A stretch of DNA of 64,000 nucleotides, taken from Neoconidiobolus thromboides FSU 785. Its lineage: Eukaryota > Fungi > Entomophthoromycota. Location: positions 118,227 through 182,226 of the forward strand of contig MU626275.1 in the NCBI GenBank assembly GCA_025603075.1, in the 5' to 3' direction. A program made the translations under genes and the position numbers. Below are positions 1 through 64,000 of the stretch, in pieces (position 1 is the stretch's first letter; the number at the start of each line of letters is the position of its first letter). The notes beneath the pieces are model-generated. The model was not told where the DNA came from. It ran no database searches and saw nothing but the letters and a program-made list of their open reading frames with translations.

Positions 1-219
1 TTGAGCAAGTGCATTCAACCCTCTATGGCTCAATGTCAAATTGTAATTATGGCTATCTTCTTTTTGGTATCGGATATTTTCAATGGCTCTTTTCTCATAC
101 ACTTTTATTTGAGGGTATAGCTTGTTTCCGTTGGAGTCTTTGCGTTTTGCTAAATAAATTGCAGTTAATAATCCTACTGGACCAGCTCCAATAATCACTG
201 TTTTTTCGTTAATTGACAT
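1..219 (-). CDS. BNA4: FAD-dependent monooxygenase, kynurenine 3-monooxygenase-like; 5' end only, runs off the left edge
   Basis: Manual translation from ATG 219: MSINEKTVIIGAGPVGLLTAIYLAKR...VYEKR...NYNLTLSHRGLNALAQ. GxGxxG dinucleotide-binding motif plus a KMO-like NLxLSxRG motif. Absent from the ORF track. Confidence 0.7.
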   Translation of the reverse strand, partial: MSINEKTVIIGAGPVGLLTAIYLAKRKDSNGNKLYPQIKVYEKRAIENIRYQKEDSHNYNLTLSHRGLNALAQ

Positions 220-488
220 ATTGTTATTGCTTCTCTCGTCTTTATTTTTTGGTTTTGTTACTTTAATTTATATATATAAATTGGAATTTTATCTTTAACG
301 TTTTCTATCTGATTTTATGCTTTTTAAAATGATTTGTTAATATGGAGAGAACACGTAACCAATTGATATCAAACTAAATAACTATAAATGTCAATTTACA
401 AAATAAACCTGTTGTAGTCTACAGTATTTGCCCAAATTTCAGGAATGTTTGTAATGAGCTAGCAAACAGATTTATTAAATAAATATAT

Positions 489-587
489 GGGGATGTATTT
501 TTGTGTTTAAGAATTTTACTAACAAATTTTCCGCTTGAATAGCGCTTAAAAGGTGGAAAAAGTAATGAAATCAAAAAAATCATCCTC
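489..587 (+). mobile_element. 99-bp MITE, copy 1
   Basis: GGGGATG...CATCCTC; TSD ATAT/ATAT. Confidence 0.9.
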
Positions 588-1575
588 ATATCTTAATTGC
601 TAATAAATCAAAAAGTTAATATTGTGTATCACTTTAAAATCATACACTTATTGTCATTTGCTATGTATTAAACTTGTAACAGATTGTAACATGTTATATA
701 CATTTAAAAGTGTTTTAAATATGTAATTTTACTAAGTTAGCTTCAAATCCCTTATCAATTTCAAAGATCTTGCTCATCTCCCCAAACTCCCAAACTCGGT
801 TTAATCTTTTTCCTTGTTATAGAAGCAATTGAATATTTAAGATTTGTAACTAAGGTGCTCTTTATTAACTTTCAAACTTAGATGACTGCCCAATTAAAAT
901 ACAATCTAAAAGATATTTATTTTTTTAACAATTTTAATGCTATGGCTCTATTTAAAATAAGTAAAACTATTTACTGATCATCTCTTATTGAAACACTCTC
1001 ATTTATTTGGAGTAGAGTTATATAAGGTTAAAATATTTACAAACAGTGAATGGTAGTGGTCAAAAATAGTAGGAACCTTTTTACAAATTTTTATTCCTTT
1101 TGATAAAGAATTAATTTTTAACATTAAGTGAACAGAAGCTGATTAATTCATTAACTAATTAAAAGTTAAATCCTATCCTAACCTCCCTAATTCTAATTCA
1201 ACCCTAATATTTACTGTATACAGGTTATTTTTCTAAGCTTTTAATCTATTTGATTGTTTTTGATTACCATTTTTTTTAACTATAGAGTAATAAAAATCTG
1301 CAAAAGATTTTTACTGTCCTTAAGCATCACCTTACTTTATTCACATTTAATGAAGCAAGTAATAATAAAATACTTCTTTTGCATCTAAACGCAATGCATG
1401 ATGACATTAATCAATTATTTTAATTTATTAGTCTATTAATAATCTTTTAAATCGTTATTTTGGTATATTTGATAAATCCTTGTTAATTTATCACATAATC
1501 AAAAATGATGGATTATTAAGAATTTAACCTACATAATTTAAAAAATACCTTCGCTTTTTATGTCTTTATTTGAAA

Positions 1576-2767
1576 CTACATTTTGGCCTTTAGAAATGAT
1601 ACTTCGCAGTATTGGCTATCTTGTAGTTTATAATCAATATTGATAGCCAACCATAAAGTTATGATCGAAACAGTCACCGTATCGTCAAGAAAATTGATCA
1701 TAGCTAGGGGTACCATAGAAAAGAAGTAGAAATCAAGAAAACAAACAAAGAAATAATATAAACAATATCGTCCGTAAACACCTATAAATCCCCCCAAAAC
1801 AACTTAACATTATCCAATAAATTAAAATTTCAAATCCATAGACTAAGTAAATTTTCAACCTCAATAATAAAAAGTATACAAAGTTTATTTATAAGAGCCA
1901 TCAACCAACCCCATTTATTCATCACTGCCACAAAAAGCAACTAAGCAAACTAAAATTAACTATGAGTAAGAAATGATTTACATTACAATATGTTGTTCCA
2001 GAGATCAAGCTTCCAATATCAAACTCGGGCTCATCATTATTTAATTTATTATTAGGCGTTAAAGTTTCTGTATTCACTTTTGTGCTTTTGGTTTCTGTTT
2101 CCTCATCCGTACTGGTTGATTCTGTTGTTTTTGTAGGTTCATCATCACTTGATGTTTCTCCTGCACTTGATGTTTCTTCAACACTTGTTGGTTCCTCCGT
2201 TGGACTAGCTTCTTCTGTTGAATGCTCTTCTTCTGTTTTACTTTCTTCCTCTTTTTCACCATCAGTTGAAGTTTCACTTGTCTCCTCAGTTTGACTTGTC
2301 TTTTCAGTTTGATTTATATCTGTCGGCGTCAATTCAGCATTAACTGGTTCCGTGATCTTAGAATAAAAACTGGACTGACAGTTTAATAAACAGCCTGACA
2401 CATCTCCGCCTCCTGCTTGACATGCAACTGAACAATCAATGTGCTCTTGGGCTAAAAAAGGGGATTAATTTAATTTTTTATATTATCTAACTGAGCGTTA
2501 ACTTACCTTGCGTCAGTATTCTACCCTGAATACACTGAGTAATGCACAGGAAGTCGGAATCGCTACATGCGCATCCCAGACCAGCTATTATTTTTATTAA
2601 TAAAACTTTCAATCAAATTAACTTTTGAAATTACCTTTAACTAATTTAGATAGTTCATTTTTATCAATTTTGTTTACATGTTTATTGATGTTACTCGCTT
2701 TTTTCTTGGTGTTACTGGCTTGAATTAGAAACAAAAAATAGAATAAAAGTGACAAGTTAATTATCAT
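1576..2767 (-). CDS. Multi-exon secreted or membrane protein: signal peptide, small Cys-rich domain, Thr/Glu/Ser-rich stalk, possible hydrophobic C-terminus
   Basis: ATG 2767 gives MIINLSLLFYFLFLIQAS. GT-AG introns join exons reading GCACSDSDFLCITQC and HIDCSVACQAGGGDVSGCLLNC to the T/E-rich ORF 1922-2401. Linkage to the hydrophobic ORF 1576-1797 is uncertain. Confidence 0.6.
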
Positions 2768-3547
2768 TTTATTTTTTTAGTAGAATGATTATTTGATTAT
2801 GAATTTCTGTATTAAATGTTCTTATTCAAGTTTTAAAGGTTATTTCATGTAAATAAAAATTTGAAAACTAAACTTGATTTAATTTTTTTTCAACCTTTAT
2901 TTATAACCTCTATTCACTCTTGCTTCTCTTTCTCTCTATTGATAATTAAATGCCAACGTATTCACTTGATTAATAATATCAATATCATTGGTGTTATTCT
3001 CATTCTCTCATTCAATCCTCACTAAGAGGTTTAAATCTACTAATAAACCCTTATTATATTCTAAAATTCACACTATTTAATTCAATTCTTTGTTTGAAAT
3101 GAATTTTTAGAATTTCTCGATTGATGATCAAATATCTCCCATTCAATTCAAACTTTAAATGAGTCCCATTTCATTGGTCAGTTTGCTATATGCTGCATTA
3201 AAAATTATAGCTAAAGTTACAATTTGGAAAGTGTGAAATGATTGGCTAGCTGGGCTTAAAAATCTAGACAAGGAAAGTTTAGTAGGAGGTATGGACTAAC
3301 TAGCCTCCTTTTGGATTTTTAATAATAATATAATAATGAAAGCGCATATTTCCTATTCGCTTAATTAAAATACTACACTTATCACACTGTTTTCATCATA
3401 CATAAAATTACATTCAAGAGATCAAAAGCGGTGCTCAAAATTTGCACTAAAACAGAAAATCCAAAATATTCCTATTTCATTGGCTTAAATTCCAATATCA
3501 TTATAAACCCAATTTTCTATTAACTTTATCTTAACAAGTTCATAATC

Positions 3548-4428
3548 ATGAACCCAAACCAAGCTAATTTATATCAGAGACTGAACACAAACAGTAAACC
3601 AAAGGTAGCCCAATCTCGAACTAACATTTAATATCATCTAATAACTACGTAAACTAGGAAGATGAAGGCAATTATTTAAAAACCTGGGTAAAGCAAACGC
3701 TGTTACAAACAGATGAATTTGAAAAGATGTTTAAAGAAAAAGTAGAAAATAAAATAGTGCATCTCAGTGGGATGAGCTTGATTAAAAGTAAAGAGAAGAA
3801 GCGAATACTTGCAATAGTTAAAAGGATGAAGAAGGCAAAGCCATTGACGTGTAAAGAGAAGAGAGAGTCAGGGATCTATGAGATACCAGAGGAAGCTAAA
3901 AAGTAAGTTTGAATATAGGAAATAAGAAGTTAAATTTTGATCTTAGCTTTAAATAGATATGAGTATTTTGTCCCACTGAACAAACTGTGGCAGCAATATG
4001 TAGATGAGCTGGTTTGTAATGAGGGGAAGGAAAAAATAAAAAATCAGTTACTAAAGATGGATTATCATGGATCAATATTAAAAGGTAAATCAGAGCCTAT
4101 ATATTGGAAATGACAACAGCTTATTATTTATTAGTCATAAGGTCGACGAATCCAAGTTTAATTGGGAAACAGGGGATTGTGATTCAAGAAACTAAAAATG
4201 TATTTAAGATGATACAAAAGGATGATAAAGTTGTTAGTAAGAAATATATTATTTTTTATTTCTTGATTTTGTTTAATCTTTATTTTAGTAATACCAAAAA
4301 ATAACAGTGAGTTTGAGATTCAAGTTAAATCTTTTAGATATAGAATCATGGGCTCTAATTTCTGTTATAAGCCATATGAACGAGCAAGTAAAAAGTTCAA
4401 ACTTAAAAAGAACAATCCATTTTGTTAA
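3548..4428 (+). CDS. POP4: RNase P/MRP subunit Pop4/Rpp29 (5 exons)
   Basis: Spliced translation includes FVPLNKLWQQYV, LLKMDYHGSIL, VIRSTNPSLIGKQGIVIQETKNVFKMI, IPKNNSEF and YERASKKFK, all typical of Rpp29. Confidence 0.9.
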
Positions 4429-4524
4429 AGTATAGAAGAAAATAAATTTAATTTATAAATGATGTTGAATTTTTTTAATTAATTTATTTGTAAAAAAGAT
4501 CAATTTAGAAAGAACTTATTATTG

Positions 4525-5179
4525 TTATTCTTCAATATGCTTAATAACCTTGGCTGGATTTCCAGCCACTACTACATTATCTGGTACATCTTTAACTACG
4601 ACTGATCCTGCTCCAATAGTTACTCCATTTCCAATAGTTACCCCAGGACAGATGGTGACATTTCCACCAATCCAACAGTTATTTCCGATCTTAACTGGTT
4701 TAGCAAACTCAAACTCGAGTCTTAACTTAGGCTCGATAGGATGGGTAGCTGTATATATATGTACGTTTGGTGCGATAAAACAGTTATCACCAATGGTTAC
4801 AGTAGAAACATCTAAAATGATACAGTTGTAATTCATTTGAAAGTTGCTTCCTAATAAGAAAAATAAGCTATTAGGTCGAGTTAGATAGTAAATCAGCTAT
4901 TTTCTTACCTACGAATATATTGTATCCATAATCGACCTTAAAGTCAGGTTCAATAAAAGCGTTGTTGTCTTTGACGCTACCAAAGAGTTGGGATACCATC
5001 TTCTTACGTAACTCTATATCCTTAGCTTCAGTAGTATTGTATTTTTTCATCCATTCGCGTGCTTTGAGGCGATCTTCGCAAAGTTGAGGATCACTAGGTT
5101 GGTATGGATACCCCTTGATCATTCTTTCCTTTTCATTCAAGCTATCGAATTCAGCCTTGTCTTTGATATAGTTTTGCAT
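4525..5179 (-). CDS. maa: Maltose/galactoside O-acetyltransferase (hexapeptide-repeat family), 2 exons
   Basis: ORFs 4871-5179 and 4525-4836 join through a GTAAG...TAG intron (~4852-4909) to read YGYNIFVG|SNFQMNYNC. Motifs [22 protein letters not shown] and [11 protein letters not shown]. Confidence 0.9.
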
Positions 5180-5767
5180 GTTTGAAATTACTCTGTGTTA
5201 GTTTATATCAATTTTTACTTTTTTATTGAGTTTATATAGGTTAGTGATATTATGGATTGTTAATTAAACTGTTTGCTTTTGACATTATTTGTGAAATGTG
5301 GTACCAATCATTTATTTCCATTTTATAAAGTTATTTATATTTATGATTTCAATGCTTTAATATTTTGATAAAAAAATATTTCAAAGGATAGTTAGAAGTC
5401 ACATTGTCTTATAGCTCTAAATAGAATTAAGAATTCTGGACTATTTTTAGATTTGTTAATAAAAGACAAAGCTATCTTTAAAATAGGAGGAAGGAAATAG
5501 TAGAGCTATTATTTTGTTCTGATTTTTTTGTTTTAGGTATTTTCTAAAATATTATTGACCTTCACACTTGAACAAATTTTTCAGTTTTTAATAATTAAAT
5601 TTTAGGCTGTATTTAGCACATTAAAACTGAATAAAATCCTGGATACAGGCTAATCCATCTACCAATAGACCAAGGAATATCAAAGAATAGCCTAAAATCT
5701 AAAATAAAGCCAAAAAATATAAAATACTCTCATAATTTTCTTTCTTATTTTTGTTTTTCATACAAAA

Positions 5768-6852
5768 ATGTTACAATCTATTCCATTTAAGCTACTTGAA
5801 ACAATGCTCTACGAGTCTGATAAAGATGGTATTATAATAAATTCAATATCGAACCATTAACTAACATCTTTCAGACATCGAACTCTGGCCATATCATCTA
5901 GCTAGATTACAGAAGAGTATTGCTAATTTCCAACTGGGAGTAAAACTTGATTTTATTAAACTTCGTCAAGCTGTTGATGCTAAGGTTAAAGAATTTAAAT
6001 CTCAAGAATCCAATTTAGTCTACTATTCTTTCTATAAAGATGGGCAAGAAGTAAAAAAAATACTGAGATTTAGAGTAAGTGGAAATAAGTTAAGAAATAC
6101 AATCAGTTAATACAATACTAATAGATAAGGTTATTACTCTCTCACGATGGCACTTATGAAATTCAAGTTGCTAATCAAGAGCCAATGAGTAATGGTGGGA
6201 TTAATTACACAGCATATTTTTTAAAATTCAATAACATTAAAATAAAATAGAACTTGGTAAACTCCCAACAGTCAATGTGAAACTGGATTCTGCTCCAATA
6301 GACAAAGATAGTCCATATTTATATTATAAAACCACTTTAAGAGATGTTTATAATCAATCTAGAGAAAGGATGGGTAAGTTATATTTAACTAAATGATATA
6401 TTATTATATTATTAATTTATACCACTTTTATTCATTAGGTATTAATAAACCAGAGAATGGATTATTTGATGTCATCTTGTATAATCATAATAATGAAATT
6501 ACCGAAACAAGCATCGCCAATTTGGCTTTAGAAGTGGAAACTAATGGTCAAAAGAAGTTCATTACACCTAAATTAGAATGCGGTGGGTTAAAAATTTATT
6601 CATTTAAGTTTAGTTGATTTATGATTTTGTTATTTAGGGCTACTTATGGGAACTAAAAGGGCATATTTATTGGAGAATAACAAAGAGTTCCAAGAAGGGG
6701 TAATTGGCAAAGAGCAATTGGTAGAGGCAGTAAAGGTACGGTTTATCTTTTTTGTTTTTATTTTGTTGATTGAGTGCTTTCTTTAGGATGGTAAACAGCT
6801 AATTGGCTTTAATTCGGTACGTGGCGTGTTTAAGATGAATTTAATCATTTAG
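5768..6852 (+). CDS. ABZ2: 4-amino-4-deoxychorismate lyase / class IV PLP aminotransferase-like (multi-exon)
   Basis: Spliced translation LLETMLY...HLARLQKS...RVRLLLSHDG...YKTTLRDVY...DVILYNHNNEITETSIANLA...CGLLMGTKRAYLL...GFNSVRG matches fungal Abz2 motifs. Confidence 0.85.
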
Positions 6853-7830
6853 TAAAGCTATTGTTAAAGTATTTTATTATATTAAAATATTTTTTGCATT
6901 TGTAAATAGCTGCTTTTATTTGATTCAGATAAATTTTTGCTTCTAATGTTATTTTTTAATTTTTTATAAAATTATTAAACATTAACTAAAAAATCTAAAT
7001 TATTTTCTGAAATCTAGTAACAATAAAAATCGTAAACATTCTCGTTTAAATATAATTCTAAATTATCCTTATCAAAAAACAGCCCCTTATTACAATTGAT
7101 AGTATATAGGCCATTTTATGAAATTATATATAATTATTATATATAGCTAACTCCTAAGTTCCAGGCTTGAATTTCTTAGGAAGCCTAAATAATTTTTTCA
7201 AAATTGCAAATCTTATTAGTATCTAGTTTTAAATTATAAAAATTAGAAAAGTATTTCTTAATTGTGGTTTATTGTTGTAAATTATTATAACTAGAGCTTT
7301 TTGTTATATTTTATATTATATAAAATTTAACAGTCCTTTTTGCCATAGAATTTTTGATGAAAATGAATATTGTTTAATAGTTTTTTTAATGGAAAAAGAC
7401 ATATTAACCTGGATGGAATGGAAATCAAACTTGAGTTCCATAAATAGTCAAATGAAGTGTGCTCTGTATTTACATGTTGTATTTATATATACTATAAACT
7501 GTGAAATTCGATCATTAATGTATTTATGTTTTTTTACTCTAGTTTCTAAAAATGATTTAAATTCATTATTGTATTGATAAAATTTACTTTTATTCAAGGG
7601 ATAAAGAAACAATTCGGTTTCATAAACAAATAAACTTTGATGTAATAAATAGGATCTTTTAAATAAAGGTAGAGGTAAAGCTTAGTTAAAGAAAAAGAGA
7701 TAAAGATTAATAGGATCACAATTTTTTTATAAAGAGTGTCTTCCTCATTTAACTATTATTACTTAAATTAGTTTAACATTGTACTAATAAATTATATAAT
7801 CAAGGATTTTTACTATGAGAATTATTAAAA

Positions 7831-7989
7831 ATGAAAATGAATTTCTACTTTTTAGTTATACTTTTTACTTATATCAACGCATCTCTTGCTTTACCTCAAG
7901 ACTTTAACCAAGATTCCAACCTTAATGGCGATTATTCTCCGCCATCTACAGAAATAATTCCATCTAGATATCGTATTGCTTTCAATTGA
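7831..7989 (+). CDS. Putative 52-aa small secreted peptide
   Basis: MKMNFYFLVILFTYINASLA|LPQDFNQDSNLNGDYSPPSTEIIPSRYRIAFN*. Classical signal peptide with an A-x-A cleavage site; locally higher GC than the flanks; TATA-like sequence ~7790. Confidence 0.5.
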   Translation: MKMNFYFLVILFTYINASLALPQDFNQDSNLNGDYSPPSTEIIPSRYRIAFN

Positions 7990-8105
7990 AAACACATTAC
8001 TATTTCTATTTCTATTTCTATTTCACAGCATTTATAATTATAGATAAAATTTATTCATAAATATTTTTTATTAAACGATACACATAGTCAAAACTTTTAA
8101 CATAT

Positions 8106-8202
8106 GAGGATGTTTTTTTGGGTTCATTACTTTTTCCATCTTTAAGCGCTATTTGAGTGGAAAAATTATTAGTAAAATTCTTAAATACAAAAACACATCC
8201 CT
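8106..8202 (-). mobile_element. MITE copy 2
   Basis: Full length; TSD ATAT/ATAT. Confidence 0.85.
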
Positions 8203-8545
8203 ATATTTAGTCTAATAATTATAGCTTTATCAAAATTCAACCTTAAACAAGGTATATATAAGTAGTTTATTATGCACTATAATTATTCTAGAACTTATTT
8301 TAATATAATTAAATAATAAACCATTTTATTTTATGTTTTTAAGCAGTTTGGTAATAAACTTCCAAATTCAGTGTTGAATATTAAAAACAACGAAAATAAA
8401 ATTTGATATAATTTGATATAGACATTAAACATAAAATAGACTTATTGACATGAAAGTATTTATTTTAATTTTAATTTGGCTATTATTTTAAAAGTAGTAA
8501 TTAACCTAGCAGATTGATGATAAATAAGGTTGTCAAAATTAATAT

Positions 8546-8639
8546 AGGGTGTGTTTTTTGTTTAAGAATTTTATTAATAATCTTTCTACTCAGATAGTGC
8601 TTAAAAATGGAAAAAGCAGTGAAACCAAAAAATATCTCC
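8546..8639 (+). mobile_element. MITE copy 3 (diverged)
   Basis: Colinear with consensus; flanks ATAT/GTAT. Confidence 0.75.
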
Positions 8640-9058
8640 GTATTTATTTAGAGGATTTAATATTTTTTAGTTTTTTAATTTTGTAATCATAAGAATCCAG
8701 CTTCACTTTACGATAGTACAATATAAACTAAACTAGCGGAGAGGTTATTTCATAAAAACCTAATTCCTCCAACAACCATTTATTATGTATTTCTTTATTC
8801 TGATAAATAAATTTACAAAATTCCAAATATTAGAAAGTTCTGATTTGATTATTTGAGTTTAAAAAACCTCTTTTAACCAGGTATTTTCGAAATTGCTAAC
8901 AAATCGGTTAAAATTGGCGGAATTTTGGGCTAAATTTTAATTAAGCTTCAGCTTAAATAAAAATCCAGTTATACTTGAACTCTTTTTCTAGTTTAGTGAT
9001 AATTTTCGTAATCAAATTATTTATATAGCTACTTTTTTTAGAAGGCTGATCGTTATAT

Positions 9059-9155
9059 GGGAATATTTTTTTGATTTCATTACTTTTTCCGTTTTTAAGC
9101 ACTACTTGAGTGGAAAGATTGTTAGTAAAATTCTTGAACAAAAAAATACATCCTC
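9059..9155 (-). mobile_element. MITE copy 4
   Basis: Full length; TSD ATAT/ATAT. Confidence 0.85.
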
Positions 9156-9492
9156 ATATCTTAGTTGAATTTTGCCATTATTTTTTTCTTAAGTAGTTAA
9201 TTTTGTCTCAAGGTTTAGAGCATCTGTGTCTACCAAACCTAAGAGAAAAGCCTAGATAAAATTAAATTTAAAGCAAATTTTTTTTAAACATAAAACAAAG
9301 TTTGAAATTGTTTTTTCAATAAGTATAATCTATTATAAAAATAAGAAAAAATAATAATAAAAGATATAATTTTATTATATATAAAAAAAAGATTAAATTT
9401 GTTATTTTAAAAAAAGTTATCCACAACCGTACAAGTATTCCATACTTAAAAAAACATTTAACATAAACTATCACCTTTACTATCCCAATTTC

Positions 9493-12033
9493 TTAATCAT
9501 CTCTTCTATTTTTCTTTTTAAACCAAATAAACTTATGTGATGCTTTAGGCTTTAAGATTGTATGGTTGGGGTCGTTTGGGTTAGAAGCTTGAGAATTAGA
9601 ATGACTCGAAGGAGTAGAAGAATGACCAGATTGAGCATCGCTAGGTTTCATACCATTTTGCATACCAAAATGATGAGCGTTACGAATACTTAACATTCTT
9701 TCACGTTCTTTATAATCCTCAGCTAATAAGCGATCTAATGGGGTTAAACTTGGGTCTTTTAAAGGTGAACGATTAGCTAAAAAGGAAGGAGCGTTGCTGT
9801 CTTTACTAGTAATGGATAGATTGGAATCATTAATAAATTCTTCAGCTTCTATGTTACTTAACCCAAGACTTAATTCAGATTCAGAGGGATTACATTGTTC
9901 ATCTACACTATCATAGCCATTATTATTAGCTTTACTACTGTGAATGTTGGCCATTAAGTAAGGCGGTAAATTGTTTTTGGAAATACCCTTAGGGCTTGCA
10001 GAATCTGCTGGTATAGCTCTTGATTTTAAAAATTGAGAGAACCGATTACCACTGGATTTACTATTATTGCTTTGATAACTTATCACTGGTTCCTCAGCTT
10101 CTAATTTAGGTTGGACTTGTAGGTTATTGTTATTATTAGAAGTTAAATCCCTTGCTTTTTCTTTCAAACTATTCTTTCTAAAGCTTAATTTAGGGAAGCC
10201 TTTGCCTGATAAATTAGACCAAAATGAAGAGGATGTTTTGGTGGTATTGATAGACCTCGTACCAGATTGCAAAGATTTTGAATTCGATTTAACGTCATTA
10301 ATATCAATTTCTCTCACTTCTAATTCAGATATACTTTCAAATGCATTCTTCCAGCTTTCACTGTCTTCCCTTGATTCCACATAAAGATATTCAGTAGATA
10401 ATTGAGCACCATTACCTTGAGAGATCCAAGAGCCTACTTTATTAGGCAATGACCTTGTAGATGACAAAATAGATTTAAAATCAGAACCTTTCTTTGAGCC
10501 TGCTACTTTTTTAGCTCCATTTAAAACAATACCAGGTTCCTCTTCCTGACTTGATTTATCCGTTATCCTAAAATAATATTTACCAAGGTTGGAATAATGG
10601 GCTATTTCAACTGTATGTAAAGAGATCACTTTAGCTACATTTTTACTTTTATCAAAACGATCCGATTTATAACATGATAACTCTTTTCCTCTTAATACAA
10701 AATACCTTTCACGGAATGAATGAGTTACTGGTGCACGACGAAACATATACCCAGCTTTAATTCGCATTGATCCCCTAGATATTCCTTGGTCGCCACTATT
10801 CATAGAAGTGGCATTAAAAGAACGTTGTGTTTTTAATTCACTATCAACACTTGTACCACTTTCACTTAAACTATTAGAAAATGTACGTGTGATATTATTA
10901 GCCTTATTAGTTAATTGATTTTGTGTTTGATGAGCCGCACAATGATCATTAACTTCACGATTTAATGTAATTAAAATACGTCGCCAATGATCTAATTCTT
11001 CAACTGAAGTAGCTCTTAACCACCAACATTTTTCAGAATAACGTAAAATTAAGCACGATTCTTTAGTATCTGGAGAATTTGGAGAATCAACACTAGTTTC
11101 TTGAACTTGAAAAGGTCTAGATAAATCAGCACTACCAGCAGGATTGCTATCTTTCTTTTTTTTAAAATACCAAATACCTCTACCTTGTACAATAAACCAT
11201 CTTAATTTCCAACTTGGAGATATACCACCTTTCAATTTATACATATAACCTTCAGCATAATGTTCATAATACAATGAAGGTTGTATAAATATAAAATCGG
11301 ATTTTTTTTGTAACTCTAATATATCTAAATGTCTCAAATTATAAGAATCCAATCGACGAAAATCATCTAACCAATGACCAGCTCCATTCCAAAATAAAGA
11401 GTAATCGCCACGCCAATTATTATCAACAACTTCATTTTGAATACTTAACCTTTTACTACCTTTATCTTTGGAATTTTTATCTTGTATTAAGCCACTCTCA
11501 TCCGAATGGATAGATAAATTACTTTTTATTAAATTGTTATTTCCATTATCTTTGCCATTTGGATTCCAAATATTACATCTTAATAAACAAATATCTCTAG
11601 CTTGACTAACAGTTATTGAATTGGGAAAACTTAATGTTTGCCAAAGGTCCTTAGCTACATAACGTATTTTTAATTTAATAATTGGATCACTATGGGTCAT
11701 TTGAGGTTGATGTGACATAGCAATAAAACTAGCTGGTAAAACCTCAATTTCATTCTCAAGATCATAATTATTATCCATATTATCCGTTATTTCCATTGTT
11801 TTTGTTGGCGATATATGTAAGGATGAACTTGGTGTCATTGTATTATCAGTAAGTTTTGTTTTGGTGATAGTAATATCAATCTCGTTGGGTTTTAAATTAT
11901 TAAAATGCACCATTTCATTTTTGGAATTGGGTGTATCTGGTCCGCTAGACGTAGAAGAAGTAGGTGAATGATTAATTGATGCTTTTAATTTGGTATTTTC
12001 ATTCGTTATCGAAGCTTCAATGGAGGCTATCAT
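9493..12033 (-). CDS. Tandem PH-domain protein with an N-terminal ubiquitin-like (talin/FERM F0-type) region
   Basis: 846-aa single ORF. PH motifs EGYMYKLKGGISPSWKLRWFIVQG...ELDHWRRIL and AGYMFRRAP...FRERYFVLRG...SESWKNAF. Upstream LSFPNSITVSQARD...YSLF...WLDDFRRLDSYNL suggests a beta-grasp fold. Confidence 0.8.
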   Translation of the reverse strand: MIASIEASITNENTKLKASINHSPTSSTSSGPDTPNSKNEMVHFNNLKPNEIDITITKTKLTDNTMTPSSSLHISPTKTMEITDNMDNNYDLENEIEVLPASFIAMSHQPQMTHSDPIIKLKIRYVAKDLWQTLSFPNSITVSQARDICLLRCNIWNPNGKDNGNNNLIKSNLSIHSDESGLIQDKNSKDKGSKRLSIQNEVVDNNWRGDYSLFWNGAGHWLDDFRRLDSYNLRHLDILELQKKSDFIFIQPSLYYEHYAEGYMYKLKGGISPSWKLRWFIVQGRGIWYFKKKKDSNPAGSADLSRPFQVQETSVDSPNSPDTKESCLILRYSEKCWWLRATSVEELDHWRRILITLNREVNDHCAAHQTQNQLTNKANNITRTFSNSLSESGTSVDSELKTQRSFNATSMNSGDQGISRGSMRIKAGYMFRRAPVTHSFRERYFVLRGKELSCYKSDRFDKSKNVAKVISLHTVEIAHYSNLGKYYFRITDKSSQEEEPGIVLNGAKKVAGSKKGSDFKSILSSTRSLPNKVGSWISQGNGAQLSTEYLYVESREDSESWKNAFESISELEVREIDINDVKSNSKSLQSGTRSINTTKTSSSFWSNLSGKGFPKLSFRKNSLKEKARDLTSNNNNNLQVQPKLEAEEPVISYQSNNSKSSGNRFSQFLKSRAIPADSASPKGISKNNLPPYLMANIHSSKANNNGYDSVDEQCNPSESELSLGLSNIEAEEFINDSNLSITSKDSNAPSFLANRSPLKDPSLTPLDRLLAEDYKERERMLSIRNAHHFGMQNGMKPSDAQSGHSSTPSSHSNSQASNPNDPNHTILKPKASHKFIWFKKKNRRDD

Positions 12034-15000
12034 TTTAGTTTATTTTATACTTTTTGTAAAAATAACTTTAGTAAAAAGAAAGTAATAAATATATTATAAA
12101 TTTAGATATTATTATTCAATTCTAATAATAATATCACTGTTCCGTTTAATCAAATTTGACTTACTGTTGGAATTAAAATACGTATATTAAAGTTAAAAAA
12201 GATGATTGTTATATGTTATAAAAAATATTATACAAAAGGAAGTTACGAGATAAGATTAATTAAAATTAAGTTTCAAGTTATAGATAAGTGATAAAGTATA
12301 ATAATATATGTTTGCTTCACTTAAAAATCAACTATAGATTTAAAATATATAAAAGAGTAAATATAAACAAAAAGTAAAATCTTTTATTTTTTCTAATTTT
12401 TTTAACTATACTTTAAGGGTTTAAGGATATCTAAATCCTTCATCTTATGGGGTAAATTTAAGGGGTTAAAAAAATAGCTATTTTTCTACTCAATAATAAT
12501 TAAGCAAATCTTTCTCATTAATTTTTTTACTAAGTTTCTAAAGCAAGTTTATTTCTATCGTTTAACTTTCTATCTATTTAATTCGTTGTCTTGCTTATCA
12601 ATTAGCATAAGTTTATCTGTTTAAGGTAAAGGTAATTAATAAAATTAGTGATATTTTTAAACATTCATGTCATAGTGTAAGACTTAACCTTTTTTATTAA
12701 CATATTTACCCCAATACACAATGTAAATATTAAAATAAGCCATTGTTTTTAATAGATTATATTAAACATCAAATTAACTAATAATATTGAGTGCTATTTT
12801 TTAAAAGTCCAAAAAGCAAAACTATTAATATATTCTTTATTTAGTTCTATAAAACCTTGGTGCAATATATCAAAGCCATGAAAACTTGAAGTTTATAAAG
12901 AACCTTTAACAAGTCAAAAAAAGCCCAGTTTCTTTCATGATCTCAGTTAACTTCAATTATTTTCAAAATTTCCGATGTTGAACGCCATTTTATTTGACTT
13001 TGAAATTTTTTCATCTCAATCTTAAAAAACTTTAACCCAACTTTCTTCTCAAAATTACAAATAGCCCCTAAATAAAGACCATAGTGAAAATATTTTTTAT
13101 TAATAGCATGACTATCATTCATGATGAAAGTGCAAATTTTATAGCATCAAAATAAAAATACTGAGAAAAGTAATTGAAAGTATTATTTCTAGGACCCCAA
13201 CAATTAGTAGAATTTTACATTGTTGACTTTTCCCACTCTCCCTTTTTTTCACGGATAGAGAAAAAAAGGGAGATTTTGATATATATTTCCTAAAGGGAGG
13301 GCAATATTCAATATGAAAATCGAGTTATTGTTAAAGGGGATTACTATTTTAGAGTAATAGTTATAGTTAATGAAAATAAAACTAGAATTTTATCATTTTA
13401 TCGTTATTAAAATTAATTTTTTATAATCATAAATTAATTTAACGTAATATTTTAGGATAACATAAAAGCAATTTGTATTCCAAAATAATGTTACGTTACT
13501 TAAGTTTATCCTTTATTTTAAAAACAAAAAATTGTTGTAAGTTCAACTATTTGCAATTGAATTACTTATTGTATTTAGTTAATTAAAAGTAAACTGTTAG
13601 TAATGTTTAATTGCAATTAATCGTTTAATAGGTTAATTAATCAGTTAATCAAAGGTTTTTTATTTTTTATTTTTTATTTTTAAAGGTTTTTACTAGTAAC
13701 TAATAATAAATTAAGAATACTTGAATTAATAAATTAGAAAACTTGTAGCTATTTCTTTAAAATAATTTCAATCATGCTTAATTCTATTTTTATTTAATAT
13801 AAAAACTTACTGAAAACAGGTAATGAAAAACTGGCTAATACTTTTTTTTAAATTTGAAACTTTTAATATAAAACAAACAATAGTTTAAATATTCATACAA
13901 TTTATAGTTTTTTTCTCATTTAATAAAACTAAAAGATATAGATACAACTTTAATCGAATTTAAAATTACTTTTATCTTATTGTTACTATAAATCATTCAA
14001 AATCTCAAATCCCCAATCTACAACTTTAACCAAAATTAATTTTCTTTTCTCCCTATCTTATTTGAATCCTCGCCCTCTCTACTTTCATGCTCCCAAAATA
14101 AGAGGGAGTTGATGAAAAACATGGGCTTAAAATAAAGGGTAAACAAGCTTGATAGAACATATTAAATTTACGTCATGTTTAGGGCAATTAATTTTAGTGT
14201 TTCTGAAGCTATCAATCAGGTATTAATGTGGCGAAATTAATTGCCCTAATTGTAGCTTAATTTTAGTGTTATGACCAAGTAAAGGATAACAACAATCAGT
14301 ATTAAGTTTAAAAATTGTCAATTTGGAACTATTATAATGGGGAGGGTGAGGGTTGGGCTAAAGAATAGACTGATACAAATTCATAGTTTTAGTATTAATA
14401 ATAAAGCATTATATTTGCCTCTGATGAAATAAACATGAATCTTATCAGCTTCAAATAAGCTATATATAAATTCAAAAATTAAACTATTATTTTGTTTTTT
14501 AAAATTAATAATAATACATTTTAATAAAGAAAAGCTCAACATTTATTTAGTTTAAATCCTCATGTCAACTATTGTTGTAAAAAGAATTCAATATAATAAC
14601 CCATCAAATTATGCTTAGCCTGAGTAAAAAAGTAGAATTCTAGAATTAGTTGTATTTAGAAAAATATATTTTAAAATAAATAATCTCCAACTAATTTAAT
14701 TACCCCCAGTTTTAGTAACTATGAAAACATATTCAAAGTTGATAGAAATAATCAAAAATAAGACAATGACAATAAAGTGTTATGAGATAAATGAGTTTAA
14801 TTAAACTAAGGTTTTTTTATAGTTTATTTGTTATATATTCATTTACTTATTTTAAAAGAAAACACATTTATTGAATTTAATTACATGCCCATTTACTTGA
14901 TGTTCAGATTAATACTTTAAAATGTTTTAACGGTCAATAGTTTAAAATATTTAATTAATGAGCATCAACTTAGTAACATTATTTAGTGAAATTATTGCTT

Positions 15001-15934
15001 ATAAGTGTATTTTTTATAACTGTAATAATAACAATAACAATAATTTCATTAACTTTAAAAACAATAAACAGTTAAGACAGTAGTTGATACTAAATAGCTT
15101 GAACAAATAATTGGAATTAATAGTCGATTATAATATCAACGGGAGATTATTTAACATATAAACTTAATCTTAGTTATTTGAAATAAAATCCATGGAAATT
15201 TTTCAAATATGCTAACTGTTAAAACTATTTCTAAATTTTATATGACTTGTCGATATGCTTATAGCATTTTATTTAATAACTCTATTAAAAACATAACTTA
15301 ATAATAATTGATAATGATAGTAAATCATATTATAAACTATTAAATGATAAAACATTTATTACCATAGTAATAATAATGATATTTAATATTATCATTATAA
15401 TAATCATTAAACTAATAGTTGTAAATAAAGTTTATTATTTATTAATTATGTTTTAAAGAATTTGATTTATTACAACTCTTTTTATTTCATTGGTTTAAGT
15501 AATAGCTAAAGTACCCTAAATCATGCGATTAAGGCGATTTGATATTATAATTTGTAACTACCCAACATTTAATGAGCTTCCCTTAATTTACCCCAAATTT
15601 AACCCTTAAAGTTAGCATATTTTTTTCAACATTTAAAACATAAGTTGAATGAAAAAAAATGAAAAAATAAAATTATAGATAATACATAAATTAGAAATTT
15701 TAATTAAACTTTTAACTCTTTTTTTTAACGGATAACTTGAATTTGGATTATTTATCCTTTTTATCTTTCTTTAAAGTCTATTTTTTATATTCTAAAAAAT
15801 TTATTTACTTTCTTTCTTGTTTATAATAATAACTCTCTCTCTCCTTTATTTATAAATAACCCTCAATTCATTGATTGATCCTCTAATTTATTGTCATTAA
15901 TATAATAATAATAATAATAATAATACAAAAATAA

Positions 15935-17968
15935 ATGATCAATATGACCCGAGTTTTACCTGATAATTTAGCTACTACAATGGAAGATACAGTCAAAGAA
16001 AGTTGCAATAATAGCAACCTTCTTAATACAACTACTCTTAATACAACTAACAATAATTTAATTAAAGAAGATAATACTAAATTCAATCAACGATATAGTT
16101 TAAATAAAAATAAAAAGAGTATGTTTTTTACAATGAAATCTAATTTGTTTCAATCCATATTAAATTCCACATTATTAACTCCAAATACTCCACATACTCA
16201 TACCATTAATAATTCTTCACCTCCTACCCTTCCTTCATTATCGTCGAATTCCAAACGCTTCAGTAATTACTCTTTAAAAGAAAGTGTAATAAAAAATGAA
16301 CTTAATGGACCTAATGATTTATTATCCTTACCTGCAATACGTATTGATGGTCCGATGGAAATTAAGCTAAGACAATTAATTGATGAAGAGTTATATTTAT
16401 ATTTAAATTTGATTATGGGTCATCCTATTTATTATCCTGGGGATTCAAAATCAAATGATACTATTCCTTGGCCCCAATATGATTTAGTTCATCACTCTGA
16501 AATTCAATATGAAAGTGTAGGTATGAATAACTCAGGAGGTAACGGAAATAGTAATGGAAATAGTAATGGAAATAGTAACTTTAACAGTGTTAATAGTAAT
16601 AACAGTGCTACTTTATTAACTAATAATATCACTACAGAAACAAGTATTAAATCTTTTAGTTTAAATGGAATGATTCATTTATTATCATGTAAAGGAACAA
16701 CTAATAATGAGCTATTAAATGATTTTTTAAATGTATATCATTACTTTATTATAGATGAAGATTTATTACGTATGATTGTTATAAGATATATTAATTCTTT
16801 ATTATATCTTAATGAATCTGAAGAAGAAATAGAGTGGAATTTAATCATTCAATTAAAGTTATTAAACTTAATTAAAAAATGGTGTCAACAATATCAAAAT
16901 AGATTTCACAGTAATTCAAATTTAGTTGCTTTTTTGACTGCTTTTTTGAAGTTTATTCAGTTAAATGATGAAAAGAGGGGCCTATTTATCGAGTCAATAC
17001 TTTCTCTATTGATCGTTTGTAAAGAAAAAGGACATAGTAATAATTTATCAGCAACCTTAAATAACAATAATAATAATAATAATACAATACCAATAACTCA
17101 AGGGCTAAAATTTAAATCTAGTTTAAATTCATTGAAATTAAATAGCATCTTTATCCACTTAAAGTTCTATGATTTAGATCTTAAAGTATTTGCAGAACAA
17201 TTAACTTTAATTGAACATGAATTGTTTTGCAAAATTCAAATTAGTGAATTATATCAACAAATATGGAATAACAAAGAAGTAAGAGATTTGAAGGCACCTA
17301 ACTTATTAAAATTAATTCAAATGTTTAACTTGATGGCCAATTTTGTAACAAAAGAAATTTATTCCTGCCATCATTTCAATGAACAAATGGAAATTATACA
17401 AAAATTTATCAAAGTAGCCAAATATTGCTATCAATTGAAAAATTATAACTCTTCTTTTGAAATAATTACGGGGTTACAAATGGTATTAAATGATAGGGAC
17501 AAAAAACATTGGAATTCATTAAATAAAAAAGATAAGACAAACTTTAAAAAGTTAACTCTGATTTTATCAACAAGAGAGAACTATCGTTACTATAGGGAAT
17601 TATTAAATAAAACAATGCAAAATACAAGTCCATGTTTACCTTTCCTAGGTATTACCTTAACCGATTTAGTGTTTACAGAAAATGGTAATTTTAACTATAT
17701 GTTTCATACACCTCATCTAAACTCCAACAATCCTAAAGTATATTTCATCAATTATAATAAGATGCGATTAATTTCAAAAATTATTAATCAATTATTATTA
17801 TTTCAAAAATATCCATATAATTTATCACAAGATAGTCATTATAAGGCATTTATTATGGCTAATATCTTTTCCAAAAAATTTACCCCAAATTCTCCAACGT
17901 CCAATTTATCGGCTAGTTCAAATGAGGATTCTATTAATTCTAATACTACTAATAATTCTTTATCTTAA
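15935..17968 (+). CDS. Ras guanine-nucleotide exchange factor (REM + CDC25 domain)
   Basis: 677-aa ORF with FAEQLTLIEHELF, FIKVAKYCYQLKNYNSS, ENYRYYRELL and PCLPFLGITLTDLVFTENGN, plus an N-terminal REM-like DFLNVYHYFI. Confidence 0.92.
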   Translation: MINMTRVLPDNLATTMEDTVKESCNNSNLLNTTTLNTTNNNLIKEDNTKFNQRYSLNKNKKSMFFTMKSNLFQSILNSTLLTPNTPHTHTINNSSPPTLPSLSSNSKRFSNYSLKESVIKNELNGPNDLLSLPAIRIDGPMEIKLRQLIDEELYLYLNLIMGHPIYYPGDSKSNDTIPWPQYDLVHHSEIQYESVGMNNSGGNGNSNGNSNGNSNFNSVNSNNSATLLTNNITTETSIKSFSLNGMIHLLSCKGTTNNELLNDFLNVYHYFIIDEDLLRMIVIRYINSLLYLNESEEEIEWNLIIQLKLLNLIKKWCQQYQNRFHSNSNLVAFLTAFLKFIQLNDEKRGLFIESILSLLIVCKEKGHSNNLSATLNNNNNNNNTIPITQGLKFKSSLNSLKLNSIFIHLKFYDLDLKVFAEQLTLIEHELFCKIQISELYQQIWNNKEVRDLKAPNLLKLIQMFNLMANFVTKEIYSCHHFNEQMEIIQKFIKVAKYCYQLKNYNSSFEIITGLQMVLNDRDKKHWNSLNKKDKTNFKKLTLILSTRENYRYYRELLNKTMQNTSPCLPFLGITLTDLVFTENGNFNYMFHTPHLNSNNPKVYFINYNKMRLISKIINQLLLFQKYPYNLSQDSHYKAFIMANIFSKKFTPNSPTSNLSASSNEDSINSNTTNNSLS

Positions 17969-18123
17969 ATCATTTTTTTTATTTCTTCTTCTGTCTCTTT
18001 AAAATTATAAAATCATTTTTATATATATAAATTATAACAAACTTATTTATATTATTAAATAAAATTTATAATGATCCTATTTATTACTTTATATCATCCT
18101 TTATATAATTACTTATCTTCTAC

Positions 18124-19061
18124 TCATAACCTTAGTAAAAATTGAATCATTATTTTACCAAAACAATATTGATCTACATCTACTGTCTTTAATCTGTCTT
18201 CAATTTCATTCACTTGTTCTTTCTTAAAGATCCCTTTCTCAGCTCTTTTTTCGACAATTAAGTGAACAATACTATGAGTAAATTCAGGATGTCCTTGTAT
18301 AGCTAATATTTTATCCTTTAATAAATAGCCTTGAATACCACTTACTGAACTTTTAGCTAAAATTTGGAAGTCTGAGGGTATAGTTACTACATGATCCTAA
18401 ATTAAGATTGATTAGATGCTAAATAAATTTCTTTCATAAATCAATTACTTGATGCATTTGGTGAATAATCTGAATAAAAAGTAGAAAAAAAGATTAATCA
18501 TACAAAACTCTATTAGTAAAAATAGAATACTTACTAACTTATCTTCCTGAGTATTGAAGCATCTTTTACCCTCTTCCGTTAACTCAATTGGAAGTGGACC
18601 TACCTAATAAAAAAGTTCCAATTTAAACCTTATACCATCTATATTTAAAATTAAAATATATTTACCTCCCATCCTAATGAATTCTTTTCAACAGCTTTAT
18701 CATCAAACACTCTCGCTAATAGTTGATGACCAAAACAAATGCCTACCCATCTTTTATTTGGTTCTTCATCTAAACTCTTTTTACAAAACTGAATCAAATC
18801 CAATATCCAAGTTTCATTTAAATAAGCAGAATACGAAGAGCCAGTAATAATATAGCCTTTTAAATCATTATTGATTGATGGTAACTCGCCCAATTTTTGT
18901 ATATAATAAGGAATGAGTTCAAGTTTGGCATTAGGTTTAAGCTGGGTTAATGAAAGTTGAAAATAATTCTGAAAAATTTTGGAATAATCACCATAGAGTG
19001 AGACAACTGATGGAACTGGGTCGTCACAAATTAATAATCCTATTTTGTAACTGGTAGACAT
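18124..19061 (-). CDS. Class I glutamine amidotransferase-like protein (multi-exon)
   Basis: Nucleophile elbow GICFGHQ, IITGSSYSAY, and downstream exons HQMHQ|DHVV and AIQGHPEF, completing the Cys-His-Glu triad. Confidence 0.88.
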
Positions 19062-19679
19062 TTAATTGATGAGTTACTCTTTATATTATTATTATTATTG
19101 AAATGGTAGAATTTTAGAATAAAAGTAAATATTTAAAATTTCGAGATGAGTAAAACAACTTGTGATGTCATTTCAGAAAAGAACCAATTAGATTTTAATT
19201 AATATGAATTGTCATAAAAACTCATTATGTAGTTAAATAGGATCAATGGATAACAAGGATATTAGATGGTAGAGAGGGTTATAAAGAAGGGATTTCAAAT
19301 AACAGTAATAATAAAAAGAATTTATTAGTTGTTAAAAGAAGACAATGAATATTAAAGTTGGACTATTAATTTTCACCCAAGTCATTGAAAGTTGAAATTA
19401 TTATACTTAGTTACTAATAATATTAAAATGAGATGGAAATAAATAACGTGACTACTTAAGTAGAATTTAAAAATTGAAACTTATAGGCCATGTTTTATAA
19501 TGTTGGAATAGGTTATTAAATCAAATTAAATACTAAAAATGAAATAATTTTAAAAACTATACTATTTAAATAAAATATCAAATAAATAGAAAGAACTTTG
19601 ATTATTTTTACTATCAAAAATTAATAAACATAAAAATATATCCCCATAATATTTAAATATGTAACTTCAATTTAAGAAT

Positions 19680-19717
19680 TTTGTTAGTAAAATTCTTAAA
19701 CATAAAAATACATCCCC
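19680..19717 (-). mobile_element. MITE copy 5 (half element)
   Basis: TTGTTAGTAAAATTCTTAAACATAAAAATACATCCCC, one end only. Confidence 0.7.
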
Positions 19718-19786
19718 ATATAGTTTTTTCGAAAAATTTACTAGCAATTTTTACTAAAATTTATTTTCGATGAAAAAATTATTTTT

Positions 19787-19876
19787 GGCTTCCTGAGGGA
19801 TTCGAACCCGCATCTTAGGAGGTTATATCAAATATGATTGGAAGGACCCATGTACTACCAGTTGTACTAAGGAAGC
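19787..19876 (-). tRNA. Intron-containing tRNA or tRNA pseudogene, most like tRNA-Gly(TCC)
   Basis: Acceptor stem GCTTCCT/AGGAAGC, D stem GTAC/GTAC with TGG loop, T arm GCGGG-TTCGAAT-CCCTC (one mismatch), CTTCCAA followed by a ~17-nt insert, and a T6 run ~10 nt downstream. The anticodon arm is imperfect, so the isotype is uncertain. Confidence 0.6.
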
Positions 19877-19976
19877 TATTTTACTAGATATAGTTTAGGA
19901 TTATATTTAAATAAATGTACTTGCAATTTTTTACTAGCAACTAGCTTTGTAGCTTTTTGTAAAAGTAAAAGTAAAT

Positions 19977-20073
19977 GGGGATTGCATTTTGTATTTAAGA
20001 GTTTTACTAGCAATTTTTCCGTTTAAATACCACTTAAGAGGGGGAAAAAGCAATGAAGTAGAAAATCACCTCC
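19977..20073 (+). mobile_element. MITE copy 6 (diverged)
   Basis: TSD AAAT/AAAT. Confidence 0.8.
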
Positions 20074-20509
20074 AAATATTGAAAATTGCATATTTTTATA
20101 TTGTAATAATACTAATATAAAAATTAAGCTAATTTTATACAAATTAATAAAAAAGGACAAATATTAAAAATAAATTGGAGATGTCTAAATTAGTTTCATT
20201 TTTTTATCCAATTTTAACTATTTTGCATTTTAAAAACTTCACTTAAAATTCTGTAGAAATAATTTTTTTATTAAAAAGCATAAATACCCAGACACAGTTC
20301 TAAATTACTATATTATAGTTTATACTGTAAGTTGATTGAGTTTCTACTAGAACTTAAATACATATTCTTATAAAGCCTCATTGAGAAATATTTATTATTG
20401 ACTGCTTTATAACCAACATTGCAGATTTACTATCAAATAAGTAAACTATTTCAATGTTATAATTATATTATTAATATATTACTGAGTTAATAAATAGCTG
20501 CATGCGAGG

Positions 20510-20973
20510 TGTGAAACCTGGTACTCAGTGATTGGAGTCAATAACAGCTATTACCTGGTTGACTACACTGTAAGTCGAAAGGTCTTAGTTTATGTGACTA
20601 AGATAGACTTGAATTATGAAGAACATCATGTAATAGGCTATGGACTATATAAGACAAATAGAATAAACAATGTTGATGTAAAATCTACGTAGAATATTAT
20701 CAAGAAAACTTAGTGGCTTTATTAAATGTTTGGGATATCAGGGAATAATTCAATTAAAAAGCCTCGAGCTATTATGTTTTAGAATCTCTTTTGTACTCTG
20801 ACAAGTATCGATATCAAAAGAAGAGGATAATATTCTTTGGGATGAAGTTAAAAATTCTCATAAAAAATCAAAATAAGGACATGGGATTGATTGTTTCTGA
20901 ACTCGAGAACACAATAACTTAAGTGATTATTATGCTATAATCAATCATAGAGCTGACAAAGCTATATTTCAGA
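20510..20973 (+). mobile_element. Solo LTR, 464 bp, copy 1
   Basis: Starts TGTGAAA and ends TTTCAGA; flanked by a 4-bp direct repeat GAGG (20506-20509 and 20974-20977); colinear with 52477-52940. Confidence 0.75.
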
Positions 20974-21613
20974 GAGGGAGTGGTTAGCCCCAAAACTATA
21001 ATTAATCATCCCTATATGGTACAAGTAATATAATAATAGTTTTTAAATATTATTACAATCACTTGCTCTTTGACTATATATTAACTTACCTATTAATAAC
21101 TTAAGTAATATTAACATTTAACAATTGATTTCTATCATTTAACAAACTACTTAGTAAACATCGAAATTTTTAAATTCTCTGTTATTTTCGTAAGATAAGC
21201 TGGGATTGATCTTTTAATTTTTCTATTTTCTATAGACTCTATAACTCTAATTGGAACTATATTGCTTTTTTTTGATGTATCAGATACTGGATAACAATGT
21301 AGTTTATTGTTACATTTAACAAAATGTAAATACTTTTTAATGCCTCATATTTTTATCATTTTTTTTGTATTTTTGTTTCTTTCATAGTTTTTAAAAATTA
21401 TAACTGTTTTTGTATTATTAACAGTCGAGTTATTAATTTTATTGTTCACAAATGAAAGCCTCAAATCTTGAAATTAATTAATTGATATATTCTATTTTAC
21501 TTAATGCTTTAAAACTACTTTTTCATTGTGAAAGATTTCCAAAATGTCTATCAACTATGCTTTTTCCATGATGATCAGCAAAAAAATTAAGATCAGTATT
21601 TAGACTATTATTT

Positions 21614-21712
21614 GGGGATGATTTTTTTGATTTCATTACTTTTTCCACCTTTTAAGCGCTATTTAAGCGGAAAATTTGTTAGTAAAATTCTTAAATACAA
21701 AAATACATCTTC
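21614..21712 (-). mobile_element. MITE copy 7
   Basis: 99 bp; TSD ATTT/ATTT; internally near-identical to copies 1 and 9. Confidence 0.9.
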
Positions 21713-22020
21713 ATTTATTTATTAATTTTTTTAAATATATAACGTAGAAACTCTTGAGATTTAAAATGATTTCCTGTATCTGTCTATATATTAATTTTTG
21801 TAAACCTTTTAAATAAAAGCTCTATAGAGATTAAATCAATTAAACAATCTCCTGCATATACTGAGTCATGATTTAGTATTTCAGATAAATAATCAAAATA
21901 AAATTCTGTCTATTGTTTTATCATCTCTCAAATATAAAACACCAAAACCTAATACTTATATGGCTTGTTTATTATAATGATCTAAATTTACTGAATCTGG
22001 TCTTGTTCCTATTTCCATAT

Positions 22021-22119
22021 GGGGATGTTTCTTTTGGCTTCATTATTTTTTCTATCTTTCAAGCGCTATTTGAGTGGAAAATTTATTAGCAAAGTTCTCA
22101 AACACAAAAATACATCCCC
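22021..22119 (-). mobile_element. MITE copy 8
   Basis: 99 bp; TSD ATAT/ATAT. Confidence 0.9.
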
Positions 22120-22237
22120 ATATAGTTATCAAATATTATCAAAAATGTTTTTAAAGAAATGTTTAGATAGTTTAATAAGATATTCAAAATGAAATGGTCA
22201 AGTGAAGTTATAAGAATGAAAGTAGGTTAGCTTAAAC

Positions 22238-23939
22238 TTAAGTATACCAAAGTAATGTAAAGTCCAGCTTAAGATCTTTAGGACTAGAAATACCAAGGGA
22301 TGGAAGGATAGGATAATCGCGATGGATAGAGTCTGAAGGTAAATCGACTTTAAAAGTTAATAATAACAATATTAAAAATATTTTTTGTTCCAAAATAGAA
22401 AACTGATTTCCAGTATACATACGTGGTCTGATACTAAATCCAATCATGTCTTTGGTTAATTTTTTGTTAATTTGAATCTCTCCATTTTCATTTAGGACCA
22501 AAAATCGATCCAGATTAAACTCTTTTGGATTCTTGAATTTCTTTTCATCATTCATTGCTAATGCAAAATTCAATAGCAATGGCTGTCCTTTTTTAAATTG
22601 AATTTCATTATTAAAACAATAGTCTTCAGCTACTTTTCTAGTTATTATAGTCGCTACTGGTGTAATTCTCATCCCTTCATTAATAACTGCTTCAAAATAG
22701 ATTATTTTATTTAATTCTTCATGAGTTATTTTTATATCTTCATTAATGTTTTTTGCTTTTACTCCTAAAACGTGAATAATTTCATCTCTTAATCTATTTT
22801 GAATATCCTAAATAATGAAATTAAATATTTAGAAATAACAGATTTAAATTATAATGATACTTGATTTTTCGATAGAAAGTATAAAAGACATGATAAGGTA
22901 TGAGCGGTAGTGTTATGTCCGGCAATAAAAAGTAAAATTACGTCACTCTAAATAATTAAATTGTATTATTTATATAGTAAATTTTCAACTTACAGTGATT
23001 TCTTCATCAGTTAAGCCATTAAATGTACTATGATCATTATCTGAAGACTGAATCAACATAGTTAATAAACTTAATTTAACATTATCGATACCGCATTTCT
23101 TAATTTGCTCTCTTTTTTCATTAATTAAATTTTCAACTAATTGATAAAACGATCAGTATCTTTCTTTAATTGAATTACCGACGGAATAGGTAAGCTATGT
23201 AAGAAAGGAAACAGTAAAAACCATACATTATTTATACCTTCAATAAATTTGATGTAAAGTGACACTATTTCACAATTTTCATCTTCAATTGAATTAGTCA
23301 ACATGAAAAATAGATAAACCCAAACTATCTAAAGTGGAATTCTTCAATACATCAATCAACTTAAAGTTATTCTCATCCTTTTTCATATAGTTTATCATTT
23401 TAAAACCGGCTTTAATAAATATATTAATATCCCGGCCTCTTTTAAACGCTGGGTTAATAACTCTTTTATGTCTTTTCCACTCCTCACCATCCACAACAGC
23501 AATGTTTTGGTCCAAAGATACAATTCGTTTAAATTGTTTAAATTGGTTGAGTTTAATGAAATTATCACTGTCCATCAATATAGTTTTAATTGTATCTAAA
23601 TCAGAAACCATTATAAACCATGTCCCTAACCAAAACTTAATGTGTTTATTTATTTGAAATAAAGGTATGAATAACTCTTTCTCTTTTATATCTAATGTTG
23701 TTTGTTTTACAGTGTGATAAATAAACTTAAATATACTAGCGGATGGCAAACTATCATTTGGATCTTTTTGTTTTTTGATGAAAATATATGGGGATGTATT
23801 TTTGTGTTTAAGAATTTTACTAACAAATTTTCCGCTTAAATAGCGCTTAAAAGGTGGAAAAAGTAATGAAATCAAAAAAATCATCCCCATATGTTGATAC
23901 TATTAGTACTAAAAATATTGTCAAGATATAATGAAGCAT
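22238..23939 (-). pseudogene. Cytochrome P450 pseudogene disrupted by a MITE, frameshifts and loss of the heme Cys
   Basis: I-helix FIAGHNTTA, ExxR (EGMR) and PERF-like NLDRF are present. The heme motif is degenerate (FSIRPRMYTG instead of FxxGxRxCxG). Frameshifts near 23294 and 23143; MITE inserted at codon 17. Confidence 0.85.
23790..23888 (+). mobile_element. MITE copy 9, inserted in the P450 signal-anchor coding sequence
   Basis: 99 bp with perfect GGGGATG/CATCCCC ends; TSD ATAT/ATAT; removing 103 bp restores the P450 frame. Confidence 0.95.
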
Positions 23940-24511
23940 CTTTTTTATTCTTGTCTATATTATTCCCTACCTATTTATACTTTTTTTTCTGCTTAATTCA
24001 TAGCATCAGGCTCCGTCATTTATATTTTATAGTGTTAGTATTTATAAAATATAAGTTGACCCGACCATCAAAACCTCAGTCTTTTTATTGTTCCATTGAA
24101 TTATCTAAATCAATCATAATTTCGCCTTACATATGCTTTAAAAATAATGCACCTAATTTTTAATTAAACTCCATTCAGAGGGTTTCTATTTGATTACTAT
24201 AGTTAAAACGAGGAAATTCCCCAATGATATTTGAACATGCCTTAGGTTACAAATCCAAGAAAAAGGTAAGCCCAAAATCATAACCAAAAGCTTTTCAATT
24301 TGAGTTGGCTTAAATATAGGATTTATAAGATTACTTTGTAAGTAATCTTCCTTTTATAAGTAAAAAAAGAAGGCTATTGGCTGCAATAGCAAACATCTCT
24401 TATATCTAAAAACAATACTATTCATATAAAAAACTTGACTGTAGCAGTTTTACACCCTTGATAACCTGTATTTGCCCAAAGAAGGGGACTACCTTAGAAA
24501 TAACTTCATAT

Positions 24512-24610
24512 GGGAATGTATTTTTATATTTAAGAATTTTACTAACAATCTTTCTACTCAAATAGCGCTTAAAAAATGGAAAAAGTAATGAAGTCAAAAA
24601 AAACATCCCC
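24512..24610 (+). mobile_element. MITE copy 10
   Basis: 99 bp; TSD ATAT/ATAT. Confidence 0.9.
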
Positions 24611-25040
24611 ATATAGTATACCGATATCGGAAAAAACTCTAAATAGACCAACTCATGTAATTATTTAATGGCTATACTCTAACTAACTATAATAGTATAC
24701 AACCTCTTGTTAATATAGTTTTATTATATTAAGCTATTTAACTTAATTGATTTTATTATTAAATCAATAGATTCGAATCATTAATGTTTTAAAATAAGAC
24801 GTTTATTAGTATTATAAAATTTAATAATACTTTATAAATAGCTAGGGTTTTAAATATTAATGAATTTTAACTTCTATTATTGAATATATTTAAATAAACC
24901 AATGCTATGAAAAAGCCATTAAATTTCAAATTAGTATTTATTATGCTTTAATAAAATATCTTTCAAGTTGTATTAATTATATCCAGTTATATTCAATTAC
25001 AAATAAAATAATATTAAAAAAATGTTAAAATAATAAATTT

Positions 25041-25134
25041 AAGTGTTTTTTTAGCTTCATCATCTTTTCCATCTTTTAAGCACTATTGAGTGGAAAAGCT
25101 GTTAGTAAAATTCTTAAAATAAAAACACATCCCC
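25041..25134 (-). mobile_element. MITE copy 11 (one end decayed)
   Basis: Colinear internal sequence; one CATCCCC end intact. Confidence 0.7.
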
Positions 25135-25789
25135 AGATCTATAACTTTGATTTATTTATTTGTACCTTCATATCAATTTATCTAAAGTATAAAACAGGTT
25201 TTTAATATTAAATAATACACATACATGTTTCTTGCTTAAAAATAGTCAATAGCATAGCTGCATATAAGTAGATAAAATGGTAGAGTAAAAAAGTATTTCT
25301 ATACTTTTACTATGAACCGCTACTCCATCCCTAAATTAACTTTTACAAAAAAACATGCTCCTGCGGAATACAGGCTATCTCAACTGATTTCTGGGACTCT
25401 AAAATTAGAACTGCTTCTTTTTACTCAATAAATTCTCATTTAGTAACCTCCTTCCATCTAAATGACCTCTTATCTGAACTGTTTACTGTTACTTTTATGT
25501 AGTCTTTTAAAAACAAAAACACTTCAGTAGTTTTATTTTCAAGACAATTTCAATAGAAGCAATTACATATACATATACTAAATATATCACAATATCTTTA
25601 TCAAACACTTGGAACAATTTATTAATACAACTCTTAGTAAATTAATTCTGAAAAGATCTAATAATAATAATTCAAAGACAATTATTATTAAAAAACGAGA
25701 CACTATATTTTTAATGAGATATTTGAAATTTTGGGTTAGATGAATAATTTTTCAGATTATTTTCAATTACTAATGCATATACCTTTAGT

Positions 25790-25846
25790 ATAAAAATAAA
25801 AATAAAAATAAAAATAAAAATAAAAATAAAAAATAAAAGTAAAAGT
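25790..25846. repeat. (TAAAAA)n hexamer microsatellite
   Basis: About 9 tandem TAAAAA/TAAAAG units. Confidence 0.8.
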
Positions 25847-27166
25847 AAATATCGTTTTTTTACTAAAAGCTTGATTAAGTTTACAAATTACCACTTTTAA
25901 AGCTAATTACTCTATAAAAGGTTAAAAAGTAATTGTCAAAAGGTTATTAAATTAAATTTCCTTTCCTCCTGTTTTGGGATATTTTTTAAATTTTAATAAA
26001 CTAGTGCCAAATCGGAGTTAATATAGCTATATCTATCTATTCAAAGCTAACGTTTTGTATTATTTTATATTATACGAACTAGTAATGAATTAAAAGACTT
26101 TTACATACTATCTTTTGTATTATAGGAGAGATTTCAAGTGTATTTTATTGACTATTAAAATTATTAATTACTTTACCTCAAAGCTATTAATCAAAAGCTA
26201 CAATATTGAGTTTAAAAAGTATGACATTTAAACATAAATAGTCTAAAATCAGGTACACAGAAATAAATTCTACAAAAAGAAAGACCTATTCATGATAACA
26301 GTTTTAACTACAACTTATAGCAATTTGTCACTAAACTAATTTACTAAATAAATAAACATCATAATTTGTTGATAATATACAATTATATTAATGGGTATCA
26401 AAAATGAAAAAATTAGATTATTCATGGCGTTAAAGTTTCAAATTTGGAAAATAAACTTTAGAGCATAAAATTACTTAGTGCCTTCACATTAATGTTCCCT
26501 CCTTCCTTTTTGTTAAGGGAACATTTTTTATTTGGCTTCTCCTTTCCAAAACTACCGATACTCTCCCGGTTCCTTTTAACTAAATAAAAACATAAAGTCT
26601 TCGGGTCTTAAGTTAGAAAATAATATTTTTTAATACCTTAAATTGAATTTAATGATTTGGTGTCAGCCAAGTAAATTTAAAGGTAAATTTTGTTTGCTGA
26701 GCTAAAATTCTCAATTATTTTTATTGCCAGATAAATCTATTTATAGTATTAATTCTATTAATTTTTTCTTGGCAATCCTAATAGAAGGAAGCAAGTCTAA
26801 ATTTTGCCTATAAATTGTTCAAAGAGTTTACTTGTATTCTTCTATTTGACCGTTTAATATTTTATTCGAATAATTCTTTTCATTGTCAAAGTTTGGTAAA
26901 CTATTATTGGACAAGAGACAACTATGGAAGAGCTAGGCTATTTGTTTGGAGTCTAAGGCATTAAAATGACCCATCAATTAGATCATTTTATAGTAAAGAA
27001 TATCAAAAAATTACTAACCACCTAAAAATAGATAAGCAAAACTAAAAGCTATAAAAAGAAGAGAAAGAGAATGGGAGTTACACAATTATAAAAAAGTTAA
27101 CGGAAAATCAAAAAATCAAGTTGATTATTGAGTTTTAACTAATTGCTCTTTTTATTTTATTTATTA

Positions 27167-28492
27167 ATGTATTTCAATTTCTGTATCTTATTGTTTCTGT
27201 CATGTTCACTACATGTGTTTTCAAAATGTTTCCAACATCCTAAACCTACTGAAAAAGGCTTCATGACAGAAGTGCCTTGTGAGTACGAAGAAGCAGACTT
27301 GAAACAACCCAATAAACAAAGGCTTGTAGGAAATTCAGATTTGAAAACAAATGGAACTGACCCAAATAATATGTTTCAAATATCTTTATCATGTCAATTA
27401 GATTCAACTACTTGCGGAAACGTAAAACAAACATTCGAGACGGCTACTTCTTATCTTTCAAATATTATTAAGTTCAAATCCCCAGTTACTGTTCAAGCTT
27501 CCTTTTATTCTTTCTGTAGAACAAATGGTGATTGTGCAACTTCTCAGATTACTTTAGGCCAAGCAGCTGCTGCAAGAAGTGTGGCTTTAAAAGATGATGA
27601 TGGGCAAGAAAGGCTGTATCCTCAAGCTTTAGTGAAACAAATGAAATTGTCTCCAATGCCACGTATATCATCCTTTGATATTATAGCAGAATTTAACTCA
27701 GATGCCAGCTTTTGGTTTGGTTCAGGTCCACTTTCAAAGAATCAAGTTGATTTTTTACTAGTCGTATCTCATGAGTTGGTTCATGGATTAGGATTTGCAT
27801 CTGCATATTCAGACTACTTTAGTGATGGTAATCCGCAAGTTTTAACACCGAATCCAGAAGTTGGGCGTAGTAGTTCAGGGCAGCTTGCGTTAACTGGATT
27901 CTACGAGAATGTATTTGATAGATATGTAAGTATATTGGGTACTGGACAAACATTTTCAAATTATACTCAACAAATAAACCAATTTGCGTCTACGAAATCC
28001 TTATATAAAACCTCAGATGATTTAGCTAATGCTTTTGTAAACTCAGATCAATATAGTGTGGGTCAAAAATTATTAAGTATAGCGTCAACAGCAAATACCC
28101 TTGGTTTTCAATTAGGCAAGGAAGTATCCACTGCTTCAAATGGTATACTGCAATTAGAAACTAGTCTAAAACCATTTGCTATTGGTTCTTCAATATCACA
28201 TGTATCTAAAAGTGCTTATAGTAATACTGAAGAGTTTTTAATGAGATATGAGTTAGCACCAGGAGTTTCATTAAATTCAGAAGTTTCATCATTAGGAACT
28301 TGGGGATCCGAACCCTATGGACCAGGATTGGTTGCAGTGTTAAGTAAGATGGGATATCCAACTAATGATAATCCCAATCCTATTGTGAAAGCACAAAACC
28401 CATCTGGTAGCATAAGCTTGTTTACTCAAAGTAACAGTTGTATTATACTTTTAATTTCTACCATACTAGCGCTTTGGACATGGATTGTATAA
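27167..28492 (+). CDS. Secreted or GPI-anchor-like zinc metalloprotease (HExxH)
   Basis: Single ORF, likely start ATG 27167 (MYFNFCILLF). Hydrophobic N-terminus, HELVHGLGF, later SSISH, and a hydrophobic C-terminal tail. Confidence 0.8.
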   Translation: MYFNFCILLFLSCSLHVFSKCFQHPKPTEKGFMTEVPCEYEEADLKQPNKQRLVGNSDLKTNGTDPNNMFQISLSCQLDSTTCGNVKQTFETATSYLSNIIKFKSPVTVQASFYSFCRTNGDCATSQITLGQAAAARSVALKDDDGQERLYPQALVKQMKLSPMPRISSFDIIAEFNSDASFWFGSGPLSKNQVDFLLVVSHELVHGLGFASAYSDYFSDGNPQVLTPNPEVGRSSSGQLALTGFYENVFDRYVSILGTGQTFSNYTQQINQFASTKSLYKTSDDLANAFVNSDQYSVGQKLLSIASTANTLGFQLGKEVSTASNGILQLETSLKPFAIGSSISHVSKSAYSNTEEFLMRYELAPGVSLNSEVSSLGTWGSEPYGPGLVAVLSKMGYPTNDNPNPIVKAQNPSGSISLFTQSNSCIILLISTILALWTWIV

Positions 28493-29210
28493 AAGTATAA
28501 ATTGAAGTAACATTACTAATAGTTAATTGGAAATATAATAGATATCAAATAATCTTATATTTTCTAATGAAATGTAACAAGTTTTTATTATAAAATTCCT
28601 TTTTATTTAATTGTAATTTAACTTATTAAAAATAAAAGCAAAGTTTATATTAATTGTATTTTAACCTATTTACTTAGTAAAAAAATTTGCTAAATTAGTA
28701 TAATACTGTTATTTTAAATAATAATACTAATTTTATAATTCGATTTTAGTTTAATTTAATTTTAATTTTAAATTTTTTGGGAAAGTTGCATAAATATCCT
28801 CCTAATTATTTAATAATAATGATGGGGCAACAAAAAGCTTAACACGAATTTAATATTTAAAGTATAAAAGGAATATTGGATATTGTACCAAGCAAGATGC
28901 GTTCAAATCGCAAATTAAGAAAAACATGGACCTTAAAACACTAGTTGACAAGTATCTAAAGCAGATAACAGAGTTTAAAAGTCATTACAACAATGCCATT
29001 TTGGTAAAGAAAGAGAAAGATAATTATTCTTTTTATATTTATACCAATATGAGTTATTATTATTATTTATAGAGTACAGCCTAAATAAAATAAATTATTC
29101 ATATTTTTCTAAAAGCAAAGTAAATTTCTCAGAAAAACGTTTTTAGGATTCAACAAGCTCAAAGACCTATATTCATAAATATATCGAATGGAGAGCAAAT
29201 ATCAAGATAT

Positions 29211-29307
29211 GGGGCTGTTTTTTTTAGTTTCATTATTTTTCCATTTTTTAAGCGCTGTTTGAGTGGAAAGATTGTAGTAAAATTCTTAAACAAAAAAACA
29301 CATCCCC
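29211..29307 (-). mobile_element. MITE copy 12
   Basis: TSD ATAT/ATAT. Confidence 0.88.
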
Positions 29308-29984
29308 ATATATACAAAACAAAATAAACTCAATAAACTGGCTACTACTGATGATAATAGATCACAATTATGTATTGTTATTGATTAATTCCAATATAAA
29401 TAAGCCGAGTACAAAGGATTGTGGGGTATAATAGAGTTTTAGCTTCTATGTCTTTATAAATCTATTTTACTATAATAAATATAATTTTATAACTTACCTT
29501 CTACTTGAACTTAAAGTCATTGTTAAATAATATGTAGTTATTTGAAGCTATTTGTTCTGTTATAAGGTTTATACCCCAAGTGTTTCGTTGGTTATAATAA
29601 AAAATTAAATACTTGTCAGCCCAATTTGAGAGACTGAATAGTCAATAACATTCTGGAAGAGAAAATTCAAGTCAAGTTGATTTTTTTCTTTTGGTAGAAG
29701 GAGAGAGCGGAAAGGTAAACAGGTTTAGTTTTATCTTTCAGGGCATTTGTTATTGGATAATTAAGGAAAGAGTAGATCATTCAACTTTGAATTGTAAAAA
29801 ATAGGTTTAGACAACAACTTGATTACAATTTTCAACTTTGCTTCAGAAATAGAACAAAGAGGACTTTCGAAATTAGCAACTTTGCTTTTGAGAATTCATT
29901 TTGAGCAAATCCTAAATTCAAACTTTAACAAAAGTTAAAAAAAGGTTGTTAACCTTTAAGGTTTTAAAGTTAAAAAATAAAACA

Positions 29985-30420
29985 ATGGTAATGAATACTA
30001 AAAATAGACAAGTAAAAAAAACTGATAATGATTTAGTTGGAACCAAGCCAAGAAGTAGAAGTAAAAGTAACATATCAAGATCAAAATGATATTAATACAT
30101 TTTCAAAATTAACTCAAACCCAAGAGTTAGTTTTAAATGAAATTGAAGCATTAAAACAAGAACGAGAATACCTTGAAGAATTAAGTGAAGAAATGGAATT
30201 AATGGATGAAGAAGAGCTAGTACCTTATCAAATTGGTGATTCTTTTATTGAAATGAAATTGGAAGAGGTTCAGGAAAAGATTTCTTTAGAGTTGGAAAAA
30301 CTTAAATTAAATTTAGAAGGAAAGCAAAACCAAGCGGATAAGTTAGTGAGTGACATGAAGGCATTAAAGACAAAATTGTACGCTAAATTTGGTTCAAGTA
30401 TACATTTAGAAAAGGATTAA
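29985..30420 (+). CDS. GIM3: Prefoldin subunit 4
   Basis: ATG 29985 followed by a GT-AG intron, then LEPSQEVEVKVTYQDQNDINTFSKL...VPYQIGDSF...LYAKFGSSIHLE. Confidence 0.92.
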
Positions 30421-30503
30421 AGAAAATAAACTATTTTTTAAAATTATTGTTTTATGAATATACTAATTTATTTGTTATAAGATTGAATTATAAATTATTA
30501 ACT

Positions 30504-31465
30504 TTATCCTAATTTAAAATACAAAATTAAGAGGATAAGTGCTACTAAAAGGGCTATAATACCAATAGCCATAAAGCGATTCATCATCATACTAAAAAAA
30601 GAAACTAAATAAAATCAATAATTAATTAAATATATGGTACCGTCTAGCCATTTCCTTTAAAGTTCTTTGAGCTGTATCCAAAGAAGAATCAGCTTCTCTT
30701 AACTACAAACCGTTAATTTTTTGATCAACTTAATTCTATATACATTACCGTATCTCTCGTATTAATAATTTGTTCACGTTGACCTCTTAAATCATTTAAT
30801 ATTCCTGCACCCATTTGTTCTACATTTATAATATTTGTTATCTTATTAATTCAACTTAGATATTATTGGTTTACCAGTCTCTAAAGCCAAACGATGAGAA
30901 TTTTCTAATCTAGCAGAAGATTGGTTCAACCTATCAGTACCACTAAGTAAAACACTCCTTTGTTGTTGTTCGTTTCCTTCAGAGCCTAATAATTGTTCTC
31001 TTTCAACATGACTAGTTTGAGCACTACGTTTCTATAATCAAAAAATAAAAATTAAGCTTTTTTTTAATAATCTATAATTACCAAGTCTCTTTTAAGAACT
31101 AATAGTTGGTTTTTATACCCTTTAAATCTTGCTTGATATGGAGATCTTATCGCTTTATTTAAATTATTCAATTCCAACTCCATTTGAGACAACTATACTA
31201 ATTTAGCATAATTTATCTATTAATGCTAAAGATCTTACTATCTCTTCTCCTTCTTCGCATTCTCTTTCAGCTGATCTTACTAAAGTTTTCTTCAGTTCTG
31301 TTTTAATTTTTAATATTAAAATATAAATTTATTTAATGATATTTTACCTCCTTGTGCAACGATAATATCCTTCTTTATCTTTGCTTCTAAAGTTTGAAAT
31401 AAGTTTTTGTATTCTAATTCATAACTTTCAAATAAAGTTGCTCCTCCATATTCACTATTCATCAT
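30504..31465 (-). CDS. VTI1: Vesicle transport v-SNARE Vti1 (multi-exon)
   Basis: Exons read LFESYELEY, LSQMELE, QRSVLLSGTDRLNQSSARLENSHRLALE, GAGILNDLRGQREQI, LREADSSLDTAQRTLKEMARR and the C-terminal TM NRFMAIGIIALLVALILLILYFKLG. Confidence 0.9.
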
Positions 31466-31974
31466 TTTTTAAATAAAGAAATAAAACTTTGGTGGCTTGG
31501 TGACTGAGTTTGACTTTACGGTTAAATTTGTTGTAACTTTTTGGGTAAGGGCGATTTTTTTTACCTATTGCTTAAATTGCTTGATCCGAAATTTTTGATA
31601 TTTAGTATGAAAATTAGGCCTTTTCAATTGTTTCTACTTCTTATTACAGACAAATGGTTAAGTTGTTGGTCGCAACAGTAATACATTTTGAAAACTCAAT
31701 TCTTAATGTAGTATCTCATTGCTACAATCGTATACTCCTAGGGTTTAGAGTTTACTCAAAAATATAACCAAAAACTAGGTTTATCTTGTAAGTCAAACTC
31801 GAAAATGTTCAAGTCAATCCAGTGTTTAACTCATCTACCATTCACTTAATGTTACTTTATATTACTAATCTAAATATCGCTTCAATTTGGGTTTAAAATA
31901 AAAAAATTGTTTAAAAATGATATCAATATACTAAAGAAATTAAATAATAAATACGTTTGCAATTTATTTCATAA

Positions 31975-33411
31975 TCAATAATAAAAGGTTTGTCCAAAGT
32001 AATTATAAATCCCAATAAGTTGAGGGACTAAACTTCTTCGGAGTTCATGGATAATTGAGTTTTTTAGTACATTTGCTTGATTATTAATATCAAATAATCT
32101 TGGCTTCATTAAGGTCAATGCTTGGGAAATCAAATGACAAAATATAGTTCGCAGTCTTGGATCGTAAGGAATATTGTATTTGATTTGATTTGACCAAGAA
32201 AGAGTTTGCCAGCTTATTCCCATCTTATTATATTCTTCTGCATAGTCCAATATAACATTATAACAGTTGTTGTCACATAAATAATAAGGATCTAAATTCG
32301 AAAATTCATAACCAAGCAAAATATCAGGATGGTTTCTTTTTAACAATTGGGCAATAATATCAATGTTGGTAAGTGTTGATTCGCCCACATTTCTTATAAT
32401 AACCCCATCACTGATATTCAAACAAGATATCAATCTATTGTGGATGGATGCTACATCATTTGCAACTTGATAATAACCTTCTTCTGTTTTACAATCCTCA
32501 GGATTCCAATAAAAATCAGGAATTATATCTTTAACGTAGTCCTTGTTCTTAAACGGATCTCCACCTTTATTAGTTAAAATTCTCTCTTTTATTTGCTTCG
32601 CTTTAGAAGGTGACTTAGTCTTGATTTTCAAATGATATTCAAGTGTTTTTTCAAACGTCATTGGAGCTGCTTGAAATGACCAAGGGAGTGAAAAATCATT
32701 TAAAAAGGATTTGCCTTCATTGATATTATTTTTGTAATTCTGGATAGTTTCATAATAGGTAGTGCCCTCATTAGTAGCACCTAATATTAACTTTTTGTCA
32801 TTTATATGATTGAAGGTTGAAATGAAATAACTATCTGCTATATGTGTACGTATCATGATTAAAGGATCCGAATTATAATTCTTAGATAAACTGTGTATTT
32901 TCATAATAATTTCTTCCAATGTTGCGATTGGAACTAACACCACTATGTTTCCTATGGAACTCACTTTTTCCATATAACTATTGACAATGAACCCACTAAT
33001 ACCCTCTTCAAGTGACTGTCTAATTTTAATTGACAAGATATCTATATTATCATAATCCAAGCTTAAAGTGAGAAATATGGGTGTGCTTTCAAGTACATTA
33101 TTTTTGGATACAAGAGAGCTATCAATTAACTCATTGAACTTTGAATAGCTGAAATTAGGTTGATTATTAATATAAGAATAATTGTCAGAAACATTGACAG
33201 TGGTGGCAAAGAATAGAGTGTCAACAAGTTGCGCTTCATTAACAGCTTCACAGCTAAAGTGAAGCTGCTTATTTTTTTGATGGTTAATTAATTTTTGACG
33301 CAATTGTTTACTCTTTGTTGAATGATCGACCGACTCCTTCTTTCCCCCTAAAGATGAATATACCCCAAAATTATATCCATTGAAGATGGCATTTTGGTAA
33401 GTAGAGTTCAT
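31975..33411 (-). CDS. Highly divergent isocitrate lyase-like protein lacking catalytic motifs
   Basis: 478-aa intronless ORF. VLVPIA, IMIRTH, LILGATN, FYWNPEDCKTEEGYYQV, LLGYEFS and MGISWQ parallel fungal ICL motifs in order; DADTG, IEDQ and KKCGH are absent. Confidence 0.75.
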   Translation of the reverse strand: MNSTYQNAIFNGYNFGVYSSLGGKKESVDHSTKSKQLRQKLINHQKNKQLHFSCEAVNEAQLVDTLFFATTVNVSDNYSYINNQPNFSYSKFNELIDSSLVSKNNVLESTPIFLTLSLDYDNIDILSIKIRQSLEEGISGFIVNSYMEKVSSIGNIVVLVPIATLEEIIMKIHSLSKNYNSDPLIMIRTHIADSYFISTFNHINDKKLILGATNEGTTYYETIQNYKNNINEGKSFLNDFSLPWSFQAAPMTFEKTLEYHLKIKTKSPSKAKQIKERILTNKGGDPFKNKDYVKDIIPDFYWNPEDCKTEEGYYQVANDVASIHNRLISCLNISDGVIIRNVGESTLTNIDIIAQLLKRNHPDILLGYEFSNLDPYYLCDNNCYNVILDYAEEYNKMGISWQTLSWSNQIKYNIPYDPRLRTIFCHLISQALTLMKPRLFDINNQANVLKNSIIHELRRSLVPQLIGIYNYFGQTFYY

Positions 33412-33972
33412 TTCAAATGATTTAAAAGAAATAAAAAGATACTTTTGGAAAAATTATTCATTTTTATAAATTTCCAGGGATATTTCTATTAAGAATACCA
33501 TGATTTAATCATATTGGCTATAAATAATTCCTATGGTTATTCTGTTTATTTGTTGAAATTCATTTTTGATCCTCTATTGGCCAATCATATGCTAAATTCA
33601 AACTCATTTTTTACTTTTAAAGAAGTAGGGATAAAACATACTTTTAAATCAATTTCATATGCTCAAAAGCTATTCTTATAAATTAAACTTAATAATGTGA
33701 AAAAGGATATTAATTCTTTTCTTCATACTAGGTTATATATTTATTTTAAAAAGAGCTTCAAGAGACGATTAAATAGACTATGAGTTGTTTAGAAGCGAAA
33801 AAAAATACATAGCTTTTAAATCAAATATCATTATTGGTACGAGTTAAAGGATCTTATTGAATATAATGGCTCAAATAGCCCCTTTTTACATTCAAAATAT
33901 ACTACATGTTAATTACAATAAAATATGATGGATCAATCAAAAAGAATAATTAAAGTAGTTTATTAAAATAAG

Positions 33973-34947
<975 letters not shown>

Positions 34948-35260
34948 ATTAGCTAAAAACGAAAAATAAAGAGAAAAATAAGATAGGTAAAAATAAAATT
35001 GAAAGGTATTTATAATATTATAAACAGTTATAGCATTAAATTAAATAGTTTATTGATAGTAAATTAACAAAACAAGTTTGAGTTTATAGTTTTTTAATCT
35101 TCAACACGAGTTGAAGTTTACTACTATAATTTTTATGCTTTTTAGTTTAATTGGTTAAATAAAATTTAGAAGAGTAAGAATACACATGTAATAATTTCAT
35201 ATAAAAAAATCAAAACAGTATATGAAATAGAGTTTAGTTTTTGCCATCATCAATAAAGCC

Positions 35261-36239
35261 ATGAAGCTATCCTTACTTAATATTATAATGCTACAATTAA
35301 TACTAATAAACTTAATAAATGCTGGCTTATTTAATAATATAATAAGAAGTAAGCAAAAAGTAATCTTAGGCGGATACCAAGTGAAGCCAAGTTTTAAATA
35401 TAGATTTATGGTTTCAATTCAATATAAGAATCGACATTCATGTGGTGGTGTATTGATAAGACATAATAAAGTGTTAACCGCTGCGCATTGTAATTTTGGT
35501 TCCAATAGTCAATTTTCAATCATTTATCATCGTCATGATCTATCGAAATCTTTAAGTGAAGAAAAGGGATTAAGTTTTGATGTGGTCAAAAGGGTTGACC
35601 ATCCAGAATATAATGAAGCTGCTACTGGTAATGATGGTAAAACTTTTTAATATTAAATGGCAGATATATTAATAAAAATATAGTTTCCGTATGGACTATT
35701 AAAACTAGCAAAGGATTCGAAGATCATTATTCATCCTATTCTATGAATTTGAGGATTGATGACGACTCTATTTCTAATCAAGAAGACATTAAATTAAAAG
35801 CAATTGGTTGGGGTCGTACTCAAGACGAAGAAAAAAACTCAAATATCTTATTGGAAACTATCTTACCAGTTCTGAACTTTAACACCTGTTATAATAATTA
35901 TAAAAACTTAACGTCACTTGAGTTGAACCGCAGCTCTCAATTTTGTGCTGGTTATTTTGATGACAGAGGGAAAGGTATTTTGATATTTAAATTCATTTGG
36001 TTTTTTACTAAATAACTTAATTTCAAGATACCTGTTCTGGTGATTCTGGAGGTCCTTTGTTTTACGAGGCTAATAATAAACACTATTTTGTTGGTATAAT
36101 TTCATATGGGGTTGGCTGTGCTATCCCTAATTTGCCTGGGGTAATTTTTTTTTATCCAAAAGTTTAAGCTAATTGTTTTTAGGTATATACAAATATTTAT
36201 GGTTTAAGAAAGTTTATCGATACAGAGTTAAATGATTAG
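35261..36239 (+). CDS. Secreted trypsin-like (S1A) serine protease B
   Basis: Signal peptide, VILGG, CGGVL, LTAAHC, D(V/I)[12 protein letters not shown] and GIISYGVGC; short introns; divergent from protease A. Confidence 0.92.
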
Positions 36240-36406
36240 CATGGTTTCAATTATTTATTCGATATATTCTAGTTTTATCAATAATAGTCAATAATAAATT
36301 TATTAGTTATTTGATTTACTATTTTTATTATTTTTCGATTTATTGGTTTTTTGTACTACTTTGGTAGTAGATTAAAAAGTAGCAACCCTTGAAAAAGATT
36401 ACACTT

Positions 36407-36505
36407 GAGAGTGTTTTTTTTGACTTCATTATTTTTTCCATTTTTTAAGCGCCATTTGAGCGGAAAATTTGTTGCTAAAATTCTTAAACACAAAAATACA
36501 TCCCC
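36407..36505 (-). mobile_element. MITE copy 13
   Basis: 99 bp; TSD ACTT/ACTT. Confidence 0.88.
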
Positions 36506-36834
36506 ACTTTATGTTATAAAGAAAACCAAATTCTAAACTGTGTACTTAAAAATACTATAGTATATTTTATACTAACAACAAAGTTAATACTTTGTAGCAA
36601 ACTATTATAAGCAATTTTAAGGACTCTTTAGACATTAAAAGAGAATTGAGTATTATTATATATCTATCTATATTAAAAGGATTAAGCTTATATTCAGAAG
36701 GTTCAATAGTATTTCTTTACTTAAGAAGTTTTCTAAACAACCCAAAAACCGAAACTTAAGTTATAGAATTTAGTAAAATAGTGTAGATTATTTTAATTTC
36801 ATTCCAGTTGGAAATATTTACATAATATTTTATA

Positions 36835-37641
36835 TTAAGCATAGTTACAAAACACGTTATCTTGGGCTTGTTGTTGACAACGAGTACCTGGTCCACATTG
36901 ACGGAGAACATAGCGACCTTGAGCACATGTATAGAAGCCTCCACTATTGTAGTCACAGAACATGGTGCCTTCTCTACACGAGCTCCAGTTTTTGTGATAA
37001 TTTCTTGCAGCTAAATTAGGATCTGAGATAAATGAGCTATATCTACCTTTGCTTCCATAAGAGCCACTGTTGTCTCCATTGTAATCTCCGTCATAGTTAC
37101 CTTTTCCATTTAAGCTATTAATAAGTGCGTCATATCTTGTGCCAAAAGTTTCGGATTGGCCATTGCCACTTCCATATGAGCTACTTGATGAACCTGATCC
37201 ATAATTGACTCCACCTCCATAAGAACCACTATTACTACCACCATAGCTTCCACCATAGTTACTATTTCCTCCATAAGAGCCACTGCTACCACCATGACTT
37301 CCTGAATGGTCGTGATCTCCACCATATGAACCACTGTTACCACCTCCATAAGAACCGCTACCACCATAACTACCACCATAGCTTCCACCATAGTTACTAT
37401 TTCCTCCATAAGAGCCACTGCTACCACCATGACTTCCTGAATGGTCGTGATCTCCACCATATGAACCACTGTTACCTCCACCATAAGAGCCGCTTGACGA
37501 ACCTACACTTCCATGGTGTCTTAAGCTTTGAGATAAACTTTTAAACTCCCTTGCCTTATTATATAGGCTAGTAATGTCGGAAAGATCAAGTGTAGATACA
37601 CCAGTGATGGCAATGATTGCGATAATGTTAATAAACTTCAT
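36835..37641 (-). CDS. Secreted Gly/Ser/Tyr-rich protein with a C-terminal CBM19-like chitin-binding module, paralog 1
   Basis: Signal peptide, GGSYGG repeats, and a C-terminal six-Cys module CREGTMFC...FYTC...QCGPGTRC...FC. Confidence 0.8.
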   Translation of the reverse strand: MKFINIIAIIAITGVSTLDLSDITSLYNKAREFKSLSQSLRHHGSVGSSSGSYGGGNSGSYGGDHDHSGSHGGSSGSYGGNSNYGGSYGGSYGGSGSYGGGNSGSYGGDHDHSGSHGGSSGSYGGNSNYGGSYGGSNSGSYGGGVNYGSGSSSSSYGSGNGQSETFGTRYDALINSLNGKGNYDGDYNGDNSGSYGSKGRYSSFISDPNLAARNYHKNWSSCREGTMFCDYNSGGFYTCAQGRYVLRQCGPGTRCQQQAQDNVFCNYA

Positions 37642-38069
37642 TTTTGTTAAGAGCTGCTATAAATAGTAAATCGATAAATAAAATCGTTGTTCTGGTTTAG
37701 TTTTTATACTTATTTCGAAAGCTGTATAAGGTTTTTAATCTTATAAAGTTAATATTTATCTTTTTTTTTTAGCTTGTTTTTTCTCCGTCCGCTTTTTAGT
37801 TCTCCTTAATTTCAAAATAATGAAGATTTTTTGGCTTTCCGTTTAAAATTTATAAATAAAATTAAGGCAATGGGGTGTTTATAGGAGTAATTTATTTTTA
37901 TCATAATTGATATTAATATACTTTTAGTTAGTTCAACTTAGTCTGCTGTTAATAGCCAATACTTTTGAGTAGTTTTGTTTTTTGATTTTTTTAGTGTATG
38001 CTAGCATTAATGTAGGGATTTTCTTTTACATTTTGTATGCTGTCATTTTTAACCATGATACATGGATAT

Positions 38070-38162
38070 GAGGATGTATTTTTTTTAAGAATTTTGCTAA
38101 CAATCTTTCTACTCAAATAGCGTTTAAAAATAGAAAAAGTGAAGTCAAAAAAAAACCCCTCT
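38070..38162 (+). mobile_element. MITE copy 14
   Basis: Small internal deletions; TSD ATAT/ATAT. Confidence 0.8.
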
Positions 38163-38891
38163 ATATGTTCAAAGTCATCCCTGAATTTAAAGTTGAATTT
38201 CAAAAATAGTTTTTTAATTGGTAATTAAAAACAGTTCTATTTATATTCAGTATGCTTCTAAACATGAATTTGAGATTGTTTTTATAGATTTTGTATTAAG
38301 TAATGTATTTGAACTTTGAGTTTATGAACATAGCCTTGATGGGACTTGAATTCTCTCTAACTAGAATTACTTAAGCTAAACATGTCTCTATTCCTTGGTC
38401 TATTCTAAGTCCATATCAGGATTTGGTTGATCAGCAGTGATTAGATTCATTAAATTCTGTAAGTATTGGTTCACCATTTGGTTTCACACTTCTGTAACAA
38501 ATTCAAAAATTAAATTGTTATTACTTAATTGAACTATAATTGAACTCAACAAGTAGCTTAAAAATTGCAATATTAAATACTATGATGTTATAATATTTTT
38601 GAACTTAAGGAAATAATTTTAACATAAAATATATATGTTTTACAATTAGTGTGGTAGTTAAACCCCCTTTTTATACTAAACAGTTGAAGTATTTTTAATA
38701 ACCTTTGATAAAAAAAAGAAAATTAATAAAAACATACTTGTCTGTAAAATTTAATAACATTTTTGACTTTAAAAAGTGCTTTGAAATAACATATATATCA
38801 TAAAATTAATATATTAAATTTGATTTAAAACAACATAGTACAGTTCATTTTAATCTTTTTCTGCTGATAAAAGCATATAAATAATATTTTA

Positions 38892-39617
38892 TTAAGCATA
38901 GTTGCAGAATACATTGTCTTGGGCTTGTTGTTGACAACGAGTACCTGGTCCACATTGACGGAGAACATAGCGACCTTGAGCACATGTATAGAAGCCTCCA
39001 CTATTGTAGTCACAGAACATGGTGCCTTCTCTACACGAGCTCCAGTTTTTGTGATAATTTCTTGCAACTAAATGGTAATCTGGACCAAATGTACCATAAG
39101 TGCCATAAGTACCATAAGTACCATAGCTATCTCCATTGTAATCTCCGTCATAGTTACCTTTTCCATTTAAGCTATTAATAAGTGCGTCATATCTTGTGCC
39201 AAAAGTTTCGGATTGGCCATTGCCACTTCCATATGAGCTACTTGATGAACCTGATCCATAATTGACTCCACCTCCATAAGAACCACTATTACTACCACCA
39301 TAGCTTCCACCATAGCTTCCACCATAGTTGTTATTTCCTCCATAAGGACCGCCATTGCTACCACTACCATAGAAACTACTATCACCTCCTCCATAACTTC
39401 CTCCATAAGAACCACTATTACTACCACTATAATTATTATCATCTCCTGGATAAAGTCCTGAATGGGCGTGACCACTGTATCCACCGTCATGATGTTTTAA
39501 GTTTTGAGATAAACTTTTAAGCTCTCTTACCTTATTATATAGGTTGGCAACATCGGAAAGGTCAAGCGAAGTTATACCAGTAATAACAGTGATTGCAGTA
39601 ATGCTAACTAATTTCAT
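38892..39617 (-). CDS. Secreted Gly/Ser/Tyr-rich protein with a C-terminal CBM19-like module, paralog 2
   Basis: Tandem paralog of 36835-37641 with an identical C-terminal Cys module. Confidence 0.8.
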   Translation of the reverse strand: MKLVSITAITVITGITSLDLSDVANLYNKVRELKSLSQNLKHHDGGYSGHAHSGLYPGDDNNYSGSNSGSYGGSYGGGDSSFYGSGSNGGPYGGNNNYGGSYGGSYGGSNSGSYGGGVNYGSGSSSSSYGSGNGQSETFGTRYDALINSLNGKGNYDGDYNGDSYGTYGTYGTYGTFGPDYHLVARNYHKNWSSCREGTMFCDYNSGGFYTCAQGRYVLRQCGPGTRCQQQAQDNVFCNYA

Positions 39618-39969
39618 ACTTTGTTATTGAGCTGTAAATTGGGAATTGATAGTTTGGATTATAGGGGATGATTTAGTTTTTATAGTCATTTCGGAAACTG
39701 GATGTTGGTTTTGATAGAGTTTACAGATAGCTTGTTTTATCCCTTTATTTTTTTCTCCGTCCCGCATTTTTGAAGCACCCTTAATTTCATGTAAGTTGAG
39801 AGTATTTATTTTTGGCTTTCCAATTAAAATTAAAATTAAATAAAGTTAAAGCAATGAGGTATTTATAGGAGTAATTTTATTTTTATGATGACTGGACTGA
39901 TATTAGTATACCTTTGTTTTGTTCAATCTAATTTAGTTTTGAGTTTAATTTTTGAATTTTTAATGATAT

Positions 39970-40067
39970 GGGGACGTATTTTTGTGTTTAAGAATTTTAC
40001 TGATAATTTTTCCACTCAAATAGCGCTTAAAAGATAGAAAAAGTAATGAAGTCAAAAAAACACCCCC
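39970..40067 (+). mobile_element. MITE copy 15
   Basis: TSD ATAT/ATAT. Confidence 0.88.
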
Positions 40068-41023
40068 ATATGTTGGCAATTAATGTATGAATCTTTTGTA
40101 GGTTTTGTACATTGACATTAAGCGTAGAGTCGATGTAGGCCATTTTTTTAACAAAAATATAACTTCATGATTTATTTTGACACATTGTTATCAAGCCACA
40201 TATCTTTTTCTTGAACGATGGTCGAATTGACTTTTAGGCCATGCCGTCAAAGTCAACTAATCAAGTCTATCTTTTTAAAGTTTAAAATATATTTAATTAG
40301 TTGATTTTTTTGGGTAGTGCATTAAATTCTGCTAAAATATGCATTATATTTTTAAATCATTTCATGATTGTTTTTAAAGTAATCCTTCACTTCAAATGCG
40401 TTTTTCTCTGTTACAATAATATTTACTATTATGTTAATCATCCGTTACTTTTGTATCATAGTGATGTATACCTTTTTGAAAGATAAATAAAGCTCTGATA
40501 GTTATTAATTATAAGCAAAGAAGTATACAAAATACTAAAACTTTGAGTATATCATTTAGTTTTTTTATTTTTTGTTTCCAATTGATAAATCATTGGAGTT
40601 TTATACATCCTTTAAAAGGTATAGCTATTAGTATTGTATAGTCCAACTATAAAAAATACATTAAAGGGATGTTGAGGAATAAACAACTTTTGTCATGGAT
40701 AGCTTTTTGATTTTAACATTTATATGTTCAAATAAATACAATTTTGTCACTGAGTTTTTTTAACAAGACAGAAGGGCATAGAATTGCATTAAGGGCATCC
40801 CATTTAAACCAGAACCTATAATGACTAAAATACAAATTTCCAATGCATAAACAAAACCATTTGATAACAACGTATTAACAATATTAACAGTCTAATATTA
40901 GCTTAATATTAACTAGTTGATTTTCCCAATTGATATTTTTAAACATATAAAACATAAAGTGACATATCAAAATAATAAAATTTTATTCCATCAACAACAA
41001 CATTCGTCTATCGTATAATTAAA

Positions 41024-43321
41024 CTAAGTAGGAATAGGCTTTAAATAGGGATTAAAATACTGAGCCTCATCCAAGAAGGAGTCAGTAACTTTAGGACTAC
41101 TGCATTTTGTAATGTCAATTGAGTTAGCATGGCATTCAAAGTTAGGTAATTCTGATTTATATTTACAAACAAAACCATTTGGAGTATTAACCCAGCATTC
41201 AGGCGCATGTGGAGTACCCAATAAAATAAAACCATTTTGATTATATAAACATCTAGAACCTGCCATTGGACAAATACTATAATCACCCTCAGCTCCACCA
41301 TCATTTGGTAGATTAATGCATCGTTCTTTAATATTTAGATAAGAATATGGACATTTGTTTTCTTTAAACTCGAATTGAAATTTACATGTATAATGCTGGT
41401 TTTTTTTATCCATTATCCAACACGTTGGGGCATTTGGATCTAAATATGAATAGCTCAAATTTTCATTATAAGCGCATTGACTATTAGCTGCATTTGGGCA
41501 AGGAGGTGGCGGACGTTCTCTATTACAAGTCTTTATATCAAGATAACCAGCTTCACAAGTAGTACCTAAAAACCCTTTGCCTTTACACTCATATTGTGTT
41601 TTACCACGCTTCCAGCAATCAGGCGCAAATCCATCTTGTAACTTATAATCAATGCCTAAATTGTTTTTACATTTATCATTATAATTCGGACATGCCATTG
41701 GTACTTCACATGCCGTTATATCAATGGATAAATTAGGACATTTACCATTAAATTCCGCTTTATAACGACATTGATATGTATTTTCTACTTTAGCCCAACA
41801 TTCAGGTAAAGTAAAATCCGTATATCGGAATATATTAGTGTTTTGAAAAACACATGTATCATCTACTTTAGGACATATTCTTTTTGTTGTTAAAATAGGA
41901 CAAGTACCTATATCTACTGCACCATCAGGACATTTACCATTAAAATCTTTTTTAAATCGACAATAAAAAGATTTAGATCCTTTAATCCAACACTCAGGAG
42001 CTTTTGGATTTAAAGCACTAAAATAACCTAAATTATTATAATTACATTTGTCCACATTATTTGGACAATTAGGATTAACTACTACCGCTTCTTCTCCTTT
42101 ACATACACTAATATCTAATACGTTTAATGGACAAATACCACCTAATTCGGATTTATATCGACAGACATAACCATTGGGCGTTTTAGCCCAACATTCAGGA
42201 GTAGTGGGTGAATTTAAACTAAATAATGAAGTTTGTCGATATAAACATTTAATTGTTTCTTTAGGACATTTCAATTCATTATCAATGTCAGTAACTACCC
42301 CTGGTCGACATGGAGTGGTATCAATAGTTCCTGTTGGACATTTACCTTCTAATTCACGTTTATATTTACAAGCATAACCACTAATAGTACTTAACCAACA
42401 TTCTGGTGGTGATTTATCGGTTAATTTAAAGTTAGCAACGGGTGAATAAGTACATGAAGTACTTAATGGGGGACAATATTGTGGTACAACTTCTGTATTT
42501 GAAGAATCGGTTGTAGTATCTTTATAACCACATTTTGATAAATGTTGAAAACCTGGGGAACATTGACCTTTATTACCCATTTCACATAAATAACCGCCTT
42601 GAGTAGCCTTCCAACATTTTGGAGCATTTTTAGTTGTTACCGTTACTGGTATTTCACCATTAAAATAGCAAATGTCTTCTTGTGTAGGACATTTATTTGG
42701 AATATCAATATTATTATCGATATCAGGTAATTTAGTTGAATCATTTAAACAAGACTTAATATCTAAATATCCTAATGGACATTTATTATTTTCTTTTTTA
42801 ATACAAACATATTCTGATTTATATAGTCCCCAACATTGTGGTACCATTGAATTTGTAAATTTAACTTTAATACCAGTATCATAACTACATGAATCTTCTG
42901 AAGTTGGACATTTGTTTGGTTTTTTAATAGCATTTGGACTATCAATTATGTCTACTGATTCTTTTATTGGAGGTGGGGGTGGAGGTGGTAATGTAGTTTG
43001 ATTTTTACTAAAAATAGGATAACCACAAAAACCTACATTGATATAACAAGGTGGACATTCAATTAAACCTAAATCATCTAAATAATGACATGTATAACCG
43101 TTTAATGTTTTTAACCAACATTCAGGAGCAGAAAATTGATTAGGATAATAATCATAATATCCCATTTTACAAGTAGAACCTAAACTAGGACATTGTAATC
43201 CATTTTCTTTTTTAAAACCAAAAGATAAAAATTCTTTATCACTATCAATTTTTTGACTATAAAGGGTAGCTGTTAAAGTAAATAAAGTAAGTAATATACT
43301 TTGTAAAGTTGAGAGTAACAT
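41024..43321 (-). CDS. Secreted Cys-rich protein with ten ~56-aa six-cysteine repeats
   Basis: 765-aa single ORF with a signal peptide; ten copies of CP-x5-6-C...P-x-CW...(Y/F)-x-C...C...(D/N)I-x2-C. Confidence 0.85.
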   Translation of the reverse strand: MLLSTLQSILLTLFTLTATLYSQKIDSDKEFLSFGFKKENGLQCPSLGSTCKMGYYDYYPNQFSAPECWLKTLNGYTCHYLDDLGLIECPPCYINVGFCGYPIFSKNQTTLPPPPPPPIKESVDIIDSPNAIKKPNKCPTSEDSCSYDTGIKVKFTNSMVPQCWGLYKSEYVCIKKENNKCPLGYLDIKSCLNDSTKLPDIDNNIDIPNKCPTQEDICYFNGEIPVTVTTKNAPKCWKATQGGYLCEMGNKGQCSPGFQHLSKCGYKDTTTDSSNTEVVPQYCPPLSTSCTYSPVANFKLTDKSPPECWLSTISGYACKYKRELEGKCPTGTIDTTPCRPGVVTDIDNELKCPKETIKCLYRQTSLFSLNSPTTPECWAKTPNGYVCRYKSELGGICPLNVLDISVCKGEEAVVVNPNCPNNVDKCNYNNLGYFSALNPKAPECWIKGSKSFYCRFKKDFNGKCPDGAVDIGTCPILTTKRICPKVDDTCVFQNTNIFRYTDFTLPECWAKVENTYQCRYKAEFNGKCPNLSIDITACEVPMACPNYNDKCKNNLGIDYKLQDGFAPDCWKRGKTQYECKGKGFLGTTCEAGYLDIKTCNRERPPPPCPNAANSQCAYNENLSYSYLDPNAPTCWIMDKKNQHYTCKFQFEFKENKCPYSYLNIKERCINLPNDGGAEGDYSICPMAGSRCLYNQNGFILLGTPHAPECWVNTPNGFVCKYKSELPNFECHANSIDITKCSSPKVTDSFLDEAQYFNPYLKPIPT

Positions 43322-43839
43322 TTTTAATATTTTAATATAAATAAATAACTAAAAAAATTAAATAGGATGAAATTATTATAATTTAAAATTCTGAATGTTG
43401 GCTGATTTTAAAAAATTTGATCTCCCTCTCAATTATTTTAGTTTACCATCTCTAATTCAATTTTTAGCTTTAAAATATTAAAATGGCACAAGTTACAGTT
43501 GATCATTTTAGATTTTCATAAATTAAAAAATAAAAATTATCTAATAATGAATTTTACAGTAAAAATTTATACTGCTTTTATAATTTTAATAAACATTTGA
43601 ATTTTTTATTAAAAAAATTCAAAAAATATATCACTGTTTGATCATCATTATGTAAAAAAAAGTACTAATTCTATTTATTTTAAAAAAAGCTAAAAAGTTA
43701 AATAACTTGAGTGAATTAACATCACTCCTTAACATTTAATAACATATTATTTACTTTGATAGATTCAAGTAATATTCAATATCTTTTCTGTGAAAAGAAA
43801 AAAATCAATATCAATCAATATTAATAAATATCAATAATA

Positions 43840-45612
43840 ATGAGTAATTTAAAATATCCACCTAAAATACATCGTTATCAGGATAATGATTTTGAAGATG
43901 TAGATATTAAATATAGTCATACATTACCTGGATTAAGTATGAATAATGACAAAAAAGCATATTTAAATAAAATAAGAAATCAACGTTATACATTATATGA
44001 AAATGATAATTTAGAGAATGATCATTCTATTGTACATTTACCTAAATCTAAATTTATATTAATTATATTTGGGTAAGTTTTTTTAAAATTAATAATAATT
44101 AATAATAACAATATAAAAACAAGTTTGTCTTAATTAACTAACTAAACTTTGAATTTTTATAGCTTAGCCTTAGTTATTTTCTTATCATTCTTGGATGGTA
44201 CAATATTAACAACTGCCTTAGCTAATATATTAAATGATTTTGGTTCATTTGAAGATATGACCTGGGTAGCTGCTTCTTATATGATGACAAGTACAGCTAC
44301 TCAACCATTATATGGAAAATTAAGTGATATATTTGGTAGAAAAGTAACTTTAATGGTAGCTATTTTATTGTTTTCCATTGGTTCTTTATTATGTGGTTTA
44401 TCTACTAGTTTAATAATGTTAATATGGTCACGTGCCTTGACTGGTGCAGGTGGAGGTGGATTAATTTGTTTATCTATTATAATTATTAGTGATATTGTAC
44501 CTTTAAGAAAACGATCAATTTATATGTCTATTTCAGGATTAATGTTTACATTGAGTAGTCTATCTGGACCATTAGTTGGAGGATTGATATCAGATTTAAT
44601 TAATTGGAGATGGACTTTCTTTATTAATTTACCATTATGTTTAATAGCTATATTAATATTATATTTTTTATTAAATTTACCTAAACCGGTAGGTAATTTT
44701 TATCAAAAATTAAAATCTATTGACTATTTAGGTTTAATATTGTTATTATCAGCAACTAGTTTATTGTTATTAGGCATTGGTTGGGGTGGTAAACAATATA
44801 ATTGGAATTCATTACAAGTGTTATTACCAATATCAATTAGTATATTATTATTTGTAATCTTTATTTATATTGAAAATAATATATCAAAAGATCCAATTAT
44901 TCCATTAAATATTATTAATAACAATGTATTATCTGCCAATATTACAATGTTTTTTATAGTTTTCCCTTACTTCTTTATCCTATTTTATATGCCCATTTAT
45001 TATCAAGTGTTAAAAGGAGAATCCGCTACCATTTCTGGTTTAGAGTTATTACCCATTATGGTATGTACTGTTATCTGTAGTATATTATCTGGTATTTATA
45101 CTAATAAGACTGGCAAATATAAATTAATGAATCAAATGGGTACCTTCCTTATATTGCTAGGTTGCTCTTTATTTGGTATCTTTTTACGTTCTAATATTTC
45201 AAGAGTTGAAGAAATGTTTTATTTATTATTGATTTCTGGTGGTTTTGGATTATGTATACAAACATCCACAATTATATGTCAAACAGCAACTCTAGAAAAA
45301 GAAAGTGCTGTTGTTACTTCTTTAATTAGTTTTTCTCAATCTATGGGTTCTGTATTTGGTTTAGCTTTATGTTCTATTATTTATAAATTCTATTTGAATG
45401 TGAGTTTAACAGAAGCTAATTTAGATATCAATCAAGGAGTTGTGGATTCACTATCTTCCATCTCTCAATTAGATGAAGAATCAAAAACACTTGCAATAGA
45501 AGCTTTATTTTTTACATTTAAAATGTGCTATAGATATATGATTCTTGTTTCTGCAATTGCTTTTGTTTCTTCTTTATTTCTAAAACATATTGTTATGCGT
45601 CAAGTTAACTAA
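43840..45612 (+). CDS. MFS drug:H+ antiporter (DHA2, 14-TM type)
   Basis: Exon 1 from 43840, GTAAG intron ~44074-44163. Motifs LSFLDGTILTTAL, YGKLSDIFGRK, WRWTFFINLP and PVYYQ-like MPIYYQVLKGES. Confidence 0.9.
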
Positions 45613-46165
45613 ATTATAAATCTAAATATTAAAGTTAGATTATTAAATTGAAACCATACCTTCTGCTTACTTTATTATTTATAAAACATATTGTTATATA
45701 ACAAGTAAACTAAATAGATAAGTTTATTGATTAAAACTAAATTAGATAAAATTATAGTTTAAATCATTTAATTCCAATTAATACTCTTTGATTTTTTCAC
45801 TTCTTTATTCATTATAAGGGACTGACTTCTAAAATAATATTGTATTTGATATTAAAATTTTATTTTATTTAATTCTAAATAAAAATTCAAAACTAAAAAG
45901 TTTATCTATGATAAAGTTTATTATTTATCAATAGTTCTTTAATGCGTTTTTTGTAATTGGATTACTTATTATAATAACAGTTATAATGTCATCGTTATAC
46001 AAAAAGTATTAAATAATTAATCGAATAGTGATATTTAGTATAATAACAGCCTATTGCTATTATTGTTATTATTGTTATTATTGTTATTATTCTAATTGAG
46101 TATAATAGCGGATTAATAGTAGATTAACTTGAATTTATTATAATAATTCAAAGGTTGTAATATAT

Positions 46166-46259
46166 AGAGGTGTTTTTTAGTCTCATTATTTTCTATTTTT
46201 AAGCGCTATTTGAGTGGGAAGATTATTGATAAAATCCTTAAACACAAAAATACATCCCT
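46166..46259 (-). mobile_element. MITE copy 16
   Basis: TSD ATAT/ATAT; one end diverged. Confidence 0.8.
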
Positions 46260-46379
46260 ATATATTTAGTAAATTTAATAATTAGCTTATTAACTAGTAT
46301 TATCCTATTAAACTCTGTAAACAATTTATTTACAATTTACTTTTTAAACTTGTATTAATTCTATTTTTAAATAATATAT

Positions 46380-46477
46380 GGGGATGTTTTTTTTGATTTC
46401 ATTATTTTTTCCATTTTTAAGCACTATTTGAGTGGGAAGATTGTTAGTAAAATTCTTAAACACAAAAATACATCTCC
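46380..46477 (-). mobile_element. MITE copy 17
   Basis: TSD ATAT/ATAT; about 120 bp from copy 16. Confidence 0.88.
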
Positions 46478-46714
46478 ATATCTACAAATCTTTTTAAGAT
46501 CATTAGTTGTATAAAAAGAATACAATAAATATTTTATTTTCTGATACTCTAAAAATAATTATTAAACTATTTATTTCAAATAATATTAAACAATATTATA
46601 AAAATTCAAAAAATTCATAGCATAAGCAACTAAAAACACTCAAAAATAAGAATCCAAATTAAATTTTATTTTTCAGAATTAATTTTAATATTAAATTACC
46701 AAGCTAATAAACCT

Positions 46715-47011
46715 TTATTTTTCATCTTCGGAACTAAGATAAACTTTTGCATTAATATCCACTTTTTGTTCACTTTTTTCAGAACCTGAATAATAAGTTT
46801 CTGATTCTTCCGTAGTTAGTCCAGTAACATTCATTATATTTCTAGTATGATTATCAGATGGAGGATGCATTTCGGAATTATCTATAAAATAATTTAAGTT
46901 TAATTTTATATAAATAGTTAATTAATTACTTTGATTATTATTATACTGATGTTGCCATGTAGTAGCATTTATTAAATCCTAAAACAATTGATTTAGTTTA
47001 GTTTAGTTTAA

Positions 47012-47050
<39 letters not shown>

Positions 47051-48621
47051 ACATAAATTTTACTCTTGAATTATATTTTACTTGTGATGGATATTCATCT
47101 TCAAAAGATAAGTCAGAAGCAATTGGATGGTTTGGTGAACTTATAATAATACCTGGATTAGCTTCATTTTTTAGACTTTGAGATAGAACTTGATTTGTAT
47201 TATTTAAAGGAGTTTTTATAGAATCATTAAGCGGCACAGTTAAATTATTAATCATGTCTGTCTTTGTCGATTCATTATTGATATTTTCTGTAATTAAATA
47301 AAATATTAGAATTATTAATAATTAAAGTTCATTATAGTAGTAACTTAATGTTTTACCTTGTTTATTTAATTCATCTTCCTCTTCACTTAATTCACCATCT
47401 TCTTTTTGATTGTTTGAATTATCATTGGCTGATATATTGATTTGGCTACTCTTAGGAGTCATATTAAATTCATTTGAAACTACAATTATATCGTTATTAT
47501 GATCTTGATTACAATTATTTTTATCATCAATTAATTCAATTGTATCTTTTATTACAATGCAATTGTTTGATGAATTATTAAAATCCTTTGAAGTACTATC
47601 TACTTTATCTACATCATCTTGGTCACAATAGTTTAAAACTCTCTAAAAAAATAAATTGAAATTAAAGAAATCAAATTATAAATCATTACGTTTTTTCTAT
47701 TCTTTGGCTTACGACGAGTTGTTTTCTTAACTGTATTATTTAAGCTACCATTGTTATTATTTACAGTAGGGATAAGTGAATTATAATCAATAATAGGTCT
47801 ATTAAAAGCTGTATTATTTTTACTTCTAACTCTAGGATTATTATGATGTTCACGCTCTATAATTGGTATTTGACTATTTTGATTAACTCTTTCAGGTTCA
47901 ATAACTGATCTTTGACTATTTTGATTGACTTTCTGAGATTCTATAGGCTGTACTTGACTATTTTGATCCTCATTATTATTTATTCTTTTTGATCTTTTAA
48001 ACTAAATTAAAATAAGTATTTATATAACTAATAAAGATAACCAAATATACTTTAGATGATAATGGATTAATATGAATATCTTCTACATTTAGGTTAAGAC
48101 GTTTTGAGATAAAATCCGCTCTATGAATCTGAAAACAAAATCAATTAAAAAATTAAAAAGTCAAAAAATTCATTTACTCCTTGATTATCTTTTGTTACGA
48201 TAAAACACTTTTCATCTGAAATTTCTTCATAGGTGCCTCTAGCCACTTTTCTTGGCCCCTCTCTCTATAGAATTGGAATTAATATGCTACTAATTAATAT
48301 TTAAATAAATTTACTATTGTTTCTTGAATTTCAAATCTACCTTGATTTAATTCTAAATTAAAAGGTAATTGAATTTGATCACCAAATTTCAATTGAGCTA
48401 AAAAAACATAATAAGAATAAAATCAATAAGTTTAAAATTAATTGAAAACGAATAAATTTACTTAATAACTCAAAATGATAAAATTTATTTTTACTTTCCC
48501 CTTTAGCTTGACCTATACTTGACCTCGAAAAATTAATAGTATGAAAGCCATTATCATTTTGATTAGTATTAACTTGTTGTTGTTGATTCATTTGTCTTGA
48601 ATTACAAGGTTGATTATTCAT
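46715..48621 (-). CDS. Multi-exon hypothetical protein with a short conserved N-terminal domain and N/Q-rich low-complexity tail
   Basis: GT-AG-bounded exons read QLKFGDQIQLPFLELN, GPRKVARGTYEEISDEKCFIV and IHRADFISKRLNL, followed by Asn-rich exons; stop at 46715. Exon structure only partly resolved. Confidence 0.55.
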
Positions 48622-49430
48622 TTTTAAAGTTGAAAAATAAAAATAAAATGTTTTTTTATAGGTTTTTTTAGTTTTTCAAGTATTGAAAAGTCTTCCTTTT
48701 CATTGGTTGGATTAGAACCTATGAATATAAAATTGAATAAACTCAAAATACAAAATAAATTAAGTTGCAAAGTAATTAGTAGAGGGTTCATTAATTATTT
48801 GGTTTTTGGTGATATTGAAATTCATAAGGTAGAGTAAATCCAAAAGATCTTATTTGACTATACTAACTCATAAACTCTATATCACACACTTAAGATAGAG
48901 TTAGATAAGGGCATAAAAAATGGCTGTTTTATTTGAACTGACTTTTTAGATTGAAGAAAGTAAGCACAATATAGAATGAATTTAAACTCAGTTAAAAGGA
49001 TAACAAATGCAACAATTATATTATATTTTACCTAGTCTCTTTTGTTTATACTTATTTTTATTTTAGTAGTTTACACAAATTATTATTATTTTAATATGAG
49101 ATAGTTTTATATTTTTAATACATTTTTAATAGTTTTACTTTTAACCCTTTTCTTAAATGAGATAATTGACTTCAATTTAATAGCAAATAATATCCAAAAA
49201 AAGGTGACTATCTTTTTATTCATTTTTATAATTTGTATTAATACTAACAAAAAAACTCAAAACATGTACTAATTTTTATCTGTTATTATAATAATAATAA
49301 CAAAGAAGTTAACTTAAATGTTATCTTTGTTTTATTTTAATATATAATAAATAAAAATCAAGTATTCACTTCTAATAAACAAAGATCAATAAGATATTAA
49401 TAATCTACTTTTAATTTTTATCTCAATTTA

Positions 49431-49519
49431 ATTCATCACCAACATAAACATATATTACACTTATATTATATTATAATTCATCACCAACATAAACATATAT
49501 TACACTTATATTATATTAT
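49431..49519. repeat. 45-bp tandem duplication
   Basis: ATTCATCACCAACATAAACATATATTACACTTATATTATATTAT occurs at 49431 and 49476. Confidence 0.9.
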
Positions 49520-49778
49520 CAAACTGAAAGATACTTATTGTCCAATGAAGGATAATCCGTAGTTTTATAGTATTAAAAGCTCAATTCTACTTGTTCAATA
49601 AAATTTCTTTGTATATCAGAAAAAACATTTTAAAAATATTTAAAATGGTGAGTACACGCAACTTTTCCAATTTACTATACTATTTTCATATTAAATATGA
49701 TATTTGAGTTAAGAAAAGTACCTATAATTCATTAACTTCATCCGAAAAGGAGCTTACTTTCTGAGCCAATTTACTCAT

Positions 49779-49874
49779 GGGGTATTTTTTTGGCTTTATT
49801 ACTTTTTCCATCTTTTAAGTGCTAATTGAATGAAAAATTTGTTGCTAAATTCTTAAACACAAAAACACATCCCC
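49779..49874 (-). mobile_element. MITE copy 18
   Basis: TSD TCAT/TCAT. Confidence 0.82.
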
Positions 49875-49899
49875 TCATTTATCTTTTTTTGGCCATTTA

Positions 49900-51990
49900 T
49901 TTTACTTTCTTTTAAGTAACTGAATTGTCAATAACTGCTATCTTGATCTTCTTGTTTTTAGAAGCTGTGTTTAATTACTATAAGTTGATGAATCAATCCC
50001 ATCTCTTAGCTCCACTGTATCTTTTACATCTAAATATTTGATAAATCCTCGAAAGCTATTGGATCACCATGGGAACTTTTAACAATATAAAGAAAATGAT
50101 TATTATTATTTTCTATACTTCTAATGTCATTAGAGACGGTTATAGTTGAATTTAGATTATAAATAGGACTAATTAAAGTTTGTGTATTGTTGCATTTAAC
50201 ACTGGGTTTAATATGAGATTTAGAAACTATTGACTTTCTTAAAAGTTCTTCAGTATATTGGTAGAAAAAATAGGTCAATTAACTATAAATCAATCAATCA
50301 ATCAATATTACTTTTGTTTTTGTTTTCTAGAACCGAGAACCCTCAGTATGTAAAGGCCATTGTGAAACAGATTCAGCAATATAATCCTAGAACTATCTTG
50401 AATAAAAACTATTAACAACAATAGAATAATTTAACCCATTGCTACTATCGACTAATATAATGAAACTTTTTCTATTATTATTCTCTACAAGTTCCTCTGA
50501 TGACTTTATCTCTCCTAATTTTCTATCAATATTGATTTAAAATGTTAATTATTAACTGCTTTCATTTCTACATTCATTAATTCATAAACTCGAAAACTAG
50601 TACGATTTTTTTTAAGAATACAAGGTAACCTAAGTTGATCTTCAAACTGGCCATGATCTTTGAAGAAAATCAATAAATAGGTAAGACTTAATTTGAATTT
50701 TTCAAGATTACTTAATAACTCGAAGAGCCTAAAATCCTTATTATTATCTCTTTCAGTTTCAGTTAAACCGGATTCGATAAAGTGAATATTACAAAAGTCA
50801 GTAAGCTTGATTAATAATAGTATCTTGGATTTCCTCTTGCTTTTGCTTTAGATTAGAATCCAAACTAGTCTCATCTTAAAATTGAAATTGATGACGAATT
50901 GATTTCTTAGTTTTTATTATTAAGCACCAAAATTCAATTTTATTGGTTTAAAATGAAATAAATTAAAATTAACTTTGATGTGAATTCAAGGAATAGAATA
51001 TGGGGATGTATTCTTGTTTAATAGTTTTACTAACAATCTTTCCGCTTAAATAACGCTTAAAAAATGGAAAAAGTAACAAAAATCAAAAAAAAATATCCCT
51101 ATGTTCTTCAGTATCCTTTTTTCACTGTTTTTGAACTTTAAAATTTCAACTATTTTCAAAATTCATTATCATAGATCTAATTAACAATTTTATTAATTGT
51201 TACTTTTTAATATCATTGATTAAGGTAATTCATTTCCGAACCTGTAATATATGTACGTACTCGAAAGTCCAAATTAGTGTTAAAATAGCAATAGATCAAA
51301 GGTACTAATAATTTCATATAGAAATAGTTTAGTATCCTATACTTAAACATCTGTATCAAAGTTATTAAAGCTAATAAAGTAATTTTATCAACTTTTAATT
51401 CCTATGATTTATTAATAATGTTTAATAAAGTGACCAAGTTTTATTAAATTATTTTGTAACATTAAAATAATCAATGTTAGTAAAATTTAATATAAATCCC
51501 AATGTTTATTTAGATGAGATAGAAACTAAGAATATTCCATAATTTTTGAGTAAAAATAAAATAAATAGTAAACTCAATTTAAGATAAGTTAACTAACTCT
51601 TCAAACTTACTTGTAAGCTGAGCTTTGCTTTTTTTCCTGCTTCTCCTAAAGTTTTCATTCTGCTGTCAAATTTTGCTATTTTATTAACAGTATTGACAAT
51701 TTCATCTTCAACTTTTATATTATTATTAATTTCATCACCATTTTTAACCATTTTATTATTACCAGTTATAGTGCTATTTACAATTTCCTAAAAAATAAAC
51801 GTTGATAAGTGTTTTTTTAATATTTTAATTATAATAAATTTTGCATATGCTAATCTTTTAATAACTTTATATTTAATAAAATCCCCACCTCTATTGCTTT
51901 TAGCTATTATACTTACTTTCCTGTCATTGGTGTTATTACAATTACTTTGGGTCAAATTGACAAGTTTATTTTGATTTGTGTTAAGCCCTA
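49900..51990 (-). pseudogene. Degenerate coding remnants, possibly a paralog of the 46.7-48.6 kb gene
   Basis: A splice-bounded open exon ~51610-51787 and stop-interrupted frames including GQFEDQLRLPCIL near 50600-50660. Confidence 0.3.
51002..51100 (+). mobile_element. MITE copy 19
   Basis: Flanks ATAT/ATGT. Confidence 0.82.
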
Positions 51991-52161
51991 CAAATCAAAA
52001 TTAATTAAAATTTAATAGATTATATAAAACCTGTATTATTATTATTATTTATGATTTATTGATTCACAAAATGAATTGAAATGTTAAGTATTGATCTAGG
52101 GATTAATCCTAGATGGAAATTTAATGTTTAAAGCATTATATGATTGAGTATAATAATACAT

Positions 52162-52259
52162 GGGAGTGTTTTTTTAACTTCATTATTTTTTCCATTTTTT
52201 AAGCACTATTTGAGTGGAAAATTTGTTAGTCAAATTCTTAAAAACAAAAATACATCCCC
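52162..52259 (-). mobile_element. MITE copy 20
   Basis: Flanks ACAT/ATAT. Confidence 0.85.
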
Positions 52260-52476
52260 ATATTATAGGATCTATTTTATTAGTTTGATTTTGACTAATA
52301 ACTTCTACTATATCTATCAACTCATTTCAATTATCAACCATGAATTTACCATATCACTTTAAGTATTATCATTATAGGATTTGCTTCATTAATTTGAGAA
52401 TTATTTACAACAAAGTCAACCATACTAATAAGATTACTACCCACTTTTAAGTCTGCTGGATCATTTTGTTTATCAA

Positions 52477-52940
52477 TGTGAAATCTGGTACTCAGTGTTT
52501 GCAGTCAAAAACAGTTATTGCCTGCTTGACTACACTATAAGTCGAAAGGTCTTAGTTTATGTGACTAAGATAGACTTGCATTATAAAGAATAGCACGTAA
52601 TAGGCTACAGACTGTATAAAACAAATACAATAGACAATACTAATGTAAAATCTACGTAAAATATTATTAAGAAAACTTAGTGGCTTTATTAAATGTTCGA
52701 GATATCAGTGAATAATTCAATTAAAAAGCCTCGAGCTATTATGTTTTAGAATCTCTTTTATATTCCGATAAGCATAAATATCAAGACGAGAGGATAGTAT
52801 TCTTTGAGACGAAGATAGAAATTCTCATAGCAAATCAGAATGAGAGCATGGGACTAATTATCTCTATAATCGAGAATACAACAGCCTAAGCAATTGTTAT
52901 GCTATAATTAACCATGGGGCTGACAAAGCGATATTCCACA
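52477..52940 (+). mobile_element. Solo LTR, 464 bp, copy 2
   Basis: TGTGAAA...TTCCACA termini (TG..CA with a short inverted repeat); same length as and colinear with 20510-20973; no matching TSD. Confidence 0.75.
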
Positions 52941-52987
52941 GGTTAAAAGCATAACTCCAAGCACAAGTACAAAATCAAAAAAAAACT

Positions 52988-53086
52988 GGAAGTGTTTTTT
53001 TTGGCCTGATTACTTTTTCCGTCTTTTAAGCACTATTTAAGTAGAAAGATTGTTAGTCAAACTCTTAAACACAAAAATACATCCCC
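52988..53086 (-). mobile_element. MITE copy 21
   Basis: Colinear with consensus; TSD not clearly preserved. Confidence 0.8.
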
Positions 53087-53110
53087 ACTATAATAATAAG
53101 TACAACATAT

Positions 53111-53208
53111 GGGAGTGTTTTTTTGACTTTATTATTTTTTCCATTTTTTAAGCGCTATTTAAGCGGAAAATTTGTTAGTAAAATTCTTAAACACAAAAAT
53201 ACATCCCC
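53111..53208 (-). mobile_element. MITE copy 22
   Basis: TSD ATAT/ATAT; 24 bp from copy 21. Confidence 0.9.
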
Positions 53209-53657
53209 ATATGCAGTTTCAAAGGTTATTGTTAAAATTAACTTATAAAAAAATATAACCCATATAACTTTAAAAGTTAGAACTAAAATACTGGAAGTTC
53301 AAGTTAATGCAAACTGAAAAATAATATTGAAAAAGTTTAAAAAATTTATTTTTTGAAATTACAATTAGTAAAAAAAGCAGCCCCTATTTATATTTTTTGG
53401 AACTTATTAATGTCAAGTTTAATAATTTTATGTTATTAGATTGTTTAAAATATTTTAATATAAATTTATATATATATATAAATAGTTAATTATTAGTTGC
53501 AGTGCAATTAAAAAATTTATAATAAAATAAAAAATATAATCAAAGTTGAATTTTATTTCTATTTTTAATCAATTTTAAAACAGAGCATCAGTTATAAAAT
53601 CTTTATATATTAATATACGTTTATTATATTTTTTTCATTTAATTTTTTTTATCATAT

Positions 53658-53755
53658 GGGAATGTTTTCTTTGGCTTTATTATTTCTTTCATCTTTTAAG
53701 CACTATTTGACTGGAAAGATTATTAGTAAAACTCTTAACACAAAAATACATCCCC
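53658..53755 (-). mobile_element. MITE copy 23
   Basis: Flanks ATAT/ACAT. Confidence 0.82.
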
Positions 53756-54699
53756 ACATATTGAAATTAAGTAGAATAATAATTTTAAATAGCTATTGAT
53801 TTTTGTATAAAGTATGATTTTTTTATTCAAATTTTATATATATTTACTCGAGCTTTTAGTTTTCAAATAGAGTATTTTGAAATTAATAGATATTTAAAAA
53901 TATGTTCTAAAATTTTATTAATTGTCTAAATTTGGCTTTAATCTAGTGATAAATATATTTGGAAAAAAAACGTGACTACTGTTTTTAATAATATAGACAT
54001 AAATAAAAAATCAAAATCTTCAAAACAAGCTTAATTCTTTCCTATACAATAATAATTTAAAAAAAGACATAAAAGGCAAAATAAGCATTAACTTTGCTTT
54101 AATTTAGTAGATCATATATAATTAATATACTTATCCAATAAACCAAGATAAACTTTTTTAGCTACAACTTTTTTAGCTACAACTTTTTCCTCCCTTTTAT
54201 CAAAGCCTAAATAATGTAGCTCTCAATATCTTTAGTAACCAATCCTGTTGTCCCGCTTATTTAATCTTTAGGACTATCACCCTATTTAAAAGCAGCTTTA
54301 AAGTTGTCCAAAAAGACTTAAATAAAATATAATTCGTTTTATAGGCTACAATGAATACTTCGACTCTTACTATATTACTATTCTTATATATCGAAACCTT
54401 CTAAATCCCATTTGTTTAGTTTATCAAACAATATATGTATATGTATTATCCTTACGCTACATTATGGCTCTTAGATATTTGACGTCAAAAGAAGATACAC
54501 TAAAAACAAGTCGATAATTTTATTGTATTATAACGATGGAAGATCCAATTTGATTTATTAGGCTGAGAAGTTTGGTTGTGTTTGATTCAATAGAAATTCA
54601 CTTGGATGCATTGAAAGTAATATTTAAAATAACGACTATATGTGGCTTGTCAAATTCTCTATCATTATATTATATATTAAAAACAGTGTATTGAATTTA

Positions 54700-56253
54700 A
54701 TAACAACCTTTCACTTTATTGAGTTGATTTTATTTGAAACTAAACTACTCACTCTACCTTGGTCACTTAATTCACCCTCTTCATATTAGTCAGTTGTTCC
54801 TCCTTCTTCTTTTTGATCATTTAAACCCTCAGTATTTTTTCCATTCTCCTTCATATTCTTAATAATGATTTTAGAACCACTAGAAACTCCAATTACACCA
54901 TTACTATTTTTGATTACAATCAACTTCCTTATTTGTTAGCTCTTTTGTACCTTTTGGATCTAAACATGTATTTAACAAACCATACTTATCATTTAAATTG
55001 ACATATGGCCTTTCGATTTCATCAAAACTATGGCCGTGATCAAATCTTTAAAAGAAACCAGAGTAAGTAGGGTAGAAATAAACAAGCATAATTGAAACAC
55101 CAACCTTCTCATTTATACCATTTTTTTTGCCAACAAGATACTTTTTTGAGCCCTTTTTTGTAATCTTTTTTGTTTATTAGAAGCAAAAATCTCTCCATAA
55201 TAATCATATTTATTGTTAGTAAAACCTTGACTATTATCATTATCTATAACTTTTGGGGCATTACTAAATCCATTAGCTTTAAATACTCTTTGATTAAAAC
55301 CACAAATAATATTACTAGAAGTTTGGCCATTACTATTCTTAACATTTGTAAAGATATCAGTATTACTAACTATAAGCACATTTCGATAAAAACTACCTAT
55401 ATCATTATTGGAAATTCGATCATTACTATCCCTAAATTTGAGGAAATTATGAAGTTCATGGGATGTAAATACTATCTGAAGTTATTGATCTTGTCCCTAG
55501 TAAGAGTCAGTATAATTAAATTATAAACTTTAGAAAATGCCCTAGTTTAGATATAGTTGGAACTAACTTTAGTATGCTCATTCAGGAGCTATGATAAAGA
55601 CTATGGGTCCTTTTTTAAAAAAGGGCAAGTATTTTTACGTTGTAAATGAGTAACCTCATTCTGTGTGATTTGAATATTTGACTATGGGTGACATCAAGGG
55701 ATATTCGTTTTGAAATAAATTCTACCAAATAACCTTAAAAAATAAGTTAAGAATTAAAAAAGTAAAGTATTATTTACTCCTGTTTCACCTTTATATATGA
55801 TAAAACTTCTTTCATCAGTAATTTCCTCTAAAGTGCCCGTAATTAACATCCTACTTTCTACTTTCTGTAAAATTGATTTATGATAATACTACAAATATTA
55901 CAAACATTTGCATCGTTCGTTTGGTTTGATCTAAGCCTTTTATTACTCCTTATGATAAAGGTACAAGGTAATTTGATTTTTTTCACCGCTTTATTTCAGC
56001 TTTAATAGAATTAAATCAATAGAATAAAACTGTATTTAATATTTTAGATTACTTAACAACTCAAAGCGACGAAGTTGTTTATGTTTTTTCTTTCCAGTTG
56101 AGCTTGATAATTCAACAAAATGAGCATCATGGAAACCTTATATTCCTTCACAAGTATGATGACCTGAGATGTCTTCTAAATTTTACATCCCATTTTTATT
56201 TTCTGTTATTCCTATATTTTGCTTTGGCTTCTGACTAGGCGGCATCTTTTTAA
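54700..56253 (-). pseudogene. Pseudogene paralog of the 46.7-48.6 kb hypothetical gene
   Basis: Exons read GEKIKLPCTF, RMLITGTLEEITDERSFII and VEFISKRISL in the same order as the paralog; in-frame stops in the first exon and a frameshift. Confidence 0.5.
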
Positions 56254-56755
56254 ACTTAATGTTTGTGTTGATTCTTCATTTTTTTAATGAAATTTTCGAT
56301 TTAATTTTCTTAGTTTTTTATAGTTAAGATTTAAAAGTTATATTTTGTTGGTTAAAAATAAATTAAATTTAAAAGTGAACTCAAAGGATATGTCAATCAA
56401 ACTATGGAACACTTAGTAAAAGGTATTAGCTATTAATCTTTATTTACTTTTATATATACAAGTCTCCGAGTAATCCTTAAATTATTTTCTAGCTATTTAA
56501 ATCTTTAAAAGTATTTGATAAACGATTGGTAGATAGTAAGGAGAAATATAAAATAATTGTGCTTTTTACTTTAAACTCATTTTCATTTTCATTTTCACTT
56601 TATGTAAAATCGGAACCAATTGATGGCTATAACAATTTAATTTTACATCTGAAGTTTAACGTTAATTTATAAAAATTGATTTTAGATTGAAGCAAAACTT
56701 TCCTCCATCAAATTCAGTTCAATTTTCAAAATCATAAAGTCAAAATCAAATAATA

Positions 56756-58444
56756 ATGATAGAAGACATAGCACAAGATGCAATTGAAATAAGTTCAGAA
56801 GATTTAAGTTCTACATCGAGTGAAGGAAAACAAATTACGCCTGAGATTAAAAATAAAGTTAAAAAAACCAAGCCAAAAATAAACGAAACCATTGTGCTTG
56901 AAGTAGATCTTGAAAAATCATATATTGTTAATGTACCAAAATTATTATCCGAATATCAAAAACAACACGAAGTTTTAGAAAGTTCAGATACTGAGAGTGA
57001 ATGCGAAGTAGAAGATGAATCTGAGGCCGATGAAGAAGTAGAGGAAAGTGAAACATCAATAGATACCGAAAATGACCAATTTTTTAATAAAATATTACAA
57101 AAAGCAGAAAGTTATGATGTAAGTTTTAGTATCCTATTTATATATATATTTATTCGTCTTTTTTTAAAAGGCAGAAGATATTGGAGATTATGATTATTCA
57201 GATGATTTTATTGATGATAGTGAATTGATTTTACCTACAAAAAAAAAAGAAACCAAAGCAAAAAAAGTAGTTGTTGTATTAAATGATCAAGGTAATATCC
57301 TTACTGAGGAGGAAGAACAAGAATTTGATGAAAAGCAATTTTTTGTCTATCATGGACCACTTCCAAATAAAAAAGATGAGGATGCTAGGTAAATTAATTA
57401 TTAATCTTATTTTATAGATGTTAATATACATCTATTAGTATTAAAGCAGCTATCGATGAGTTGCCAAAAAAGAAAAAGCAGTCAGCTCCTAGAAGAACAA
57501 TTAAAAAAGATACAAATCAAAATAAAGAAACTAAGAGTGATGCTACTGTTACCTCAACAAAAAAAAGTAGCTCACAGCTTAAAGAATTAAAGAGTACCAG
57601 TATAATAGATCCATTAAAGAAACATAAAGAATCAAAGGGTAGCAGCTATTCGAGTACAATAAAGAAGACGAGCCACAGTAAACAACAAAAAGATGGTCCT
57701 CTAGCAGCTACCGTCAAAAAAGAAAGCAGCGAAGGCAATGTGATACAACAACCAAGCAATTTAAGCGACAAAATGAATGATACAATAAAGCGTACACAAG
57801 TTAAATCAAGGATAAGCAGTAGTAAAGATGGTCATACAGTTAAACGACCTAAAGTTAGTCGTATAGTAAGTGACTCATTAAGTGCAGAAAATATTCAGCC
57901 AATAGAGAAATTAAGTACAAGTAAAGATCCTAATGTAATTAAGAAACCCAAAGTTAATCGTATAGTAAGTGAATCCCTAAGTGCTGAAACAAACCGACCA
58001 ATTGAAAAAGCAAGTAGTAGTAAAAAAGTATCTAAAAAAGCAATGGAGCATAAACCAGTAATGAATAGAAAAGGAGCCGAATATTTAAGTTTTAATTCAA
58101 GGGAATTCAATACATTAATGTATATTGATGAAACTACAAGTCCTCATGAAGTTATTAATAGAGATACATTAAAAAAACAAATAAGTAGACCAAAAATTAC
58201 CACGTCCAATATGAATCGACCATTTAACACTCATACCTCACAACAGAGTAGATTAAATATGATTCATCATGAACCAATAACAAAACATAACAGGGATACT
58301 TTTGCTAAATTAAAGAATAATGAAACTTTTCGTCAACCTAAAGATATCAACATATTGAATCCAATTAATGAAGATAAGTATATTAAAAATAAGCATAATG
58401 ATAAACTAGATAACTTAAATAGCAATAGGAGTTTTTTAGATTAA
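56756..58444 (+). CDS. HPC2: HIR-complex subunit Hpc2/ubinuclein-like protein (HUN domain), 3 exons
   Basis: Middle exon (~57171-57389) reads AEDIGDYDYSDDFIDDSEL...QFFVYHGPL, the HUN motif; acidic exon 1 and a basic low-complexity last exon. Confidence 0.75.
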
Positions 58445-59255
58445 AGGTTTTGGTATAATATTTATAACAAAAACAAACATGATGGAATTGAATGATTTAT
58501 CGCTTTTTAATGCTCAATTAATTTTTTGCTATTTTTGGAAATAAGATCTGCCGATTTAAATTTTGGCACTTGGTACCTGTTTATCAAAATATTAAATAAA
58601 AGATGATAGTATATATTTAGCTTTATTTTCTTTATTTTCACGATGATAAGTATAAAAGGATGTTTAAAATCATCAGCATAGTAAGTTTAAAAGTTCTCTT
58701 ATTAATCTTTTCGGTTTTTAATAGCTTAATACATATTAAACTTTGAGTTTTCAACTATCTATTAAATTTTTTTGAATCTCTATTAGACTAATATATTAAT
58801 TTTTATAATCATTTATTTTTATTATATTTATAAAAAAACTTAAAAGTTAAATACTACCACAGCCTAACATTAGCTCTTTTACAATTGAATTTTGAGCAGT
58901 ATATTTTATAATTTTCAATTAAATTATAAAAGGATTTTGACCAAAATGATATACTAAATGCTTTGGTCACTATTCGGATTAAATTAAATACTAAAAATTA
59001 TCGAACATGTATATTATATCAATATATATCTTTAAAGTATGTGCCAATCATTATAACGCCTTAATCGTTATATAGAGGAGCTAACTAGTATATTTAGTAG
59101 GCATTTCAAACTATCACAACTTAATCTTTCGCATATTATTGTAAAAATATATCAAACTAAATTAGTAATAATAAATAAAGTAAAACTGACTTTTTATTTA
59201 TAAAACCATATATATTACTAAATTGAAATATCGCAATAATCTCTCATTGAAAAGT

Positions 59256-59670
59256 TTAGTAGCATTGTGCATTACCAGCAGTACCTCTACAAGTAGTACC
59301 ATCAGCACATGGGTTAGACCAAAGTGNNNNNNNNNNNNNNNNNNNNNNNNNNNNNNNNNNNNNNNNNNNNNNNNNNNNNNNNNNNNNNNNNNNNNNNNNN
59401 NNNNNNNNNNNNNNNNNNNNNNNNNNNNNNNNNNNNNNNNNNNNNNNNNNNNNNNNNNNNNNNNNNNNNNNNNNNNNNNNNNNNNNNNNNNNNNNNNCCT
59501 CTACATGGGAAACTAAATTGACCACCTAAAGGTGAACTCATATCATAATCGATTGCTCCTTTATTTCCAGTCAAATGTTTAGAACGCCTTGGGGCTGGAC
59601 TAATAACTTCCATGTGACTGTAAATGGTACCAAAGCTAGATAAGACAATAATGGAATCTACAAATTTCAT
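59256..59670 (-). CDS. AA11-like lytic polysaccharide monooxygenase with C-terminal CBM19-like module, copy A (middle in gap)
   Basis: Signal MKFVDSIIVLSSFGTIYS then H-MEVISPAPR...SSPLGGQFSFPCR (N-terminal His; SPL..FPC as in AA11). C-terminus WSNPCADGTTCRGTAGNAQCY*. Gap 59327-59497. Confidence 0.6.
59327..59497. other. Assembly gap (171 N)
   Basis: Run of N. Confidence 1.
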
Positions 59671-61099
59671 GATTAAAGTTGTTTGGTTTTTAACTCTCGT
59701 AGATTAATGGAACATAAACTTTGATATTGATTAATGTATTTTCATTAGTTTATATAGTATGCTAATAAATATCTCATTCTACTATGATAATAGTGAGAAT
59801 AATTAGCTCTAATAACTCAATTATATTTTTAGCCACTAATTATCACTTCAGCATGAATATCTCTTGATAAGCTGCTTATATTAATAAATTTTATATTGGT
59901 TAAATTATCCATTATTTTTCAATTCGGATTTTAAATTAATATTATACTACTTAAATGTGTAAACTAATATACTAATCAAAATTTAATTAAAATCAATGTT
60001 TATTAAGCTTAAACCTTTAATTTAATGAAATTAATTATAGTTTTAAGCTATTGTTAAATAAATCTTTCTATTTTTAAAGTAACAAAATTAAAGGATAACA
60101 CCAAACGGGTTAAATTTGATTCATAGCTTCGAAGCTTATTGTTCCAAAACTCTTGGTAAGTTTAATGTTGATGTAAAAAATATTATCCTATCCCTCTACC
60201 ATGTGAATGTTTTGAGCATGATTATAAACTATTATAATGCTTAAATTCGATTGAGTTATTTAAACGATAATATACAAAGACGGAAAAGACCCAAACATTT
60301 TGAAATCTTACTATTTTTTTATTTTATAAAAAAAGTATTGTATATTTAAACACGTCTTTTAATAATGTTTAAATAGAACAAAAAATACAACTTAATCTAA
60401 AATTACAATGACAGTGTTTGAATTTCTAAGCAACAATGATTTTACTACATAGAAATTATAGTTAAAAGTCTTAGAAGCTCAAATATTTAATATTTTCGTA
60501 TCCTCTGTATCGATGACACAAAAGCGAAATCAGCTTTTTTCTAAAGGAATAGGGGATGCCTTCCAATTTCCTGTTTTCCAATAAAAACTATTACGGCACT
60601 GGAGTTCATTAATACTATTTCATTCAATTAAACCAGGGTATATTACAAGCTCCTTTATTTATTATTTCCTTTACTTTTCTTTTTCATATTTTTTAGTGCT
60701 TAAAGGAAGGATGGCTTTTATGTTTTATGTATAAATACACTTCACCTACAAAAATAAATTAACTGAAACATGATATTTTTATTTACTGCTTTATTTGAAC
60801 TCAGTTGGTTTCATTTACTTGCACATTACCGCTTTCTATGATATATTTGTAATAAGAAGCACCGAATTTAATAATGATATAAGATACCAACCATGTTAAA
60901 AATAATAAGTCTTTGATAAAAATATTAAAAGTCAAGAAGTCTTAATATAATAAAGACTTAATGCTTTTATCCAATTTCAACAGTACTGATAATGTGATTA
61001 ATTTAAAAAAAATCAAAATGCGAACTGTCCTTAGACTCAAAGAAATTATAAAGTGTTAAATGAAATTACACTTAGATAATAGATGCAAATGAATAATAT

Positions 61100-61193
61100 G
61101 GGGATGTATTTTTCAAGAATTTTACTAACAATCTTTCCGCTTAAATAGCGCTTGAAAAATGGAAAAAACAATGAAGTCAAAAAAAACACTCCC
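61100..61193 (+). mobile_element. MITE copy 24
   Basis: TSD ATAT/ATAT; short internal deletion. Confidence 0.88.
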
Positions 61194-61411
61194 ATATAGT
61201 TTTAGTACTAATATCTGATTTCGAAATACACTAGAAATATTAGGCTAAAATTAGCCAAAAGTTCCTTTATGAAGCGAATAATATTTTATATTTTATATAG
61301 AATGTTTAATAAGAATGTAAAAAGATCATGTTATGGACAAATAAACTTTATTAATTTTGAGGAATTTGATAATCACAGATATATCAAATTAAAATAATTC
61401 AACTAAATAGC

Positions 61412-62327
61412 CTAATAACATTGTGCGTTACCAAGAGCCCCTTTGCAGGTAGTACCATCAGCACATGGGTTAGACCAAAGTGCTTTGTTGAAGCACATGG
61501 CAATTGTTGAACCATTGAGACAATACATTTTACCATCTTCACANNNNNNNNNNNNNNNNNNNNNNNNNNNNNNNNNNNNNNNNNNNNNNNNNNNNNNNNN
61601 NNNNNNNNNNNNNNNNNNNNNNNNNNNNNNNNNNNNNNNNNNNNNNNNNNNNNNNNNNNNNNNNNNNNNNNNNNNNNNNNNNNNNNNNNNNNNNNNNNNN
61701 NNNNNNNNNNNNNNNNNNNNNNNNNNNNNNNNNNNNNNNNNNNNNNNNNNNNNNNNNNNNNNNNNNNNNNNNNNNNNNNNNNNNNNNNNNNNNNNNNNNN
61801 NNNNNNNNNNNNNNNNNNNNNNNNNNNNNNNNNNNNNNNNNNNNNNNNNNNNNNNNNNNNNNNNNNNNNNNNNNNNNNNNNNNNNNNNNNNNNNNNNNNN
61901 NNNNNNNNNNNNNNNNNNNNNNNNNNNNNNNNNNNNNNNNNNNNNNNNNNNNNNNNNNNNNNNNNNNNNNNNNNNNNNNNNNNNNNNNNNNNNNNNNNNN
62001 NNNNNNNNNNNNNNNNNNNNNNNNNNNNNNNNNNNNNNNNNNNNNNNNNNNNNNNNNNNNNNNNNNNNNNNNNNNNNNNNNNNNNNNNNNNNNNNNNNNN
62101 NNNNNNNNNNNNNNNNNNNNNNNNNNNNNNNNNNNNNNNNNNNNNNNNNNNNNNNNNNNNNNNNNNNNNNNNNNNNNNNNNNNNNNNNNNNNNNNNNNNN
62201 NNNNNNNNNNNNNNNNNNNNNNNNNNNNNNNNNNNNNNNNNNNNNNNNNNNNNNNNNNNNNNNNNNNNNNNNNNNNNNNNNNNNNNNNNNNNNNNNNNNN
62301 NNNNNNNNNNNNNNNNNNAAGTTGCAT
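61412..62327 (-). CDS. Paralog of the AA11/CBM19 gene, copy B (mostly in gap)
   Basis: C-terminus CEDGKMYCLNGSTIAMCFNKALWSNPCADGTTCKGALGNAQCY*. The start and upstream region resemble copy A (CATGATTAAAGTTGT). Gap 61544-62318. Confidence 0.55.
61544..62318. other. Assembly gap (775 N)
   Basis: Run of N. Confidence 1.
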
Positions 62328-63308
62328 GATTAAAGTTGTATTGGTTTTAATTCTCACAGAGAAACAGAAATTGAACTTTGATAATGTATGATGTCCTTTT
62401 TTTATTGCTTATATACCATTCTGTCAAGTACCTTGTTGTACCATGGTTATGGTGTTAATAATTAGCCCTGATAACTCAAAGTTATTTTAAATTTTGAAGT
62501 ACCATATTGGTACAACTTGTTCTTTGTAAGCCCCTTGTGTTAATAAATTAAAACTTAATTAGATTTTTGACTATATAGTTAAACTACATTTTAGATTGAT
62601 TTTTTATTAATTTGGATAAAAACTAAAATCAAGATAGTAGTCTAAAGTAATAAATATATTTATATTTGTGTTTAAATTAAAGGTTTAAAAATAAATTAAC
62701 TAACAACTTTTAATGTTATTTATATAAACCTCATTATTTTCATCAAAGCCAAATCAAAGAAATATTAGATATCCTCTTCAAAAGTCGATTTAAAAATCAT
62801 AGCTATTTAATGTATTTGATTTAAAGAATATTCACTAATGTAATTTTTAAAATTACTATTAAAATAAATTAAACATAATTTTTCCTACATGGACCTAAAA
62901 GCATCATAAACTAAGTGCTTTAAACAATCAGAAACCCTTAAAACTATTTGACATGCTCAGTCTATGATGCTTTCAAGCTATGTAAGAAAATCCATGCTTA
63001 AGCTGTTCTAGGATTAACGTTATAACTTATATTCATAACCTATTTTTATAAATTTTGAGCTATTTAATATTTTGATGTCAACAATGTAAAATTGAAAGTC
63101 AAATTTTTATCAAAATGCAGGGACCCTGTCAAAAAAGTATTTTTCAATAAGAATTATTGCACTATTAAAACTCTGCTTTTATTTAAATAACTCAATTGAT
63201 TAACTCTGAGGTATTAATGCTTTTTTTCCTATAATGTTTTATAAAACAGTTTAATTGGTTTCTATATTTTCTTTAACAAAATATTAACTTAAAGATCAAA
63301 ATATAGAT

Positions 63309-63393
63309 AAGGATGTATTTTTTTGTTTAAGAATTTTACTAGTAATCTTTCTACTTAAATAGCGCTTAAAAATGGAAAAACAAATGAATTCCA
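63309..63393 (+). mobile_element. MITE copy 25 (truncated)
   Basis: GGATGTATTTTTTTGTTTAAGAATTTTACT...AGCGCTTAAAAATGGAAAAA; far end missing. Confidence 0.75.
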
Positions 63394-63403
63394 AAGAATA
63401 TAT

Positions 63404-63473
63404 GAGGATGTTTTTTGGTTTTATTACTTTTCCATTTTTAAGCGCTATTTAGCGGGAAAATTCTTAGTAAAAT
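63404..63473 (-). mobile_element. MITE copy 26 (truncated, inverted next to copy 25)
   Basis: ATAT-GAGGATG end intact; other end lost. Confidence 0.75.
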
Positions 63474-63733
63474 TAGATAAAAAACATTTATACATAAAAA
63501 AATTAGAGTACTTTTGCGGTTTTATAAATCACTATAATATTAACTATATTAACAAGAGGTAAATTCATATCATAACATGTTCAAATATAGGATCGAGTTT
63601 ATTAATTAATATTATGCTTTATTTGCATTATTAAGAATTTGCCGTTTTAAATTAATTGTCCTGTACCATAATAATACTAGCACGTAATTTCAATAAAAAA
63701 TATTCGTTAAAGCAAGCGGCAATAGTAGTATAA

Positions 63734-64000
63734 TTAAGCTTTACATTTTACCTTCTTTACAATATTATAAACGTTTTTATGTGGTTGAGCAGTTGGTTGT
63801 AGTTCGGGTTTGACTTGTATTGGGGTTGAGACTACTACTGGTTTATTTTGAATTTGAGTTTGTTGTGGTGAAGTTTGGGTTTGGGCCTCAATTTGAGTTG
63901 AAGTTTGAGTTTGGGCCTGGGTAGTAGAAGGTTTAGGATCAGGTTTAGGATTTGGGTCAACATTAGATCCGTTTGGTGAAACAGTGATCATAGGTTGTTT
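63734..64000 (-). CDS. 3' end of a gene with a Pro/Thr/Gln-rich linker-like tail (runs off the right edge)
   Basis: Open frame to the window end with PKPDPKP and TQAQTQ repeats. Confidence 0.5.
   Translation of the reverse strand, partial: KQPMITVSPNGSNVDPNPKPDPKPSTTQAQTQTSTQIEAQTQTSPQQTQIQNKPVVVSTPIQVKPELQPTAQPHKNVYNIVKKVKCKA

Follow-up and report, generated by a model that had tools for sequence, protein, structure and literature searches.

Sola2 is among the least studied superfamilies of eukaryotic cut-and-paste transposons, and to our knowledge no Sola2 element has been demonstrated to be active. The dictyostelid representatives are DFa-1, DFa-2 and DFa-3 of Dictyostelium fasciculatum and PPa-1, PPa-4 and PPa-5 of Polysphondylium pallidum (Bao and Jurka 2013, PMC3627910). 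Sola2 elements are flanked by 4-bp AT-rich target-site duplications (TSDs) of the AWWT pattern, i.e., ATAT, AAAT or ATTT, and no high-copy MITE derivative of Sola2 is described in the same work (PMC3627910). In fungi, a survey of cut-and-paste transposons, in which Sola1 to Sola3 were detected across genomes with transposase profiles, reported Sola2 in a single case, Aspergillus flavus, the Zoopagomycota sample being without Sola2; horizontal transfer was suggested to have brought Sola elements into fungi (Muszewska et al. 2017, PMC5751038).

Here, a 64,000-nt stretch of the genome of Neoconidiobolus thromboides FSU 785 (hereafter the window) was analysed for a repeat of about 99 bp. This repeat is very probably a non-coding MITE, derived by internal deletion from a Sola2 cut-and-paste transposon of this fungus. 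The original prediction had taken it for a non-autonomous DNA transposon, which is supported by its terminal inverted repeats, 4-bp TSDs, precise empty sites and copies on other contigs. No named family had been recognised at that stage; the superfamily, Sola2, can now be added, together with a broken copy of such a transposon within the window. A literature search returned no paper naming the MITE family, Repbase and Dfam being outside that search.

Abundance and dispersal of the repeat

A search of the window by nhmmer with the consensus of the original prediction gave 26 copies, and an HMM rebuilt from the matches returned the same 26. Twenty-five of them are near full length, of uniform size (91-99 bp) and without ORF. 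The last one is a 41-bp 5' fragment (19676-19717, minus strand) adjoining a tRNA-Glu (19787-19876). A 31-nt probe of the 5' end had 18 matches with at most three mismatches in the window vs none in shuffles. Ten copies lie on the plus strand and 16 on the minus strand, for a total of 2,465 bp, amounting to 3.9% of the window once N positions are excluded, which reproduces the figures first proposed (about 26 copies in both orientations, about 4% of the window). Two assembly gaps (59327-59497 and 61544-62318) are flanked by coding-like, non-MITE sequence, and no copy lies closer than 350 bp to either of them, the copy at 61100-61193 (plus strand) being 351 bp away from the second gap. These gaps could conceal extra copies; the finding is independent of continuity across them.

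Confinement of the repeat to one locus, a possibility raised with the prediction, was not observed, since further copies occur on two more contigs of this assembly, six in 20.9 kb (L001) and four in 6.4 kb (L002). Altogether, 36 copies were counted in 91 kb over three contigs. The depth at MITE bins, which is a sum of contig word depths and thus a different thing from a copy count, reached about 2e6 vs about 450 for single-copy sequence in run X1, and 1.7-2.6e5 vs 33-46 in runs X2 to X4. The density in these 91 kb and a depth several thousand times that of single-copy sequence suggest a genome-wide number on the order of 10,000 copies, in agreement with the thousands that had been anticipated.

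Relationship to Sola2 transposons

The published catalytic segment of Sola2_DFa-2 (PMC3627910, Additional file 3) matched the window by tblastn at 21900-21529 on the minus strand (E = 3e-12). The match lies in a decayed, 5'-truncated Sola2 relic (20177-22020, minus strand), which displays three colinear motifs in one frame: YFDYLSEILNH, TDTGNHFKS, holding the second D, and HHGKSIVDRHF, holding the third D. The gap in the alignment coincides exactly with the insertion of a MITE copy (21614-21712, minus strand) between the second and third catalytic D. The relic is also interrupted by a 465-bp repeat at 20510-20974, on which the Rfam search gave just a sub-threshold snoRNA match, judged to be due to chance. 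Its 3' terminus reads ...GACATCTCC and is followed by AATT, while another MITE copy (22021-22119, minus strand) sits at its truncation point. The sequence AATCATCCC at 21004-21017 was considered as an element terminus and rejected, as it belongs to the coding remnant of the relic. A Pfam scan of the ORF pieces of the relic at E <= 10 gave no match; Sola2 is without a Pfam model (PMC5751038).

A search for longer elements with the shared GGGGATG terminus, which had been proposed as a check, was negative in the window outside the known copies. Complete 2.4-kb Sola2 elements were found at 9520-11883 of L001, flanked by ATAT/ATAT, and at 496-2941 of L002, flanked by ATAT/AAAT. The ends of these two elements and of the window relic share a moderate similarity with those of the MITE (68-71% identity over 47-50 bp). 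In four of the five comparisons, no more than one out of 5,000 segments drawn at random from the genome reached the same score (z = 3.6-4.5), the score of the 5' end of the L001 element being not above this background. Moreover, the relic ends were not picked up by the nhmmer model of the MITE at E <= 1. Given an identity of only about 70% between their ends and those of the MITE, and the failure of nhmmer to pick them up, the Sola2 relics are considered as relatives of the MITE parent and not as the parent itself.

This limited identity, the failure of the HMM to detect the relic ends and the one non-significant comparison would also be expected if the MITE belonged to another superfamily with 4-bp TSDs (Ginger, Academ, Sola1 or Sola3) and resembled Sola2 ends by coincidence. 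We nevertheless hold such a coincidence to be very improbable. Both ends are colinear at the exact termini, with the common tips GGGGWTGT / ACATCCCC, and at least 4,999 of the 5,000 random segments are outscored in four of the five end comparisons. Besides, the Sola2 elements share the ATAT/AAAT flanks of the MITE, the published target pattern of Sola2 fits (PMC3627910), and the 91 kb examined showed no transposase of another type.

No intact transposase of the family was found in N. thromboides: stop codons abound in all three copies examined, and a profile search returned no N. thromboides protein of at least 314 aa. Intact relatives of about 570 aa carry the motifs DFKxN / WxDxGxHFRS / HGKSxVDGHFG, and their alignment shows conserved D1, D2 and D3 blocks. 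All the members of the family match the published Sola2 segment, and together with the tblastn match in the window these blocks identify a DDD catalytic core of the Sola2 type. Related proteins are annotated in Smittium species, and a 2.7-kb contig with an intact 571-aa relative (L003) showed no MITE-like ends.

Sequence decay, folding and position relative to genes

Both inverted repeats claimed beforehand are present in the window copies, namely an imperfect terminal one, GGGGATGT...ACATCCCC, and an inner one, TTTTCC/GGAAAA. The ends GGGGATGTATTTTT... and ...AAAAAACATCCCC are complementary at about 13 of the 15 outermost positions. Three copies, at 489-587 (plus strand), 21614-21712 and 23790-23888 (plus strand), form a young subfamily with mutual differences at 2-3 positions. 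The consensus first proposed fits this subfamily rather than the window majority, whose consensus departs from it at several internal positions. K2P distances to the consensus range from 0.05 at 24512-24610 (plus strand), the copy nearest to the majority consensus, to 0.28 at 19977-20073 (plus strand), the oldest one, with values of 0.23 at 8545-8641 (plus strand) and 0.24 at 46166-46259 (minus strand). This range indicates both young and old copies, as had been supposed. The MITE copies showed no RIP-like mutation bias, the four changes C>T, G>A, A>G and T>C being about equally frequent.

A dispersed functional element (structured RNA or regulatory hairpin), spread by a host function and not by selfish transposition, was also considered and is held to be very improbable. 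It could be invoked for the young subfamily, which forms more stable single-stranded DNA folds than its shuffles (z = -3.0), for the copy at 49779-49874 (minus strand), which lies wholly within a 1,579-nt RNA-run contig with 0 mismatches, and for the copy at 23790-23888, which runs into the start of a P450-like ORF (23294-23890, minus strand). A second copy, however, has no folding advantage over shuffles (z = +0.58), and the consensus structure of 32 copies reaches only -0.1 kcal/mol with a covariation term of only -0.41, showing no conserved RNA structure. In the Rfam search of the whole window, the tRNA was the sole match and none fell on the MITE. The decay is symmetric and transition-rich, with a divergence of up to 28%, and the pairing is simply that of the inverted ends of the parent. 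A conserved hairpin or structured RNA was thus rejected on the basis of a consensus fold energy of about zero and of a shuffle-like second copy.

As regards genes, 24 of the 26 copies lie outside open frames of at least 80 codons, while such frames represent 37% of the window. One exception is the copy at 23790-23888, which covers the first codons of the P450-like ORF; the other, at 24512-24610, is in an 80-codon frame running through the element itself. Target preference plus selection may account for this near absence of the MITE from coding sequence.

Target-site duplications and empty sites

A perfect 4-bp TSD was found in 16 of the 21 clean-ended copies, the remaining five being off by one base. 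ATAT, which represents only 1.3% of the 4-mers of the window, accounts for 12 of these duplications, at 489-587, 23790-23888, 24512-24610, 39970-40067 and 61100-61193 on the plus strand and at 8106-8202, 9059-9155, 22021-22119, 29211-29307, 46166-46259, 46380-46477 and 53111-53208 on the minus strand. The others are AAAT, found twice (19977-20073 and 21614-21712), AAGT (36407-36505, minus strand) and ATGA (49779-49874). Hence, 14 of the 16 perfect TSDs fit the AWWT pattern, being ATAT or AAAT, and AAGT and ATGA deviate from it. A difference of one base was observed for the copies at 52162-52259 (ATAT/ATGT), 52989-53086 (TAGT/CAGT) and 53658-53755 (ATGT/ATAT), all on the minus strand, and for the copy at 38070-38160 (plus strand), which has internal deletions. 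Decay of the ends affects the copy at 8545-8641 and, at the 3' end, the copies at 25038-25134 (minus strand) and 51002-51098 (plus strand), the TSD of the latter being decayed as well. Finally, the 3' end of the copy at 63309-63406 (plus strand) is replaced by the copy at 63409-63497 (minus strand, 5' end decayed), which abuts it or is inserted into it.

The 4-bp length of the TSD is backed by two empty sites. In two other sequenced samples, the contigs X3 record 23 and X4 record 30 lack the element at 24512-24610 and pass directly from 24506 to 24610. The skip amounts to 103 bp, i.e., 99 + 4, with one ATAT left. The X1 and X2 contigs break inside this element, which fits its presence there. 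The presence/absence polymorphism that had been recommended as a check was thus found, for one insertion only among roughly eight to ten judgeable copies; the copy at 53658-53755, for instance, is present in the spanning X3 and X4 contigs. The absence of the element at 24512-24610 could in principle correspond to a precise excision. The second empty site is paralogous, L001 and L002 having a single AAAT where the window reads AAAT-MITE-AAAT at 21614-21712.

The repeat might also be read as a Stowaway-like MITE moved by a Tc1/mariner (IS630-type) transposase, ATAT being a TA duplication with conserved terminal bases. This reading is very improbable and contradicted by the present data: the most common flank does contain TA, but all four bases are duplicated in AAAT/AAAT (twice), AAGT/AAGT and ATGA/ATGA, whose geometry is not the one required, both empty sites retain a single 4-bp target, and the MITE termini align with a Sola2 element and not with a Tc1 element.

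Discussion

Considering the repeat as a Sola2-derived MITE, the element would have kept from its parent only some 47 bp at the 5' end and some 50 bp at the 3' end. These retained ends would bear the imperfect terminal inverted repeat GGGGWTGT...ACATCCCC together with the subterminal inverted motif TTTTCC/GGAAAA. A Sola2 DDD transposase supplied from elsewhere in the genome could then bind the ends and excise the element, which would insert at AT-rich 4-bp targets, mostly ATAT, with duplication of the target. We infer a putative mobilisation in trans by the Sola2 transposase family, and the direct parent is likely to be a closer, perhaps still intact, Sola2 copy. As such, the MITE swarm adds a good new example of an element type already known, without being a new system or mechanism.

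The presence of this MITE in N. thromboides widens the known host range of Sola2, and its hundreds to thousands of natural target sites make the target choice of Sola2 readable. Annotation of the genome is affected as well, since copies adjoin genes, are sometimes found inside transcripts and, in one case, overlap the start of the P450-like ORF. We tentatively put forward a broader reading, possible and rather doubtful at this stage, according to which Sola2 would have long resided, and recently been active, in early-diverging (Zoopagomycota) fungi and would not be a rare horizontal visitor. It would be compact there (2.4 kb, about 570 aa), and N. thromboides would host a MITE burst of about 10,000 copies, or about 4% of the genome, with insertions segregating between isolates and some copies in transcripts and gene 5' ends. 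If this were true, N. thromboides would represent a natural system for Sola2 transposition.

Compared with the dictyostelid Sola2, the fungal elements are alike in their 4-bp AT-rich TSDs (ATAT, AAAT) and short imperfect terminal inverted repeats, and the transposases have common colinear blocks, including ...HFKS... and ...HGKSxVDRHF.... In contrast, the dictyostelid elements are 10-15 kb long and contain Fanzor1 genes (PMC3627910), whereas the fungal ones are 2.4 kb long with only a transposase of about 570 aa, and the terminal sequences are unrelated. Stowaway (Tc1/mariner-derived), Tourist (PIF/Harbinger-derived) and the present MITE are all non-coding elements of about 100 bp, with terminal inverted repeats, a uniform size and a very high copy number. 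All are found near genes and outside coding sequence, and for each of them a related autonomous element is presumed to provide mobilisation in trans. The difference lies in the TSD, which is TA or TWA for Stowaway and Tourist and 4 bp, mostly ATAT, for the present MITE, and in the parent superfamily, here Sola2. Finally, whereas Sola2 was met once in the fungal survey (PMC5751038), it occurs in N. thromboides as a high-copy resident.

Copies and divergence of the MITE family

The consensus of the original prediction, used as an nhmmer query, gave 26 matches in the window, and a rebuilt HMM recovered all 26 of them as real copies, along with two scraps at chance level beside a tRNA gene, in agreement with the expected number of about 26. 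Together, these copies occupy 3.9% of the non-N sequence, close to the anticipated 4%. Twenty-five of them are 91-99 bp long and one is a 41-bp 5' fragment at 19676-19717. With a 31-nt probe from the 5' end, 18 sites were found in the window at ≤3 mismatches, against none in shuffled sequences. The consensus used as query represents a young subfamily (copies starting at 489, 21614 and 23790), and several of its internal positions are different in the majority consensus. Copies lie at distances of 0.05 to 0.28 from the consensus, as foreseen from the proposal that recent and old insertions coexist. Substitutions among copies amount to 228 transitions vs 66 transversions, and no RIP-like asymmetry was found in those of the window copies.

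At 63309-63497, two copies in opposite orientation meet at an ATAT, the 3' end of the first being replaced by the second, whose 5' end is decayed; this pair probably arose by nested insertion and then decayed. Next to the 41-bp fragment there is another start resembling GGGGATATATTTTTATG, and short remnants resembling TTTTACTAGCAA are present on either side of the intron-containing tRNA-Glu gene (19787-19876), the only one in the window. The region 19619-19760 resembles a small graveyard of MITE fragments.

No Rfam family corresponded to the MITE. The young subfamily folded into a hairpin better than shuffles (z = -3.0), another copy folded no better than shuffles (z = +0.58), and the consensus fold of 32 copies had an energy of about zero with negligible covariation. 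The hairpin arises as a side effect of the inverted ends.

Target-site duplications and empty sites

Target-site duplications (TSDs) were scored from a flank-inclusive alignment and a curated table for 21 clean-ended copies. Identical flanking 4-mers were observed in 16 of them (ATAT 12, AAAT 2, AAGT 1, ATGA 1), the 4-mers being one base apart in the remaining five. Because the non-ATAT flanks are duplicated over all four bases, duplication of TA is excluded, and the TSD likewise excludes an origin from Tc1/mariner, PIF/Harbinger, hAT or piggyBac. Fourteen of the 16 perfect TSDs fit the pattern AWWT, and the published signature of Sola2 is an AT-rich 4-bp TSD of the form AWWT (ATAT, AAAT, ATTT) (PMC3627910).

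The length of the duplication is confirmed by two empty sites. The copy at 24512-24610 is lacking in contigs of two of the four sequencing runs compared with the window: record 23 of X3 and record 30 of X4 join 24506 directly to 24610, omitting 103 bp, i.e., the 99-bp element and one ATAT. Contigs of X1 and X2 end within this MITE, as expected if the copy is present; since X2 and X3 are filed under one species label, the insertion is polymorphic within that label. The second site is paralogous: where the window reads AAAT-MITE-AAAT around the copy at 21614-21712, a single AAAT is found at L001 and L002, two loci each on another contig of this assembly. The second stretch compared (48300-54200) yielded no additional empty site, and the copy at 53658-53755 was spanned, and hence present, in contigs of X3 and X4. 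The repeat is an inserted transposon that duplicates 4 bp of its target, and the proposed non-autonomous DNA transposon is upheld by the TSDs and the two empty sites.

Besides, contigs of X2, X3 and X4, the three other DNA runs, lack a 45-bp stretch (49429-49473). The joint leaves an ambiguity of 46 bases, suggesting that the samples differ by one unit of a tandem duplication.

A Sola2 relic in the window and complete elements elsewhere

Read depth marks the region 20.16-22.02 kb as a high-copy repeat in its own right. Its minus strand encodes stop-ridden fragments including FFADHHGKSIVDRHFG, and the two Sola2 transposases printed by Bao and Jurka (2013) contain ...FFWSDGAKHFKS... and ...YHGKSDVDRHF... 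(PMC3627910). Three Sola2 motifs are colinear in a single frame in this region and absent from the rest of the window. A tblastn search with a 94-aa segment of Sola2_DFa-2, taken from the sequence file of PMC3627910, matched 21900-21529 on the minus strand with E = 3e-12, the runner-up having E = 0.03. The sole large gap in this alignment coincides with the MITE at 21614-21712. Hence, a MITE has split the Sola2 transposase relic between its second catalytic aspartate and its third. The relic extends over 20177-22020 (minus strand), ends in ...GACATCTCC followed by AATT, and is cut on its 5' side exactly at the MITE at 22021-22119. The latter, located at the truncation edge (22020/22021), keeps a perfect ATAT/ATAT duplication, and other genomic relic copies extend beyond this edge to encode the first catalytic block, ILDFKQ.

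Searched against 1.8 billion representative proteins, a stop-free stretch of 41 aa from the relic had two matches: P0001, 87% identical and encoded on N. thromboides contig MU626333.1 (locus L001), and P0002, 61% identical. Through P0002 we reached a family of intact ~570-aa transposases, whose conserved blocks are DFK(E/Q)N, W(S/T)DxGxHFRS and HGKSxVDGHFG, and also P0024, an N. thromboides FSU 785 protein from which locus L002 was obtained. The published Sola2 segment is matched by P0001, P0002, P0024 and the rest of this family. Comparison of the DNA of L001, L002 and the window set the boundaries of two complete elements, of 2,364 bp at L001 9520-11883 (flanks ATAT/ATAT) and of 2,446 bp at L002 496-2941 (flanks ATAT/AAAT). 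Stop codons occur throughout all three copies, and no intact N. thromboides transposase was returned by the profile search.

In two of the three elements examined, an end lies ~200 bp from a tRNA gene, with a geometry that differs between the two: tRNA-Glu in the window (19787-19876 vs 20177, ~200 bp once a later MITE insertion is discounted) and tRNA-Trp at L001 (9250-9323 vs an element end at 9520). L002 has no tRNA gene, and three elements are too few to call a tRNA preference.

A second repeat family of ~465 bp was observed at 20510-20974, within the Sola2 relic, at 52477-52941 and at L002 1-304. The copies within the window share 85% identity, and the depth of the family is hundreds to thousands of times that of single-copy sequence, with no convincing Rfam match. 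The relic flanks of the first copy overlap by 3 bp relative to L002, a possible target duplication of that length. Relic copies from elsewhere in the genome are devoid of this repeat (contig joint 20505->20974).

Ends shared by the MITE and Sola2 elements

The two halves of the MITE are colinear with the first ~47 bp and the last ~50 bp of the Sola2 elements, at 68-71% identity, and the tips GGGGWTGT and ACATCCCC are common to both. Anchored alignments of these ends were compared with those of 5,000 random genomic segments. None was as good as the 5' (z 4.0) or the 3' (z 4.5) end of the L002 element, and one was as good as the 3' end of the L001 element (z 3.6) or of the window relic (z 3.9). 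The 5' end of L001, which carries a 10-bp deletion, was not significant (z 1.7; 250 random segments as good). The inner TTTTCC/GGAAAA inverted repeat, already noticed in the original prediction, is the subterminal inverted motif of the parent, which reads TTAATCCAAATTTT at the 5' end and AAAATTGGATAAAA at the 3' end. The ends of the Sola2 relics were undetected by the MITE HMM. Being only ~70% identical at their ends, the Sola2 relics are relatives of the MITE parent and not the parent itself.

Abundance and relation to genes

Confinement of the MITE family to this locus, which would have favored local duplication, was not observed: L001 (20.9 kb) holds six copies and L002 (6.4 kb) four, both loci having been fetched for a reason other than their MITE content. 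The pooled density of 36 copies per 91 kb, extrapolated to the ~25-29 Mb total of the Logan contig sets of the DNA runs, gives an order-of-magnitude estimate of roughly 10,000 copies genome-wide, in line with the thousands predicted. The summed contig depth of MITE bins agrees with such abundance, being ~2e6 vs ~450 for single-copy sequence in X1 and 1.7-2.6e5 vs 33-46 in X2-X4; these sums are not copy numbers and indicate an order of magnitude only.

The window has a G+C content of ~26% and contains eukaryotic genes encoding a RasGEF, a PH/FERM protein, a P450, an MFS transporter and an isocitrate-lyase-like protein; an ORF of 765 aa (41024-43321) has an exact coding match on contig MU626275.1 (GCA_025603075.1). 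Both assembly gaps lie between coding-like stretches, and the closest MITE is 351 bp away, so that the MITE finding is independent of continuity across them. Regarding the claim that no copy lies in an intact CDS, 24 of the 26 copies do fall outside open frames of at least 80 codons, which make up 37% of the window; this scarcity fits an AT-rich target preference together with selection. The young copy at 23790-23888 shares sequence with the opening codons of a P450-like ORF (198 aa, 23294-23890, minus strand), so that the start of this ORF falls within the element or at its border.

The copy at 49779-49874 lies wholly, without mismatch, within a 1,579-nt contig of an RNA run (49490-51068) that terminates within the MITE at 51002-51098. 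The depth of this run falls to zero in adjoining bins, and in a neighboring RNA contig, an intron has been spliced out at 48398-48461 (CT..AC on the plus strand, i.e., GT..AG on the minus strand). Hence, this MITE is probably part of a transcript.

Comparison with known Sola2 elements

The MITE is real and its original interpretation is correct. It is derived from a Sola2 transposon, a kind of element already known in principle; no paper naming this N. thromboides family was found in a literature search outside Repbase and Dfam. The present analysis contributes the relic amid MITE copies, the two empty sites, the boundaries of complete elements and the statistical test of the shared ends. In the survey of Muszewska et al. 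(2017), Sola2 in fungi was a single case, in Aspergillus flavus, horizontal transfer was suggested, and the Zoopagomycota sample was without Sola2 (PMC5751038). Annotated hypothetical proteins of Smittium angustum and S. megazygosporum (Kickxellomycotina; P0042, P0043, P0045) are relatives of the Sola2-like transposases, a resemblance hinting that Sola2 has a broader distribution in Zoopagomycota than this survey found. In contrast to the single fungal case, Sola2 is a high-copy resident of N. thromboides.
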